From: PVC group bacterium
GTDB taxonomy: Bacteria; Auribacterota; Erginobacteria; Erginobacterales; Erginobacteraceae
Assembly: GCA_043804695.1 (NCBI GenBank)
Contig: JAZDIV010000036.1
Location: forward strand, 1-40,589
Direction: 5' to 3'
Length of the DNA stretch: 40,589 nt
The notes beneath the pieces are model-generated. The model saw nothing but the letters and a program-made list of their open reading frames with translations. It made no database searches and was not told where the DNA came from. Numbering within the stretch: position 1 is the stretch's first letter; every line of letters starts with the position of its first letter. The position numbers and the translations under genes were made by a program. Positions 1 through 40,589 of the stretch are shown one piece after another.

Positions 1-153
1 GCCTATACCTCGGCCAGAAACTTCCTGCTCTTCAGCGGCCAGATGGAGAAGAAGGGGGTCCCCCTGGAGAACTCGACAATATTGCTCTCCGTCCGGGACC
101 GGGGCAGATGGGGGGAGGTCTATTTTGGGAGTGCGTTACCGAAGGAGAGGTGA
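1..153 (+). CDS. 3' end of a gene entering from outside the window (unknown product)
   Basis: Frame 1 is open from base 1 (AYTSARNFLLFSGQMEKKGVPLENSTILLSVRDRGRWGEVYFGSALPKER) to TGA at 151-153, with GC-rich third positions. Confidence 0.6.
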   Translation, partial: AYTSARNFLLFSGQMEKKGVPLENSTILLSVRDRGRWGEVYFGSALPKER

Positions 154-285
154 TAAGCTATTTGCTGAAAACCCATTCTCATTTACCTGGGACGCCATTC
201 TCATTTAGGATGGGACGCGACAACCCGTTTCCCGGCTGATACCTCGACATGTAACGCATTAATCCCCAGTCAGTCCGGTAAGTGA

Positions 286-462
286 TCATGCACTCACCGG
301 CAGGGGGCTATTAATGGACAGAGGATGACGATTCTGCAGCTCGAGATTGATTTCGATCGAGCACAAGGGGCAAATGCCATGAGTAATAACTCCGGTGGGG
401 TGCGACGTCATCCACCTGCCGTCTTGCTTGATTTTTTTACACCATGCGCATTGTGTGGTCAT
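286..462 (-). CDS. 58-aa putative Zn-binding protein (CAWC...THGICPLC)
   Basis: ATG at 462 is preceded by the SD-like GGAGGGAG. The CxxCKK...HGICPxC pattern is one I recognise as a small C-terminal domain of many sensor/regulator proteins. A sigma54 promoter lies upstream. The ORF-track start at 528 has no SD. Confidence 0.7.
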   Translation of the reverse strand: MTTQCAWCKKIKQDGRWMTSHPTGVITHGICPLCSIEINLELQNRHPLSINSPLPVSA

Positions 463-537
463 TTTTCTCCCTCCTCTGAACGTACCAGGATAAGATAGTT
501 GCATTCCTGATGGTTTTCCAATCTTCAATCTTTAATT

Positions 538-554
538 AAGCAATAAGCATGCCA
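538..554 (-). promoter_or_regulatory. sigma54 (-24/-12) promoter for the 58-aa gene
   Basis: Minus strand reads TGGCATGCTTATTGCTT: GG-N10-GC, close to the TGGCAC-N5-TTGC consensus. An AT-rich tract lies upstream (about 600-640). Confidence 0.8.
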
Positions 555-756
555 ACACCATTCAAGAACGCCAACAAAATATACAATGCCTTGCACTGTA
601 AATAAATAGAATTCAATTATTTTTATTTCCACTTTTTATTGAAGCCATGCTCTTCTTCGCAATTGTCAACTCTGGTTTTCACATGACAACTCTGGTACGC
701 CCTCTTTCCGGATTTTGACAAACATTTCTCCGGTTACTAAACCGGAATGAACTAAA

Positions 757-802
757 AGTCAAACAACCGCCCCGCATTTCCATGCGGGGCGGTTGTTTGA
801 CT
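757..802 (-). terminator. Intrinsic terminator after the 673-aa gene
   Basis: Perfect 21-bp inverted repeat AGTCAAACAACCGCCCCGCAT-TTCC-ATGCGGGGCGGTTGTTTGACT, followed by a T-run on the minus strand, 15 nt after the stop codon. Confidence 0.85.
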
Positions 803-817
803 GGCCGCGTATTAACC

Positions 818-2839
818 TTATCTCAGTTTCAACAGGGGCACCATGGTAACGGTCGTGGATTTTGCCAGGGTTGGAGACGTGGTTATCTTCAGGGTTTCGG
901 TCGTTTTACTCTCTACGGCCGGCGATGAAGGGCTCTGAACACTGCTGCTTACTTTTACCGGGAGAAGCGCGGCCGGCTTTGATGCTGCTATGTCGAGCCG
1001 AGTCAAAATAACCGGTTTGATGTACGGATTCAACTGCGCCTGATCATAGTCATCACCGTTCCCGGATGAGCCGTTATCCGATATCCCGTCATTGTCCATA
1101 TCGGCACCGGGGTTGTCGGAGGAACTGTTGGGATCGTACCCCAGTTCCACTTCCTCACCGTCGGAATAGCCGTCCCCGTCGGTATCGGCCTTATCCGGGT
1201 TGGTGTTGTACTGATTCAACTCCTGCGCGTCGGTAAGACCGTCCCCGTCGGAATCATCGATCTGATCGGGCAGACCGTCTCCGTCGCTATCTGGTGTAGG
1301 AGCAAGCGGATTGGTGTCCCAATCAATCTCCTGGCCGTCGCTGAAGCCGTCATTATCACTGTCGGCATCCAGCGGATCGGTGCCTTCCATCAACTCCTCG
1401 CCATCCGCGAGGTAATCACCGTCGGTATCCCAGTCGGTGGGGTCGAGGCCGGCGGCCAGTTCCTCCTCATCAGTAAGGCCGTCGCCGTCTGAATCGTCAA
1501 TATCATCCGGGATGCCGTCTCCATCGAAATCGGGCCCATCCGAACGGGTACCGGCGTTGTTGCTCACTCCCGGGGTCCCCAGTTCAGTGGTGCCGTTATC
1601 CCAGCAGGAGGCCGGATGGGTGGATCCGTCTTTCCAGTCGAGATGATGCGTCCCGTCGATCGGGTTATCCACCCGCTCCATTGATTTCTTGGGAGAAGTA
1701 TTGGAACCGGCCAGAGGCGCGCCGCCGTCACCGGCGGTATCAAGAAGTGTCCGATACCAGCCGGCACCGGCGCCGTAGGTGTAATATTCCGATGTTTTTA
1801 GTTTTATCTGCAGGCCGGTATTGGAAAGCACAAAGTCGGTGACCTTGTCAGCTTCGTTTTTCAGGTTGCTCTGATCCGCGTGCCGGCGAGCCACCAAAAA
1901 ATAACTGTGGGGCTGAATCTCATCGTTGACGCTGAAGGTGACCGAAGTAATTTCAGAACCGCCATCGTCCTTCCGGGTTATGATCCAGTTTTTCAGTTTG
2001 ATGATGTTGGGGCTGCCGTTATAGATCTCGATCCACTCGTCGACGCTGCTTGACGCGGATCCCGCCCACATCAGTTCGCTGATATAGACCCTGAGACCAT
2101 TGTGGTTGAGATTCCTTAAAAACCAGGTGCATCCTTCCTGATCGTCATACGCGGTGGGATAAAAATCATCTTCGTTGGCGATCCCGTCGCCGTCGATATC
2201 CCAATCCTGATCATTGGGGATGCCGTCGTTGTCCGTATCATTGACGTTGGCATCGTCTTCATCCTGTACCCCGTCACCGTCAGCGTCTCCGGGGACACTA
2301 TTCTCGTCTTCAGGATCGGAACCGTACGCTTCCTCAACATGGCCGGGGACGCCGTCACCGTCATTGTCGAGATCCATGTGCCAGTTGGCGTCGCTGTCAT
2401 TGTACGGATTATCGAACCTGTCCTTGCTGTCCGTCCCGTAGAGAGCCTCCAGTGCATCCGGGTAACCGTCATCATCATCATCAGTATCCTGGGAATCGAT
2501 CACACCGTCGAAGTCCCAATCATTGATATAGACAGGGTCTGATCTCCAGTCATTGGGATTACTGCCCTGGGCATTTTCCAGCGCGTCCGGCCACTCGCCG
2601 TCGTTATCGGAATCAATCGGAGTGGATTCGGCCCAATCGGGGTCAGCGTTGTAACGCTCTTCCCAGATAGTAGGCCAGCCATCCTGATCAGGATCGGGAT
2701 CCACGACATACTGGCCCGCATAAGGATCGACCCAGTCGGCACAAACTGCGGCCGGGAGGCACCATAGTAATAAAAATGCCATAACCACCAGGCCCGGACT
2801 GAACAATTTCTTCACTCCCAGACAATACATATCTTTCAT
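818..2839 (-). CDS. Secreted Ca2+-binding protein: thrombospondin type-3-like repeats flanking a lamin-tail (LTD) domain, with a Ser/Thr/Pro-rich tail
   Basis: Signal peptide (..AFLLLWCLPAAVCA|D) and many DxDxDGxxD / DPxxxDTDGDG repeats. LTD signature VYISELMW...DEWIEIYN...SYFLVAR...LSNTG...SMER...GTPG. SD GAGGAG. Confidence 0.8.
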   Translation of the reverse strand: MKDMYCLGVKKLFSPGLVVMAFLLLWCLPAAVCADWVDPYAGQYVVDPDPDQDGWPTIWEERYNADPDWAESTPIDSDNDGEWPDALENAQGSNPNDWRSDPVYINDWDFDGVIDSQDTDDDDDGYPDALEALYGTDSKDRFDNPYNDSDANWHMDLDNDGDGVPGHVEEAYGSDPEDENSVPGDADGDGVQDEDDANVNDTDNDGIPNDQDWDIDGDGIANEDDFYPTAYDDQEGCTWFLRNLNHNGLRVYISELMWAGSASSSVDEWIEIYNGSPNIIKLKNWIITRKDDGGSEITSVTFSVNDEIQPHSYFLVARRHADQSNLKNEADKVTDFVLSNTGLQIKLKTSEYYTYGAGAGWYRTLLDTAGDGGAPLAGSNTSPKKSMERVDNPIDGTHHLDWKDGSTHPASCWDNGTTELGTPGVSNNAGTRSDGPDFDGDGIPDDIDDSDGDGLTDEEELAAGLDPTDWDTDGDYLADGEELMEGTDPLDADSDNDGFSDGQEIDWDTNPLAPTPDSDGDGLPDQIDDSDGDGLTDAQELNQYNTNPDKADTDGDGYSDGEEVELGYDPNSSSDNPGADMDNDGISDNGSSGNGDDYDQAQLNPYIKPVILTRLDIAASKPAALLPVKVSSSVQSPSSPAVESKTTETLKITTSPTLAKSTTVTMVPLLKLR

Positions 2840-3054
2840 TATCGTATCTCCTCTTGTTTTACCTTATTCTACACATCTATCCGATCCTACCGGCCCTCAT
2901 CCGGTTCCAGATGCGTTCGTCGATTCATTCTTTCATGCCTGCAATCTCGGCATCGGAGGGATCGTAAATCTTATTTTCTGGTCCTCACACTCATTACACC
3001 TCCTTTTCTTGCTTACCATTATCAACATTCACTCTTTGTCTTGCTGAATATAAC

Positions 3055-3072
3055 AAGCAAAAACCGTGCCAA
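3055..3072 (-). promoter_or_regulatory. sigma54 (-24/-12) promoter for the 673-aa gene
   Basis: Minus strand reads TTGGCACGGTTTTTGCTT, essentially perfect consensus. AT-rich tract at 3080-3135 upstream. Confidence 0.9.
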
Positions 3073-3561
3073 ACCACGTTCTTTAATGATAAATAATGAT
3101 AAAATAGTCATAATATTCTATTTTTAAATAGGTTATAGAAAACCAAGGGAACCTGCTTGTGGGAGAAAAAAGACGTTAGTTATTGCTGTTGATGGAAACC
3201 AGTGTTGATGGGTGACAACTTCCATACACATCCGCTGAAGATCCATAACCATTGATCGTATTTCCCCGCCCCGGTGAAGGGCAGGGATAACGCCTTTTGA
3301 TATACGAAGGAAGTGATTCAATGATCACGATATGAACCAGGGTGGAATGGGGCCCCCGGGCAAGCTCGTAGCCCCCATAATTCGGCGGATTATCCGCTTC
3401 GCGGGATGGCGGCATCCGCCGAAGCATGTTCTCGGATTCATCCCCGGGCAAGTCAGGGGTCTTCGGCGAAGCGGATAAAAAAAGTAACAACGAGAATATT
3501 CAACCCGACCAATCAGCTTGCCGGAAAGGCACACGAAGCCTTTAATGCTTTTTCCCGGGGG

Positions 3562-3595
3562 GGAAAAGCCGCCCCTCCATGAGGGACGGCTTTCC
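3562..3595. terminator. GC-rich hairpin, probable terminator downstream of the kinase-activator gene
   Basis: GGAAAAGCCGCCCCTC-CAT-GAGGGACGGCTTTCC imperfect stem with short A/T flanks. Confidence 0.45.
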
Positions 3596-3793
3596 TGTCG
3601 ACTTCGCGCGGGAGAATCAAAGGCGTAATAACCGCCTTCATCAGTTGCGATGGCCGGTTATCCGCCGGTATTTCCGGCCGGCATCCACCGCATCATGCCT
3701 GCACATTCACCCTCGAAATAACTATCCGGGGTCTCCCGGGGAATGGGTAGCGGATACAAAGAAGCGGTTACTACCCCGGGAAAAAGTATCCGG

Positions 3794-6700
3794 CTACGTC
3801 TCTACGCCTTCCGGTATTAACTTCTGAATTTTTTTGTACAGCCCATAGCGGCTTATCCCCATCTTGGCCGCCGCCTTGCTGACCTTTCCGCCGCACTCAT
3901 CGAGAACAGCCTGTATATACTTCTTCTCAAATTCTCCAACCGCTTCTTTAAGGGGCACGTTCAGTGGCAACGATCCTGATGGTGAAGTCGATCCACCCGC
4001 CCCGTTTTCGGCCGGCAGGATTTCAGGGAAAAGGGATGCCGGACCGATCGGCTGGCCGGGATCTGTCATCAATACCGCCCGCTGGATCACGTTCTCCAGT
4101 TCCCGGATATTCCCCGGAAAAGAATATTTCTCAATGGCTTCCATTGCTTCCGCGGTAAAACCTTTTATCTGCTTTTGCGCAGCCCGGTCATACTTATCCA
4201 GGAAGAAATAGGCTAATGCTTTTTTATCCTTCCTCTTCCGCAGGGGCGGCAAATTAATTTTCACCGTATTGAGCCGGTAGTAAAGATCGGACCGGAAGCG
4301 GCCGGATTTTATCTCAACGGTTAAATCCCTATTCGTGGCGGCGATTATTCTCACATCGACTTTCCTTTCCACGGTATCGCCGAGACGCCGGAAAGTCTGC
4401 CCTTCAATTACCCGCAGTAATTTTGCCTGGATAGCCGGAGTGGCTTCCGCGATCTCATCCAGGAAGAAAGTCGCCTGATCCGCCGCTTCCAGAATCCCTT
4501 TTTTGTCGCTGACTGCCCCGGTAAAAGCGCCTTTTTTATACCCGAATAGTTCGCTTTCCAGAAGATTTTCCGGCAGGGCGGCACAGTTCTGCTCGATAAA
4601 TACTCCATCGGCTCGCAGACTCCGGGAGTGAACAGCCCGGGCGATTATTCCCTTCCCGGTACCCGTCTCGCCCTGGAGCAGCACATTCGCCTCAGTGGGA
4701 GCAATCTGTTCAACCTGATTTAAAATGGACTGCATCTGGGAATCTTCAGCAATGATATTGGAGAAATGATGCTGGAGGGCGAAATCACGCTTCAGGTAAC
4801 GGTTCTCCTCGCTGATCCTCTCTTCGTCCTCCTTCACTTTCTCATACATCACCGCATTCTCCAGCGCCACCGCCGCCTGAGAAGCAAAGAGATGGAGCAG
4901 ATTCAGCTCCCGCTCCGTGAATAAACCTCTGGCAAACCGGTTGTCGACATAGATAACCCCGAGAAACTTTTTCTTGAACGTGACCGGGACACAGGCCACG
5001 GAACGTAAGCCGTAGGCTCTGATGCTGTCTTTTTCCTGCAATTCTTCCTGCGTCTGCGCGTTGGCAACCAGGATGGGAAACTGCCCGGCCGCGACTTTAT
5101 GAACAATCCCCCAGCTTATCTCATGTTTGTTGGAGCTGATGGATTTTTTATGAGAATTACGGGCGACTTTCACCTCCAGCTTGCCCTGGTCCTGCAGTAA
5201 TAAAAATCCCCGCTCCGCCCCGACCGCCTGATTGGCCAGATCGACAATTTTGACCAACAGTTTATCCAGCTCGAGAACCGAGGTTACCTGCCGGTATAAT
5301 TCCAGCAAACTTTCAAACGTACTGGCGTCGGACAGGAACATTCGTGACGGCGCCGCCTCGCTTGCCGGCTGGACCTTTTCTTCAAGTTCTTCCCCCATTA
5401 TTTCTCGGGTAATTTTTACCTCGTAGGTCGCGGCCATGTCCTTAAAGAGGCTGAGGGCTCTTTCCAGATATTCAATCGCCAGGCCGCGGTTTTTGGTCAG
5501 TAAAAATTTTCCATGGAACCGGTATGTCCGGGCCAGCTCAAATCGATACCCCTGGGATTGCAGAATCTGCTCCGCCGCGGTGAAACAGGATTGGACTTTT
5601 CTATCCTTACCAATCTGTTCGTAATACAGGGCCAGGGAGCGGAGATTTTCCGCCCGATTTCGCTTAATCCGGCCGGCCTGTTTTATCCCCTGCCGGCAAA
5701 GCCGGTGGATCTTCTCCAGTTGGGCATTTTTTTCACTATCCGAAAAAGATGCCAGTTTATCTTTATCGGAAAGATACAGTTCCGCCAGGTAGGCATAGGT
5801 GAGACTCTGCATCGTCGGAACAAGCTTATGTTTTTCTATCAATATCCGGCTTTCTTCCAGCTCCATCTCCGCTCGCTGTAAGTCGCCTTTACAGTGGTAC
5901 GCCCTTCCCAGAATCTGATGGGCTACCGCCCGCGGGTTGAGGAGTTCGGGAGAATTGGACACGGCGAGAGCCTGGCTTCCGTATTCTATCGCCAGATCAA
6001 GCTCACCCATCATCACCGAGACCAATGTTCTACCGTTCCAGGCATCGGTCACGGCTCGCCGATCTTCCATTTTTTCGGCCAGCGCGGCTAACTCGGTGAA
6101 TGTACTTGCCGCCCGGTGAAGATCCCCGATGAATATATAGCTCCAGGCGAGATAACGGAGAGCGTAGCCCAGTTCCAGCGGATCCCCCACCGATTTCCAG
6201 ATTTCAACCGATTCAACCAGCTTGGAAACCGCCTCCCTGCTCCGCCCCTGATTCATGAGGCAGTATCCGAGATAACTCAGGCATTGAGCAATCCCCCAGG
6301 AACGAGAGACCAGCTTCTCGTTGATCTTCCGGCTCTTTTCAATGAACTTCTCCGCTCGGGGAAATAACCCGATCTGGCTGCAGAGTAAGCCGTGCATGTC
6401 AAACGCCTGGGCCAGGTGTTCAGACTCACCCAGCTTCTGGGCCATGTTCAGCTGTCTCAGATTGCACCAGAGAGCGCGGGATAGATCGCCCAGAAAGAAG
6501 CAGACGTAGCTGGTCTGGCTAAACAGCCGGATACGTTCTATCAAAGAAAAGTCATCCCGGGATTTTTTCTTTTTCCTCTTGAAAAAATTCGATAAAAAAA
6601 CTCGAGCCGACAGGAGTGCCACCCAGTAACCGCTTCTCGTGATCAGGGCAAACTTATGCCGGGGAACCCCATAGCCGTACTCCTGGAGCGCCTGTTCATG

Positions 6701-9208
6701 ATAGCGGAGAGCATCCTGGAAGTTCCCTTTTCTGAAGCAGATACTTCCTATATAACTTCGCAAAAGAGCCGTCTGCCGCGCATCCGGGGAATATCGGATC
6801 GCCTCCTGGAAACAGGAGACTGCCTTATCGTACATGCTCAGCCGATAACACGTCTCACCGAGCTTGATATGAATATCCAGCCAGAGCTTGGAGAGTTCCT
6901 CGCTTTCGTAACTGGGGAAAAGGGTCAGTGCCCGCTCCAGAAAAAGGACCACCTCCCGGAAAGAACAGCGGGAGCGGGCGAGATCGGCGGAAAGAAGCGA
7001 ATAACGAAAGGCTTTATTATGGCTGTAGCCGAGATAGAAGTGCTTGCTTAATTCAAATGCAACCCGGTCCAGGGCCGAGCTGCTTTTTTCTTCCAGAATG
7101 CTTCCCGCTTTTTCATGGAGTCTTCGGCGCGTCTCCGAATCCATCGAATTATATACGGTATCCATAATCTGCTGATGGGCAAACATGTACCCGCCCCCCC
7201 CCATCGTTCCCCGCTCCATAATCATCTGCGCGTCCCGGACTTCATCGATAATGGGGAAAAGCTCCTCGGCTTTTTTGCCGGATAGATGTTTGAGTGCATC
7301 CAGCGTGAATCGAAGCCCCAGAATGGAGGCAATCTGCAACACCTCGGTCATCTCCGGCTTCAATCGCCCGAGTCTATTGGCCAGAATCTCGGCCAGGGTC
7401 CGGGGCATTGCGTCCCGTATTCTCGGTTCCCGGACCAGTTTCCAGATATCCTGTTCAAGAATCAGGATACCGATTTCAATCGCTGATTTAATGTATTCAA
7501 TCAGGAAAAGGGGATTTCCTCCCGTTGCCTTGAATATATACTGTGATACATCCGGTGATATTTTTTCGGGAGCCGTTCTCAGTATCTCGGCTAAAGTGTG
7601 CTCGTTCTGCTCAAAATCGAGCGGGAGTAACTGCTGGTTGGTAAACGAGGGGTGGTTTAACTGTAACCCGGCAATCAGGTTCCCCAGCATACTTCCCCGG
7701 TAAACCTGACCCGGGCAGAGGGTAGCGATCAGGAGAATGGGCTTGTTAATCGAATTTTCAACGAGGTAATTTAGGAAGTATAAGCTCCCGTCATCGGCCC
7801 AGTGGATGTTGTCGATAAACATGATGATCCCGTTGGTTTCATTCGCGATCGCTTCCAAAAAGGTGTACAGCTTGGAAAAAATATCTTTTTGAAGATTCGT
7901 CGGATTGACATGGGGAAGATCTGAAAGTCTGCGCCAGGTCCGAAGAAGTTCCGATATCACTTCATTGAAATCTTCATAGTTTTTACCCTGGTTCTTGAGC
8001 CCTTCCAGCAGCTTAAACTGATACTCTTTTGGATAGCTGTTCAGAGTTTCGACCAGGGCGGCCAGCATATCGAGCAGGAGCTGGCATGGCTGCTCTTTGA
8101 GCCCCGGCGAACACTGGGCGGCTACGAGGAGCATCTGTCTTTTCAGACCGATTTTCAGGAACTCCTGTCCGAGTCGTGTCTTTCCGATACCCGGATCGCC
8201 GGATAAAAATATAATGTCGCCGCCCGAGGACGGCAGGGAAACCAGCATCTGCTCGAAGACCTGAAGCTCCCGATCACGACCCCGAATCTGAGGATCCAGG
8301 TTTAGCCATCCTTTCTTTTCTTTGCGCTGGAGGGTAAAAACCTGATCCTCCTGCCCCCTGTCGACAAGCCTGATGAAATAAGCCAGGTCCTCTTTTAAAC
8401 CTTCCGCGGTAAGATAGCGTTCTCCCGGTTCTTTACGGAGAAGTTTCAGTATGATCTCTTCCAGGGGGCGGGGCAGGGAAGGAACGATCCTGGTCGGGGG
8501 AATGGGTTCTTCCGCGACCTGTTTATGGAGCAGTGTAGGCAGGTCCCGGGCGACCAGAGGCAGACATCCGGTAGTCATCTGATACAAGACAATCCCCAGT
8601 GAATACAGATCGGAACGCTGATCCACCGGTTGCCCCAGGACCCCGGTTTGCTCGGGCGACATGTAGGCGGCGGTCCCCACCATCTCTCCGGGTTTTTCCC
8701 GCAAAATAAGCGAAAGTAATCTGGAGAACCCGAAATCAAGGAGGATAACCCGGCATTCTCCCTGCTTCTCTCCGGGCAGGATAAATATATTCCCCGGTTT
8801 AATATCGAGATGGAGGATTTTCTTTGCATGCACATAGGACAGGGCGTCAGCCACCTGCATCGCAATATCGGCCGCCCGGCGGAAATTAATCTTTTTTCCA
8901 CCCCCTATTTCCGAGTCCAGGCTATGTCCTTCCAGCAGGGGCAGGACAAGATACACCTGCCCTTCATGGACACCCACATTATACAGAGGGATAATATTAG
9001 GATGGTTCAGCCCGGACAGGATGCCCGCCTCATGCCGGAGACGCGCGACAGAAACCATGAGTTCCTGCTCATTTTTATCATCACTGAGAACTATTTTGAC
9101 GGCGACCGGACGGTTTTCAATCGTATCCCGGGCCTTGTAAACGGTGCTCACCGGAGTGCTTGCGATCTTATCGAGAATCTGATACCGATTATTGGCAAGC
9201 GTCTTCAT
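3794..9208 (-). CDS. Ser/Thr kinase - STAND/AAA ATPase - TPR - GAF - sigma54 activator (bEBP) - Fis HTH fusion, 1804 aa
   Basis: Kinase motifs VAVK, HLDIKPGN, DFG, GTAAYMSPEQ, DLYSLG. Walker A GDPGIGKT and Walker B FIDNIHWAD, then TPR-like helices and a GAF domain (RSVACVPV..YVDN). bEBP motifs GETGTGK, ESELFG..GAFTGA, FLDEI, FRSDLYYRL, FPGNIREL. C-terminal HTH SKAAAKMGISRYGLYKKI. Confidence 0.93.
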   Translation of the reverse strand: MKTLANNRYQILDKIASTPVSTVYKARDTIENRPVAVKIVLSDDKNEQELMVSVARLRHEAGILSGLNHPNIIPLYNVGVHEGQVYLVLPLLEGHSLDSEIGGGKKINFRRAADIAMQVADALSYVHAKKILHLDIKPGNIFILPGEKQGECRVILLDFGFSRLLSLILREKPGEMVGTAAYMSPEQTGVLGQPVDQRSDLYSLGIVLYQMTTGCLPLVARDLPTLLHKQVAEEPIPPTRIVPSLPRPLEEIILKLLRKEPGERYLTAEGLKEDLAYFIRLVDRGQEDQVFTLQRKEKKGWLNLDPQIRGRDRELQVFEQMLVSLPSSGGDIIFLSGDPGIGKTRLGQEFLKIGLKRQMLLVAAQCSPGLKEQPCQLLLDMLAALVETLNSYPKEYQFKLLEGLKNQGKNYEDFNEVISELLRTWRRLSDLPHVNPTNLQKDIFSKLYTFLEAIANETNGIIMFIDNIHWADDGSLYFLNYLVENSINKPILLIATLCPGQVYRGSMLGNLIAGLQLNHPSFTNQQLLPLDFEQNEHTLAEILRTAPEKISPDVSQYIFKATGGNPLFLIEYIKSAIEIGILILEQDIWKLVREPRIRDAMPRTLAEILANRLGRLKPEMTEVLQIASILGLRFTLDALKHLSGKKAEELFPIIDEVRDAQMIMERGTMGGGGYMFAHQQIMDTVYNSMDSETRRRLHEKAGSILEEKSSSALDRVAFELSKHFYLGYSHNKAFRYSLLSADLARSRCSFREVVLFLERALTLFPSYESEELSKLWLDIHIKLGETCYRLSMYDKAVSCFQEAIRYSPDARQTALLRSYIGSICFRKGNFQDALRYHEQALQEYGYGVPRHKFALITRSGYWVALLSARVFLSNFFKRKKKKSRDDFSLIERIRLFSQTSYVCFFLGDLSRALWCNLRQLNMAQKLGESEHLAQAFDMHGLLCSQIGLFPRAEKFIEKSRKINEKLVSRSWGIAQCLSYLGYCLMNQGRSREAVSKLVESVEIWKSVGDPLELGYALRYLAWSYIFIGDLHRAASTFTELAALAEKMEDRRAVTDAWNGRTLVSVMMGELDLAIEYGSQALAVSNSPELLNPRAVAHQILGRAYHCKGDLQRAEMELEESRILIEKHKLVPTMQSLTYAYLAELYLSDKDKLASFSDSEKNAQLEKIHRLCRQGIKQAGRIKRNRAENLRSLALYYEQIGKDRKVQSCFTAAEQILQSQGYRFELARTYRFHGKFLLTKNRGLAIEYLERALSLFKDMAATYEVKITREIMGEELEEKVQPASEAAPSRMFLSDASTFESLLELYRQVTSVLELDKLLVKIVDLANQAVGAERGFLLLQDQGKLEVKVARNSHKKSISSNKHEISWGIVHKVAAGQFPILVANAQTQEELQEKDSIRAYGLRSVACVPVTFKKKFLGVIYVDNRFARGLFTERELNLLHLFASQAAVALENAVMYEKVKEDEERISEENRYLKRDFALQHHFSNIIAEDSQMQSILNQVEQIAPTEANVLLQGETGTGKGIIARAVHSRSLRADGVFIEQNCAALPENLLESELFGYKKGAFTGAVSDKKGILEAADQATFFLDEIAEATPAIQAKLLRVIEGQTFRRLGDTVERKVDVRIIAATNRDLTVEIKSGRFRSDLYYRLNTVKINLPPLRKRKDKKALAYFFLDKYDRAAQKQIKGFTAEAMEAIEKYSFPGNIRELENVIQRAVLMTDPGQPIGPASLFPEILPAENGAGGSTSPSGSLPLNVPLKEAVGEFEKKYIQAVLDECGGKVSKAAAKMGISRYGLYKKIQKLIPEGVET

Positions 9209-9266
9209 GAAGCAATACCACGTTTGTCGAGCAGAATGGACAGGACCGTATTGTGTGCGATTCCTA

Positions 9267-9294
9267 ATGTTAATTCAATATTGAACAATGTCAA
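9267..9294 (-). promoter_or_regulatory. Candidate sigma70 promoter for the kinase-activator, with an internal 12-bp palindrome
   Basis: Minus strand TTGACA-N16-TAACAT. The palindrome TTCAATATTGAA (9274-9285) lies between the boxes. Confidence 0.4.
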
Positions 9295-9428
9295 CTTTTT
9301 TACTCAGCGAAAACGTTCCCGATCATTCCGGGGGTTCAATACGTCATTCATCCCGCCCGGCGAGAATGCATTTTGTAAACATTATTCCTCTGCGGATTTA
9401 TCGAATTCTCTTGCGTTTTCCCTTGAGT

Positions 9429-9457
9429 TTGATCAAGATGCTGTTGCATTCTACAAT
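9429..9457 (+). promoter_or_regulatory. sigma70 promoter of tRNA-Phe
   Basis: TTGATC-N17-TACAAT followed by a GC-rich discriminator (TTCCCCGCGG), 22 nt upstream of the tRNA. Confidence 0.7.
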
Positions 9458-9479
9458 TTCCCCGCGGAAAAATTCTGGA

Positions 9480-9552
<73 letters not shown>

Positions 9553-9554
9553 TA

Positions 9555-9584
9555 AAAAAGATTCCCCGGACGGGGAATCTTTTT
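9555..9584 (+). terminator. Intrinsic terminator after tRNA-Phe
   Basis: AAAAAGATTCCCCG-GA-CGGGGAATCTTTTT palindrome directly after the tRNA. Confidence 0.85.
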
Positions 9585-9652
9585 GATATTACCCTTGCGC
9601 GCACCCGCTGGAACGGGCGGAAACAAACGGATACTTCCGGGAGGAAGCCACC

Positions 9653-11143
9653 ATAAAATTCAGGAGAGGGGCGGGGATACTTCTTCACATCACCTCGCTG
9701 CCGGGGCCGCACGGGATCGGCTCCCTGGGCAGGGAAGCGTATCAGTTTGTTGACTGGCTGGCGGACGCCGGCCAGCGGTTCTGGGAGGTCCTCCCCATCA
9801 ACCCGATCGGCTATGGCAACTCGCCCTATTCCAGCCCCTCCGCTTTCGCCGGCGCTCCCAGCCTGATCAGCCTGGAGAGACTGGTGGAGACCGGCTATCT
9901 TTTACCGGAAGACCTCCCACCGGAAGAGATATTCCCGAAGGACCGGGTCGATTTTCCCCGGGCCATCCGGATCAAGAAGGAGGCGATCGGCGCTGCTTTC
10001 CGGTGCTTCCGCCGGAAGACGGATAGGCGGCAGCAGAATGACTTCGATGACTTCCGCGCCGAGCACTCCCCCTGGCTCGACAACTATGCCCTCTACAAGT
10101 CCATCAAGGATCATTTCCAGGGAGCCCCCTGGTACGAGTGGCCCGCCGAGATAGCCTTCCGGGAACCGGCGGCGCTCCGGGCCTGTGAGAACAGGCTGGA
10201 GGAGAAGATCAGTGAGTCACGATTCGCCGAATTTCTTTTTTTTAAACAGTGGAAGAGGCTCCGCGGCTACTGCAACGAGACGGGGATCAAGCTCATCGGG
10301 GACATCCCTTTCCTGGTCAGCTATGACAGCGCGGACGTCTGGGTCCATCGCCACCTCTTCCTCCTCGACGAGCACGGACGCCGGCGGGCTCTTTCCGGAG
10401 TGCCGCCCACCGGCCACTCCGGCGTCAGCCAGATCTGGGGCAACCCGCTCTACGATTGGGTCAAAATGTCGGAGGACCGGTTCAACTGGTGGATGAGGAG
10501 GTTCCGGACCATCCTCGAGCTGACCGACGTCGTCCGGGTGGATCACTTCTCCGGGTTCACCATCGCCTGGCACATCCCCCCGGAGGCGAAGACGTCGGCC
10601 GAGGGGCAGTGGTTCTACGGTCCGGGGGCGGCTCTCTTCGGCCTGCTGGAAAAGCAGCTGGGGACTCTTCCCATCATCGCCGAGGCGCTGGAGCCGGTGC
10701 ACTTCGAGGAGACAAAATCGCTGATGGAGATTCTCGATTTCTCCAGCACCCGGGTCATTCAGTTCGCCTTCCTGGAAAACGACCGGAGCCCGCACCTGCC
10801 GGAAAATTATCCTTTCAACTGCGCGGCCTATACCGGCACTCACGACACCGATACCATCTGCGGGTGGTTCGCTTCGCTCCGGGATGAAGAAACCAAGCAC
10901 GTTCTCTCTTATTTCGGGACGGATCACGAGGAGATCAACTGGAAGTTCATCCGGCGGGCGCTCTCTTCCGTGGCCGACCTGGCCGTCATCCCCCTCCAGG
11001 ACGTGCTGGGGCTGGGCAGCGAGGCGAGGATGAACGCCCCCGGGCGGGAAAGCGGACAGTGGGAGTGGCGGTACGACCCGGCGATGCTGACCGGGGACCT
11101 GGCCAAGCGCCTGGCCGAGATGACTCGGTACTACGGGCGTTAA
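9653..11143 (+). CDS. malQ: 4-alpha-glucanotransferase (amylomaltase, GH77), 496 aa, apparent ATA start
   Basis: The frame extends 77 codons upstream of the track start to give the conserved N-terminus KFRRGAGILLHITSLP..GIG..SPY. Catalytic-region motifs RVDHF, IAE and YTGTHDTDT, plus RMNAPG..WEWR. SD GGAGGA lies 7 nt before ATA. Confidence 0.88.
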   Translation: MKFRRGAGILLHITSLPGPHGIGSLGREAYQFVDWLADAGQRFWEVLPINPIGYGNSPYSSPSAFAGAPSLISLERLVETGYLLPEDLPPEEIFPKDRVDFPRAIRIKKEAIGAAFRCFRRKTDRRQQNDFDDFRAEHSPWLDNYALYKSIKDHFQGAPWYEWPAEIAFREPAALRACENRLEEKISESRFAEFLFFKQWKRLRGYCNETGIKLIGDIPFLVSYDSADVWVHRHLFLLDEHGRRRALSGVPPTGHSGVSQIWGNPLYDWVKMSEDRFNWWMRRFRTILELTDVVRVDHFSGFTIAWHIPPEAKTSAEGQWFYGPGAALFGLLEKQLGTLPIIAEALEPVHFEETKSLMEILDFSSTRVIQFAFLENDRSPHLPENYPFNCAAYTGTHDTDTICGWFASLRDEETKHVLSYFGTDHEEINWKFIRRALSSVADLAVIPLQDVLGLGSEARMNAPGRESGQWEWRYDPAMLTGDLAKRLAEMTRYYGR

Positions 11144-11187
11144 CCCGATTTATTCCTGCCTGCCGCAGGCAGGAATAAATCGGGTTA
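11141..11187. repeat. Palindromic repeat (TAACCCGATTTAT family) with a nested CCTGCCTGCCGCAGGCAGG palindrome
   Basis: Perfect 23-bp arms. The first three bases are the malQ stop codon. Confidence 0.85.
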
Positions 11188-11244
11188 TACCGGACGATTA
11201 TCATCGCATCACGCGACGAAATACGTACTTACGGAGCGCGCATT

Positions 11245-12252
11245 ATGAAAATACTAATAACCGGCGGCACCGGCTACATCGGCAGCCACACCTCCCTGGA
11301 ACTCCTGCAGGCCGGCCACCAGGTGACGGTGGTCGACAACCTCTCGAACAGCAAGAAAGAGTCGCTGAAAAGGGTGAGAGAGATCACCGGCAGGAATCTC
11401 GACTTTCACCGGGTCGATCTCCTTGACCGGCGAAGCCTGGACAAAGTCTTCTCCGGGGCGGGGATCGAGGCAGTGATCCACTTCGCGGGGCTGAAGGCGG
11501 TCGGGGAGTCGGTGAGGATGCCTCTTGAGTACTATCATAACAACCTCACCGGCACGATTATCCTCTGCGAAGTGATGCGGGACCACGGCGTGAAAAACCT
11601 GGTGTTCAGCTCGTCCGCCACTGTTTACGGCAATCCGGCAACGGTCCCGATCAGGGAGGACTTTCCTCTCGGCCCGGCCAACCCATACGGCCGGACCAAG
11701 CTGATGATCGAGGAGATCCTGCGGGACCTTCACGCCGCCGGCGGCGGCTGGAACGTCGCGCTCCTCCGCTATTTTAACCCGGTGGGCGCGCACAAAAGCG
11801 GCCGGATCGGGGAAGACCCGAAAGGGATCCCCAATAACCTCCTCCCCTTCATCAGCCAGGTGGCGGTCGGAAAACTCCCCCGGCTCCGGGTCTTCGGCGA
11901 CGACTACCCGACCCGGGACGGGACGGGGGTCCGGGACTACATCCACGTGGCGGACCTGGCGCTCGGGCACCTGCGGGCGCTGGAGAAGCTGACGGAGAAC
12001 CCCGGCGTCCTCACCTGCAACCTGGGCACCGGGCGGGGGTACAGCGTGCTCGAGATGGTCGCCGCCTTCGAGAAGGCATCGGGCAAGACAATACCTTACG
12101 AGATTGCCGGACGGCGGCCGGGAGACATCGCGGAGTGCTACGCCGACCCCTCGAAAGCCAACCGGGAGCTCGGCTGGTCCGCCGGACGCGGGCTGGAAGA
12201 GATGTGCGTAGACACCTGGCGGTGGCAGTCGGGAAACCCTGAGGGTTATTGA
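11245..12252 (+). CDS. galE: UDP-glucose 4-epimerase
   Basis: [34 protein letters not shown] (YxxxK), [16 protein letters not shown]. Confidence 0.97.
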
Positions 12253-12330
12253 GGGGGGGGATCAGCGATGCAGGATACGGGATCCAGGATGCGTGATGCC
12301 GGGCTCGACAATCTGCTTAATCCGCAACCG

Positions 12331-12469
12331 GTAATCGGTGATCAGTAAGCGGTGAGCGGTAACCGGTAAACAGTTGACCAGTAATCAGAATCTAGTAATC
12401 GGTAATCAGTGATCCGGGAGCAGGATTATCCGCCGGATTACCGATTACTGATTACCGATAACCAATTAC
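12331..12469. repeat. Inverted arrays of degenerate heptamers (GTAATCG / CGATTAC)
   Basis: About 12 GTAATCR-like units at 12331-12415 and about 5 reverse-complement units at 12436-12469, between convergent genes. Confidence 0.8.
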
Positions 12470-12472
12470 TTT

Positions 12473-13228
12473 TTATTTCCCTTCATCAATAAACACTTGT
12501 CCCGCTTCACTCAAACTGCTTTTTAAAGCTCGCATCCCCTCCTCCACCGCCGAGGGCGGCCCGGCCACCCCGAGCATGACATCCCACCCGTCGCCTGCGA
12601 TCCGGGGAAGGCTCGAAAATGAGAGCCCCGGATGGGCGGCGATGAATCCTTCCATGATACCCGCCAAATCCGCCTCGCGGGCGCCGGGAAGAAGCAGGGA
12701 CCGGGCGATCCTCTCGGCGCCGGGTTCATAGCACGTATCGAGAACCCAGGCCATCATCGGCTCCGCCATCTCCGGGAAACCGGGCAAGAAATATCCGTCG
12801 CCGACCGAGAAGCCGGGGACCTGGTTATACGGGTTGGGGATGATCAGGGCGCCGGCGGGGAACTCGACCATCTTCAGGCGGTGAGGGGTGGCCAGGGGGC
12901 CGAACCGCTTCTTCAGGATGGCGGCCGCCTCTTCATGGTATTTCAGCGGGACGCCCGCCGCCGCCGCCGCGCAGCGGCGGGTATGGTCGTCGGGGGTGGC
13001 GCCGATCCCCCCGCAGCAGAAGAAGGGATTCTCCCGGGCCAGGGCCCGCCGGAGCTGCTCTTCGAGGATGACCGGTTCATCGGGAAGGATCACCGCGTAG
13101 CGGAGGAACAGGTTCCGCTCCGCGAGCAGCCGCCGGGCGTTTTGGAGATGGCGGTCCTCGACCCGGCCGTCAAGAATCTCGCTGCCGACGATGATCAGCC
13201 CGAACCCAAAAGTTTGCTTCTTCATCAT
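12473..13228 (-). CDS. CinA N-terminal-like (COG1058) molybdopterin-binding-fold protein
   Basis: IIVGSEILDGRVEDRH, CCGGIGATPDDHTR, IPNPYNQVPGF, FLPGFPEMA. Confidence 0.85.
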   Translation of the reverse strand: MMKKQTFGFGLIIVGSEILDGRVEDRHLQNARRLLAERNLFLRYAVILPDEPVILEEQLRRALARENPFFCCGGIGATPDDHTRRCAAAAAGVPLKYHEEAAAILKKRFGPLATPHRLKMVEFPAGALIIPNPYNQVPGFSVGDGYFLPGFPEMAEPMMAWVLDTCYEPGAERIARSLLLPGAREADLAGIMEGFIAAHPGLSFSSLPRIAGDGWDVMLGVAGPPSAVEEGMRALKSSLSEAGQVFIDEGK

Positions 13229-13264
13229 GGGGCCAGTCTCTGAAGGACTGACCCTTTATTCCGA

Positions 13265-13996
13265 CTAAAAGTCGTCATAAAACTCCGGGTCGTAGACGTA
13301 CGTCTCACCAGGCTCGAGCATCATCGCGCCGTCCATGTAATCCCGGTAGGAGGGATAGATCTCCACCCAGTCCCCGATCAGCTGCCGGTACAATTTCTCG
13401 CTCTCGTCAACATCGGCTTCCGCCTTTTCGGTCTCTTCCACGCTGTGGCCGAACCAGCGGCGGTCATAATAGTTGATCTTGATAAAGGACAGTTTGATTT
13501 CCTGGCTTGCCCCCGGGGTTTGTAGCGAATACCGATCGAGATTCGTCCCCTCGCCCAGGAGATCGACCTCCGTCTCCGGGGTCAGCCAGCTCATCTGGAC
13601 CAGATCCGGGGTCCGGGCCTCGTTGAAGGGTTTCCCGTACTTGCGTCCCAGGACCAGCCGGAAGATGGTGTACTCCATGATACTGCCGGGATCGGTCACC
13701 CGGTAGGTGCCGCGGCGAAGTCTCCCATCCTGAAAGTGATAGGTGATCCGCACCGGGATTTTCCCCAGCAGGGTTCCGTCATAGACCAGTTCATCCGCTT
13801 TCGGCGAGATCACGGCAACCGCTGTCTTCTCCGCCTTCTCAACCTGCTCCCTGCTCATCCCCCACTGTGTATTCCTGAAGGGACTTTTCTCAACATTCTT
13901 TCCCCCCTCGCCCGCCGGCGATGATTTTTCGGATGAAGCGCACCCCAGGACCAGCAACACGATCCCGGCAACAACCCACAATTCAATTTTTTTCAT
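13265..13996 (-). CDS. Lipoprotein of unknown function
   Basis: MKK plus a hydrophobic stretch and lipobox LVLGC. Contains an FRNTQWGMSREQV motif. Confidence 0.75.
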   Translation of the reverse strand: MKKIELWVVAGIVLLVLGCASSEKSSPAGEGGKNVEKSPFRNTQWGMSREQVEKAEKTAVAVISPKADELVYDGTLLGKIPVRITYHFQDGRLRRGTYRVTDPGSIMEYTIFRLVLGRKYGKPFNEARTPDLVQMSWLTPETEVDLLGEGTNLDRYSLQTPGASQEIKLSFIKINYYDRRWFGHSVEETEKAEADVDESEKLYRQLIGDWVEIYPSYRDYMDGAMMLEPGETYVYDPEFYDDF

Positions 13997-14129
13997 CTGT
14001 GACCTCTCGTAAATGTTCTCACTTCGTCTGCGAATTGATGTTAATCACGTTTTTCTGCGTTAAACATGGATTGATAATACTACTGAGATCAGTAGAAATC
14101 CAACAGTTACCCCGGATTATTCATGAAAA

Positions 14130-15152
14130 TTAAAAGCCGGCCAGGAGGCAGAGATAGCCGACGGCGAGGCCGAAGAAAAAATTAAAGAGCTTGATCAGGA
14201 GAAAATTTTTCACGCTGATGGAGAGGATGGGGAGCATCCCGTGGCCGTCCTGGACAATGGAACTGGCGAGGAGGATGGAGAAAGGAATCACCCCCCGGGA
14301 GAACATGATCACGAAAAGAAAATGGGGGCCGGATTCCGGGATCAGGCCCACCAGGGCCGAGAGGAGAAGCACCCAGGCCTGATTTCTCGAGACCAGGCCG
14401 GCCAGGTCCCAGCGCTCCATCCCCAGATGGACGGCGAGGAGGGCGCCGAAGGTCCAGAGAAACACTTTCAGCAGGTGCTTCTTGGCGGTATGCTCCCAGA
14501 TGTGCTCCTCTAAAAAATGCTCGGGGACGGTGAGAATGATAAACAAGAGAAACGCCAGAACCAGGCAGATGGTAATCCTGATCCAGTCCCATGATTCCGG
14601 ACCGATCAATCCCGAGAAAATGCCGTAGAGAAGAAGCAGGCTGAGAAGCGCCAGGGCCGCCCTCTGCAGGCTGGGGGATCTCAGATTGGCCAGCAGCACA
14701 CGCCGGGTCAGGAGCAGCCGGTCCGGGCCGGCGTGCACTTCCAGGCGGTCGCAAGAACTGTCCGGCTGCAGGCGGAGAGCGTTTGACAGGCGGTCGGCCA
14801 GCCAGCCGGAGAAAATCCCGGCCGCAAAGAGAAGGGAGAAGAGGAGAAGGGCGTATCCGGGAAAAAGGGCCAGCATGACGAACGACTCGTCACCCGAGGT
14901 CGCAACCATGGCGGCCACGATCGCCCCGAACGATATGAAGCCGTGGATGTAGAGGGAGGCCGCGGCAAACGCTCCCAGGCACCCCGGCGTGGCCCCCAGA
15001 AAGGCACTCCCCAGGTACTGCCGGAGGGGACGCCCGCGGATATACTGCTCCAGGCGGCCGCGGCTGAGAACATTGAGGTAGTCAACGGCCACCATCATCG
15101 CGAAGACGAAGCCGGTGATCATCAAAGCGTGTTTAAAAACTTCGATAAACAT
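14130..15152 (-). CDS. Multi-pass putative metal (Mn/heavy-metal) transporter, DUF2899/ArsP_2-like
   Basis: About 10 hydrophobic segments. Duplicated motifs LGATPGCLG/LVGLIPESGPH, plus ATSGDESFV, SIVQDGHG and EHFLEEHIWEH. Confidence 0.75.
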   Translation of the reverse strand: MFIEVFKHALMITGFVFAMMVAVDYLNVLSRGRLEQYIRGRPLRQYLGSAFLGATPGCLGAFAAASLYIHGFISFGAIVAAMVATSGDESFVMLALFPGYALLLFSLLFAAGIFSGWLADRLSNALRLQPDSSCDRLEVHAGPDRLLLTRRVLLANLRSPSLQRAALALLSLLLLYGIFSGLIGPESWDWIRITICLVLAFLLFIILTVPEHFLEEHIWEHTAKKHLLKVFLWTFGALLAVHLGMERWDLAGLVSRNQAWVLLLSALVGLIPESGPHFLFVIMFSRGVIPFSILLASSIVQDGHGMLPILSISVKNFLLIKLFNFFFGLAVGYLCLLAGF

Positions 15153-15164
15153 ATAAGAAGTGCC

Positions 15165-15194
15165 TTAACCCGATTTATTCATAAATCGGGTTAA
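15165..15194. repeat. Palindromic repeat TTAACCCGATTTAT-TC-ATAAATCGGGTTAA
   Basis: Perfect 14-bp arms. Same family as 11141 and 19869. Confidence 0.85.
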
Positions 15195-15402
15195 TTTTGA
15201 ACCATGACAAAGATTAAATGAACCGCCCCGGGAAAAAATATTGATTTTATCAAATTATCCGGCAATGAATTACAGCCAAAGGTCTCTTTCTGCCGGCAGT
15301 GTTAACAGGAAGAATAACACGTTGTCCTTCCGGAAAAGAAAAAGCAGAGTGCGGTAGCCGCACAAACAAGATTACTATTCATAATACATTGAACGACAAT
15401 TA

Positions 15403-15455
15403 TTAACCTGGATTATTCATGAAAATTTTCAATTTTCATGAATAATCCAGGTTAA
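15403..15455. repeat. Palindromic repeat TTAACCTGGATTATTCATGAAAATT-TTC-AATTTTCATGAATAATCCAGGTTAA
   Basis: Perfect 25-bp arms. Half-copies at about 14107-14131 and 18921-18944. Confidence 0.85.
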
Positions 15456-15485
15456 GTGCCCAAAGTTATCGCCTTACCTGGCCAT

Positions 15486-16445
15486 TCAGGGGCCCGGCTC
15501 CAGGGGAGGCGATAACTTAATATAGTATTTCTCCGAACCGGTATATTCCTCCTTTATCATTCCTTCGTCCAGTAGATGGCCGAGATACTTGATGATCTCG
15601 TTGCGGTGGAGACCAAAAACGGCGGAGAGGTCGTCCGGCGTGGCCGGCCGCCGCTTCAGATAGGCCAGGACGGCCGCTTCCACGTCGTCGCTGACGGCCT
15701 CTTCGCGCCGGCCTTGGAAGCCGGCTACGACCTCGACCGGGATCGGTTCGACCCGTGATTGCAGGAACCGGCGCGCCTCTTCCAGCGCCTGTTCGTCCAA
15801 CGCCCCCACGCCGGCCTCGGCCGGGGGCCGGACCGCGGTGTTGAGCTGGACCTTTTCCGGATTGATCAACCTGATCCGCCGGGCCAGCGCCTCCAGTTCC
15901 TTCCCGGAGCTATTGAGATCCCTGAGCAGCATCACCTCCAGCCAGACCCTCCCCCGGAAGCCGGCGGTGAAGGCGGCGATTCCCCGGGTCAGGCCGTCCA
16001 GGGAGATCCCCCGGTGGGGCCGGTTGACCCGCTCGAAAGTCCCCTCGATGCCGGCGTCGAGGCTGGGGACGACCAGGTCGGCGAAGGCCAGCGCTTCCCT
16101 GACCTCCGGATGGGCGAGGAGCGTCCCGTTGGTGAGGACGGCGACCGGGATCGAGGTCAGCTTCTTGATCCCGGGGATCAGCGCCCCGATCTCCCGGTTG
16201 AGGGTCGGCTCGCCGGAGCCGGAAAGGGTGATCCAGTCGATCCGGCCGCCTTCCTTGAGCACCTCTTTCAGCTCGGAGAGAATCTCTTTGACCGGTTCGT
16301 ATTCTTTTCGCTCCAGGGTCGTTTCCGGGGTGGGGCCGAGCTGGCAGTAAACACAGTCGAGGCTGCAGGTCTTGTAGGGGACCAGGTCAACACCGAGAGA
16401 GAAGCCCAGTCTCCGGGACGGGACCGGGCCGAAGATTCTTTTCAT
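15486..16445 (-). CDS. Radical SAM protein (COG0731-like Fe-S oxidoreductase) with a C-terminal winged-helix-like segment
   Basis: FGPVPSRRLGFSLGVDL, CSLDCVYC (CxxxCxxC), SGSGEPTL, TNGTLL, SLDAG. Overlaps the upstream gene by ATGA. Confidence 0.88.
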   Translation of the reverse strand: MKRIFGPVPSRRLGFSLGVDLVPYKTCSLDCVYCQLGPTPETTLERKEYEPVKEILSELKEVLKEGGRIDWITLSGSGEPTLNREIGALIPGIKKLTSIPVAVLTNGTLLAHPEVREALAFADLVVPSLDAGIEGTFERVNRPHRGISLDGLTRGIAAFTAGFRGRVWLEVMLLRDLNSSGKELEALARRIRLINPEKVQLNTAVRPPAEAGVGALDEQALEEARRFLQSRVEPIPVEVVAGFQGRREEAVSDDVEAAVLAYLKRRPATPDDLSAVFGLHRNEIIKYLGHLLDEGMIKEEYTGSEKYYIKLSPPLEPGP

Positions 16446-16741
16446 ATCTTCTGCCAGACCGCGCTGAGCTTGCCGGCCATGGTCAGGGGCTGGTCGGACC
16501 GGTCATCGATCTTGATGGAGGTGACCACACGCTTTACCTCGGGGCCGAAGGTTTCCCGGTGCATCTTCTTGGCCAGTTCGATGATCAGGTCCAGATCGCC
16601 TTCGATAACGGTTCCCATCGGGTTCAGCTCGTACTTGACCCCGTGAGCACCCTTGAGAAGCCGCAGGGCGCCGGCCACGAAGTGACTGAGCGAAGGGCTC
16701 TTCGTCCCCACCGGGATAACACTGACTTCTATCATAGCCAC
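16442..16741 (-). CDS. MTH1187/YkoF-like thiamine-binding family protein
   Basis: EVSVIPVGT..SLSHFVA, YELNPMGTVIEG, RVVTSIKIDDR. GTG start with SD AAGGAG. Confidence 0.88.
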   Translation of the reverse strand: MAMIEVSVIPVGTKSPSLSHFVAGALRLLKGAHGVKYELNPMGTVIEGDLDLIIELAKKMHRETFGPEVKRVVTSIKIDDRSDQPLTMAGKLSAVWQKI

Positions 16742-16824
16742 GATTGTCTTCTCCTTTTAACAAATATATAGATCCTGTTAATAACGAAAACCTACTATTA
16801 GTCAGTCCATAATTGTATGGACAT

Positions 16825-16903
16825 GTCATTGCGAGGAGCGAAGCGGCGAAGCAATCTCAACTCTATGCACAGCAAGAGATTGCTTCGCTGCGCTCGCAAT
16901 GAC
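16825..16903. repeat. RPE-like palindromic element GTCATTGCGAG...GAAGCAATC / GATTGCTTCG...CTCGCAATGAC
   Basis: Terminal inverted repeats. A second copy lies at 40456-40559. Confidence 0.85.
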
Positions 16904-16960
16904 CGCGATCCTTGATGTAAATCCTACAACGGTCGGATTAATAATTCATCTCAGAGGTTT

Positions 16961-17195
16961 CAAAATTACAAATAACAAATCACAAATAACAAACAAATTC
17001 AAATAACCAAAACCAAAAATCCCAAACAATTTACCAAAACAAAGAGGATTACTCTCAACCCCATTGTAGAGCCTATACCGTTTGGATGGGCGCCTTCACA
17101 AGCCCCGGCTCCGCCCGGGGAGTTTGTGATTTTCAGCCGGAGGCTGTTCAGCCTTTGGCTGAGGAATTTGTGATTTGTTTATTATTTGGAATTTA
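16961..17195. repeat. Inverted heptamer (AAAT(A/C)AC-type) arm element with nested palindromes
   Basis: Left arm 16961-17027. The complementary right arm 17122-17195 is interrupted by TCAGCCGGAGGCTGTTCAGCCTTTGGCTGA (17133-17162). Homologous to 25741-25955. Confidence 0.75.
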
Positions 17196-17197
17196 TC

Positions 17198-17515
17198 TTA
17201 AAGATGAGGCTTAATCTTCTCCCCCAGGGGCGCCCGGGGCTGGACACCGATCATCCGCTCAACCGCCTCCCCCCCCTTGAAGATTATCAGGGTGGGGATG
17301 GCCCGGATGCTGAAACGCCCGGCGGTGCCCGGGGGCTCATCGACATTTACTTTTCAGACCTTGAGCCTGCCCGCTTACTCGCCGGCCCGCGCTGCCACGA
17401 TCGGCGCCACCATGTTGCAGGGGCCGCACCAGGGAGCCCAGAAGTCGACCGGGACGGGGAGTTGCGACTGTATCACCTCCTGATCAAAGCCGGCATCATT
17501 AACCGCAATCTCCAT
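17198..17515 (-). pseudogene. trxA: Thioredoxin pseudogene with two in-frame stops
   Basis: [58 protein letters not shown]...IRAIPTLIIFKGG...KPHL*. WCGPC is intact; TAA at 17375-17377 and TGA at 17354-17356. SD GGAGGAAGG. Confidence 0.9.
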
Positions 17516-17638
17516 ATCCTTCCTCCCTTATAAAGTAGCGCCTTCGGCGCTACTTTAGCCAACATTTACCCCATGGAACATAATTTATCTGTCGGTTTCA
17601 GTTATTCAATTCTTATTTTTCCTTTGGAAAAATAAGAT

Positions 17639-17869
17639 TTAAAACGGGCACATCCCGGTGGAACAGGCTGACGGTCCGGCCGGACAGGTGGGACAGGCGG
17701 CCGGGGCACTCCGGCTGCCGCCTTTCCCGACACTGAAAGCGGCATGGGTCTTCTTAATCCGGGTGCTGCCGCACTCGGGGCATTTCCGCTCCGTTTTCTC
17801 GGCGGTCATGCCCTCCAGCAGATCGAAGGTGTGATCACATTTTTCACATCGGTAACTAAAGATCGGCAT
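17639..17869 (-). CDS. FmdB-family zinc-ribbon protein (76 aa)
   Basis: MPIFSYRCEKCDHTF...CPECGS with a Cys-rich C-terminus. SD GGAGGG. The longer track ORF only reads through a 9-mer repeat. Confidence 0.85.
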   Translation of the reverse strand: MPIFSYRCEKCDHTFDLLEGMTAEKTERKCPECGSTRIKKTHAAFSVGKGGSRSAPAACPTCPAGPSACSTGMCPF

Positions 17870-17892
17870 AGTTACTTCCCTCCGGGAAGTCT

Positions 17893-17991
17893 GTTCAAGC
17901 AGTTCAAACAGTTCGAACGGTTCAAACGACTCGAATAGCTCTAATGGGTTAAACAGCTCAAACGGATCCAACGGCTAAAACGGTTCGAACG
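17893..17991. repeat. Tandem degenerate 9-mers (GTTCAAACG-like, about 11 copies)
   Basis: gttcaagca gttcaaaca gttcgaacg gttcaaacg actcgaata ... gttcgaacg, immediately after the trxB stop. Confidence 0.85.
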
Positions 17992-17992
17992 G

Positions 17993-18919
17993 CTAATAGT
18001 CCACCAGGAGGTCGCGGACGCTCAGGGCAGCCACCGTTCCCTCACCGCAGGCGGCGGAGATCTGGCGCACGTTCCCGGCCCGGACGTCCCCGGCGGCAAA
18101 GATCCCCGGCACCGACGTGCGCATCGCCGGATCGGTCACGATGAAACCCTTCCCATCCATCTCCACCACATTCTTCAGGAAACCTGAATTCGGCTCCACC
18201 CCCACAAAGATAAAGACCCCGTCAACCGCGATCTCCTTCTCCTTTCCCTCCTCTTTATTCTTAACGGTGATGGACTCCACCCCCCTCTCGCCGTTAATCG
18301 AAACCGGAACTGAATTGAGAACAAAGGATACCTTCCCGGTCTTCTCCAGCTCCTCGACCACGAACTTTTCCCCCCGGAACCTGTCCCGGCGATGAACCAG
18401 GTGAACCCGGGAAGCAAACCGGGTCAGGAAGAGCGACTCTTCCAGGGCGGCGTTCCCCCCGCCGATAACCGCCACCTCCTTATCCCGGTAGAACGGTCCG
18501 TCGCAGGTCGCGCAGTAGGATACCCCTTTCCCCAGCAGCTCTCTCTCTCCGGGAACACCGAGTTCCCTCATCCGGCTGCCCGGGGCGACGATCAGGCTCC
18601 TGGCCTGATATGACCCCTTCCCGGTTTCAGCCGTTACGGTCTCCCTGGAAGGGACAACGGCGGTTACCTCCTCGAACTCCCTGATCTCCACGCCGAACTT
18701 CACGGCCTGGGCCTTGAACTTCGCGCTCAGTTCCATCCCGTTGATCCCCTCCGGGAAACCGGGGAAATTTTCGATGACGCCGGTGACATTAGGCCAGCCG
18801 CCGCAGAGCATTTTTTCCAGTACCAGAGTCCGGAGCCGCTCCCGGGCGGTGTAGATCGAGGCCGTCAAGCCGGCGGGCCCCCCCCCGATAATAATCACGT
18901 CATAGATACCGGTATTCAT
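17993..18919 (-). CDS. trxB: Thioredoxin-disulfide reductase
   Basis: GGGPAGLTA, IENFPGF, GVSYCATCDG, GGGNAALEE, HRRD, GIFAAGDVR. Confidence 0.95.
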   Translation of the reverse strand: MNTGIYDVIIIGGGPAGLTASIYTARERLRTLVLEKMLCGGWPNVTGVIENFPGFPEGINGMELSAKFKAQAVKFGVEIREFEEVTAVVPSRETVTAETGKGSYQARSLIVAPGSRMRELGVPGERELLGKGVSYCATCDGPFYRDKEVAVIGGGNAALEESLFLTRFASRVHLVHRRDRFRGEKFVVEELEKTGKVSFVLNSVPVSINGERGVESITVKNKEEGKEKEIAVDGVFIFVGVEPNSGFLKNVVEMDGKGFIVTDPAMRTSVPGIFAAGDVRAGNVRQISAACGEGTVAALSVRDLLVDY

Positions 18920-19048
18920 CTATCCCTGATTATTCATGAAAGTTTTTTTTAATCCCCCGCGGAGATATCTTACCACGAAGAAGACGAAGAGCACGAAGAA
19001 TACTTATCGGCGGGTCATGAACGAACAGGATGTGTCAAATTCATTGGA

Positions 19049-19714
19049 TCAGGGCTGATCGACGAACCAGACCGTATTTTCAGGCGGGAGGAGGCTGACC
19101 GGGAGTGACGGATCCGGCCCCGCCGCCGCCCGGCGGCGGACCGCCCCCTTTTTTTCCCCCGGCGCCAGAACAACCCGCAGCGCGGCCCTGCCAATCACCG
19201 GCAGAGAAAGGGTAAGACGGCGAGGCGGCGGCTTGGGGCTGTCATAAACAGCCACCACCGGTCCCTCTCTCTCCAGGGCCGGGTGATCCGGGAAGAGACT
19301 GGCGATATGACCGTCCTCCCCGACGCCGAGGAGGCAGGCATCCAGCGGCCGCCCCCCGGTTGCCCGCTGGAGAGTTCCCGCGTAATCCGCGGCCGCCCGT
19401 TCCAGGTCGCCGTCTCCGGCGGGCATCGGGCGGATATATGCCGGGAGCGGGCCGCCCTCTTCCCAGGCGGCCAGGGCGGCGGCATCGTTTCTATCCCGAT
19501 GACCGGGCGGAACCGCTCTCTCATCAACCCAGAAGAGGTACAGGTGCCGGCGCACCGCTTCCGGCAGCAGCCCCGCCAGGACGCCGAGAACCGGACCCGG
19601 CGAACGGCCGCCGGGGATGGCCAGGGCGGCACGCCCACGGCCGGCAACGGCCTCCCGGAGCCTTCCCAGGAGAACCTCCGCCACCCGGTGCAGATTATAT
19701 GGCAGAACATTCAA
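19049..19714 (-). CDS. pgl: 6-phosphogluconolactonase
   Basis: PGGRSP, DERAVP, LLGVGEDGHIASLFP, SPKPPPRRLTLSLP. The start codon (TTG) is uncertain. Confidence 0.85.
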   Translation of the reverse strand: MNVLPYNLHRVAEVLLGRLREAVAGRGRAALAIPGGRSPGPVLGVLAGLLPEAVRRHLYLFWVDERAVPPGHRDRNDAAALAAWEEGGPLPAYIRPMPAGDGDLERAAADYAGTLQRATGGRPLDACLLGVGEDGHIASLFPDHPALEREGPVVAVYDSPKPPPRRLTLSLPVIGRAALRVVLAPGEKKGAVRRRAAAGPDPSLPVSLLPPENTVWFVDQP

Positions 19715-19754
19715 TTAATTTCCCTCGTCTTTTATTTGAACTTAGCGACTTCGC

Positions 19755-19823
19755 AATGTACGGGCGAATCTTGTATTCGCCCACCGGTGGCATGTGGGCG
19801 ATCACAAGGATCGCCCCTACATT
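19755..19823. repeat. REP doublet (REPIN-like), GTAG-family
   Basis: AATGTACGGGCGAATCTTGTATTCGCCCA ... TGGGCGATCACAAGGATCGCCCCTACATT: two inverted hairpin REPs. The right-hand one reads GTAGGGGCGATC on the minus strand. Confidence 0.8.
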
Positions 19824-19868
19824 CAGATTATTGAATGCATCGATACCCGTTCCGGCATTTTTCAAAAC

Positions 19869-19897
19869 TAACCCGATTTATGAATAAATCGGGTTAA
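19869..19897. repeat. Palindromic repeat TAACCCGATTTAT-GA-ATAAATCGGGTTAA
   Basis: Reverse-orientation copy of 15165. Its terminal TTA is the stop codon of 19894..20619. Confidence 0.85.
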
Positions 19898-20619
19898 TGC
19901 CCGAGGGCACAGAAACGGTTCAACCCCAGCACCCGGGCGGGGCCGGCAATGGTCGTCCCGTAGAAGACGACCGGCCGGTCGAGGTCCAGGAAAAGCTCGA
20001 TCGTCTGGTTGACGATGGTGGTGCCGGTCACCAGGAGCAGGTCCGCCCACTCGATGATCTCCCCCACATCCTCCGCCGGCTCAATGACGATCCCGGACCA
20101 GGTCCGGCCGATGTTTTCCGGGTCGAGATCGGTGGCCCGGACCCGGTATTCGCGGGCCAGGGCTTTCAGCAGCCGGGGCTGAAGGCCGACCAGGCCCACC
20201 CGCTTCAATTTCCCGAACGCGTCAGCCAGATACGTATTCAGGGCGGCCGCGCATTCTTCCGGCTCATGGTCCCGGCAGTGAACGGTTCCCTCGATCAGCC
20301 TCAGGGAGCGCATAACGGCATTCAGCGAGGCGATGAAGACCGCCCGCTGGAAATTATTGTCCAACGGCAGATCCGCTATCTCGGCCGGAGAACCGGCGTA
20401 GTTGCCGAAAAGATCGGTGTAGGCCTGTCCCTTCGCCTCCCGGAACCTTGCTTCCATCAGCCGTTCCTTCCCCTTCAAAAGGGGATAATCACCGTCAGAG
20501 GGAGTTCCGATCGCCTCCCCGGGGGTCAGCGGACGGGCCCGCACCCAGATCTCTTCCTCCTCCAGCCCGGACCTTCTGATCAGGTCTTGAAAATAGCTTG
20601 TTAACCGTTCGTAGATCAT
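19894..20619 (-). CDS. DUF364 / Rossmann-like (putative heavy-metal chelation) protein
   Basis: EAIGTP...YPLLKGKE..GQAYTD, RAVFIASLNAV, GTVHCRD.EPEEC, LVTGTTIVN.T, FYGTTIAG. Confidence 0.75.
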   Translation of the reverse strand: MIYERLTSYFQDLIRRSGLEEEEIWVRARPLTPGEAIGTPSDGDYPLLKGKERLMEARFREAKGQAYTDLFGNYAGSPAEIADLPLDNNFQRAVFIASLNAVMRSLRLIEGTVHCRDHEPEECAAALNTYLADAFGKLKRVGLVGLQPRLLKALAREYRVRATDLDPENIGRTWSGIVIEPAEDVGEIIEWADLLLVTGTTIVNQTIELFLDLDRPVVFYGTTIAGPARVLGLNRFCALGH

Positions 20620-20705
20620 ATAAATCAGCTCCCGCAGTCTACCCCGATAAAATCGGGGGCCGCAACTTTATATATTCACAACATGTCGCCATGATAAAAG
20701 TAATG

Positions 20706-20802
20706 GAGAACCGGCCCTCCGCGCACCGCGGCCGTCACCCGGACCGGATAGCCGGTCAGCATCTCCTCGATCAGCAGCCGGTCGAAGACTAAGACTTTCG
20801 CC
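20706..20802 (-). pseudogene. Fragment resembling an ARMT1/DUF89 damage-control phosphatase
   Basis: GE, then a frameshift at a duplicated AGTCTT, then VFDRLLIEEMLTGYPVRVTAAVRGGPVL. This resembles the family segment NAGEIVFD.LLIE...VRGGP. Confidence 0.55.
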
Positions 20803-20805
20803 GGG

Positions 20806-20865
20806 GAGGAACTTATGAAGTACTCGTGCCGGCAGTTCGATCCGGACGTGGTCGACGTCTTTTTG
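20806..20865 (+). pseudogene. Fragment resembling the C-terminus of an HD-GYP domain
   Basis: EELMKYSCRQFDPDVVDVFL matches the EL...G.QFDP.VV..F end of HD-GYP domains. No upstream part of the domain is in frame. Confidence 0.5.
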
Positions 20866-20876
20866 CGGACGACGGG

Positions 20877-21383
20877 CTATTCGGCAGGCGAAGCGCCAGA
20901 GGGCGATCCGGAGCGGGCCTCGCCCATCCCCCGGGAACGGTCCGGGGAGAGATCATAGACCCGCTCCACCGCCACCCTGACCAGCGCCTTGAGAGAGGGA
21001 AGCTGGAATTCGGACCGCCCGTGGGAAAACCCCTTCCTCACGTTCTTGCTGATGCGCCGGCCGAGCAGCCAGCTTTTTTTAGCCTGCCAGTCAGCCTCCG
21101 CCTCTTCGAACAGCGGGCCCGATTCGATGAGTTCCGCGACCCCGGTGAACTGGAAGCCGGTAAATTCCTCGATGCTGAAGACCATCACAGACACCCGAGG
21201 ATCCCGCTTCAGGTTGCGGAAGGTCTTCCCCCGGTAGAGATCGCTGAAATGGATATATCCCTCCGGATCAACTTTAAGAAGTCCTTTCAGGGAGAGGTTG
21301 GGAGAGTTGTCCGGATTGACCGTCCCCACAATTACCACGTTCTGCCGGGTCAAGAGCCGTTCCATGTCTTTATCAATCTTCAT
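20877..21383 (-). CDS. Pyridoxamine 5'-phosphate oxidase-like (split-barrel FMN-binding) protein
   Basis: VGTVNPDNSPNLSLKG, DLYRGKTFRNLKRDPRVSV, GFQFTGVAE. Confidence 0.85.
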   Translation of the reverse strand: MKIDKDMERLLTRQNVVIVGTVNPDNSPNLSLKGLLKVDPEGYIHFSDLYRGKTFRNLKRDPRVSVMVFSIEEFTGFQFTGVAELIESGPLFEEAEADWQAKKSWLLGRRISKNVRKGFSHGRSEFQLPSLKALVRVAVERVYDLSPDRSRGMGEARSGSPSGASPAE

Positions 21384-21545
21384 TATAAATTAACTCCCTT
21401 CGGTCGTTAATTTATGTTTTGAACCAGGGCCATAATGATTCGACTGAGGCAATATAATATTACTTAACTTCGCAACTTTGCCGCTAAGACACCAAGACAC
21501 AAAAAAACCAAATAAGGTGAATATTTTTCTCTTTTTTCTCTTTTC

Positions 21546-22268
21546 TTAGTGTCTTTGTGTCTTGGAGGTGAATACCCGCCCGGCCTGATAAGCATCGCTC
21601 AACGCGGTGGGATGGCGAAGGATATCCCCCTTCCGGCTGATCTTCCGGAAGAGCAGGCTCCCGGTCAGGCGGACGTTGAGCGGTTCCAGAAAATACTTGA
21701 TGGTCAGAAGGGATCCGGCGAAAAGTTCCCTGCCGCCGGTCGCCCCCAGGAGCAAGGCGAATGCCTCTTTGGGAGGTTGCCCATGGTCTGAAAGTTTCTC
21801 CGAAACATGGTCTGCCGAATTGCTATTCCGGAGTCTCAATAAATTATCTGTGGGAGGGGTTTCCAACCCCGATTCAGGAAGCTTGGAATCGGGCTTAGAA
21901 AGCCCTTCCACAGAACTTAGCGCCGCTGGCGCTGAGTTGAGGATATACTTCCGGGCCCAGAGGGCCTGGCAGCGGTCGATCAGCGCCTTGAACTGGGCCG
22001 GCAGGCCATAGAAATAAATGGGGGCGGAGATAACGATCTTTCCGGCCGCGAGCAGTTTCGGGTAAACTGTCTGCATACCGTCATCGATATTACACTCTCC
22101 CGTCCTCTCACAGGCCAGGCATTCCGTACAGGGGGAGATGCCGGGGTCGCACACGGAGATCTTTTCATATGCCGTCCCATCTTCCCCTGCCCCGCCCAGG
22201 AAAGCGTCAAGCAACAGGTCAGAGTTCCCCCCCTTTCTTGGACTACCCATTATTGCTACTATATCCAT
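21546..22268 (-). CDS. Iron-sulfur flavoprotein / NADPH-FMN reductase family, with an internal insertion of about 55 aa
   Basis: GSPRKGGNS, CTECLAC..TGEC (Cx2Cx2Cx5C), APIYFYG..AQFKALIDR. The insertion lies between ARKYILN and KEAFALL. Confidence 0.85.
   Translation of the reverse strand: MDIVAIMGSPRKGGNSDLLLDAFLGGAGEDGTAYEKISVCDPGISPCTECLACERTGECNIDDGMQTVYPKLLAAGKIVISAPIYFYGLPAQFKALIDRCQALWARKYILNSAPAALSSVEGLSKPDSKLPESGLETPPTDNLLRLRNSNSADHVSEKLSDHGQPPKEAFALLLGATGGRELFAGSLLTIKYFLEPLNVRLTGSLLFRKISRKGDILRHPTALSDAYQAGRVFTSKTQRH
21848..21913. repeat. REP doublet inside the flavoprotein coding sequence
   Basis: CTGTGGGAGGGGTTTCCAACCCCGATTC ... GAATCGGGCTTAGAAAGCCCTTCCACAG: an inverted pair of related hairpins, 66 nt. 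Confidence 0.8.
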
Positions 22269-22455
22269 AATCAGAGGTATCTTATTCCCCCCTTCATTGA
22301 AATAACCCCGATTAAAACCACCAAGGTCACGAAGTACACGCTTGCGCGCCGAAGCGCTTCAGCGCGCAGGCTTGAAGAAAAATTAATAAAATCAATACGA
22401 TTTCGCTCTTTTTTAATTCTTCAGGTCCTTCATGTTCTTCATGATGAATATTCCC

Positions 22456-22854
22456 TTATTCAACGAGCTCCAGGGCCCCGACCGGGCAGGTCTCGACACA
22501 GACCCCGCACTGCAGGCAGATCACGGCCCCGATCCGGGGATGGAACTTGATCCCTTCGTACGGGCAGACCGTGACGCAGATGCCGCAGGCGGTACACTTC
22601 TTACTGTCGATCCGCACCGACCCGTTCTTTTCGGAGATGGCGCCTTCCGGGCAGGCTTTCAGACAGGGCCGCTCCCGGCACTGGACGCAGACGGCCATCC
22701 GGGTCTTGGTGTCGGAGATCCGGTCGATCTCCAGACGGGCTTTTTTGGGGTTATTCACCTTAAAGAAGGTGAAGGCGCAGATCATCTGGCAGCTCCGGCA
22801 GCCGGAACAGAGATCGCTCTTGTGGATCAGGTGTTTCATAATGTAGTGCTCCAT
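22456..22854 (-). CDS. Four-[4Fe-4S] ferredoxin subunit (AorA/DmsB-like)
   Basis: CSGCRSCQMIC, CVQC..RPC..ACP, CTACGICVTVCP, CLQCGVCVETCP. The start may be the ATG at 22839. Confidence 0.9.
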   Translation of the reverse strand: MEHYIMKHLIHKSDLCSGCRSCQMICAFTFFKVNNPKKARLEIDRISDTKTRMAVCVQCRERPCLKACPEGAISEKNGSVRIDSKKCTACGICVTVCPYEGIKFHPRIGAVICLQCGVCVETCPVGALELVE

Positions 22855-22912
22855 GATAATTATAGGAGTCAGAAGAAAGAGAATCGGGAAAGCCTTGTGT
22901 TCATTCTGACTC

Positions 22913-24778
22913 CTATTTCTTATACAGCTCCTCCTTCACGTCCTCCAATCCAAGTGCATCCAGGGTCACCGGCCTGATTAATCCGTTCTTATCATAACCC
23001 CAGAGCCGGTAGTAATCGTCGAGCATCACGTCGAGATGGACCACCTGGCCTTTGGCGGGACCTTCATCCTCCGGTTCTTTCAAGAAGCGATCCGACAGGG
23101 TGTCGTCCTTCCGGCTCATCCCCTCCCGCTGGTTGAACGCCCTCCTGAGGACACAGATCCGCTTCCCGATTCTTTTCAGGTTCTCCTCGTCATTGAACGC
23201 TTCCACCCCGGTCAGGCTGAAGAGAATGTCGGGGAAGTCGGGATAGTAATAGCAGAGTGGGTACATGGTGCCGTACTTGCAGAGGATCAGGGAGTCGACC
23301 ACGGCGTAAAAATGCTCCACGTCGTATACCATCTGCCCCTTGAATTCTTCGCTGTGCCGGTCAAGCGCGTTTTTGAGCTTGTCCTCCCCGTAGCGGCGGC
23401 GGCCGATCTCCGGGTAGCCGATCTCATCGATCACCGAGAGCCCGCGCAGATGGTCGGCGCCCCGGACCGAAGTGGCGTGGGTCAGCCCCCCCGAGCGGTG
23501 GGCCCGGCCATCCTGTCCGGATATTTCCTGGCCCTTGACGTGCATCGCGAACTTTTCCGCCCCGCCACCGATCTTTTTGGCGGCCCGCTTCACCCCCTCG
23601 GCCAAAAGATCGCCCAGCCCCTGGCGGTAAGCGATAGCTTTGACCAGCTGCACGATCTTCTCCCCGTCGGTCCAGTTCACTTCCTCCGGGATCAGACCGT
23701 GCTCGCGGCACTCCATGGCAAAACCGATCGCGCTCCCGCAGGAGATGGTGTCCATCCCCAGGTCGTTGCAGAGGTGGTTGGCGTAGATCAGGTCGTCGAG
23801 GTCGGAGTTCAGGCAGCCGGTCCCGAGCGAGACGACTGTCTCGTACTCCGGCCCTTCGCCGATGTTGTCATACTTTTTGGAGAGGGTGACCAGCTTGCAC
23901 TGGATCTTGCAGTTGAAGCAGGAGTTCTTGGCGATCCGGAACTCGTCCCGGATCCGGGCCGAGCCGACCTTTTCCACCAGGTCAAAGACCCCCTTCTTGT
24001 GGTTCCGGGTGGGAAGCCGCCCGATCTCGTTCTCGATCTCGACCAGGCCGGCCGTACCGAACTCCCGGAGCGAAAGGCAGCCGGCGGAGTCCGGTCCCTC
24101 GAGAAAACGGTATTTTGACTCCTGAAAAAGTTCACCGAGACGCTTCGGGTCGGCCGCGGTGATGTCCCCGGTTCCCCGAACCGCGATCGCCTTCAGGTTC
24201 TTGCTCCCCATCACCGCCCCCAGCCCCGAGCGCCCGAAGGCCCGGTGCTTGTCGGTCATCACGGCGGCGAACCGGACCAGGTTTTCCCCGGCCGGGCCGA
24301 TGCAGGCCACCCGCTCGAGCGAATATTTGGTCCGCAGACAGTCGGTCGTCTGGTTGACGGTCTTCCCCCATATCTCGGACGCGTCTTGAAGCGTGACCTG
24401 GTCGTCGATGATCAGGAGATAGACCGGCTTCTCCGACCGCCCCTCGAAGACTATGAAGTCGTAGCCGGCGTATTTCAACTCCGGGCCGAGATGCCCTCCG
24501 CAGTGCGCCTCCGCCCATCCCCCGGTCAGCGGCGATTTGGCGGCCATCATGCAGCGCCCGCTCTGGGGAAAGAGGGTCCCGGTGGTCGGACCGGTCGCCA
24601 GGATGAGGATGTTTTCGGGAGAGAGGGGATCGATCCCGGGCTTCAACTCGTCCCAGAGGATCCGGGCGCAGATGCCGGTCCCTCCGATGTATTCGATCAG
24701 GTTTTCGGGAAACGGCTTTTTCCTGATCGATCGGTCGGTCAGATTGATCCTGAGATAATGTCCGGCGTATCCGTGCAT
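22913..24778 (-). CDS. aor: Aldehyde:ferredoxin oxidoreductase family (W-bis-pterin), copy 1
   Basis: KSPLTGG, CIGPAGENLV, GRSGLGAVMGSKNLKAI, CFNCKIQC, GPEYET, GMDTISCG, RGADHL, DSLILC. SD AAGGAG. Confidence 0.93.
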   Translation of the reverse strand: MHGYAGHYLRINLTDRSIRKKPFPENLIEYIGGTGICARILWDELKPGIDPLSPENILILATGPTTGTLFPQSGRCMMAAKSPLTGGWAEAHCGGHLGPELKYAGYDFIVFEGRSEKPVYLLIIDDQVTLQDASEIWGKTVNQTTDCLRTKYSLERVACIGPAGENLVRFAAVMTDKHRAFGRSGLGAVMGSKNLKAIAVRGTGDITAADPKRLGELFQESKYRFLEGPDSAGCLSLREFGTAGLVEIENEIGRLPTRNHKKGVFDLVEKVGSARIRDEFRIAKNSCFNCKIQCKLVTLSKKYDNIGEGPEYETVVSLGTGCLNSDLDDLIYANHLCNDLGMDTISCGSAIGFAMECREHGLIPEEVNWTDGEKIVQLVKAIAYRQGLGDLLAEGVKRAAKKIGGGAEKFAMHVKGQEISGQDGRAHRSGGLTHATSVRGADHLRGLSVIDEIGYPEIGRRRYGEDKLKNALDRHSEEFKGQMVYDVEHFYAVVDSLILCKYGTMYPLCYYYPDFPDILFSLTGVEAFNDEENLKRIGKRICVLRRAFNQREGMSRKDDTLSDRFLKEPEDEGPAKGQVVHLDVMLDDYYRLWGYDKNGLIRPVTLDALGLEDVKEELYKK

Positions 24779-24886
24779 AATGGAACTCCTTACTGTAAAA
24801 GTGCCTGGACTAAACTTAGCCCTCGCGCATACCTGTAATGTTGTTTAATGCTTGCACATTCTTATTTTTCCGGAGGAAAAATAAGA

Positions 24887-25162
24887 TTATCCTCCCGCCA
24901 CGGACGGGAAGATCGTGACGCTCTCTTCTTCGCCCACCACTCTGCCCGGATCGGTCTGGGAGACTCCGTTGATCAATATGACAACCGGGGGGCGGCGGAC
25001 CATTTCGCCGTCTCTTGTTTCCAGGAGCAGTTCCCCGATCGGGGAACCGTAAACAGCGGCCAGGTGCTTCAGGATCTCCAGGATCGTCTTCTTCCCGGAG
25101 ATCGAGACCCGGCCGGTCCGGGCCCGGTCTCTGAGCACTCCGAATAACTTGACCGTGGGCAT
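24887..25162 (-). CDS. Ubiquitin-like MoaD/SAMP-type protein (C-terminal VAGG)
   Basis: TVKLFGVLR...VVILING...VTIFPSVAGG. Confidence 0.88.
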   Translation of the reverse strand: MPTVKLFGVLRDRARTGRVSISGKKTILEILKHLAAVYGSPIGELLLETRDGEMVRRPPVVILINGVSQTDPGRVVGEEESVTIFPSVAGG

Positions 25163-25171
25163 TTCCGGCTC

Positions 25172-25408
25172 CTACCCCCCTCCCAGCCGCATGGTTACCT
25201 GAAGCTCCGCATCCCCGGTAATCACATCATCGAGATGCATCGGACGTCCGGCCCGGATAATCTGGATAAACCCCAGCTCCTTCGACGTGTAACCGAGAGC
25301 TTTCCCCAGAACAGTCCGGACCCTGATGCCTTTACGGCATTTCCATTCGACCAGTCTTCCGGCCGGGGGCAAACGAAGCGGTCCGATCAATCGAAGGCGA
25401 ATTATCAT
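25172..25408 (-). CDS. Divergent, basic MoaD/ThiS-like protein (C-terminal LGGG)
   Basis: 78 aa, beta-grasp-like pattern, ends MRLGGG, sandwiched between two other ubiquitin-like genes. Confidence 0.7.
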   Translation of the reverse strand: MIIRLRLIGPLRLPPAGRLVEWKCRKGIRVRTVLGKALGYTSKELGFIQIIRAGRPMHLDDVITGDAELQVTMRLGGG

Positions 25409-25431
25409 GACAGCGTGACGATCCGAGCGGC

Positions 25432-25677
25432 TTACCCTCCGGCCACGATGGGGATGAAAGCGATCCGATCGCCGTCTTGAAGGGGCACATTAAAATCCTT
25501 CACCATCGCCGAATTGCGGGTAATCTTGATGTTTTTATGTTCGGCCACGTCCAGCCCGTACTCGGTTTTGACCCAATTTAGAAACTCAGGAAGAGTGGTC
25601 CCGAGAAAGTCAACCTGGTTGCTCCGCGCCGGGAAATAGCGCTGGAACTTGCTGATGGCGATTACAGTTATTTTCAT
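25432..25677 (-). CDS. MoaD/ThiS-like sulfur carrier (C-terminal VAGG)
   Basis: ...LQDGDRIAFIPIVAGG. Confidence 0.88.
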   Translation of the reverse strand: MKITVIAISKFQRYFPARSNQVDFLGTTLPEFLNWVKTEYGLDVAEHKNIKITRNSAMVKDFNVPLQDGDRIAFIPIVAGG

Positions 25678-25740
25678 AAGACATTACCTGTTCCATACCA
25701 TAGAGAATGAGTTGATGGTATCAATTGTATTGACACTAGT

Positions 25741-25955
25741 TAAATTCCAAATAACAAATTACAGATAACAAATAAATCTCAATGACCAAAATGCCAAATT
25801 CCAAACATCCTTCATCTGCAGTCACTGCGAGCAGTGGAAATAGCACAATAAATCATCATCTTTTTAGAAAGAATAATTCCGGCTGGTTTGCCAGGGGCGT
25901 TTGGTGCTTGGGATTTGGAATTTGTTTAGTATTTAGATATTAGGATTTAGGATTT
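25741..25955. repeat. Inverted heptamer arm element, homologous to 16961-17195
   Basis: Left arm TAAATTCCAAATAACAAATTACAGATAACAAATAAATCTCAATGACCAAA...CCAAAC (25741-25806) and a complementary right arm at 25899-25955. Confidence 0.75.
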
Positions 25956-25959
25956 GTAT

Positions 25960-27816
25960 TTATACGGATATCCCCAGCTCTTCTAATTTCTCCGGTGTTG
26001 GTCGTCCGTCCTCTCCCCACCCTCTCACCTCGTAATAGCGGGGGAGCATTTTGTCAAGCTCGACCACCTGCCCTTTGGCCGGCCCTTCCGGGAGCGGCTC
26101 TTGCAAAAACCGCTTCGGGAGCGAGTCCTGGGCGGGGGTCAGACCGCAGGCGACGTTAAAAAGCCTTTCCACGTTCAGGATCCGCTCCCCCGCCTTCATA
26201 ATCTTCTTCTCATCCCACTCGATCCCGGTGGCGTATTTGATCAGCTCAGCCATGTCTTGCGGAAGAATGGCGTAGGTGGCGAACATGCAGTACTTGCACA
26301 TCTCGGCGGAATCAACCACGGCGGCGAAGTTTTCATGCCAGAGGACCATGTCGGCCTTCCCCTGCCAGGCGTAGGGATCGACGGTGTGGGGGTCCCCGAA
26401 CCACTCCACCCCTTCCTCCGGGGTATAACTGAGAAGTTCGAAGTTGGGGAGCGCCCGGAGGTGATCTCCCCCCCGGGAAGCCACCGCCAGACCGAGGCCG
26501 AACCCCTTCCCGGTTCGGGGGTCGTAGGCGGGCAGTTCCATCCCCTTGGTCTGGAGCGCGAAGTCGATGCTCCCCTGACCGATCTTCCCGGCCAGGTATT
26601 TCATCCCCCGGGCGGCGTCATTCCCGATCCCTTCCCGAAAAGCGATTTTTTTCACCAGGTCGATGACGGCATCCGCGTCACCCCAGTGATATTTTTCGGG
26701 GATCAGCCCCTTTTCGCTGCATTCGAAGAGGAAGCCGATAATCCCCCCCACCGAGATGGTGTCCATCCCGTAATCGTTGCAGAGATAGTTGGCATAGATA
26801 ACCGGGGCCAGATCGGGGAGGTCGGGCCGGGTGCCCAGCGCGACAAAGCTTTCGTACTCCGGGCCCTTCCCCCGGCAGAGAAACTTCCCCTCTTTGACCA
26901 CCGCGTAATTCGAACAATGGATGATGCAGGAGAAGCAGCTCTCCGAACGCTCCACGAAATTCTCCCGGTAATGGTGGCTGCTGTAATTATCGGCGTGGCG
27001 GAAGACCCCGGTCTGGCCGTTCCGGGTGGACAGCCCCCCGCTCTCGGCGGCGATGTCGGTGATCACCGAGGTGCCGTAATAGGAAAAATCGGGGTAGGTC
27101 TTGTCTTCAAAGATCTTCCGGTAGCAGTCCGCGGATTTTTTCAGAAAAGCCTCCGGATCGAAGAGCTTCAGATCATGGGTCCCGTTGATCGCGATCGCCT
27201 TCAGCTTCTTCGACCCCATCACCGCCCCCACCGCGCAGCGGGCAAGATAATGGAACTTGTCGTTGGCGATCGCCGCGCAGAAGACCATCTTCTCCCCGGC
27301 CGGCCCGATACAGGCCACCTTGGTCTCTCTTCCCAGCCTCTCGACCAGCTTGTCGGTGGTCTCCATCACTCCTTTCCCGGCCAGATCGCCGGCGGCCAGA
27401 ATCTCCACCTCGTCATCGCGGATGTTGAGATAGACCAGTTCGTCGGCCCTGCCTTCCACGATGATGACGTCATACCCCGCGTACTTGATCTCCGCTCCGA
27501 AGGCCCCGCCGCTGTTGGCGTCGCCGAAGAGGCCGGTCAGGGGAGACTTGGTAGTCACCGTGTAGCGCCCCGAGGAAGGAGACACGGTCCCGTTCAGCGG
27601 CCCGGTGGAGAAGATGAGAACATTATCCGGTCCCAGGGGATCGATTTTGCCCGGGTCGTCGAGCAGGTCGGAGAGTAGCCGGGCGCCGAATCCTCTCCCC
27701 CCGATATAGTTCTCCATCAGCTCCCGGGGCAGCGGTTCCCTGGAAATCCTGCCGGTGGTCAGGTTAACCCGGAGAATCCGCCCCATGTATCCGTAATGGT
27801 TATCTTTTTCAGCCAT
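25960..27816 (-). CDS. aor: Aldehyde:ferredoxin oxidoreductase family (W-bis-pterin), copy 2
   Basis: GYMGRILRVNL, KSPLTG..GDANSGG, GAVMGSKKLKAI, CFSCIIHC, GPEYES, GMDTIS, YDPR, RGGDHL, DSAEMC. Confidence 0.93.
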   Translation of the reverse strand: MAEKDNHYGYMGRILRVNLTTGRISREPLPRELMENYIGGRGFGARLLSDLLDDPGKIDPLGPDNVLIFSTGPLNGTVSPSSGRYTVTTKSPLTGLFGDANSGGAFGAEIKYAGYDVIIVEGRADELVYLNIRDDEVEILAAGDLAGKGVMETTDKLVERLGRETKVACIGPAGEKMVFCAAIANDKFHYLARCAVGAVMGSKKLKAIAINGTHDLKLFDPEAFLKKSADCYRKIFEDKTYPDFSYYGTSVITDIAAESGGLSTRNGQTGVFRHADNYSSHHYRENFVERSESCFSCIIHCSNYAVVKEGKFLCRGKGPEYESFVALGTRPDLPDLAPVIYANYLCNDYGMDTISVGGIIGFLFECSEKGLIPEKYHWGDADAVIDLVKKIAFREGIGNDAARGMKYLAGKIGQGSIDFALQTKGMELPAYDPRTGKGFGLGLAVASRGGDHLRALPNFELLSYTPEEGVEWFGDPHTVDPYAWQGKADMVLWHENFAAVVDSAEMCKYCMFATYAILPQDMAELIKYATGIEWDEKKIMKAGERILNVERLFNVACGLTPAQDSLPKRFLQEPLPEGPAKGQVVELDKMLPRYYEVRGWGEDGRPTPEKLEELGISV

Positions 27817-27819
27817 TTT

Positions 27820-28236
27820 TCACCCCAGGTGATTAATATCTTCTTTGCGGAGAGTGAGGGCGTCGGTCGGGCAGTACTTCGCGCACTGCGGGTCGCCGCC
27901 GCAGAGATCGCACTTGAGGAGCTCGCCGTCGAAGATCCGGAGCGCGCCCGCCAAGGGACAGGCCTCGATACAGGAGCCGCAGACGATACACTTCTCGCGG
28001 TCGTGGACCGCTCGGCCGTCCTCGATGTGCATCGCTCCGGTCGGACAGACTGCCACACATTTCGGATCCTTGCAGAAGCGGCAGGTCTCGATGACATCCC
28101 GGTCCTCTTCCCGGTACACCCGGATCCGGGAGCGCTGCGGATTGATCAGGCTGCAGTGCCTGAGCGAGCAGACCAGCTCACAGATCCGGCAGCCGACGCA
28201 TTCTTTCTGATTGATCTTCCTCGGGTCGGAAGACAT
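27820..28236 (-). CDS. Four-[4Fe-4S] ferredoxin subunit (AorA/DmsB-like)
   Basis: CVGCRICELVC, CRFC..PKC..VCP, CIVCGSCIEACP, KCDLC.GDPQC..YCP. SD AGAGGTG. Confidence 0.92.
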   Translation of the reverse strand: MSSDPRKINQKECVGCRICELVCSLRHCSLINPQRSRIRVYREEDRDVIETCRFCKDPKCVAVCPTGAMHIEDGRAVHDREKCIVCGSCIEACPLAGALRIFDGELLKCDLCGGDPQCAKYCPTDALTLRKEDINHLG

Positions 28237-28500
28237 GAGACACCTCTTTCAGGTTAAAACTGTCCTGAAGAACAGAAGCCGTATTTTAACCAACCCTGCC
28301 GACATAAAAACACAGAAATAGAGTAATTTCAAGGGGGAAATACACGCGGGACAGATGAACATCGAACATTCAACGTTCAACGTCAAACGTTCAACGCACT
28401 GGCAGGGGGACTTATGTGATTTTTGCGCCTTTTTGCGGCTAATAAAAGGGGCCGAGGTAGGGGGATAATCAGTGTGAATTCGTGTAATTAGTGGACTGCT

Positions 28501-30825
28501 TTACCCGCGTTCCCGGAGCTGGACGGCTTCCAGGACCTTTTCCGGCGTGAAGGGGGTGCGGTGGAGACGGACATCGACCGCGTCGTAGATGGCGTTGGAG
28601 ATGGCCGGGAGGGGACCGCTGATGCAGATCTCCCCCACGCTCTTGGCGCCGAAGGGACCGGTCGGCTCATAGGAGGGGACGAAGATGGTGGTGATTTTGG
28701 GGATGTCCCGGGCGGAAAAAATCTTGTAGTACCCGTAGTTGGGATTCAGCATCACGCCCTTGTTGCTGTAAATGTGGCGCTCGGTGAGGGCGTAGCTGAT
28801 CCCGTTGATCAGGGCACCGATCGCCTGTCCCCGGGCCAGGTCGGGATTGATCGGCGTGCCGCAGTCAACCGCCTGAACGTATTCCAGGACCCGCACCTTG
28901 CCGGTGGCCCGGTCCACCTCCACCTCCACGAAATGGGCGGCAAAGGGCGGGGGCGACTCGCGGGAGATCCGGGACGCCGTCGCCGCGATCTGGAACTGGT
29001 CTTTCTCGTAGAGGGAGCGGGTGCCGATCTCCTCCAGGGTCACCGATTTCTTCTTCGGCCCGATGACCCTGCCCCCGGTCAGCTCGACCCTCTCCGGGGG
29101 GACATTGAGCATCGCCGCCCCGACCTGGAGAATCTGCGCTTTCACCTTCTCGGCGGTGTCCTTGACCGCCATCCCGGAAAGATAGGTGGTGGAGGAGGCG
29201 TAGGCTCCCACGTCGAAGGGGGTGAGGTCGGTGTCGGAGGAGTAGACGATGACCCGGTCGGTCGGGACCGTCAGGACCTCGGCCGCGATCTGGGAGAGGA
29301 CCGTGTCCGATCCCTGGCCGATCTCGGTGGCCCCCATCAGGAGGTTGAACGACCCGTCATCATTCATCTTGATGAACGCGGACGCCATGTCGATATAGGG
29401 GATGGAAGACCCCTGCATCATGATCGACATCCCCAGGCCGCGCCGGTAGCGCCCTCCCCCGGGCCGGCCCCGTTTCTTCTTCCAGCCGATGGCCTCGGCG
29501 CCGGCCGTGATGCAGGCGGCCAGCTCACAGGATCCGATATGAGGCTCTCCGATGGCCGGGCCTTCGCCGAGCTCCTTCAGGATCGGCACCTCGGTCCCGC
29601 CGGCGATGACGTTCTTCAGATAAAAATCCATCGGGTCCATTTCCAGCCTTTCGGCCAGGTCGTCCATGGCGATGACGGTGGCCAGGATCCCCTGGGTCCC
29701 CCCGTAGCCCCGGTAGGCGCCGGAGACCGGGAGGTTGGTATACACCACGTCGCTGCTGAAGCGAAGGTTGGGGCACTTGAACATCGGCAATGTCCGGGTT
29801 CCCACGTTGGAGGCCACGGTCAGGCCGTGGGTCCCGTAGGCGCCGGTGTTGGAGAGGGCGTAGAGGTCGATCGCGGTCAGGGAGCCGTCTTTCCGGGCCG
29901 CCACCTGGACCTTGGTAATCATGTTGTGACGGACCCGGGCGCTCATGAAGACTTCCCGGCGGGTCAGGCGCATCTTGGCCGGGCGCCCGGTCCGGAGGGT
30001 GATCAGGCCGACGTAGGGCTCCAGCAGTATCTCCTGCTTCCCCCCGAACCCTCCTCCCAGCCGGGGCTTGATGACCCGGATCCGGCGGCGGGGTATCTGT
30101 AAAGCCCGGCTGACAATCCGGCGGGCATGAAAGGGGACCTGGGTCGTGGAGATGATCACCAGGCGCCCGTTTTCATCCAGCCAGCTCAAAGCGCAGTGAG
30201 GCTCGATGGCCGAGTGGCTGGCGGTCTGGTTCTCGAATTCGTCTTCCACCGTCATCTCCGCCTGCTTGACGCCTTTTTTAACATCCCCCACGGAAGCCTC
30301 CACCCGGGCCACCCGGTTCTTCTCCGGCTCGTAGGGAACCGGGATCGCGATCCGGCATTCCTTTTCATCGTGGATCACCGGGGCGGAAGACCGCATCGCC
30401 TTTCTCGGATCCAGTACCGCCGGGAGCACCTCGTACTCCACCTCGATCAGCTTGAGGGCCTCTTCGGCGATCTCGTCCGTCTCCGCCGCCACCAGGGCAA
30501 CCTTGTCGCCGGCAAAACGGACCTTGTTGTCAAGAATGAACTCGTCGTAGGGCGACGGTTCCGGGTACCCCTGCCCTGCCGTTGTGATCGGGATCCGGGG
30601 GACATCCTTGTAGGTCAGCACCTCCGCCACCCCGGTGAGGGCCCGGGCCTTCCCGGTCCGGATAACTTTGATCCGGGCGTGGGCGTGGGGGCTGCGCAGG
30701 AGACGGCAATAAAGCATCCCCGGCATATCGTAATCATCCGTAAATTTCGCCTGCCCGACGGCCAGACCAAGGGCATCTACTTTGTCCACCCCCTTATTTA
30801 CTTGATTGAACTTAGGTAATTTCAT
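28501..30825 (-). CDS. Xanthine dehydrogenase-family Mo subunit, XdhD/YgfN-like
   Basis: TTAGQGYPEPSPYD, STTQVPFH, GGGFGGKQE, AYRGYG, GAYASSTT, GPFGAKSVGEI. Confidence 0.9.
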   Translation of the reverse strand: MKLPKFNQVNKGVDKVDALGLAVGQAKFTDDYDMPGMLYCRLLRSPHAHARIKVIRTGKARALTGVAEVLTYKDVPRIPITTAGQGYPEPSPYDEFILDNKVRFAGDKVALVAAETDEIAEEALKLIEVEYEVLPAVLDPRKAMRSSAPVIHDEKECRIAIPVPYEPEKNRVARVEASVGDVKKGVKQAEMTVEDEFENQTASHSAIEPHCALSWLDENGRLVIISTTQVPFHARRIVSRALQIPRRRIRVIKPRLGGGFGGKQEILLEPYVGLITLRTGRPAKMRLTRREVFMSARVRHNMITKVQVAARKDGSLTAIDLYALSNTGAYGTHGLTVASNVGTRTLPMFKCPNLRFSSDVVYTNLPVSGAYRGYGGTQGILATVIAMDDLAERLEMDPMDFYLKNVIAGGTEVPILKELGEGPAIGEPHIGSCELAACITAGAEAIGWKKKRGRPGGGRYRRGLGMSIMMQGSSIPYIDMASAFIKMNDDGSFNLLMGATEIGQGSDTVLSQIAAEVLTVPTDRVIVYSSDTDLTPFDVGAYASSTTYLSGMAVKDTAEKVKAQILQVGAAMLNVPPERVELTGGRVIGPKKKSVTLEEIGTRSLYEKDQFQIAATASRISRESPPPFAAHFVEVEVDRATGKVRVLEYVQAVDCGTPINPDLARGQAIGALINGISYALTERHIYSNKGVMLNPNYGYYKIFSARDIPKITTIFVPSYEPTGPFGAKSVGEICISGPLPAISNAIYDAVDVRLHRTPFTPEKVLEAVQLRERG

Positions 30826-30891
30826 TGATCTTTATGTTTATGATGGTTAAATCCCAAATAACAAATTTTAATTAGGTATCGACGTTGTCTG

Positions 30892-31389
30892 TTATGGCGC
30901 CTTAGTTGTCTTCGGATGCTTCTTCTTTTTTGACCGCATCCTCCGGGCGGCCAGCTTGACCGCCTCGATGATCTGCACATAGCCGGTGCACCGGCAGAGG
31001 TTGCCGTCAAGGGCTTCTTTGATCTCTTCGTCCGACGGGTTCGGGTTCCGGTCCAGCAACGCCTTGGCGGCAAGAATCATTCCCGGGGTGCAGAACCCGC
31101 ACTGGATGGCGGCCGACTCGACAAAGGCAAGCTGGAGGAGATGGGGTTTCCGGACCGTGCCCAGGGCTTCAACGGTGGTCACCTTTCTCCAGTCGGCGGT
31201 GACCGCCAGGATCAGGCAGGAATTGACCGGACGTCCGTCCATGATCACGGTACAGGCGCCGCAGGCGCCTTCCCCGCAGCCGAACTTGACGCTCTTGTAG
31301 CCCAGCCGCCGCAGGAGGTCGAGAAGGGTCTCCGACGGTCTCACCTCTACCTGATGCTGCCTGCCATTGACTGTTAAAACAATTTCCAT
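30892..31389 (-). CDS. [2Fe-2S] subunit (CoxS/XdhC-like), 165 aa
   Basis: True start MEIVLTVNG at 31389. [27 protein letters not shown]. Confidence 0.92.
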   Translation of the reverse strand: MEIVLTVNGRQHQVEVRPSETLLDLLRRLGYKSVKFGCGEGACGACTVIMDGRPVNSCLILAVTADWRKVTTVEALGTVRKPHLLQLAFVESAAIQCGFCTPGMILAAKALLDRNPNPSDEEIKEALDGNLCRCTGYVQIIEAVKLAARRMRSKKKKHPKTTKAP

Positions 31390-32249
31390 TCCGGCACCTT
31401 TTGATCGAGCAGGATGCGTTCCAGGATCCCCCTGACCTGGGCCCGGCAGAGATCCCGCTTGTATCCCTCCGAACAGCGGATGTCCTTGCTGATCTTGATC
31501 TCCTCGGCGGCGATCTCCGAGGCTTCGTTGACCAGGATCTGGGAACCGATTTTCCCTTTCAACACTTCCTCCGCGAACCGGATTCTCTGGGGCAGCAGCG
31601 TCGCCCCGCCGACCACGATGGTGATCTCGCGGCACCGTCGATCGGTCCGGGAAAGAAGGATCGCGACTTTAAGAAGGGCGAAATCGTTTTCGGTCAGCGT
31701 GAATTTATCGTAGGCGCACCGCACATTCCTGGCGAGGGCGGGAAGGATGATCTCCGTCACCAGTTCCCCCGGCTTCAGCAGCTGCCGGGGCATCCGGGCA
31801 AAGAACTGCTCCGCCGGCAGCTCCCGGATCTTCTTCTCTTGGATAACAATCCGGGCGCCCAGCGCCAGAAAGATAGTGGATAGGTCGGACCAGATAAAGG
31901 GCTGGACCAGGTTTCCTCCCACCGTGATCAGGTTGCGGTTCAGGGTGGAACCGATCCGGCGGGCGGCATCCCAGAGGGCACCGCCGGCGTATTTCTTCAC
32001 CGCGGCGGAAGAAACCAGGTCGGCGATGGGGGTGGCGGCGCCGATCCGGAGGCTGCCGTTTTTTTTATGAATATAGTTGAGCGGGAGGCGGCTCAGGCAG
32101 ACCAGTTCCCTGACCGAGGTCATCGGCGCGAAGATGAAGGAAATGCCGCCGGCGATGGGGACCGCTCCCCGCGTTTCATCGGAGAGGATCCGGACCGCCT
32201 CGGCCAGTGTTTCCGGGTAGGTTACTTTTTGTAAATCGGCCAGTCTCAT
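31374..32249 (-). CDS. FAD-binding subunit (CoxM/YgfM-like)
   Basis: PIAGG, RIGAAT, RNLITVGGNL, ELVTEI, DIRCS..YKR. Confidence 0.9.
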   Translation of the reverse strand: MRLADLQKVTYPETLAEAVRILSDETRGAVPIAGGISFIFAPMTSVRELVCLSRLPLNYIHKKNGSLRIGAATPIADLVSSAAVKKYAGGALWDAARRIGSTLNRNLITVGGNLVQPFIWSDLSTIFLALGARIVIQEKKIRELPAEQFFARMPRQLLKPGELVTEIILPALARNVRCAYDKFTLTENDFALLKVAILLSRTDRRCREITIVVGGATLLPQRIRFAEEVLKGKIGSQILVNEASEIAAEEIKISKDIRCSEGYKRDLCRAQVRGILERILLDQKVPEWKLF

Positions 32250-32625
32250 TATAAATTAGCTCGCTGCGCTCGCAAATTTATCAGAATAACAATATGATAA
32301 ATTTATTCCAAGTTACTTCTGCTTTGTGATTATTAGCATCCAGCGATTCACGCCATAACGATAAATTTTACCGTATTATTTCCCCGCTAAAATAATACTC
32401 TAATCCTCTCCTCAACGGCACCTCGACTCAAAGCGCGACACTATAGGGGATTACATCCCGGGCGGCAAGTTTTTTCCCGGAGAGCTCATTCCGCCGCCGG
32501 CGAAGGGATCGGCTGTTCCTGTTTTAGGTAAATAAAATATTTAACCTGAGGCGACAGAGTCGCTTTTGAAAGCGAGCAATATTGGAAGCATAGTAATGTC
32601 CAATGTCAAGACGCGACACCGATTA

Positions 32626-33087
32626 CTACTCCGCCACCGCCTTGATCGCCTCGACGATCTGGGTGTAGCCGGTACAGCGGCAGAGGTTGCCGGAGATGGC
32701 GATCCGGATCTCTTCTTCGGTGGGAGAGGGGTTCTGGTCGAGGAGAGCGAGGGCGCTCATGATCATGCCCGGGGTGCAGAACCCGCACTGGACGGCCCCG
32801 TGGTCGATGAAGGACTGCTGGATGGGGTGGATTCTGTCTTGATCGGAGAGGCCTTCGATGGTGACGATCTCACGCCCCTCGCACTGGCCGGCCAGGACCA
32901 GGCAGGAGTTGACAGCACGCCCGTCGAGAAGGACGGTGCAGGCGCCGCACTCGCCGATCCCGCAGCCTTCCTTGGTGCCGGTGAGACGGAGTACGTCCCG
33001 GAGGAGATCGATCAGGCGGAGATTGGGGGCGATCTTGAGGGAGTGTCTTTTGCCGTTAACGGTAATGGTGAGTTTATTTTGTTTCAT
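32626..33087 (-). CDS. [2Fe-2S] subunit (XdhC/CoxS-like)
   Basis: [32 protein letters not shown]. Confidence 0.94.
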
Positions 33088-33097
33088 GACTTAATAC

Positions 33098-33250
33098 GGG
33101 GGATAGAAGGGATTAGCAGGGAGGAGGATGGAAAAGCAAGGAATAGTACGGAACAGCACGGAAATCGCCAGCCTCTTCCCTGCTTTTCCCTGCTCATCCC
33201 CGCTGCTCCCTGCTCATCCCTGCTGCTCCCTGCTGCTCCCTGCTTTTCCA
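33098..33250. repeat. Inverted decamer arrays (GGGAGCAGCA / TGCTGCTCCC)
   Basis: A degenerate left arm at about 33098-33165, and about 7 TCCCTGCTGC-like units at 33176-33250 overlapping the end of the FAD subunit gene. Confidence 0.75.
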
Positions 33251-34102
33251 CGCTTCTTTCAACGCCCTGGCTGTTAATGCTTCGATGACCGGTTTCTTGT
33301 AAGGGGTCGACCAGCGGATGCCGGAACGGGCGATCATCTCGCCGGAGACCGCTTCCCCGGCCTGCCGGAAAAGCTCCTCAGATGGTTTTTTACCGATCAG
33401 CAGTTTTTCCGCGGCCGTGATCCGCTCCGGCATCGGCGTCGTGCTTCCCGGGGAGATCCGCGCTTCGACAATGGCATCGCCGTTCAGAACGAGGATTACG
33501 GCCACATTCATCCGGGAGATGGCCAGCGCGTTCCGCCTCCCCAGCTTAATAAAAGCGCTCCGCGCCCCGGGAGGGAGACGACGGAAGCGGACGGCGGTCA
33601 ACATCTCGTCGTCACCGGCATTGGTCTGGTACGGCTTGACGTAGATATCTTTGAGCGGGACAACGCGCTCCCCTTTCTTCGACCGGAAGACCGCCTCGGC
33701 ATCAAGCGCCACCAGAGCGGGAACACTGTCGGCCGCGGGGGAGGCGTTCATGATATTGCCCCCGATCGTGGCGATATTCCGGTGCTGGGCGGCGCCGACG
33801 GTGGAGCAGGCAGCCGCCAGGAGCGGCGCCTGCTCCCGAATGACCGGCGAGGTGTGTATCTCCCGGTGGGTGGTCCCGGCGCCGACGGTGATGGTCGTGC
33901 CGTCGTCTTCAATCCCCTTGATCTCGGCGATCGCGGAGATGTCGAGGACGTTCGCCGGACCTTTCTCTCCGGGGGCCAAGCCCCTCAGCTCAACCAGGAG
34001 ATCGGTCCCCCCCGCGATGATCTTCGAGTCTTCGCCGTTCTCCGCCAGAAAATCCAGCGCCGCCTCGAGCGATCCGGCTCTGACCAGGTTGAAGGAGATC
34101 AC
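33194..34102 (-). CDS. FAD-binding subunit (XdhB/CoxM-like)
   Basis: IAGGTDL, RNIATIGGNIMNASPAAD, KLGRRNALAISR. GTG start overlaps the upstream stop (GTGA). Confidence 0.92.
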   Translation of the reverse strand: MISFNLVRAGSLEAALDFLAENGEDSKIIAGGTDLLVELRGLAPGEKGPANVLDISAIAEIKGIEDDGTTITVGAGTTHREIHTSPVIREQAPLLAAACSTVGAAQHRNIATIGGNIMNASPAADSVPALVALDAEAVFRSKKGERVVPLKDIYVKPYQTNAGDDEMLTAVRFRRLPPGARSAFIKLGRRNALAISRMNVAVILVLNGDAIVEARISPGSTTPMPERITAAEKLLIGKKPSEELFRQAGEAVSGEMIARSGIRWSTPYKKPVIEALTARALKEAWKSREQQGAAGMSREQRG

Positions 34103-36402
34103 CGGTCCCTCCTTTTCGTCTTCACCAGCTTGCGGCCGAGAACAATCCGCTCCAGGTTGAGGGGAAGGTCGCGGATCCGCTTACCGGTGGCGTGAAAGAC
34201 GGCGTTGGCGATGGCGGGAGCGCAGAGCTCCGCGGTCGGCTCGGCGATGCACTTGGCCCCGTAAGGGCCGCACTTGTCCTCGTTCTCGAGGATAAAAGAA
34301 TGGATCCTGCCGACATCCATCGCGGTCGGGATCAGGTACTCGTCCAGGTTCATGGTCTTGGTAGCCCCGTCAACCAGCTCGACTTCCTCCAGAATCCCGT
34401 AGCCGATGGCAGTGGCCACGCCGCCGCAGATCTGCCCGCGGACCGCCTCCGGGTTGATGGCCCGGCCAACGTCGTGAGCGGCCCAAACCTCGCGGACGTT
34501 CACCTTCCCGGTCTCGGTGTCGACCTCAACCTCGGCGATCTGGCAGCCGTAAACATAGGTGAAGTAGGCGTCTCCCCTCCCCTTCTCCTCGTTCCACCAG
34601 ATGGGAGGCGAGACATGCCAGGCGAAGGATGAGAGGTTCATCCCGGCGGCGAGGGCCAATTTAACCGCCTCCCGGAAATCCACCGCCCGGGCGGGATCGT
34701 CCCTGGCCAGGATCTTTTCATCCGCGGCGATCAGGCCGGCGGGGGAAACCCCCAGTTTCTTGGCCGCGGCGGCGCAGAGCTTCTCCCGGACATCAATCGC
34801 CGCCTGGCGGACGGCCGATCCGCCCATGATGGTGGAGCGGGAGGCGACGGTGGGGCCGCCATCGGTGATGATCGAGGTATCGGTCGCCCGGTACTGGATC
34901 CGCTCGATGGGGACGCCCAGCTCGCCGGCCGCGATCTGGGAGAAGATCGTCTTCAGCCCCTGCCCCATCTCGACCAGTCCAGTGGTGAGGTCGATCGAAC
35001 CGTCGGAGTGGATCTTCACGATCGCCCCGGTCGCGTCCACCCCTTCCGCGCCCAATGCCACCCCACGGTAGGAACAGGCGAGGCCGATCCCGCGCTGGAG
35101 GCGGCGCCCGGCGTTTTCCCCCGGAAACCGTTGCCGCTTCTCCTCCCACCCGGCGGCCCGGGTGGTGACATCCAGTGCCTCGCCGACGCTGACGGTGTGA
35201 TCAAGCTTCTGCCCGGTGGCGGTGATGTCGTTGTCGCGGAGAATATTTTTCTTCCTGAACTCAAGCGGGTCCATCTTCAGCTCGGCGGCGATCTCGTCCA
35301 TCAAAGATTCGTAGGCAAAGGCGATCTGGGGGGAGCCGAAACCCCGGAAGGCCCCGGTGTAGGTATTGTTGGTATAGGCTCCGTAGATGTCGGTCCGGAC
35401 GTGGGGGACGCGGTAGGGCCCGGTGGCGTGGACGACCGACCGCCAGGTGACGAAGGGGGTCATGGAGGCGTAGGCGCCGCCGTCGGCCACGATCCTGATC
35501 TCCATCGCCGTGATGGTTCCGTCCCTCTTCACTCCGACTTTATAATCGAGGAAATAGGGATGGCGCTTGTAGCTCTCGAGGAGGGAGTCCTCCCGGGTGT
35601 TGGAGAGCATGACCGGGCGGCCGGTTTTGAGAGCGAGGAGCCCCGCCCGGCAGCTCAAGACCGACATGCAGTCATCTTTCCCCCCGAAGGAGCCCCCCAG
35701 GGATGACTGGACGATCCTTACCTTCGAGAGGGGGAGCCCGAGGACACCGGAGACGGCCGAGCGGATGTTGAATATACTCTGGTGGGATCCTTTTACGACC
35801 AGGGTTCCGTCCGGATCGACATCGGCCACCACCACCTCGGTCTCGATGTAGGCGTGGTCGACCCGCTGGGTGGAGTATGACCGTTCGATGACGCGGTCGG
35901 CTTCAGCGAAACCGGCCTCGACGTCTCCCTTCCGGGTCTTGTGGTGAGCGATCAGGTTGCCGCCAGCGTGAATCTCGGGGGCACCGGCTTCGAGCGCTTC
36001 CCGGGGGTCGAAGACGGCGGGGAGTTCTTCATAGGCGACCGTGATCAGCCCGACCGCCTTTTCGGCGATCTCTTCGGTCTCGGCGGCGACCACGGCGACC
36101 GCATCGCCCAGGTAGCGGACCCTGTCTTTGGCGATCGGCTGATTGTCGACGATGACGGCGCCAAAGGCGGGGTTACCCGGGATGTCATCGGCGGTGACGA
36201 CGGCGGCAACGCCCGTGAGCTTTTTCGCCCGGGCGATGTTGATCTTCCGGATCAAGGCGTGGGGATACCCGGCATGCTTCACTTTCGCGTAAAGCATCCC
36301 GTCCATCCGGAGGTCCTGCCCGTAGCGGGCGGCGCCGGTCACCTTCTCCCGGGCATCCACTCGAGGGGGGGAGGTGCCGATGATGTCAAGTCCGCTGGTC
36401 AT
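34099..36402 (-). CDS. Xanthine dehydrogenase-family Mo subunit (XdhA-like)
   Basis: RVDAREKVTGAARY, GGSFGGKD, KRHP, AFRGFGSPQ, EMGQG, TVASRST, GAKCIAEP. Confidence 0.92.
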   Translation of the reverse strand: MTSGLDIIGTSPPRVDAREKVTGAARYGQDLRMDGMLYAKVKHAGYPHALIRKINIARAKKLTGVAAVVTADDIPGNPAFGAVIVDNQPIAKDRVRYLGDAVAVVAAETEEIAEKAVGLITVAYEELPAVFDPREALEAGAPEIHAGGNLIAHHKTRKGDVEAGFAEADRVIERSYSTQRVDHAYIETEVVVADVDPDGTLVVKGSHQSIFNIRSAVSGVLGLPLSKVRIVQSSLGGSFGGKDDCMSVLSCRAGLLALKTGRPVMLSNTREDSLLESYKRHPYFLDYKVGVKRDGTITAMEIRIVADGGAYASMTPFVTWRSVVHATGPYRVPHVRTDIYGAYTNNTYTGAFRGFGSPQIAFAYESLMDEIAAELKMDPLEFRKKNILRDNDITATGQKLDHTVSVGEALDVTTRAAGWEEKRQRFPGENAGRRLQRGIGLACSYRGVALGAEGVDATGAIVKIHSDGSIDLTTGLVEMGQGLKTIFSQIAAGELGVPIERIQYRATDTSIITDGGPTVASRSTIMGGSAVRQAAIDVREKLCAAAAKKLGVSPAGLIAADEKILARDDPARAVDFREAVKLALAAGMNLSSFAWHVSPPIWWNEEKGRGDAYFTYVYGCQIAEVEVDTETGKVNVREVWAAHDVGRAINPEAVRGQICGGVATAIGYGILEEVELVDGATKTMNLDEYLIPTAMDVGRIHSFILENEDKCGPYGAKCIAEPTAELCAPAIANAVFHATGKRIRDLPLNLERIVLGRKLVKTKRRDR

Positions 36403-36461
36403 TGGCTTTTTGATTTTTCTTATTCATCAGTCGGATCGGTCGAATAGATAGCCGAGCCCCT

Positions 36462-38987
36462 CTAGTCTTCCTTCAGGGCCTTGGTTTCTTCCTCGTCACG
36501 GTCGCGGAGCGAGAGAGCCCCGGCGGGACAGAGGAAGGTGCACATGCCGCAGCCGATGCACTTTTCGGCGTCCGTCTCCGGGATCAGCTTGTCGTTAAGA
36601 CTGATCGCCAGGTACGGGCAGCGGGCACAGTTCCCGCAGTGGACGCAGAGGTCCTCATCCACGGTCGAGATCTGCTTGACCGGGGTCAGAGCCATGAAAT
36701 CGCGGATCGGCTGGGGGAGCGCGATCCCGATCAGGTCGGGGACGGAGGTGATTCCCCGGGCGGCCATCAGGTGGCTCAGCCCCGAGCAAAGTTCACTGAT
36801 AATCCCGTAGCCGTATTTCTCCACGATGGTGCAGAACTGGACCGTCTTTACCCCCAGGGCCAGGAAATGGGCGGCGGCCATGTAGCCCATCGGGCCGCCG
36901 TTCCCGGAGACATGGACATTGAGGTTGCCGACCTTGGCCAGGGTGAGGTAGTTGATGGGGGCGATGGCGGCGCCGCTCATCCCGACGACCGCGCCGTCCT
37001 CCCACTCCTCCTTGACCATCTTCCGGAAATCGAGGGAGGGAAAGGTGTTGCCGAGGGTGACGCCGGCTTTCTGTTCGGGATAGCGGGCGAAGACCTCCTT
37101 GATGGCGTTGATGATGGTGGTGATCTCGGTCACCGCCGGGGTAAGCTTGAAGAGCTTGGGGATATCGGGGTCGCTCACCTGGAGGACCCAGTCGATAATC
37201 TTGGCGGTGAGGGCGGCGTTCTGGGAGACGATATCCCCCTCGGTCCCCTCCCCGCCCTGGGGGCAGGAGAGGCTGTACTCGACCACCATCGCCCCGGCGT
37301 TCTCCAGCATTTTCGTATTGCTCTGCCAGGACTTCATGTCGCTCTCGTCGTTCCCGGTCACGTTCCCCCCGGTGGAGGCGCCGGTGAGACGGTCGGGATA
37401 GGCCTTGATCAGTTTCTCCACTTCCGGGCAGACCCGGTCGAGGCGATGGCCGGAGACGTTGTCACAGTTGGCAAAGGTGGAGGGATCGATCTGATACATA
37501 TAGGCGGCGGGGATATGGATCGCGGTGCCGGGGGAGAAGGCGGTCTTCATGATCCCGCCGGCCCAGCCGGCCTCGTAGGCTTTCTGCATCTGGTCGACGC
37601 CATCGCTGGGGGGCGCCGCCGAGAGAAGGAAGGGGTTGATGATCTTCCTCCCGAAGAAGTCGGTCACCAGCGAGACCGGGACCGGCTCATACCCGGGGAG
37701 AACCGCCGTGTTCTTGACCGGGTTCTCGATCACCGGTTCTTCTTGCCGGTTCAGTAAGGCGTCAATCTTCCCGGCCTCATTCTTGCCGGACGCCACCGCT
37801 TCCACCACGGTGGTGGGTCCGTTGACGACATCACCGGCGTAAAAGACGGCCGGGTTCTTGACCCGGGGATAGGTTGACCGGTTCCCGACCGCGATAATCA
37901 CCTGATCGACATCCTGCAGCAGCTCCCCCACCCCTTCCCGGGCGGCGATGCACTCGAGGCTGAAGCAGGCTTTCGGGGGGATGGTGACCTTGGTCACTTT
38001 CAAGGCCTTTACCTTCCCGTTCTCGGCGACGATCCCGGTTACCTGTGAACGGCCGTTCACATCGACACCTTCAGCGATCAGCTCCTTCCTCTCATCGTCG
38101 GTCAGTGCCATTTCTCCGAAGGTTTCCAGGGCGAACATGTCGACATAGTCCGCCCCCCTTTTGGCGACGGTCACGGCACAGTCGCAGGCGGTGGCGCCGC
38201 CGCCGATGACGGCAACCCGGCCCTTCATCGGATAGGCGTCCGGGTCGAGGAGATAATCCAGCGCCTGGACGGCCAGATTCTCGTTGGGGATACCCATGAC
38301 CACCGGCTCCCAGCGGCCGACCGCGACCAGCACGGCTTCATACCCCTGATCGAGAAGAGCGGCCGGATCGTCCACCGCCGAGCCGCACCTGAGCGAGATG
38401 CGCCCCAGGGAGAGGGCAAAATCGATGTCGGCTTTCAGCACATCGGGCCGGAGCCGGTAATCGGGGATGCAGCGGACAACGCCCCCCGCTTCCCGCTCTC
38501 TCTCGAAGATGTCGACCTGGTATCCTTGGCGGGCCAGCAGCGCGGCCGCGCCGAGGCCGGCCGGGCCGGCGCCGATCACGGCCACCTTCCTGCCGTTGGC
38601 CTTGACTTTCTCGAACTCCGGCATGACGCCAAACCGGCGGGCCTTCTGGATGATGGTGGCCTGGAGGGCGGGGATGTTGATCGGACAATCGAGGTTCTCG
38701 TGAACACAGGTTCCCATGCAGTGCCGGTCGGGGCAGACCATCCCGCAAATCCCCCCCAGGGGGTTGGCGGAGAGAATCAGGGCCGCGGCCCGCTGGATAT
38801 CAGACGGGCGTCCGCCCCGGGCGGCCATGATAAAGTCAGGGGGCGAGACATCGGCCGGGCAGCCGTTCCCGCAGGTTTCCCCCTCCAGGCAGCCGGTCCG
38901 GCAGGGCTTTTCTTCGCAGTACTCGCATCTCCACAGTTCATCTTCAAACTGAGCATCCGGCAGGATCAGGTCTTCGGTCAACTTCAT
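36462..38987 (-). CDS. Single-chain dihydropyrimidine dehydrogenase-like flavoenzyme (GltD/PreT + FMN barrel/PreA + 2x[4Fe-4S]), 841 aa
   Basis: ATG at 38987 after SD GGAGGAG. CEYC..PC, NPLGGICGMVCP, GAGPAGL, GGGATACDC, SAAPP, MKT, LSCP, KLTP, GNT, GMSG, SGNGG, TVQFCT, CVHCGNC, CIGCGMC..CP. Confidence 0.85.
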   Translation of the reverse strand: MKLTEDLILPDAQFEDELWRCEYCEEKPCRTGCLEGETCGNGCPADVSPPDFIMAARGGRPSDIQRAAALILSANPLGGICGMVCPDRHCMGTCVHENLDCPINIPALQATIIQKARRFGVMPEFEKVKANGRKVAVIGAGPAGLGAAALLARQGYQVDIFEREREAGGVVRCIPDYRLRPDVLKADIDFALSLGRISLRCGSAVDDPAALLDQGYEAVLVAVGRWEPVVMGIPNENLAVQALDYLLDPDAYPMKGRVAVIGGGATACDCAVTVAKRGADYVDMFALETFGEMALTDDERKELIAEGVDVNGRSQVTGIVAENGKVKALKVTKVTIPPKACFSLECIAAREGVGELLQDVDQVIIAVGNRSTYPRVKNPAVFYAGDVVNGPTTVVEAVASGKNEAGKIDALLNRQEEPVIENPVKNTAVLPGYEPVPVSLVTDFFGRKIINPFLLSAAPPSDGVDQMQKAYEAGWAGGIMKTAFSPGTAIHIPAAYMYQIDPSTFANCDNVSGHRLDRVCPEVEKLIKAYPDRLTGASTGGNVTGNDESDMKSWQSNTKMLENAGAMVVEYSLSCPQGGEGTEGDIVSQNAALTAKIIDWVLQVSDPDIPKLFKLTPAVTEITTIINAIKEVFARYPEQKAGVTLGNTFPSLDFRKMVKEEWEDGAVVGMSGAAIAPINYLTLAKVGNLNVHVSGNGGPMGYMAAAHFLALGVKTVQFCTIVEKYGYGIISELCSGLSHLMAARGITSVPDLIGIALPQPIRDFMALTPVKQISTVDEDLCVHCGNCARCPYLAISLNDKLIPETDAEKCIGCGMCTFLCPAGALSLRDRDEEETKALKED

Positions 38988-39164
38988 ACCAACTCCTCCA
39001 TTATATTTCGCCACAAAGACACCAAGTCACCAAGGAAAAGCAAAAAACATATAAAAATACCACACCTTTCCCATAGGGATTTCTTGGTGTCTTCGTGGCA
39101 ATCATTTGTAAATTATAGTAGAAAAAGTACGGTAACAAAAGAGAGAAACGCGGTCAAGAACTTG

Positions 39165-40382
39165 TTACTCGTGTTCCGGCTCGTCGGTCAGGATGACCCG
39201 GACCATTGCCCCTTTCCGGAGGGGACCCGCATTCGGGGGGATGACCATCAGGCCATCGGCGATGACGAGAGAACGGAGGATCCCCGACCCCTGCGGTCCG
39301 GTGGGGCGGACGGAATACCCCTCCCCTTCCCTGCTCACGGAGACCCGCACCAGGTGGGTCCGCTCCGTCCTCTCATCGCAATCCTCCAGCAAAACCGCCT
39401 CCACTTCCGGCTGGCGGAGCTTCTTCTTCCCCTGCATCTTCAGGAGGGCCGGCCGGACAAACTGGAGGAATGAGATCAAAACCGAGACCGGGTTGCCGGG
39501 GAGGCTGAAGACGGGAACGCCCTTCACCGCCGTGAAGGTGAGGGGCTTGCCCGGCTTCATCGCCACCTGCCGGATCAGGAGTTCCCCCCCCATCTCCCGG
39601 AGGGCTTCCCGGACCAGGTCGTACTTCCCGACCGAGACCCCCCCGGAGGTGAGCACCAGGTCGGTGGTGAGGGCCACGCTCAGTATTTTCTTCAGGTCCT
39701 CCTTCCGGTCGGGGGCAATCCCGAGGGTGGCCGGGATACCACCATATTGCCGGACGGCGGCGGCCAGGGAATACCGGTTGCAGTCCCGGATCTTCCCGGG
39801 GAGAAGATCCTCTTCGATATTCTGCAGTTCGTCGCCGGTACTGATGATCGTCACCCGGGGCGGCGGGATCACGGCCGCCCGGGGATACCCGAGCGCCGCC
39901 AGCATCCCGATCTCCTGGGGTCGAAGGACGGTCCCCACCGTGAGAACGATATCTCCTTTTTGAACGCTCTCGCCGACTTCCCGGACGTTCTCCCCCTCCG
40001 TTACCGCCTTCATGATCTCCACACCGGTTCCTTCCCGGGTGTCTTCCACCATCACCACCGCGTCGGCCCCGGCGGGCAGGGGAGCACCGGTCATGATCCG
40101 GATGGCCCGGCCCGTCTCCACCGTCGTCGGGGAGACCTGCCCGGCCGGGAGATCCTCCAGCACGGCCAGCGTGACCGGGTTTTCCGGTGAGGCTCCCCGG
40201 GTATCGGCGGCCCGGACCGCATACCCGTCCATGGCCGAATTGGCAAACGGGGGGATATTCTCCCGGGCGGAGATGTTTTCGGCCAGAACCCGGCCCGGGC
40301 AATCGGAGAGGACCAGCGACGTACTCTCCAGGGGCCGGATCCGATCCAGGATAATCGACAGTGCTTTTTCGATTGAGATCAT
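39165..40382 (-). CDS. moeA: Molybdopterin molybdenum(/tungsten) transferase
   Basis: PPFANSAMDGYAV, RIMTGAPLPAGADAVV.VE, STGDEL, SGGVSVG..D, MKPGKP, LPGNPVS, QGSG.L.SL. Confidence 0.96.
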   Translation of the reverse strand: MISIEKALSIILDRIRPLESTSLVLSDCPGRVLAENISARENIPPFANSAMDGYAVRAADTRGASPENPVTLAVLEDLPAGQVSPTTVETGRAIRIMTGAPLPAGADAVVMVEDTREGTGVEIMKAVTEGENVREVGESVQKGDIVLTVGTVLRPQEIGMLAALGYPRAAVIPPPRVTIISTGDELQNIEEDLLPGKIRDCNRYSLAAAVRQYGGIPATLGIAPDRKEDLKKILSVALTTDLVLTSGGVSVGKYDLVREALREMGGELLIRQVAMKPGKPLTFTAVKGVPVFSLPGNPVSVLISFLQFVRPALLKMQGKKKLRQPEVEAVLLEDCDERTERTHLVRVSVSREGEGYSVRPTGPQGSGILRSLVIADGLMVIPPNAGPLRKGAMVRVILTDEPEHE

Positions 40383-40426
40383 TTATAAATTAGCGCCTTT
40401 GGCGCAACTGCGTAGCGGCGACCTTT

Positions 40427-40589
40427 AGAGGCTGTCCGATAAACCCTAAAAAAATGTCATTGCGAGCCCCGAAGGGGCGAAGCAATCTATTTTTTCATTC
40501 ATAACCACCTCTTATCCAAAATGATGAGATTGCTTCGTCGCTGCGCTCCTCGCAATGACCTCTAAAATGCCTAAAATCTGAATTATCGG
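40427..40589. repeat. RPE-like palindrome (40456-40559) nested in a probable larger inverted-repeat element cut by the window end
   Basis: GTCATTGCGAG...GAAGCAATC / GATTGCTTCG...CTCGCAATGAC. The outer CCGATAA (40436-40442) pairs with the terminal TTATCGG. Confidence 0.7.

Follow-up and report, generated by a model that had tools for sequence, protein, structure and literature searches.

How is the giant regulator encoded at this locus of a PVC group bacterium switched, and which promoters does it control? The protein (P0001) places a kinase, a STAND module, and a TPR sensor in front of a sigma54 activator (bEBP), and its gene is followed by two genes with promoters of the -24/-12 type. Control over a bEBP usually lies with a partner protein or with a domain of the receiver, GAF, PAS, or V4R type, and STAND proteins usually bear simple effectors. 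Bacterial STANDs are described as consisting for the most part of transcription activators, MalT among them, and of Ser/Thr kinases, and as switching via inducer-dependent multimerization (PMC6468293). The features of the window, by which we mean the whole 40.6-kb stretch of DNA that was analyzed (contig C36 of genome G000), are collected in Table 1.

Table 1. Positions of the regulator gene, its domains, its neighbors, and the associated signals in the window
Feature	Position	Strand	Evidence
Small CxxC...HGICPxC protein gene, 58 aa plus stop, RBS GGAGGGAG	286..462	-	
sigma54 promoter of small gene, TGGCATGCTTATTGCT, expected TSS near 528	539..554	-	exact consensus
Tandem element, ACCAGAGTTGTCA (684-696) and ACCAGAGTTGACA (664-676), 20 nt start to start	664..696	-	
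Intrinsic terminator between the two units, 20-bp stem, 12 G-C pairs, 21-nt perfect arms, T run	757..802	-	
Secreted LTD and TSP3-repeat protein, 673 aa (P0002)	818..2839	-	LTD E 5.2e-12, TSP3_bac E 1.1e-26
sigma54 promoter of LTD gene, TGGCACGGTTTTTGCT, expected TSS near 3045	3056..3071	-	exact consensus
Single inverted, weaker element copy TGGAAACCAGTGTTGA, 125-139 nt upstream of LTD promoter	3193..3208	+	
Probable terminator of giant gene, 15-bp hairpin then UUUUCC	3563..3595	-	fold of 3360-3610(-)
Giant regulator gene (P0001), 1804 aa	3794..9208	-	open frame, Pfam domains
Fis-type HTH_8 DNA-binding domain, residues 1758-1797	3818..3937	-	HTH_8 E 2e-11
sigma54-interaction AAA+ and lid, residues 1485-1737, GAFTGA loop intact	3998..4756	-	Sigma54_activat E 4.3e-67, AAA_lid_14
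GAF domain, residues 1313-1449	4862..5272	-	GAF E 5.2e-15
TPR sensor region, approx. residues 730-1250	5459..7021	-	TPR_12 E 6.9e-26; TPR_MalT 1060-1146
STAND core (NBD-HD-WHD-arm) and start of TPR sensor, residues 291-1000	6209..8338	-	AAA_16, model
Hanks-type kinase domain, residues 10-272	8393..9181	-	Pkinase E 4.5e-42
Candidate sigma70-like promoter of giant gene, TTGACA-16-TAACAT	9267..9294	-	consensus scan 10/12
tRNA-Phe(GAA), edge of segment missing from same-genus genome G001	9480..9552	+	

Domain organization of the giant regulator

The domains of P0001 were assigned with Pfam, which placed Pkinase (residues 10-272), AAA_16 (308-494, E 2.2e-24), TPR_12 and TPR_MalT (within 780-1146), GAF (1313-1449), Sigma54_activat (1485-1651), AAA_lid_14 (1658-1737), and HTH_8 (1758-1797) in this order. 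The open frame, these matches, and a structural match to PH0952, Apaf-1, and MalT bear out the preliminary description of the locus, in which one 1804-aa protein joins kinase, STAND, TPR, GAF, bEBP, and HTH parts. The N-terminus lines up with the N-termini of homologs in the alignment, and scans of the region upstream of the gene returned neither a sigma54-like site nor the shared element described below.

In the kinase domain, K38, E60, D135 (HLD), N140, D158 (DFG), and E186 are kept, all in columns that are invariant or nearly so in alignment A1. The glycine-rich loop GxGxxG is degenerate and reads IASTPVST, which leaves kinase activity uncertain; the three homologs nearest to P0001 have likewise lost the motif (P0004-P0006, IARRRRHS-like), and GSGGLG is kept in more distant members. 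For residues 291-1000, an AlphaFold model (pLDDT 86.3, pTM 0.83) was searched with Foldseek, and the best match was the STAND-TPR protein PH0952 (6MFV_A, E 8.5e-15, sequence identity 13%), with further matches to Apaf-1 (7.8e-9), Avs3, SAMD9, a chain of the maltose-system entry 8bob, and CED-4. As modeled, the middle part of the giant has a STAND fold consisting of NBD-HD-WHD, arm, and repeat sensor, with TPR repeats that are all-helical. The STAND Walker A is intact (GDPGIGKT), and the Walker B reads FIDN, its DN being found in P0001 only and replaced by DD in the 10 aligned homologs. With the glycine-rich loop lost and the Walker B altered in this way, either module may have an atypical ATP cycle.

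The output half is well preserved. PF00158 covers positions 1-167 of the 168 in the profile (genome match at C36:4256-4756), and the motifs GETGTGKG (Walker A), LDEI (Walker B), GAFTGA, and RSDLYYRL are legible in P0001 and conserved in alignment A1; the intact GAFTGA loop claimed earlier can thus be read directly in the protein. Arginine fingers are also present in the translation. P0001 has what is expected of a bEBP, namely a complete AAA+ motif set and a C-terminal HTH, in a genome with -24/-12 promoters and rpoN. A lack of rpoN had been named as counting against the proposed circuit, and the gene was found on another contig (G000:C22:87-563(-), Sigma54_DBD E 2.2e-59, 488-aa open frame).

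Two sigma54 promoters downstream of the regulator gene

Both downstream units are preceded by exact matches to TGGCAY-N5-TTGCW, which are the sole two in the window and sit directly downstream of the giant gene; genome-wide (2.97 Mb) there are 11 exact sites versus ~5 expected from base composition. The 100 nt upstream of the promoter are 73% A+T for the LTD gene and 70% for the small gene (genome 42%). Much of what had been described for these units was upheld, including the -24/-12 promoters at 3056-3071(-) and 539-554(-), the strong terminator between the units, with its 20-bp stem and T run, and the secreted LTD neighbor, as P0002 combines an LTD domain with five TSP3_bac stretches and a signal-peptide-like N-terminus. 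In homology searches P0002 had no full-length relative, the matches spanning 15-34% of the query via the repeats. The second gene had been described as an 80-aa ORF starting with TTG, which is probably too long; it most likely starts at the ATG at 462 behind GGAGGGAG, giving a product of 58 aa. This small protein matched no family in Pfam or NCBIfam, and a paralog encoded on contig C42 is 54% identical over residues 1-39 and retains all four Cys residues.

A shared upstream element and a probable dispersed regulon

Seven sigma54 promoters, spread over four contigs, share a 13-nt element, ACCAGAGTTGWCA, that lies about 120-150 nt ahead of the promoter, usually in two copies 20 nt apart. Exact copies number 5 in the genome versus about 0.1 expected, all of them intergenic and ahead of genes, and each lies 122-151 nt upstream of a sigma54 site scoring at least 10/11, a site found in 22 of 2000 random windows. 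The promoters and the shared element exist, far above chance. The tandem copies at the small gene, ACCAGAGTTGTCA and ACCAGAGTTGACA, are 142 and 122 nt upstream of its promoter. The copy at the LTD gene, TGGAAACCAGTGTTGA, has 3 mismatches to ACCAGAGTTGWCA and pairs with positions 666-681 as inverted repeat I10 (14/16 match, equalled by 14 of 300 shuffles), and judged by this sequence comparison the tie of the LTD promoter to the shared element is marginal.

The remaining five element-bearing promoters, on contigs C46, C114, and C119, precede genes for TSP3-CBM96, subtilase-TSP3, subtilase, and MBL-GEVED-FG-GAP proteins, and the large targets all have signal-peptide-like N-termini and extracellular domains. 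The assembly breaks off within two genes: one target at the end of C46 and, at the end of C83, another gene that follows a sigma54 promoter. Because the element of the small-gene promoter recurs at these five promoters, the circuit is not self-contained, as had been supposed, and what it controls is probably a set of secreted-protein genes dispersed over the genome. The seven promoters fall into four unrelated classes, between which the best local alignments span only the element or the promoter; since the three promoters of class A are copies of one another, and the two of class B likewise, they amount to four independent cases rather than seven. A 183-bp cassette reaching from element to promoter is conserved (162/183) before unrelated genes.

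Other activators and distribution among relatives

Only four true bEBPs were detected in the genome, and since the assembly (2.97 Mb in 155 contigs) has a completeness of 88.17%, further bEBPs may be unassembled. One of the four belongs to a pilus cluster with its own pilin promoter, and around the two REC-type bEBPs no sigma54-like site (score >=9) was found in 9-10 kb. Of the four, the giant alone adjoins element-bearing promoters. The REC-type bEBP on contig C81 has no kinase gene beside it, and the first C46 target directly follows a PAS-HK / REC / REC-PAS-HK set, which encodes a pair of histidine kinases and a separate receiver; the same enhancer could therefore be served by a two-component system.

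Searches of 40 relatives returned no full-length giant, and the 13-nt element was not found in 39 of them, the two matches in the other genome (G014) not being near a sigma54 site. The composite element-promoter pattern is absent from the genomes examined for it (G001, G003, G011, and G013). Orthologs of the C1 bEBP occur in 13 of 13 relatives (60-83% identity), and orthologs of the C81 bEBP in G003, G011, and G013 (58-69% identity), none of which has the 13-mer or the composite pattern, a phyletic argument that presumes that orthologous HTHs retain specificity. Synteny with G001, a genome of the same genus, extends rightwards from position 9409 and is lacking to the left, with the break at the tRNA-Phe gene beside the giant gene; the giant locus is accessory. 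In G001 the MBL target has an ortholog (76% identity) with neither a sigma54 site nor the element upstream.

In G058, from another family of the same phylum, an ortholog of the giant (51% identity) is followed by a gene for a signal-peptide protein. That gene is preceded by an A+T-rich tract in a genome of 70% G+C, by a GG-N10-GC box that is weak (8/11), and by AACCAGA 126 nt upstream of the box; the element is absent at all six sites that were listed for the strict pattern in this genome, some of which seem to lie within genes.

Relationship to characterized systems

Kinase and sigma54 domains occur together in 115 of the best 119 database matches, with some bearing source names from Gemmatimonadota, Acidobacteriota, Planctomycetota, and Zixiibacteriota. 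The kinase-STAND-bEBP architecture is common in metagenomes, not rare, and our literature search found no study of it. The kinase-STAND chassis occurs with three outputs (bEBP, GGDEF, and histidine kinase), from which we argue that the chassis itself is the signal-processing unit.

The C-terminal ~500 aa of P0001 have GAF, a helical linker, AAA+ (GAFTGA), and HTH_8 in the same order as NifA, NorR, and FhlA, and P0001 would be expected to act in the same manner, activating sigma54 promoters from enhancers that lie upstream. Unlike them, it carries ~1300 extra N-terminal residues (kinase, STAND, and TPR). The best NCBIfam model for the GAF-AAA+ part is that of NifA (TIGR01817, E 1.2e-103), and all equivalog cut-offs are missed, including those for NifA (347.7 bits versus 528.85) and NorR (320.4 versus 476). 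With PH0952, MalT, and LAL proteins, P0001 has in common the NBD-HD-WHD-arm-TPR fold and, in Pfam, TPR_MalT. Their effectors are LuxR or ArsR HTHs acting on sigma70 promoters, whereas the effector of P0001 is a second, AAA+ ATPase that needs its own oligomerization to remodel the sigma54 holoenzyme; Pfam detected HTH_8 and no LuxR-type C-terminal HTH, which sets P0001 outside the MalT/LAL group.

An N-terminal chassis like that of P0001 is also seen in HstK-type proteins (Ser/Thr kinase ... GAF ... histidine kinase), and such STK-GAF-HK 'dual protein kinases' have been described in cyanobacteria (PMC2176072). Within the phylum, Pkinase-AAA_16-GAF-(PAS)-HisKA-HATPase_c proteins of ~1750 aa (G001:C14 and G076:C70) align with P0001 residues 8-1023 and 113-720. 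P0001 is not a dual kinase of this type, having no HisKA and HATPase_c in Pfam and a sigma54 activator as its output. The model for the TOMM kinase/cyclase fusion (TIGR03903) aligns over positions 483-917 with P0001 residues 308-760 (E 1.4e-72), reflecting the same kinase-linked AAA_16/STAND module, but at 245 the score falls short of the 705.75 required, and P0001 has neither a cyclase domain nor a TOMM context. The predicted secreted or surface regulon fits the thesis, as worded in the title of Francke et al. (2011, PMC3162934), that sigma54 controls the cell exterior.

Discussion

We consider it somewhat probable (roughly 0.55) that the giant is a one-component sigma54 activator that reads the ACCAGAGTTGWCA enhancer, opens the adjacent and the dispersed promoters, and is switched by its STAND module. 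Adjacency, phyletic pattern, and family knowledge suggest both that the giant rather than another bEBP is the reader and that it is a ligand-triggered oligomerizing switch. The giant would be cytoplasmic, with the kinase-STAND-TPR module and GAF as input and a NifA-like sigma54 activator as output. Binding of a signal to the TPR/GAF sensor would flip the STAND core to an ATP-bound oligomerizing form, which would assemble the C-terminal AAA+ domains into an active ring. The HTH most likely binds ACCAGAGTTGWCA, which as a rule is present twice at a 20-bp interval, ~120-150 bp ahead of the -24 box, and the A+T-rich stretch between element and promoter would let the DNA loop. The ring would then open sigma54 holoenzyme complexes at the promoters of the LTD/TSP3 and 58-aa Cys4 proteins, and likewise at the five further promoters on three other contigs, while the kinase domain, without its glycine-rich loop, may act as an accessory regulator or provide a second output. 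Given the predicted TSP3-CBM96, subtilase-TSP3, subtilase, and MBL-GEVED-FG-GAP targets, we propose that the output is an extracellular, Ca-binding matrix and protease program. A bolder and rather doubtful extension, an NLR-like switch for sigma54, holds that signal-induced, ATP-dependent STAND multimerization directly assembles the fused bEBP ring. Two ATPases working in series would then convert a cytoplasmic cue into enhancer-dependent expression of a horizontally acquired exoprotein regulon, whose promoters would have spread as ~180-bp enhancer-promoter cassettes.

Alternative readings differ in whether the promoters are real, who reads the element, and what the N-terminal modules do. That the promoter-like and enhancer-like sequences are functionless chance matches is very improbable; consensus matches by themselves are no proof, but the placement of the five exact 13-mers (about 0.1 expected) at 122-151 nt from top-scoring -24/-12 sites, their intergenic positions before genes, and the cassette conserved before unrelated genes argue against chance. 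It is unlikely, though less so, that another activator reads the shared enhancer, most plausibly the orphan C81 bEBP fed by the PAS-HK / REC / REC-PAS-HK proteins of C46, with the giant controlling something else or only contributing at its two neighboring promoters. The position of the two histidine kinases and receiver just before the first C46 target, the lack of a kinase gene beside the C81 bEBP and of a sigma54-like site in the surrounding 10 kb, and the weakness of the element at the LTD promoter are consistent with that route, but the C81 orthologs are found in three genomes without the 13-mer or composite pattern, C81 adjoins no element-bearing promoter whereas the giant adjoins two, and the G058 ortholog of the giant has a similar layout. 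Still less probable is a cognate activator in the unassembled ~12% of the genome. The incompleteness and fragmentation of the assembly, visible in the genes cut at the ends of C46 and C83, leave room for one, yet two of seven regulon promoters would have to have landed by coincidence within 3.3 kb of an unrelated bEBP, on its downstream side, with only four bEBPs detected, and the comparable arrangement downstream of the G058 ortholog would go unexplained.

The most serious challenge, still on the doubtful side, concerns the switch: the bEBP part would be active, the kinase-STAND-TPR part would be a scaffold, a pseudokinase docking site, or a constitutive oligomerizer, and control of the AAA+ domain would fall to GAF alone, the arrangement of NifA or NorR. 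The glycine-rich loop missing from P0001 and its three closest homologs and the Walker B DN of P0001 point this way, as does the occurrence in relatives of stand-alone GAF-AAA+-HTH proteins of 500-650 aa that are 37-40% identical to P0001 residues ~1296-1797, and for NorR, repression of the AAA+ domain by GAF is established (PMC2941729). Against it stand the conservation of the Walker A in the STAND core and of the complete NBD-HD-WHD-arm-TPR fold, and the retention of the same chassis with bEBP, GGDEF, and histidine kinase outputs.

The fusion of bEBP and STAND is abundant in environmental bacteria, yet our literature search found no paper on it. The locus offers a defined test bed with an intact regulator, a candidate 13-nt enhancer of fixed phasing, and seven candidate promoters, to which the genome of a close relative without regulator, enhancer, and promoters adds a comparison. 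If the STAND-switched activator that we favor is correct, it would show how oligomerization-driven sensing of the NLR type is wired to sigma54, and how a regulon is built via the copying of enhancer-promoter cassettes before genes for secreted proteins.

Domain architecture of the giant regulator

The window is one complete contig, C36, of 40,589 bp. The reading frame of the giant regulator (P0001) is open throughout its 1804 codons, and the encoded protein was matched by Pfam to the succession of domains collected in the table below. The sigma54 module retains GETGTGKG as Walker A, LDEI as Walker B, GAFTGA, and the arginine fingers, and the last ~500 residues resemble a sigma54 activator (bEBP) of the NifA/NorR type with a GAF domain, yet fall under every curated cut-off. 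For the middle part, a structure model of residues 291-1000 was built with a 40-row alignment (pLDDT 86.3, pTM 0.83). Because the best solved-structure match of this model is the STAND-TPR protein PH0952 (6MFV, E 8.5e-15), followed by Apaf-1, Avs3, SAMD9, one chain of the maltose-system entry 8bob, and CED-4, the label "STAND" is structurally justified for the predicted fold. The STAND Walker A is intact (GDPGIGKT); the Walker B reads FIDN, the aligned homologs having DD in 10 of 10 cases. In the kinase domain the catalytic residues (K38, E60, D135 of HLD, N140, D158, and E186) are kept but the glycine-rich loop is missing, as it is in the three closest homologs, and the domain is best called putative as a phosphorylating enzyme. 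Open frame, Pfam matches, motifs, and modelled fold together bear out the preliminary description of one polypeptide joining a kinase, STAND, TPR, GAF, intact GAFTGA activator, and HTH.

Coordinates of the regulator, its domains, the candidate regulon promoters, and related proteins
Feature	Position	Strand	Basis or gene driven
Giant regulator ORF	window 3794-9208	-	
Pkinase	residues 10-272 of giant		Pfam
AAA_16	residues 308-494 of giant		Pfam
TPR_12 and TPR_MalT	within residues 780-1146 of giant		Pfam
GAF	residues 1313-1449 of giant		Pfam
Sigma54_activat	residues 1485-1651 of giant		Pfam
AAA_lid_14	residues 1658-1737 of giant		Pfam
HTH_8	residues 1758-1797 of giant		Pfam
Exact sigma54 match, LTD unit (C36:3056 promoter)	window 3056-3071	-	consensus scan; drives LTD/TSP3 protein
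Terminator, 20-bp stem, between LTD and small-protein units	window 757-802		
Exact sigma54 match, small-protein unit (C36:539 promoter)	window 539-554	-	consensus scan; drives small protein
Promoter	C46:44357		drives TSP3-CBM96 protein, 1177 aa
Promoter	C46:48475		drives subtilase-TSP3 protein, 986 aa
Promoter	C46:52455		drives subtilase truncated at contig end
Promoter	C114:27628		drives TSP3-CBM96 protein, 1148 aa
Promoter	C119:8040		drives MBL-GEVED-FG-GAP protein, 863 aa
Kinase-AAA_16-GAF-HisKA-HATPase_c protein	G001:C14 (L139:7510-12753)		
Kinase-AAA_16-GAF-HisKA-HATPase_c protein	G076:C70 (L140:2601-7889)		

Two sigma54 promoters beside the regulator

A scan with the sigma54 consensus TGGCAY-N5-TTGCW resulted in two exact matches in the window, both downstream of the giant, and 11 in the whole genome (G000), compared with ~5 expected from base composition. 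Judged by sequence, the two promoters are very probably real. The product of the first unit (P0002) has 673 aa, with an N-terminus resembling a signal peptide, a lamin-tail domain (LTD), and five TSP3_bac repeats; that of the second is a small Cys4 protein whose likely start is ATG 462 behind GGAGGGAG. The -24/-12 promoters and the strong terminator between the units thus stand as originally described, rpoN is present on contig C22, and the products are a secreted-type LTD protein and a small Cys4 protein, the length of the latter being probably 58 rather than 80 aa. No full-length relative of the LTD protein was found, as every match runs through the TSP3 repeats. For the small protein, no homolog of 31-102 aa was found in the word index, and its Atlas matches were unnamed 57-59-aa clusters only, at 0.93.

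A paralog of the small protein, sharing TTQCAWC...NGRW...HGICPxCS, is an 86-aa ORF elsewhere in the genome (G000:C42:10183-10443; L125:4183-4443) just after the gene for a 762-aa beta-helix protein; no sigma54 consensus was seen upstream of it. In several relatives the motif is also embedded in larger ORFs. Folding of the 720-nt stretch from the giant to the LTD promoter was unremarkable (z -1.57), and none of the ORFs in this stretch matched Pfam. Rfam at gathering level reported tRNA only; with E up to 1, a sub-threshold miRNA match to the terminator hairpin and an RcsR1 match at 3562-3653 (22 vs 60 bits) were taken as spurious. A one-mismatch sigma54-like site, AGGCATTCGCCTTGCT, at 21751-21766(-) lies just upstream of ORF 21546-22268(-), which encodes a 240-aa FMN-reductase-like protein.

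A shared upstream element and its candidate regulon

Comparison of the sequences upstream of the 11 exact sigma54 sites resulted in a shared 13-mer, ACCAGAGTTGWCA. The genome contains five exact copies vs ~0.1 expected, all of them followed, after 122-151 nt, by a -24/-12 site with a score of 10/11 or more; such a site was present in only 22 of 2000 random windows. With degenerate copies included, seven promoters carry the element, mostly as a pair of direct copies spaced by 20 nt; the distance to TGGCA is 142/122, 143/123, or 151 nt. The 100 nt between element and promoter are 60-73% A+T, compared with 42% for the genome. The promoters sort into four classes. Members of one class are duplicates over the entire region, and between classes the best local alignments cover the element or the promoter alone. 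Because of the duplication within classes, they represent four independent cases rather than seven. The weakest member is the LTD promoter, with a single inverted copy bearing 3 mismatches, a match that 14 out of 300 shuffled versions of the two upstream regions on C36 reach as well. Taken together, the enhancer regulon is likely to be real. The circuit had been called self-contained, a description contradicted by the recurrence of the element at five further sigma54 promoters on C46, C114, and C119.

Unrelated genes on C46 and C119 are preceded by a cassette (-159 to +23) that is identical at 162 of 183 positions, and the enhancer-promoter units look as if they had been copied as modules. Copies of ~180 bp, ~89% identical and spanning the enhancer element to just beyond the -12 box, are located at C46:44198-44379, C46:48316-48492, and C119:8032-8214. 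An exact sigma54 consensus at C83:21949-21964(+) lies before a signal-peptide protein whose ORF runs 1056 codons to the contig end, the preceding gene encoding a 1102-aa GEVED protein. This promoter has only 4-mismatch element copies, at 146, 126, and 121 nt, and is possibly an eighth, divergent regulon member. Another exact consensus, C71:17012-17027(-), is without the shared element; the ORF 190 nt downstream of it begins with MPKVIGIDLGTTNS and resembles DnaK by eye; a chaperone under sigma54 control would be unusual.

Origin of the locus and its ortholog

Segment 1-9408 of the window has a G+C content of 0.49-0.56 vs 0.58 for the genome, and synteny with the same-genus genome G001, at ~80% identity rightwards from tRNA-Phe (9480-9552), is gone to its left. 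These features mark the locus of the giant as accessory, and it was probably acquired. The remaining window encodes ordinary metabolism (GH77, epimerase, aldehyde:ferredoxin oxidoreductases, molybdo-hydroxylases, and MoeA). Within it, 22913-27816 and 28501-36402 contain two aldehyde:ferredoxin oxidoreductase genes and two xanthine-dehydrogenase-type molybdoenzyme subunit sets, with MoeA and MoCF genes in the same molybdo/tungsto-enzyme neighbourhood, unrelated to the giant. At the start of the GH77 gene (9553-9884), similarity to the same-genus gene, at nucleotide level and by tblastx, sets in at 9653; the ORF begins at GTG 9884 and has 419 aa, the frames of relatives have ~500 aa, and the Pfam match spans profile positions 77-463. 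The shortened N-terminus could stem from a stop codon in frame, an unusual start, or an error of assembly. The tRNA-to-GH77 gap is ~890 nt in G001 vs 86 nt in the window.

Across 79 genomes from the phylum, G058 alone was found to encode an ortholog (51% identity to the giant). It is followed downstream by a gene for a signal-peptide protein of 953 aa that contains a Peptidase_S74 domain. Before this gene lie an A+T-rich tract (the genome has 70% G+C) and a weak GG-N10-GC box (8/11), with AACCAGA 126 nt upstream of the box. As support for a conserved arrangement this layout is suggestive only, and the shared element occurs at none of the six strict-pattern sigma54 sites listed in G058. Directly upstream of the ortholog (G058:C1:192500-193350; L138:6520-7330, minus strand) is a gene for a secreted protein with three ~80-aa repeats rich in DxDGDG; an acidic, probably Ca-binding repeat protein thus adjoins the regulator in G058 too. 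In the same genome, a consensus sigma54 promoter (G058:C8:79828-79843; L144) precedes a small ORF that begins with MKEICEYCFSEL (CxxC), a further case of a small Cys protein downstream of such a promoter.

Candidate activators of the regulon

Four true bEBPs were found in G000: the giant, a pilus-cluster activator with its own pilin promoter, and two REC-type proteins named by contig, C1, which adjoins a PAS kinase, and the orphan C81. The giant alone adjoins element-bearing promoters, and no sigma54-like site scoring at least 9 is present in the 9-10 kb around C1 or C81. An alternative route could run through C81, fed by kinase/receiver genes beside the C46 targets, where a PAS-HK / REC / REC-PAS-HK gene set is indeed located. 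Orthologs of C81 are found in three relatives (58-69% identity) and of C1 in 13 of 13 (60-83%), whereas a full-length giant was found in 0 of 40 relatives and the 13-mer is missing in 39 of 40. The remaining relative, G014, has two copies, neither of them close to a sigma54 site; both were rejected as regulon sites, one being inside a gene and the other before a sigma70-like promoter. The composite element-promoter pattern was not found in G001 or the relatives G003, G011, and G013, and in G001 the gene orthologous to the MBL target (76% protein identity over residues 2-359) is preceded by 1.5 kb that contain no sigma54 site and no element. This phyletic pattern, with element and giant both missing from relatives that keep C1 and C81, agrees with the giant as reader. 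Weighing against it, besides the gene set next to the C46 targets, is the 12% missing from the genome, which is 88% complete (2.97 Mb, 155 contigs). We place the probability that the giant is the activator of the enhancer regulon at roughly 0.55-0.6.

With the giant as activator, its HTH_8 dimers would bind at the phased 13-mers, DNA looping would be permitted by the A+T-rich spacer, and the AAA+ ring would contact sigma54 via GAFTGA. The activity of bEBPs depends on ring assembly, as in the NtrC1/DctD literature. Triggering of the TPR and/or GAF sensor might cause ATP-dependent multimerisation of the STAND core, which would license assembly of the AAA+ ring. This switch is proposed because PMC6468293 presents the STAND switch as an established mechanism and PMC2941729 places the AAA+ domain of NorR under GAF control; by analogy, such an oligomerisation switch in the giant is a tentative proposal.

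Occurrence of the architecture

The search for the same domain architecture suggested in the preliminary description was run, and 115 of the 119 best database hits contain both the kinase (PF00069) and sigma54 (PF00158) domains; of the other best hits, three have GGDEF and one has histidine-kinase domains. The homologs P0005 and P0006 are 50% identical to the giant. Named hits are usually called "sigma 54-interacting transcriptional regulator", and phylum names among the hits include Gemmatimonadota, Acidobacteriota, Planctomycetota, and Zixiibacteriota. Within the window's phylum, the same chassis occurs with a HisKA-HATPase_c end in two genomes, G001 and G076. The kinase domain of the G001 protein is shortened at its N-terminus, matching only from profile position 100, and the neighbourhood includes genes for a LuxR-type response regulator and an ECF sigma factor. 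Since bEBP, GGDEF, or histidine-kinase outputs are found on one chassis, the kinase-STAND-TPR-GAF module is a reusable input unit with exchangeable outputs. A metagenome scan with generic kinase peptides as queries resulted in 80 loci at 34-43% identity, none with kinase and bEBP in one frame, and a scan of genome contigs for the giant gave a bEBP-domain match in an unrelated MAG and nothing more. No paper on a kinase-bEBP fusion was found in the literature; the bacterial STANDs covered in PMC6468293 are mostly activators like MalT and Ser/Thr kinases, and STK-GAF-HK "dual kinases" are described in PMC2176072. The giant, whose parts are well preserved, belongs to a bEBP class that is widespread but unstudied and for which a candidate enhancer and regulon are newly defined.

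Follow-up and report, generated by a model that had tools for sequence, protein, structure and literature searches.

The 2,8-dioxopurine pathway and the layout of the locus

The reductive uric acid, or 2,8-dioxopurine, pathway is described in two 2025 preprints (bioRxiv 10.1101/2025.05.19.654654 and 10.1101/2025.04.24.650524). Its order is XDH, then XdhD/DOPDH, then YgfK or UacX, followed by SsnA, HyuA, YgeY, YgeW/YqeA, and YgeX, with no aldehyde intermediate. By Li et al., UacX, a PydA homologue (PF01180) of C. difficile, was proposed as the replacement for YgfK, ferredoxin-dependent XdhD/UacX variants were proposed for the same organism, and E606 of E. coli XdhD was described as the urate-orienting residue. 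No assay of a DPD-architecture enzyme was found in the parts of the preprints consulted.

In the E. coli and C. sporogenes clusters for this pathway, XdhABC-like and XdhD-type/YgfM-like enzymes are encoded beside a flavin/Fe-S ring reductase, and the same arrangement recurs in the window, by which we mean the whole stretch of 40,589 nucleotides from a PVC group bacterium that was analyzed here. The window matches the E. coli gene orders xdhABC and ygfM-xdhD as well as the XdhD loop and its Glu residue. However, its FeS and Mo genes are separate where E. coli XdhD is fused, its reductase is not YgfK, and its module has moeA, a Ubl gene, and an FMN reductase gene in addition. The likeness to the E. 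coli xdhABC/ygfM-xdhD/ygfK locus, pointed out in a preliminary description of this DNA, was confirmed by the E. coli matches, the XdhD loop, and synteny.

All 15 genes of the region are encoded by the minus strand and are arranged as moeA, DPD-like, Mo1-FAD1-FeS1, FAD2-FeS2-Mo2, Fd1, AOR1, UblA to UblC, AOR2, and Fd2 (Table 1). This is the co-oriented order given in the preliminary description, and Pfam/NCBIfam models back each of its gene labels. A 16th co-oriented gene, encoding an FMN reductase, is a member of the conserved set. Intergenic gaps across the array do not exceed about 380 nt, and a promoter/terminator scan was uninformative.

We consider it likely that the array holds two unrelated functional units that became adjacent by chance, a purine-reducing Mo/flavin module and the AOR modules. 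The Mo/flavin part is a variant of a known pathway and not a combined Mo+W route; the "undescribed route" assumed earlier gives way to the 2,8-dioxopurine pathway. The Mo/flavin genes look like the redox first half of anaerobic uric acid breakdown with a different reductase, and the tungsten AORs seem to be neighbors rather than part of the purine module.

TABLE 1 Features of the array, with coordinates counted from the first nucleotide of the window
Feature	Coordinates	Strand	Size	Description and supporting matches
moeA	39165..40382	-	405 aa	Molybdopterin molybdotransferase; MoeA_N, MoCF_biosynth, MoeA_C domains
Hairpin copy 1	39005..39105		~95 nt	Palindromic; between moeA and DPD-like gene
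DPD-like	36462..38987	-	841 aa	DPD-architecture flavo-FeS reductase; Fer4_20 + Pyr_redox_2 + DHO_dh + 2x[4Fe-4S]
Mo1	34099..36402	-	767 aa	Xdh-family molybdopterin subunit, XdhA/PucD-like; Pfam
FAD1	33194..34102	-	302 aa	XdhB-like FAD subunit; FAD_binding_5, CO_deh_flav_C; 31% to EcXdhB
FeS1	32626..33087	-	153 aa	XdhC-like 2x[2Fe-2S] subunit; Fer2, Fer2_2; 49% to EcXdhC
FAD2	31374..32249	-	291 aa	FAD subunit in YgfM position; FAD_binding_5, CO_deh_flav_C
FeS2	30892..31389	-	165 aa	2x[2Fe-2S]; matches N-terminal part of fused EcXdhD
Mo2	28501..30825	-	774 aa	XdhD-type molybdopterin subunit; EcXdhD 39%, 530 bits vs XdhA 450 bits
Fd1	27820..28236	-	138 aa	Poly-[4Fe-4S] subunit of AOR1, AorA-like; PDB 6x1o_B (WOR5 Fe-S subunit), 8c0z_C (AorA), 9mqx_E
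AOR1	25960..27816	-	618 aa	Tungsten-type aldehyde:ferredoxin oxidoreductase; AFOR_N, AFOR_C; PDB 9mqx_D E 1e-146, 1aor E 1e-141
UblA	25432..25677	-	81 aa	MoaD/ThiS-like, C-terminal GG; ThiS E 1e-10
UblB	25172..25408	-	78 aa	Beta-grasp, C-terminal GGG; structure model + Foldseek
UblC	24887..25162	-	91 aa	MoaD/SAMP1-like, C-terminal GG; ThiS E 4e-5; SAMP1, moaD_arch models
AOR2	22913..24778	-	621 aa	Tungsten-type AOR; AFOR_N, AFOR_C; PDB 9mqx_D E 4e-133
Fd2	22456..22854	-	132 aa	Poly-[4Fe-4S] subunit of AOR2; PDB 9mqx_E, 6x6u_B, 8c0z_C
FMN reductase	21546..22268	-	240 aa	FMN reductase-family flavoprotein; PF03358; CX2CX2CX5C motif
Hairpin copy 2	21475..21575		~95 nt	Palindromic; spans stop codon of FMN reductase gene; z = -3.4

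The DPD-architecture reductase and the two Xdh-family trimers

Translation of the DPD-like gene most probably begins with the ATG at 38987 rather than with the GTG at 39014, which gives the protein the length of the database entry P0001. The domain order of the protein is that of pig DPD (PDB 1gt8) and bacterial PreT/PreA, although the pig enzyme is longer (1025 aa versus 841 aa). An alignment with pig DPD extended over three stretches (E = 6e-56). The protein keeps a Cys at the position of pig C671 and Asn, Asn, and Thr at those of N609, N736, and T737, all of which we take to be functional sites, with C671 the catalytic one, and the position of N668 is occupied by Ser throughout the DPD-like family. 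In a 23-member family alignment, which takes in both the window's clade and the ssnA-linked clade, the Ser-Cys active-site motif was invariant and mean column identity was 71%. In species-representative genomes, at least 586 matches to the family were found.

The DPD-like protein scored 152.7 bits with the YgfK model (TIGR03315) against a cut-off of 835.3, the match being limited to the GltD-like part, and EcYgfK is without the PF01180 domain. The PreA model gave 201.8 bits, below its cut-off of 335, with the DPD architecture and the aligned Cys present; in contrast to PreT/PreA-DPD, the relatives of the protein adjoin urate-pathway genes rather than Pyd-pathway genes. With UacX of C. difficile it has in common a DHO_dh/PydA-type FMN domain and a C-terminal 2x[4Fe-4S] part, as well as, in most of the distant relatives, a place beside ssnA. 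As described, however, UacX is without an FAD/NAD(P)H domain, whereas the DPD-like protein has a full GltD/PreT-like N-terminal half, as mammalian DPD does. We propose that the DPD-like protein is a 2,8-dioxopurine reductase that fills the YgfK/UacX role.

The genes FAD2-FeS2-Mo2 follow the order of an unfused ygfM-xdhD, and FeS2, whose start codon was corrected and whose gene overlaps the end of FAD2, is together with Mo2 collinear with residues 1-954 of the fused EcXdhD. Besides being nearer to XdhD than to XdhA, Mo2 has the XdhD-only "LGEG" loop with a Glu aligned to E606, both present in EcXdhD and absent from the Mo1-type proteins and EcXdhA. The insertion and the Glu at the E606 position are common to Mo2 and ten Mo2/XdhD-type relatives in the alignment, and the sole exception to the loop motif is found in the Chloroflexota relatives L068 and L074, with "SEGR". 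Mo2 scored 629 with TIGR03313 against a cut-off of 1102, as expected because it is an unfused form. FAD2 gave weak, nonspecific matches to EcYgfM (25%, 46.6 bits) and EcXdhB (21%, 51.6 bits). We propose that Mo2 is a urate/2,8-dioxopurine dehydrogenase.

The order Mo1-FAD1-FeS1 is that of xdhABC, and the best E. coli match of Mo1 is XdhA (32%, 356 bits). Mo1 is without the XdhD loop, and the catalytic Glu is present in both Mo1 and Mo2. Neither Mo subunit reached an NCBIfam equivalog cut-off, Mo1 scoring 583 versus 784 for pucD and 550 versus 780 for XdhA_XDHase. The nearest solved structure to Mo1 is 4-hydroxybenzoyl-CoA reductase (4-HBCR), with NDH also among the near ones, and the residue after its GGxFGxK motif is Asp, in place of the Gln of the E. 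coli proteins; because of this structure and this Asp, the substrate of Mo1 is the least certain of those assigned here. Assignment to 4-HBCR itself was rejected, since the alpha model, with its cut-off of 995, gave scores of 558 and 532, and those for the beta subunit with its extra Fe-S insertion were 111 and 52 against 405, each match falling in two stretches.

The first unit would be made up of moeA, the DPD-like gene, and both Xdh-family trimers, probably with UblB and the FMN reductase. The XdhABC-like Mo1 trimer would oxidize hypoxanthine and xanthine to urate, and the XdhD-type Mo2 trimer, with its YgfM-like FAD subunit, would reduce urate to 2,8-dioxopurine. The pyrimidine ring of this product would then be reduced by the DPD-architecture enzyme, with NAD(P)H as the electron source and FAD, Fe-S clusters, and FMN as the relay.

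Synteny and phylogeny of the DPD-like family

A tblastn search of the window with E. coli proteins detected none of ssnA, hyuA, ygeW/X/Y, yqeA/B/C, and mocA, so the ring-opening genes are absent from it, as stated before for ssnA, hyuA, and ygeWXY. We compared 80 related DPD-like loci, comprising the 10 closest (66-83% identity) and 70 more distant ones. The distant loci contained ssnA in 44 cases, and of the 60 loci with a flank of at least 1.5 kb, 40 had this gene in the same orientation and no more than 600 nt downstream. The same 70 loci also contained genes for ygeW (12), ygeY (11), hyuA (7), ygeX (6), and an Xdh large subunit (26). One representative of each neighbor family passed its NCBIfam cut-off (SsnA, 559 versus 444; YgeW, 637 versus 453; YgeY, 505 versus 321; DAP ammonia-lyase, 418 versus 276). 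Together with the XdhD loop and the E. coli matches, this ssnA-linked synteny supports a purine as the probable substrate, which the preliminary description had listed among its candidates.

The flanks of the 10 closest loci contained none of ssnA, hyuA, and ygeW/X/Y, so that the Auribacterota-like lineage is connected with the lower pathway by indirect evidence. In the DPD-like tree, the window's Auribacterota-like clade (11 rows, support 100) has as its sister (support 99) a PVC clade with 4 of 6 rows ssnA-linked, and it is nested on short branches within the ssnA-linked family. Proteins with the name SsnA exist for Ca. Aureabacteria, Ca. Euphemobacter frigidus, Ca. Auribacterota, and a PVC-group bacterium, and DpaL (= YgeX) is annotated in MAGs of Erginobacter and Euphemobacter, on different contigs from L002 and L007. 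SsnA, HyuA, YgeY, YgeW/YqeA, and YgeX, which would carry out ring opening and the later steps, are probably encoded elsewhere in the source genome.

Four of the 10 closest loci have a moeA homologue upstream of the DPD-like gene. In L001, L004, and L008, Rnf genes are located upstream of moeA. L004 keeps the DPD-like gene with only remnants of Mo1 and FeS1, and trpR-like, trpB-like, iorA/B, and paaK genes are neighbors in L001, L002, L004, and L005. The AIRS-family gene of L002 is thiL, not selD.

In the Auribacterota-like lineage, the DPD-like enzyme and at least one of the Xdh trimers might have shifted to another substrate, for example a pyrimidine, nicotinate-like, or indole-derived heterocycle, and ssnA would for that reason have ceased to be a neighbor. 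The lack of lower-pathway genes near all 10 closest loci, the trp, ior, and paaK neighbors, the closeness of Mo1 to 4-HBCR and NDH, and the remnants in L004 are consistent with such a shift. We nevertheless regard it as unlikely, since the clade nests with short branches in the ssnA-linked family, SsnA occurs in the phylum, column identity is high with the Ser-Cys motif invariant across the 23 members, and Mo2 keeps the XdhD loop.

The AOR modules and their relation to the purine genes

AOR1 and AOR2 are predicted to be tungsten AORs sensu stricto, as they carry AFOR_N and AFOR_C and are closest to characterized AORs; both fall within a broad-specificity AOR clade. They are 43% identical, and their gene order is mirrored around the Ubl genes. 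All three Ubl proteins end in Gly-Gly, and ThiS/MoaD models match two of them. UblB had no match among Pfam or NCBIfam models, and its predicted beta-grasp fold (pLDDT 80) matched ubiquitin, TtuB, and SAMP1 with Foldseek. The modules resemble AorABCDE of Aromatoleum aromaticum (PMC6365974; PDB 8c0z), which likewise combines genes for the catalytic AOR subunit and a ferredoxin subunit with four clusters with MoaD-like genes, of which the aor operon carries two. Unlike that system, which has AorC (FAD/NAD), the window has two diverged modules, and a domain search of its genes found no AorC-like gene beside AOR1 or AOR2. The second unit would consist of two ordinary tungsten-type AOR modules, each including a poly-ferredoxin and a maturation protein of the MoaD type, that may convert fermentation aldehydes to acids with reduction of ferredoxin.

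Across the 80 related loci, no AOR genes were detected. Homologues of UblB follow Mo2 or the DPD-like gene in L008 to L010, with FMN reductase homologues then following UblB, and in L009 and L010 Mo2 is followed directly by this pair with no AOR. In L007 the window's order is preserved up to Fd1, which follows Mo2 just short of the contig end. Thus, the linkage of xdh/DPD and AOR genes implied by a combined cluster fails almost completely in these related loci, with the AOR-associated ferredoxin of L007 as its only trace.

The AORs could act as electron partners that share no carbon intermediates with the purine genes, their reduced ferredoxin feeding the four-electron reduction of urate directly or via Rnf. 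The ferredoxin-dependent variants put forward for C. difficile by Li et al., the Rnf genes of the three close relatives, and the adjacent, co-oriented AOR genes here would suit this role, but the Mo2 trimer and the DPD-like enzyme have FAD/NAD(P)H modules of their own and AOR linkage is not conserved, and we judge it very improbable. Still harder to credit is one catabolic N-heterocycle route of all 15 genes, running by Mo hydroxylation, DPD-like ring reduction, and AOR aldehyde oxidation to ferredoxin, for although the co-orientation and short gaps make AOR co-transcription possible, L007 has the same order to Fd1, and UblB and the FMN reductase flank or interleave the AORs here while being tied to xdhD/DPD genes in L008 to L010, the absence of AOR genes from all 80 loci, the AOR-free arrangement of L009 and L010, and the broad-specificity clade of both AORs argue against it, and the aldehyde oxidation step once suggested finds no place in the characterized 2,8-dioxopurine pathway.

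Returning to two chance-adjacent units, we tentatively entertain a broader reading, in which DPD-architecture proteins of 830-850 aa would be NAD(P)H-linked 2,8-dioxopurine reductases of a fourth class, different from YgfK, the short ferredoxin-type UacX, and the F420 type. This class may predominate in uncultured anaerobes of the environment, with no fewer than 586 species-level genomes in many phyla, and in Auribacterota the redox module would have become separated from the hydrolytic genes. It would be accompanied there by a dedicated pair of Ubl protein and Fe-S flavoprotein, which might supply the Mo center with its sulfur or selenium ligand, and it would act as an electron sink fed by purines, next to AORs that produce reduced ferredoxin. 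If so, the anaerobic urate/purine pathway of the gut would extend to many uncultured environmental phyla, whose members would use a reductase architecture unlike the two that have been studied. The importance of this is moderate, a known pathway being refined and not a new kind of system found. Chance gene neighborhood can give rise to a tidy-looking Mo + W "super-cluster", which matters when pathways are predicted from gene order alone.

The window also contains a palindromic hairpin motif in 4 copies against 0.06 expected. Copy 1 folds with -44.6 kcal/mol (z = -8.4), and its stems are common to copy 2.

Gene content of the cluster

The cluster was found to consist of 16 genes in a single orientation, and all gene labels of the preliminary description, which had counted 15 genes, were backed by Pfam and NCBIfam. 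The coordinates of FeS2, the iron-sulfur subunit of the second Xdh-family trimer (FAD2-FeS2-Mo2), were corrected. UblA and UblC matched ThiS/MoaD models and UblB matched no Pfam or NCBIfam model; all three small proteins carry a Gly-Gly C terminus, and the predicted fold of UblB is a beta-grasp (pLDDT 80) with structural matches to ubiquitin, TtuB, and SAMP1. The FMN reductase-family protein, which showed only weak flavodoxin-fold matches in the PDB, presumably resembles the iron-sulfur flavoproteins, judging from its Cys motif.

Features of the window and their coordinates
Feature	Coordinates	Strand	Observation
Whole cluster	21546-40382	minus	16 genes
moeA		minus	Pfam/NCBIfam match
DPD-like reductase	start probably 38987	minus	841 aa from this start; Fer4_20, Pyr_redox_2, DHO_dh, and 2x[4Fe-4S] in DPD domain order
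Two Xdh-family trimers		minus	gene orders Mo-FAD-FeS and FAD-FeS-Mo
FeS2	30892-31389	minus	corrected
AOR1 and AOR2		minus	AFOR_N/AFOR_C; one poly-[4Fe-4S] protein apiece (Fd1, Fd2)
UblA, UblB, UblC		minus	between AOR1 and AOR2
FMN reductase-family gene	21546-22268	minus	part of same set
Regulator	3794-9208	minus	1804 aa, 12 kb from cluster
Genes between regulator and cluster	12473-20619	minus	CinA/MoCF_biosynth-like protein, ArsP_2 permease, radical-SAM protein, thioredoxin reductase, 6-phosphogluconolactonase, DUF364 protein
tRNA	9480-9552		sole Rfam match at gathering thresholds, whole window
Palindromic hairpin (~95 nt), copy 1	39005-39105		folding z = -8.4
Palindromic hairpin (~95 nt), copy 2	21475-21575		folding z = -3.4
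Tandem repeat	33097-33257		10-nt unit, ~8 copies
Inverted repeat	40456-40559		33 nt, 82% complementarity, 38-nt spacer

The DPD-like reductase and its genomic neighborhoods

Three segments of the DPD-like reductase could be aligned to pig DPD (E 6e-56); a Cys is retained at the position of C671 and a Ser stands at that of N668, and the same Ser-Cys motif was present throughout a 23-member family alignment. The family spans many phyla, with at least 2587 proteins at E ≤ 0.001 (8000 candidates scored) and at least 586 confirmed stretches in species-representative genomes. Identity with YgfK was rejected (152.7 bits versus a cut-off of 835.3; E. coli YgfK has no PF01180 domain), as was identity with the true DPD of the Pyd pathway, the neighbors in relatives being SsnA, YgeW, YgeY, and YgeX, not Pyd genes.

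Neighboring genes were mapped by tblastn (query coverage ≥50%) in the best 80 loci, comprising 10 closest (66-83% identity) and 70 distant ones (55-62% identity). Sixty distant loci had a downstream flank of 1.5 kb or more; in 40 of them ssnA lay on the same strand within 600 nt downstream. One representative of each neighbor family scored above its NCBIfam cut-off (SsnA, YgeW, YgeY, DAP ammonia-lyase, and D-hydantoinase).

Genes flanking the DPD-like gene in relatives
Gene	Distant loci	Closest loci
ssnA	44/70	0/10
ygeW	12/70	0/10
ygeY	11/70	0/10
hyuA	7/70	0/10
ygeX	6/70	0/10
Xdh large subunit	26/70	7/10
moeA (upstream)	0/70	4/10
AOR	0/70	0/10

Two 2025 preprints (bioRxiv 10.1101/2025.05.19.654654 and 10.1101/2025.04.24.650524; one by Li et al., the other by Liu et al.) describe a pathway in which XDH forms urate, XdhD/DOPDH reduces urate to 2,8-dioxopurine, YgfK reduces the ring, and SsnA opens it. 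The neighborhood of the DPD-like family matches the gene set of this 2,8-dioxopurine (reductive urate) pathway. For other organisms, Li et al. proposed ring reduction by the PydA homologue UacX or by an F420 enzyme; UacX is described there as lacking an FAD domain, whereas the window's reductase has the full-length DPD architecture. Such a reductase beside ssnA is not mentioned in the passages of the two preprints that were consulted, and the network category "UacX (PF01180)" of Li et al. would take it in.

The window's clade could nonetheless have a different function, as no ssnA lies near the DPD-like gene in the closest loci. In a tree of 78 rows (L026, L052, L061, and L078 omitted as partial; rooted on a 29%-identical paralogue with a long branch), the window and the 10 closest loci formed one clade (support 100), whose sister group (support 99) consisted of Verrucomicrobiota, Kiritimatiellota, and Lentisphaerota with ssnA linked in four of six rows, and the two together nested inside ssnA-linked lineages. 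When a Kiritimatiellia SsnA was used as query, the 120 matches listed included SsnA-named proteins from Ca. Aureabacteria (62%), Ca. Euphemobacter frigidus (56%), Ca. Auribacterota (55%), and a PVC-group bacterium (56%); Ca. E. frigidus is the source of L007, the only one of the best 80 loci with the window's full gene order. Furthermore, diaminopropionate ammonia-lyase is annotated on other contigs of Erginobacter and Euphemobacter MAGs (Williams et al. 2022), for which nucleobase transporters are also listed; xanthine dehydrogenase, SsnA, and hydantoinase do not appear in the tables of that paper. The phylogeny and these SsnA and ammonia-lyase records argue against a different function, and we concluded that the redox half of the 2,8-dioxopurine pathway is encoded in the window and that the hydrolytic half would lie elsewhere in the source genome.

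In each of the seven closest loci with an Xdh large subunit gene, that gene immediately follows the DPD-like gene on its downstream side. Upstream of moeA, L001, L004, L005, and L008 have genes for Rnf and for GTP cyclohydrolase I, and L002 carries unrelated housekeeping genes and thiL; downstream genes in relatives include trpR-like, trpB-like, iorA/B, and paaK. The amidohydrolase, xdhC, mocA, tupABC, and sel genes that the preliminary description had proposed to seek beyond position 40589 were not found in these relatives' flanks. In L004 (12646-12978) the DPD-like gene is directly followed by no more than short fragments that match the beginning of Mo1 (9% of that subunit's length) and a portion of FeS1 (29%), apparently the remains of a deleted xdh trimer; no xdh remnant was found in L005. 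Some genomes have a second reductase close to the DPD-like gene: a YgfK-like gene in L049 (5649-6839), where ssnA is also present, and, in L051 (3376-5808), a DPD-like paralogue (29% identity) whose reading frame contains a TAG and which adjoins a hyuA-like gene.

Identity of the two molybdenum enzymes

When the window proteins were compared with the E. coli K-12 purine locus, the best match of Mo2 was XdhD (39%, 530 bits versus 450 bits for XdhA), the fused E. coli XdhD aligned collinearly with FeS2 and Mo2, and FAD2 occupied the ygfM position. Mo2 and E. coli XdhD have in common an inserted loop, LGEG, whose Glu aligns with E. coli E606, which, according to Li et al., positions urate for conversion to 2,8-dioxopurine. 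The loop was also present in 10 of 10 other Mo2/XdhD-type relatives in the alignment, with an identical motif in L007, L009, L010, L012, L032, L059, L064, and L070 and SEGR in L068 and L074, and it was absent from the Mo1-type proteins and XdhA in the same alignment. Compared with the described pathway, XdhD is unfused here, the reductase has another architecture, and the redox module would stand apart from the hydrolytic genes.

The other trimer, Mo1-FAD1-FeS1, has the gene order of xdhABC, and the best E. coli match of Mo1 was XdhA (32%). The catalytic Glu is present in both Mo subunits, neither of which reached NCBIfam equivalog cut-offs. The solved structures closest to Mo1 are 4-hydroxybenzoyl-CoA reductase and nicotinate dehydrogenase, and the substrate of Mo1 is less certain. 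Since 4-hydroxybenzoyl-CoA reductase was the top PDB match of both Mo subunits, this identity was considered; it was rejected, as family cut-offs were missed and the beta-subunit test failed.

AOR block, flavoprotein pair, and flanking elements

The preliminary description had joined the AORs to the Mo enzymes in a combined Mo+W route with aldehyde oxidation. No AOR gene was detected by tblastn in the flanks of the 80 loci, and the units [Fd1-AOR1-UblA] and [UblC-AOR2-Fd2] occur in the window and not in these loci, except for an Fd1 gene (80% identity) that follows Mo2 in L007 alone, just before the contig end. Because the AOR units are confined to the window and because the 2,8-dioxopurine pathway, as published in the preprints' text, has no aldehyde intermediate, the two-cofactor route is unsupported, and the synteny of the xdh/DPD and AOR blocks across genomes came down to this one Fd1 gene. 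Co-transcription of the AORs with the Mo/DPD genes is possible, since promoter and terminator scans were uninformative (8 promoter-like sites versus 5.0 ± 2.2 and 20 terminator-like sites versus 19.7 ± 4.8 in shuffled sequence, no excess in either) and Rfam found no purine, xanthine, or Moco riboswitch in the window.

AOR1 and AOR2, 43% identical to each other, fall in the classical AOR clade (9mqx, 1aor, 8c0z), and Fd1 and Fd2 match Fe-S subunits from AOR-family complexes of known structure. Like the window's AOR block, the aorABCDE operon of A. aromaticum has MoaD-like genes; there are two of them, with a presumed role in maturing the W cofactor (PMC6365974). In Ca. Tritonobacter lacicola and Ca. 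Erginobacter occultus, multiple AORs have been noted and tied to aldehyde detoxification (Williams et al. 2022).

UblB and the FMN reductase were placed with the Mo/DPD set because of the gene orders DPD-like gene, FAD2-FeS2-Mo2, UblB, FMN reductase in L009 and L010 and DPD-like gene, UblB, FMN reductase, nifS in L008. The pair (L008, 8174-10315; L009, 16502-17346; L010, 16518-17427) thus follows the DPD/xdhD genes even without an AOR; its beta-grasp protein ends in GGG, and its FMN reductase-family gene encodes a CX2CX2CX5C motif. Together with the nifS-type cysteine desulfurase next to it in L008, the pair may be a set that carries sulfur to the Mo centre.

The regulator combines Ser/Thr kinase, AAA_16, TPR repeat, GAF, sigma-54 activator, and HTH_8 domains; the E. 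coli purine locus likewise has a sigma-54 regulator, YgeV. The radical-SAM protein resembled MoaA and W-maturase only weakly (37-41 bits versus cut-offs of 284-380).

The two palindromic hairpin copies flank the set of genes from the DPD-like one through the FMN reductase. Their motif AAGACACCAAGWCAC occurs four times versus 0.06 expected, in two inverted pairs both spaced by 63 nt, and the core motif AAGACACCAAG was found in none of 81 loci examined; the element may represent a REP-like repeat peculiar to this genome, or else act as a terminator or operator. The tandem repeat TCCCTGCTNN stands opposite its inverted complement in an imperfect hairpin (68-nt arms, 71% complementarity) covering the FAD1 3' end and the FAD1-FeS1 gap, and extends the FAD1 frame to 302 aa versus 286-289 aa in L001 and L006. 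With permissive Rfam settings, nothing but sub-threshold miRNA-hairpin matches came up in 21400-40589; these are due to repeats, the spurious miRNA-precursor matches arising from this tandem repeat. The remaining inverted repeat is found close to the window end, a short way upstream of moeA.
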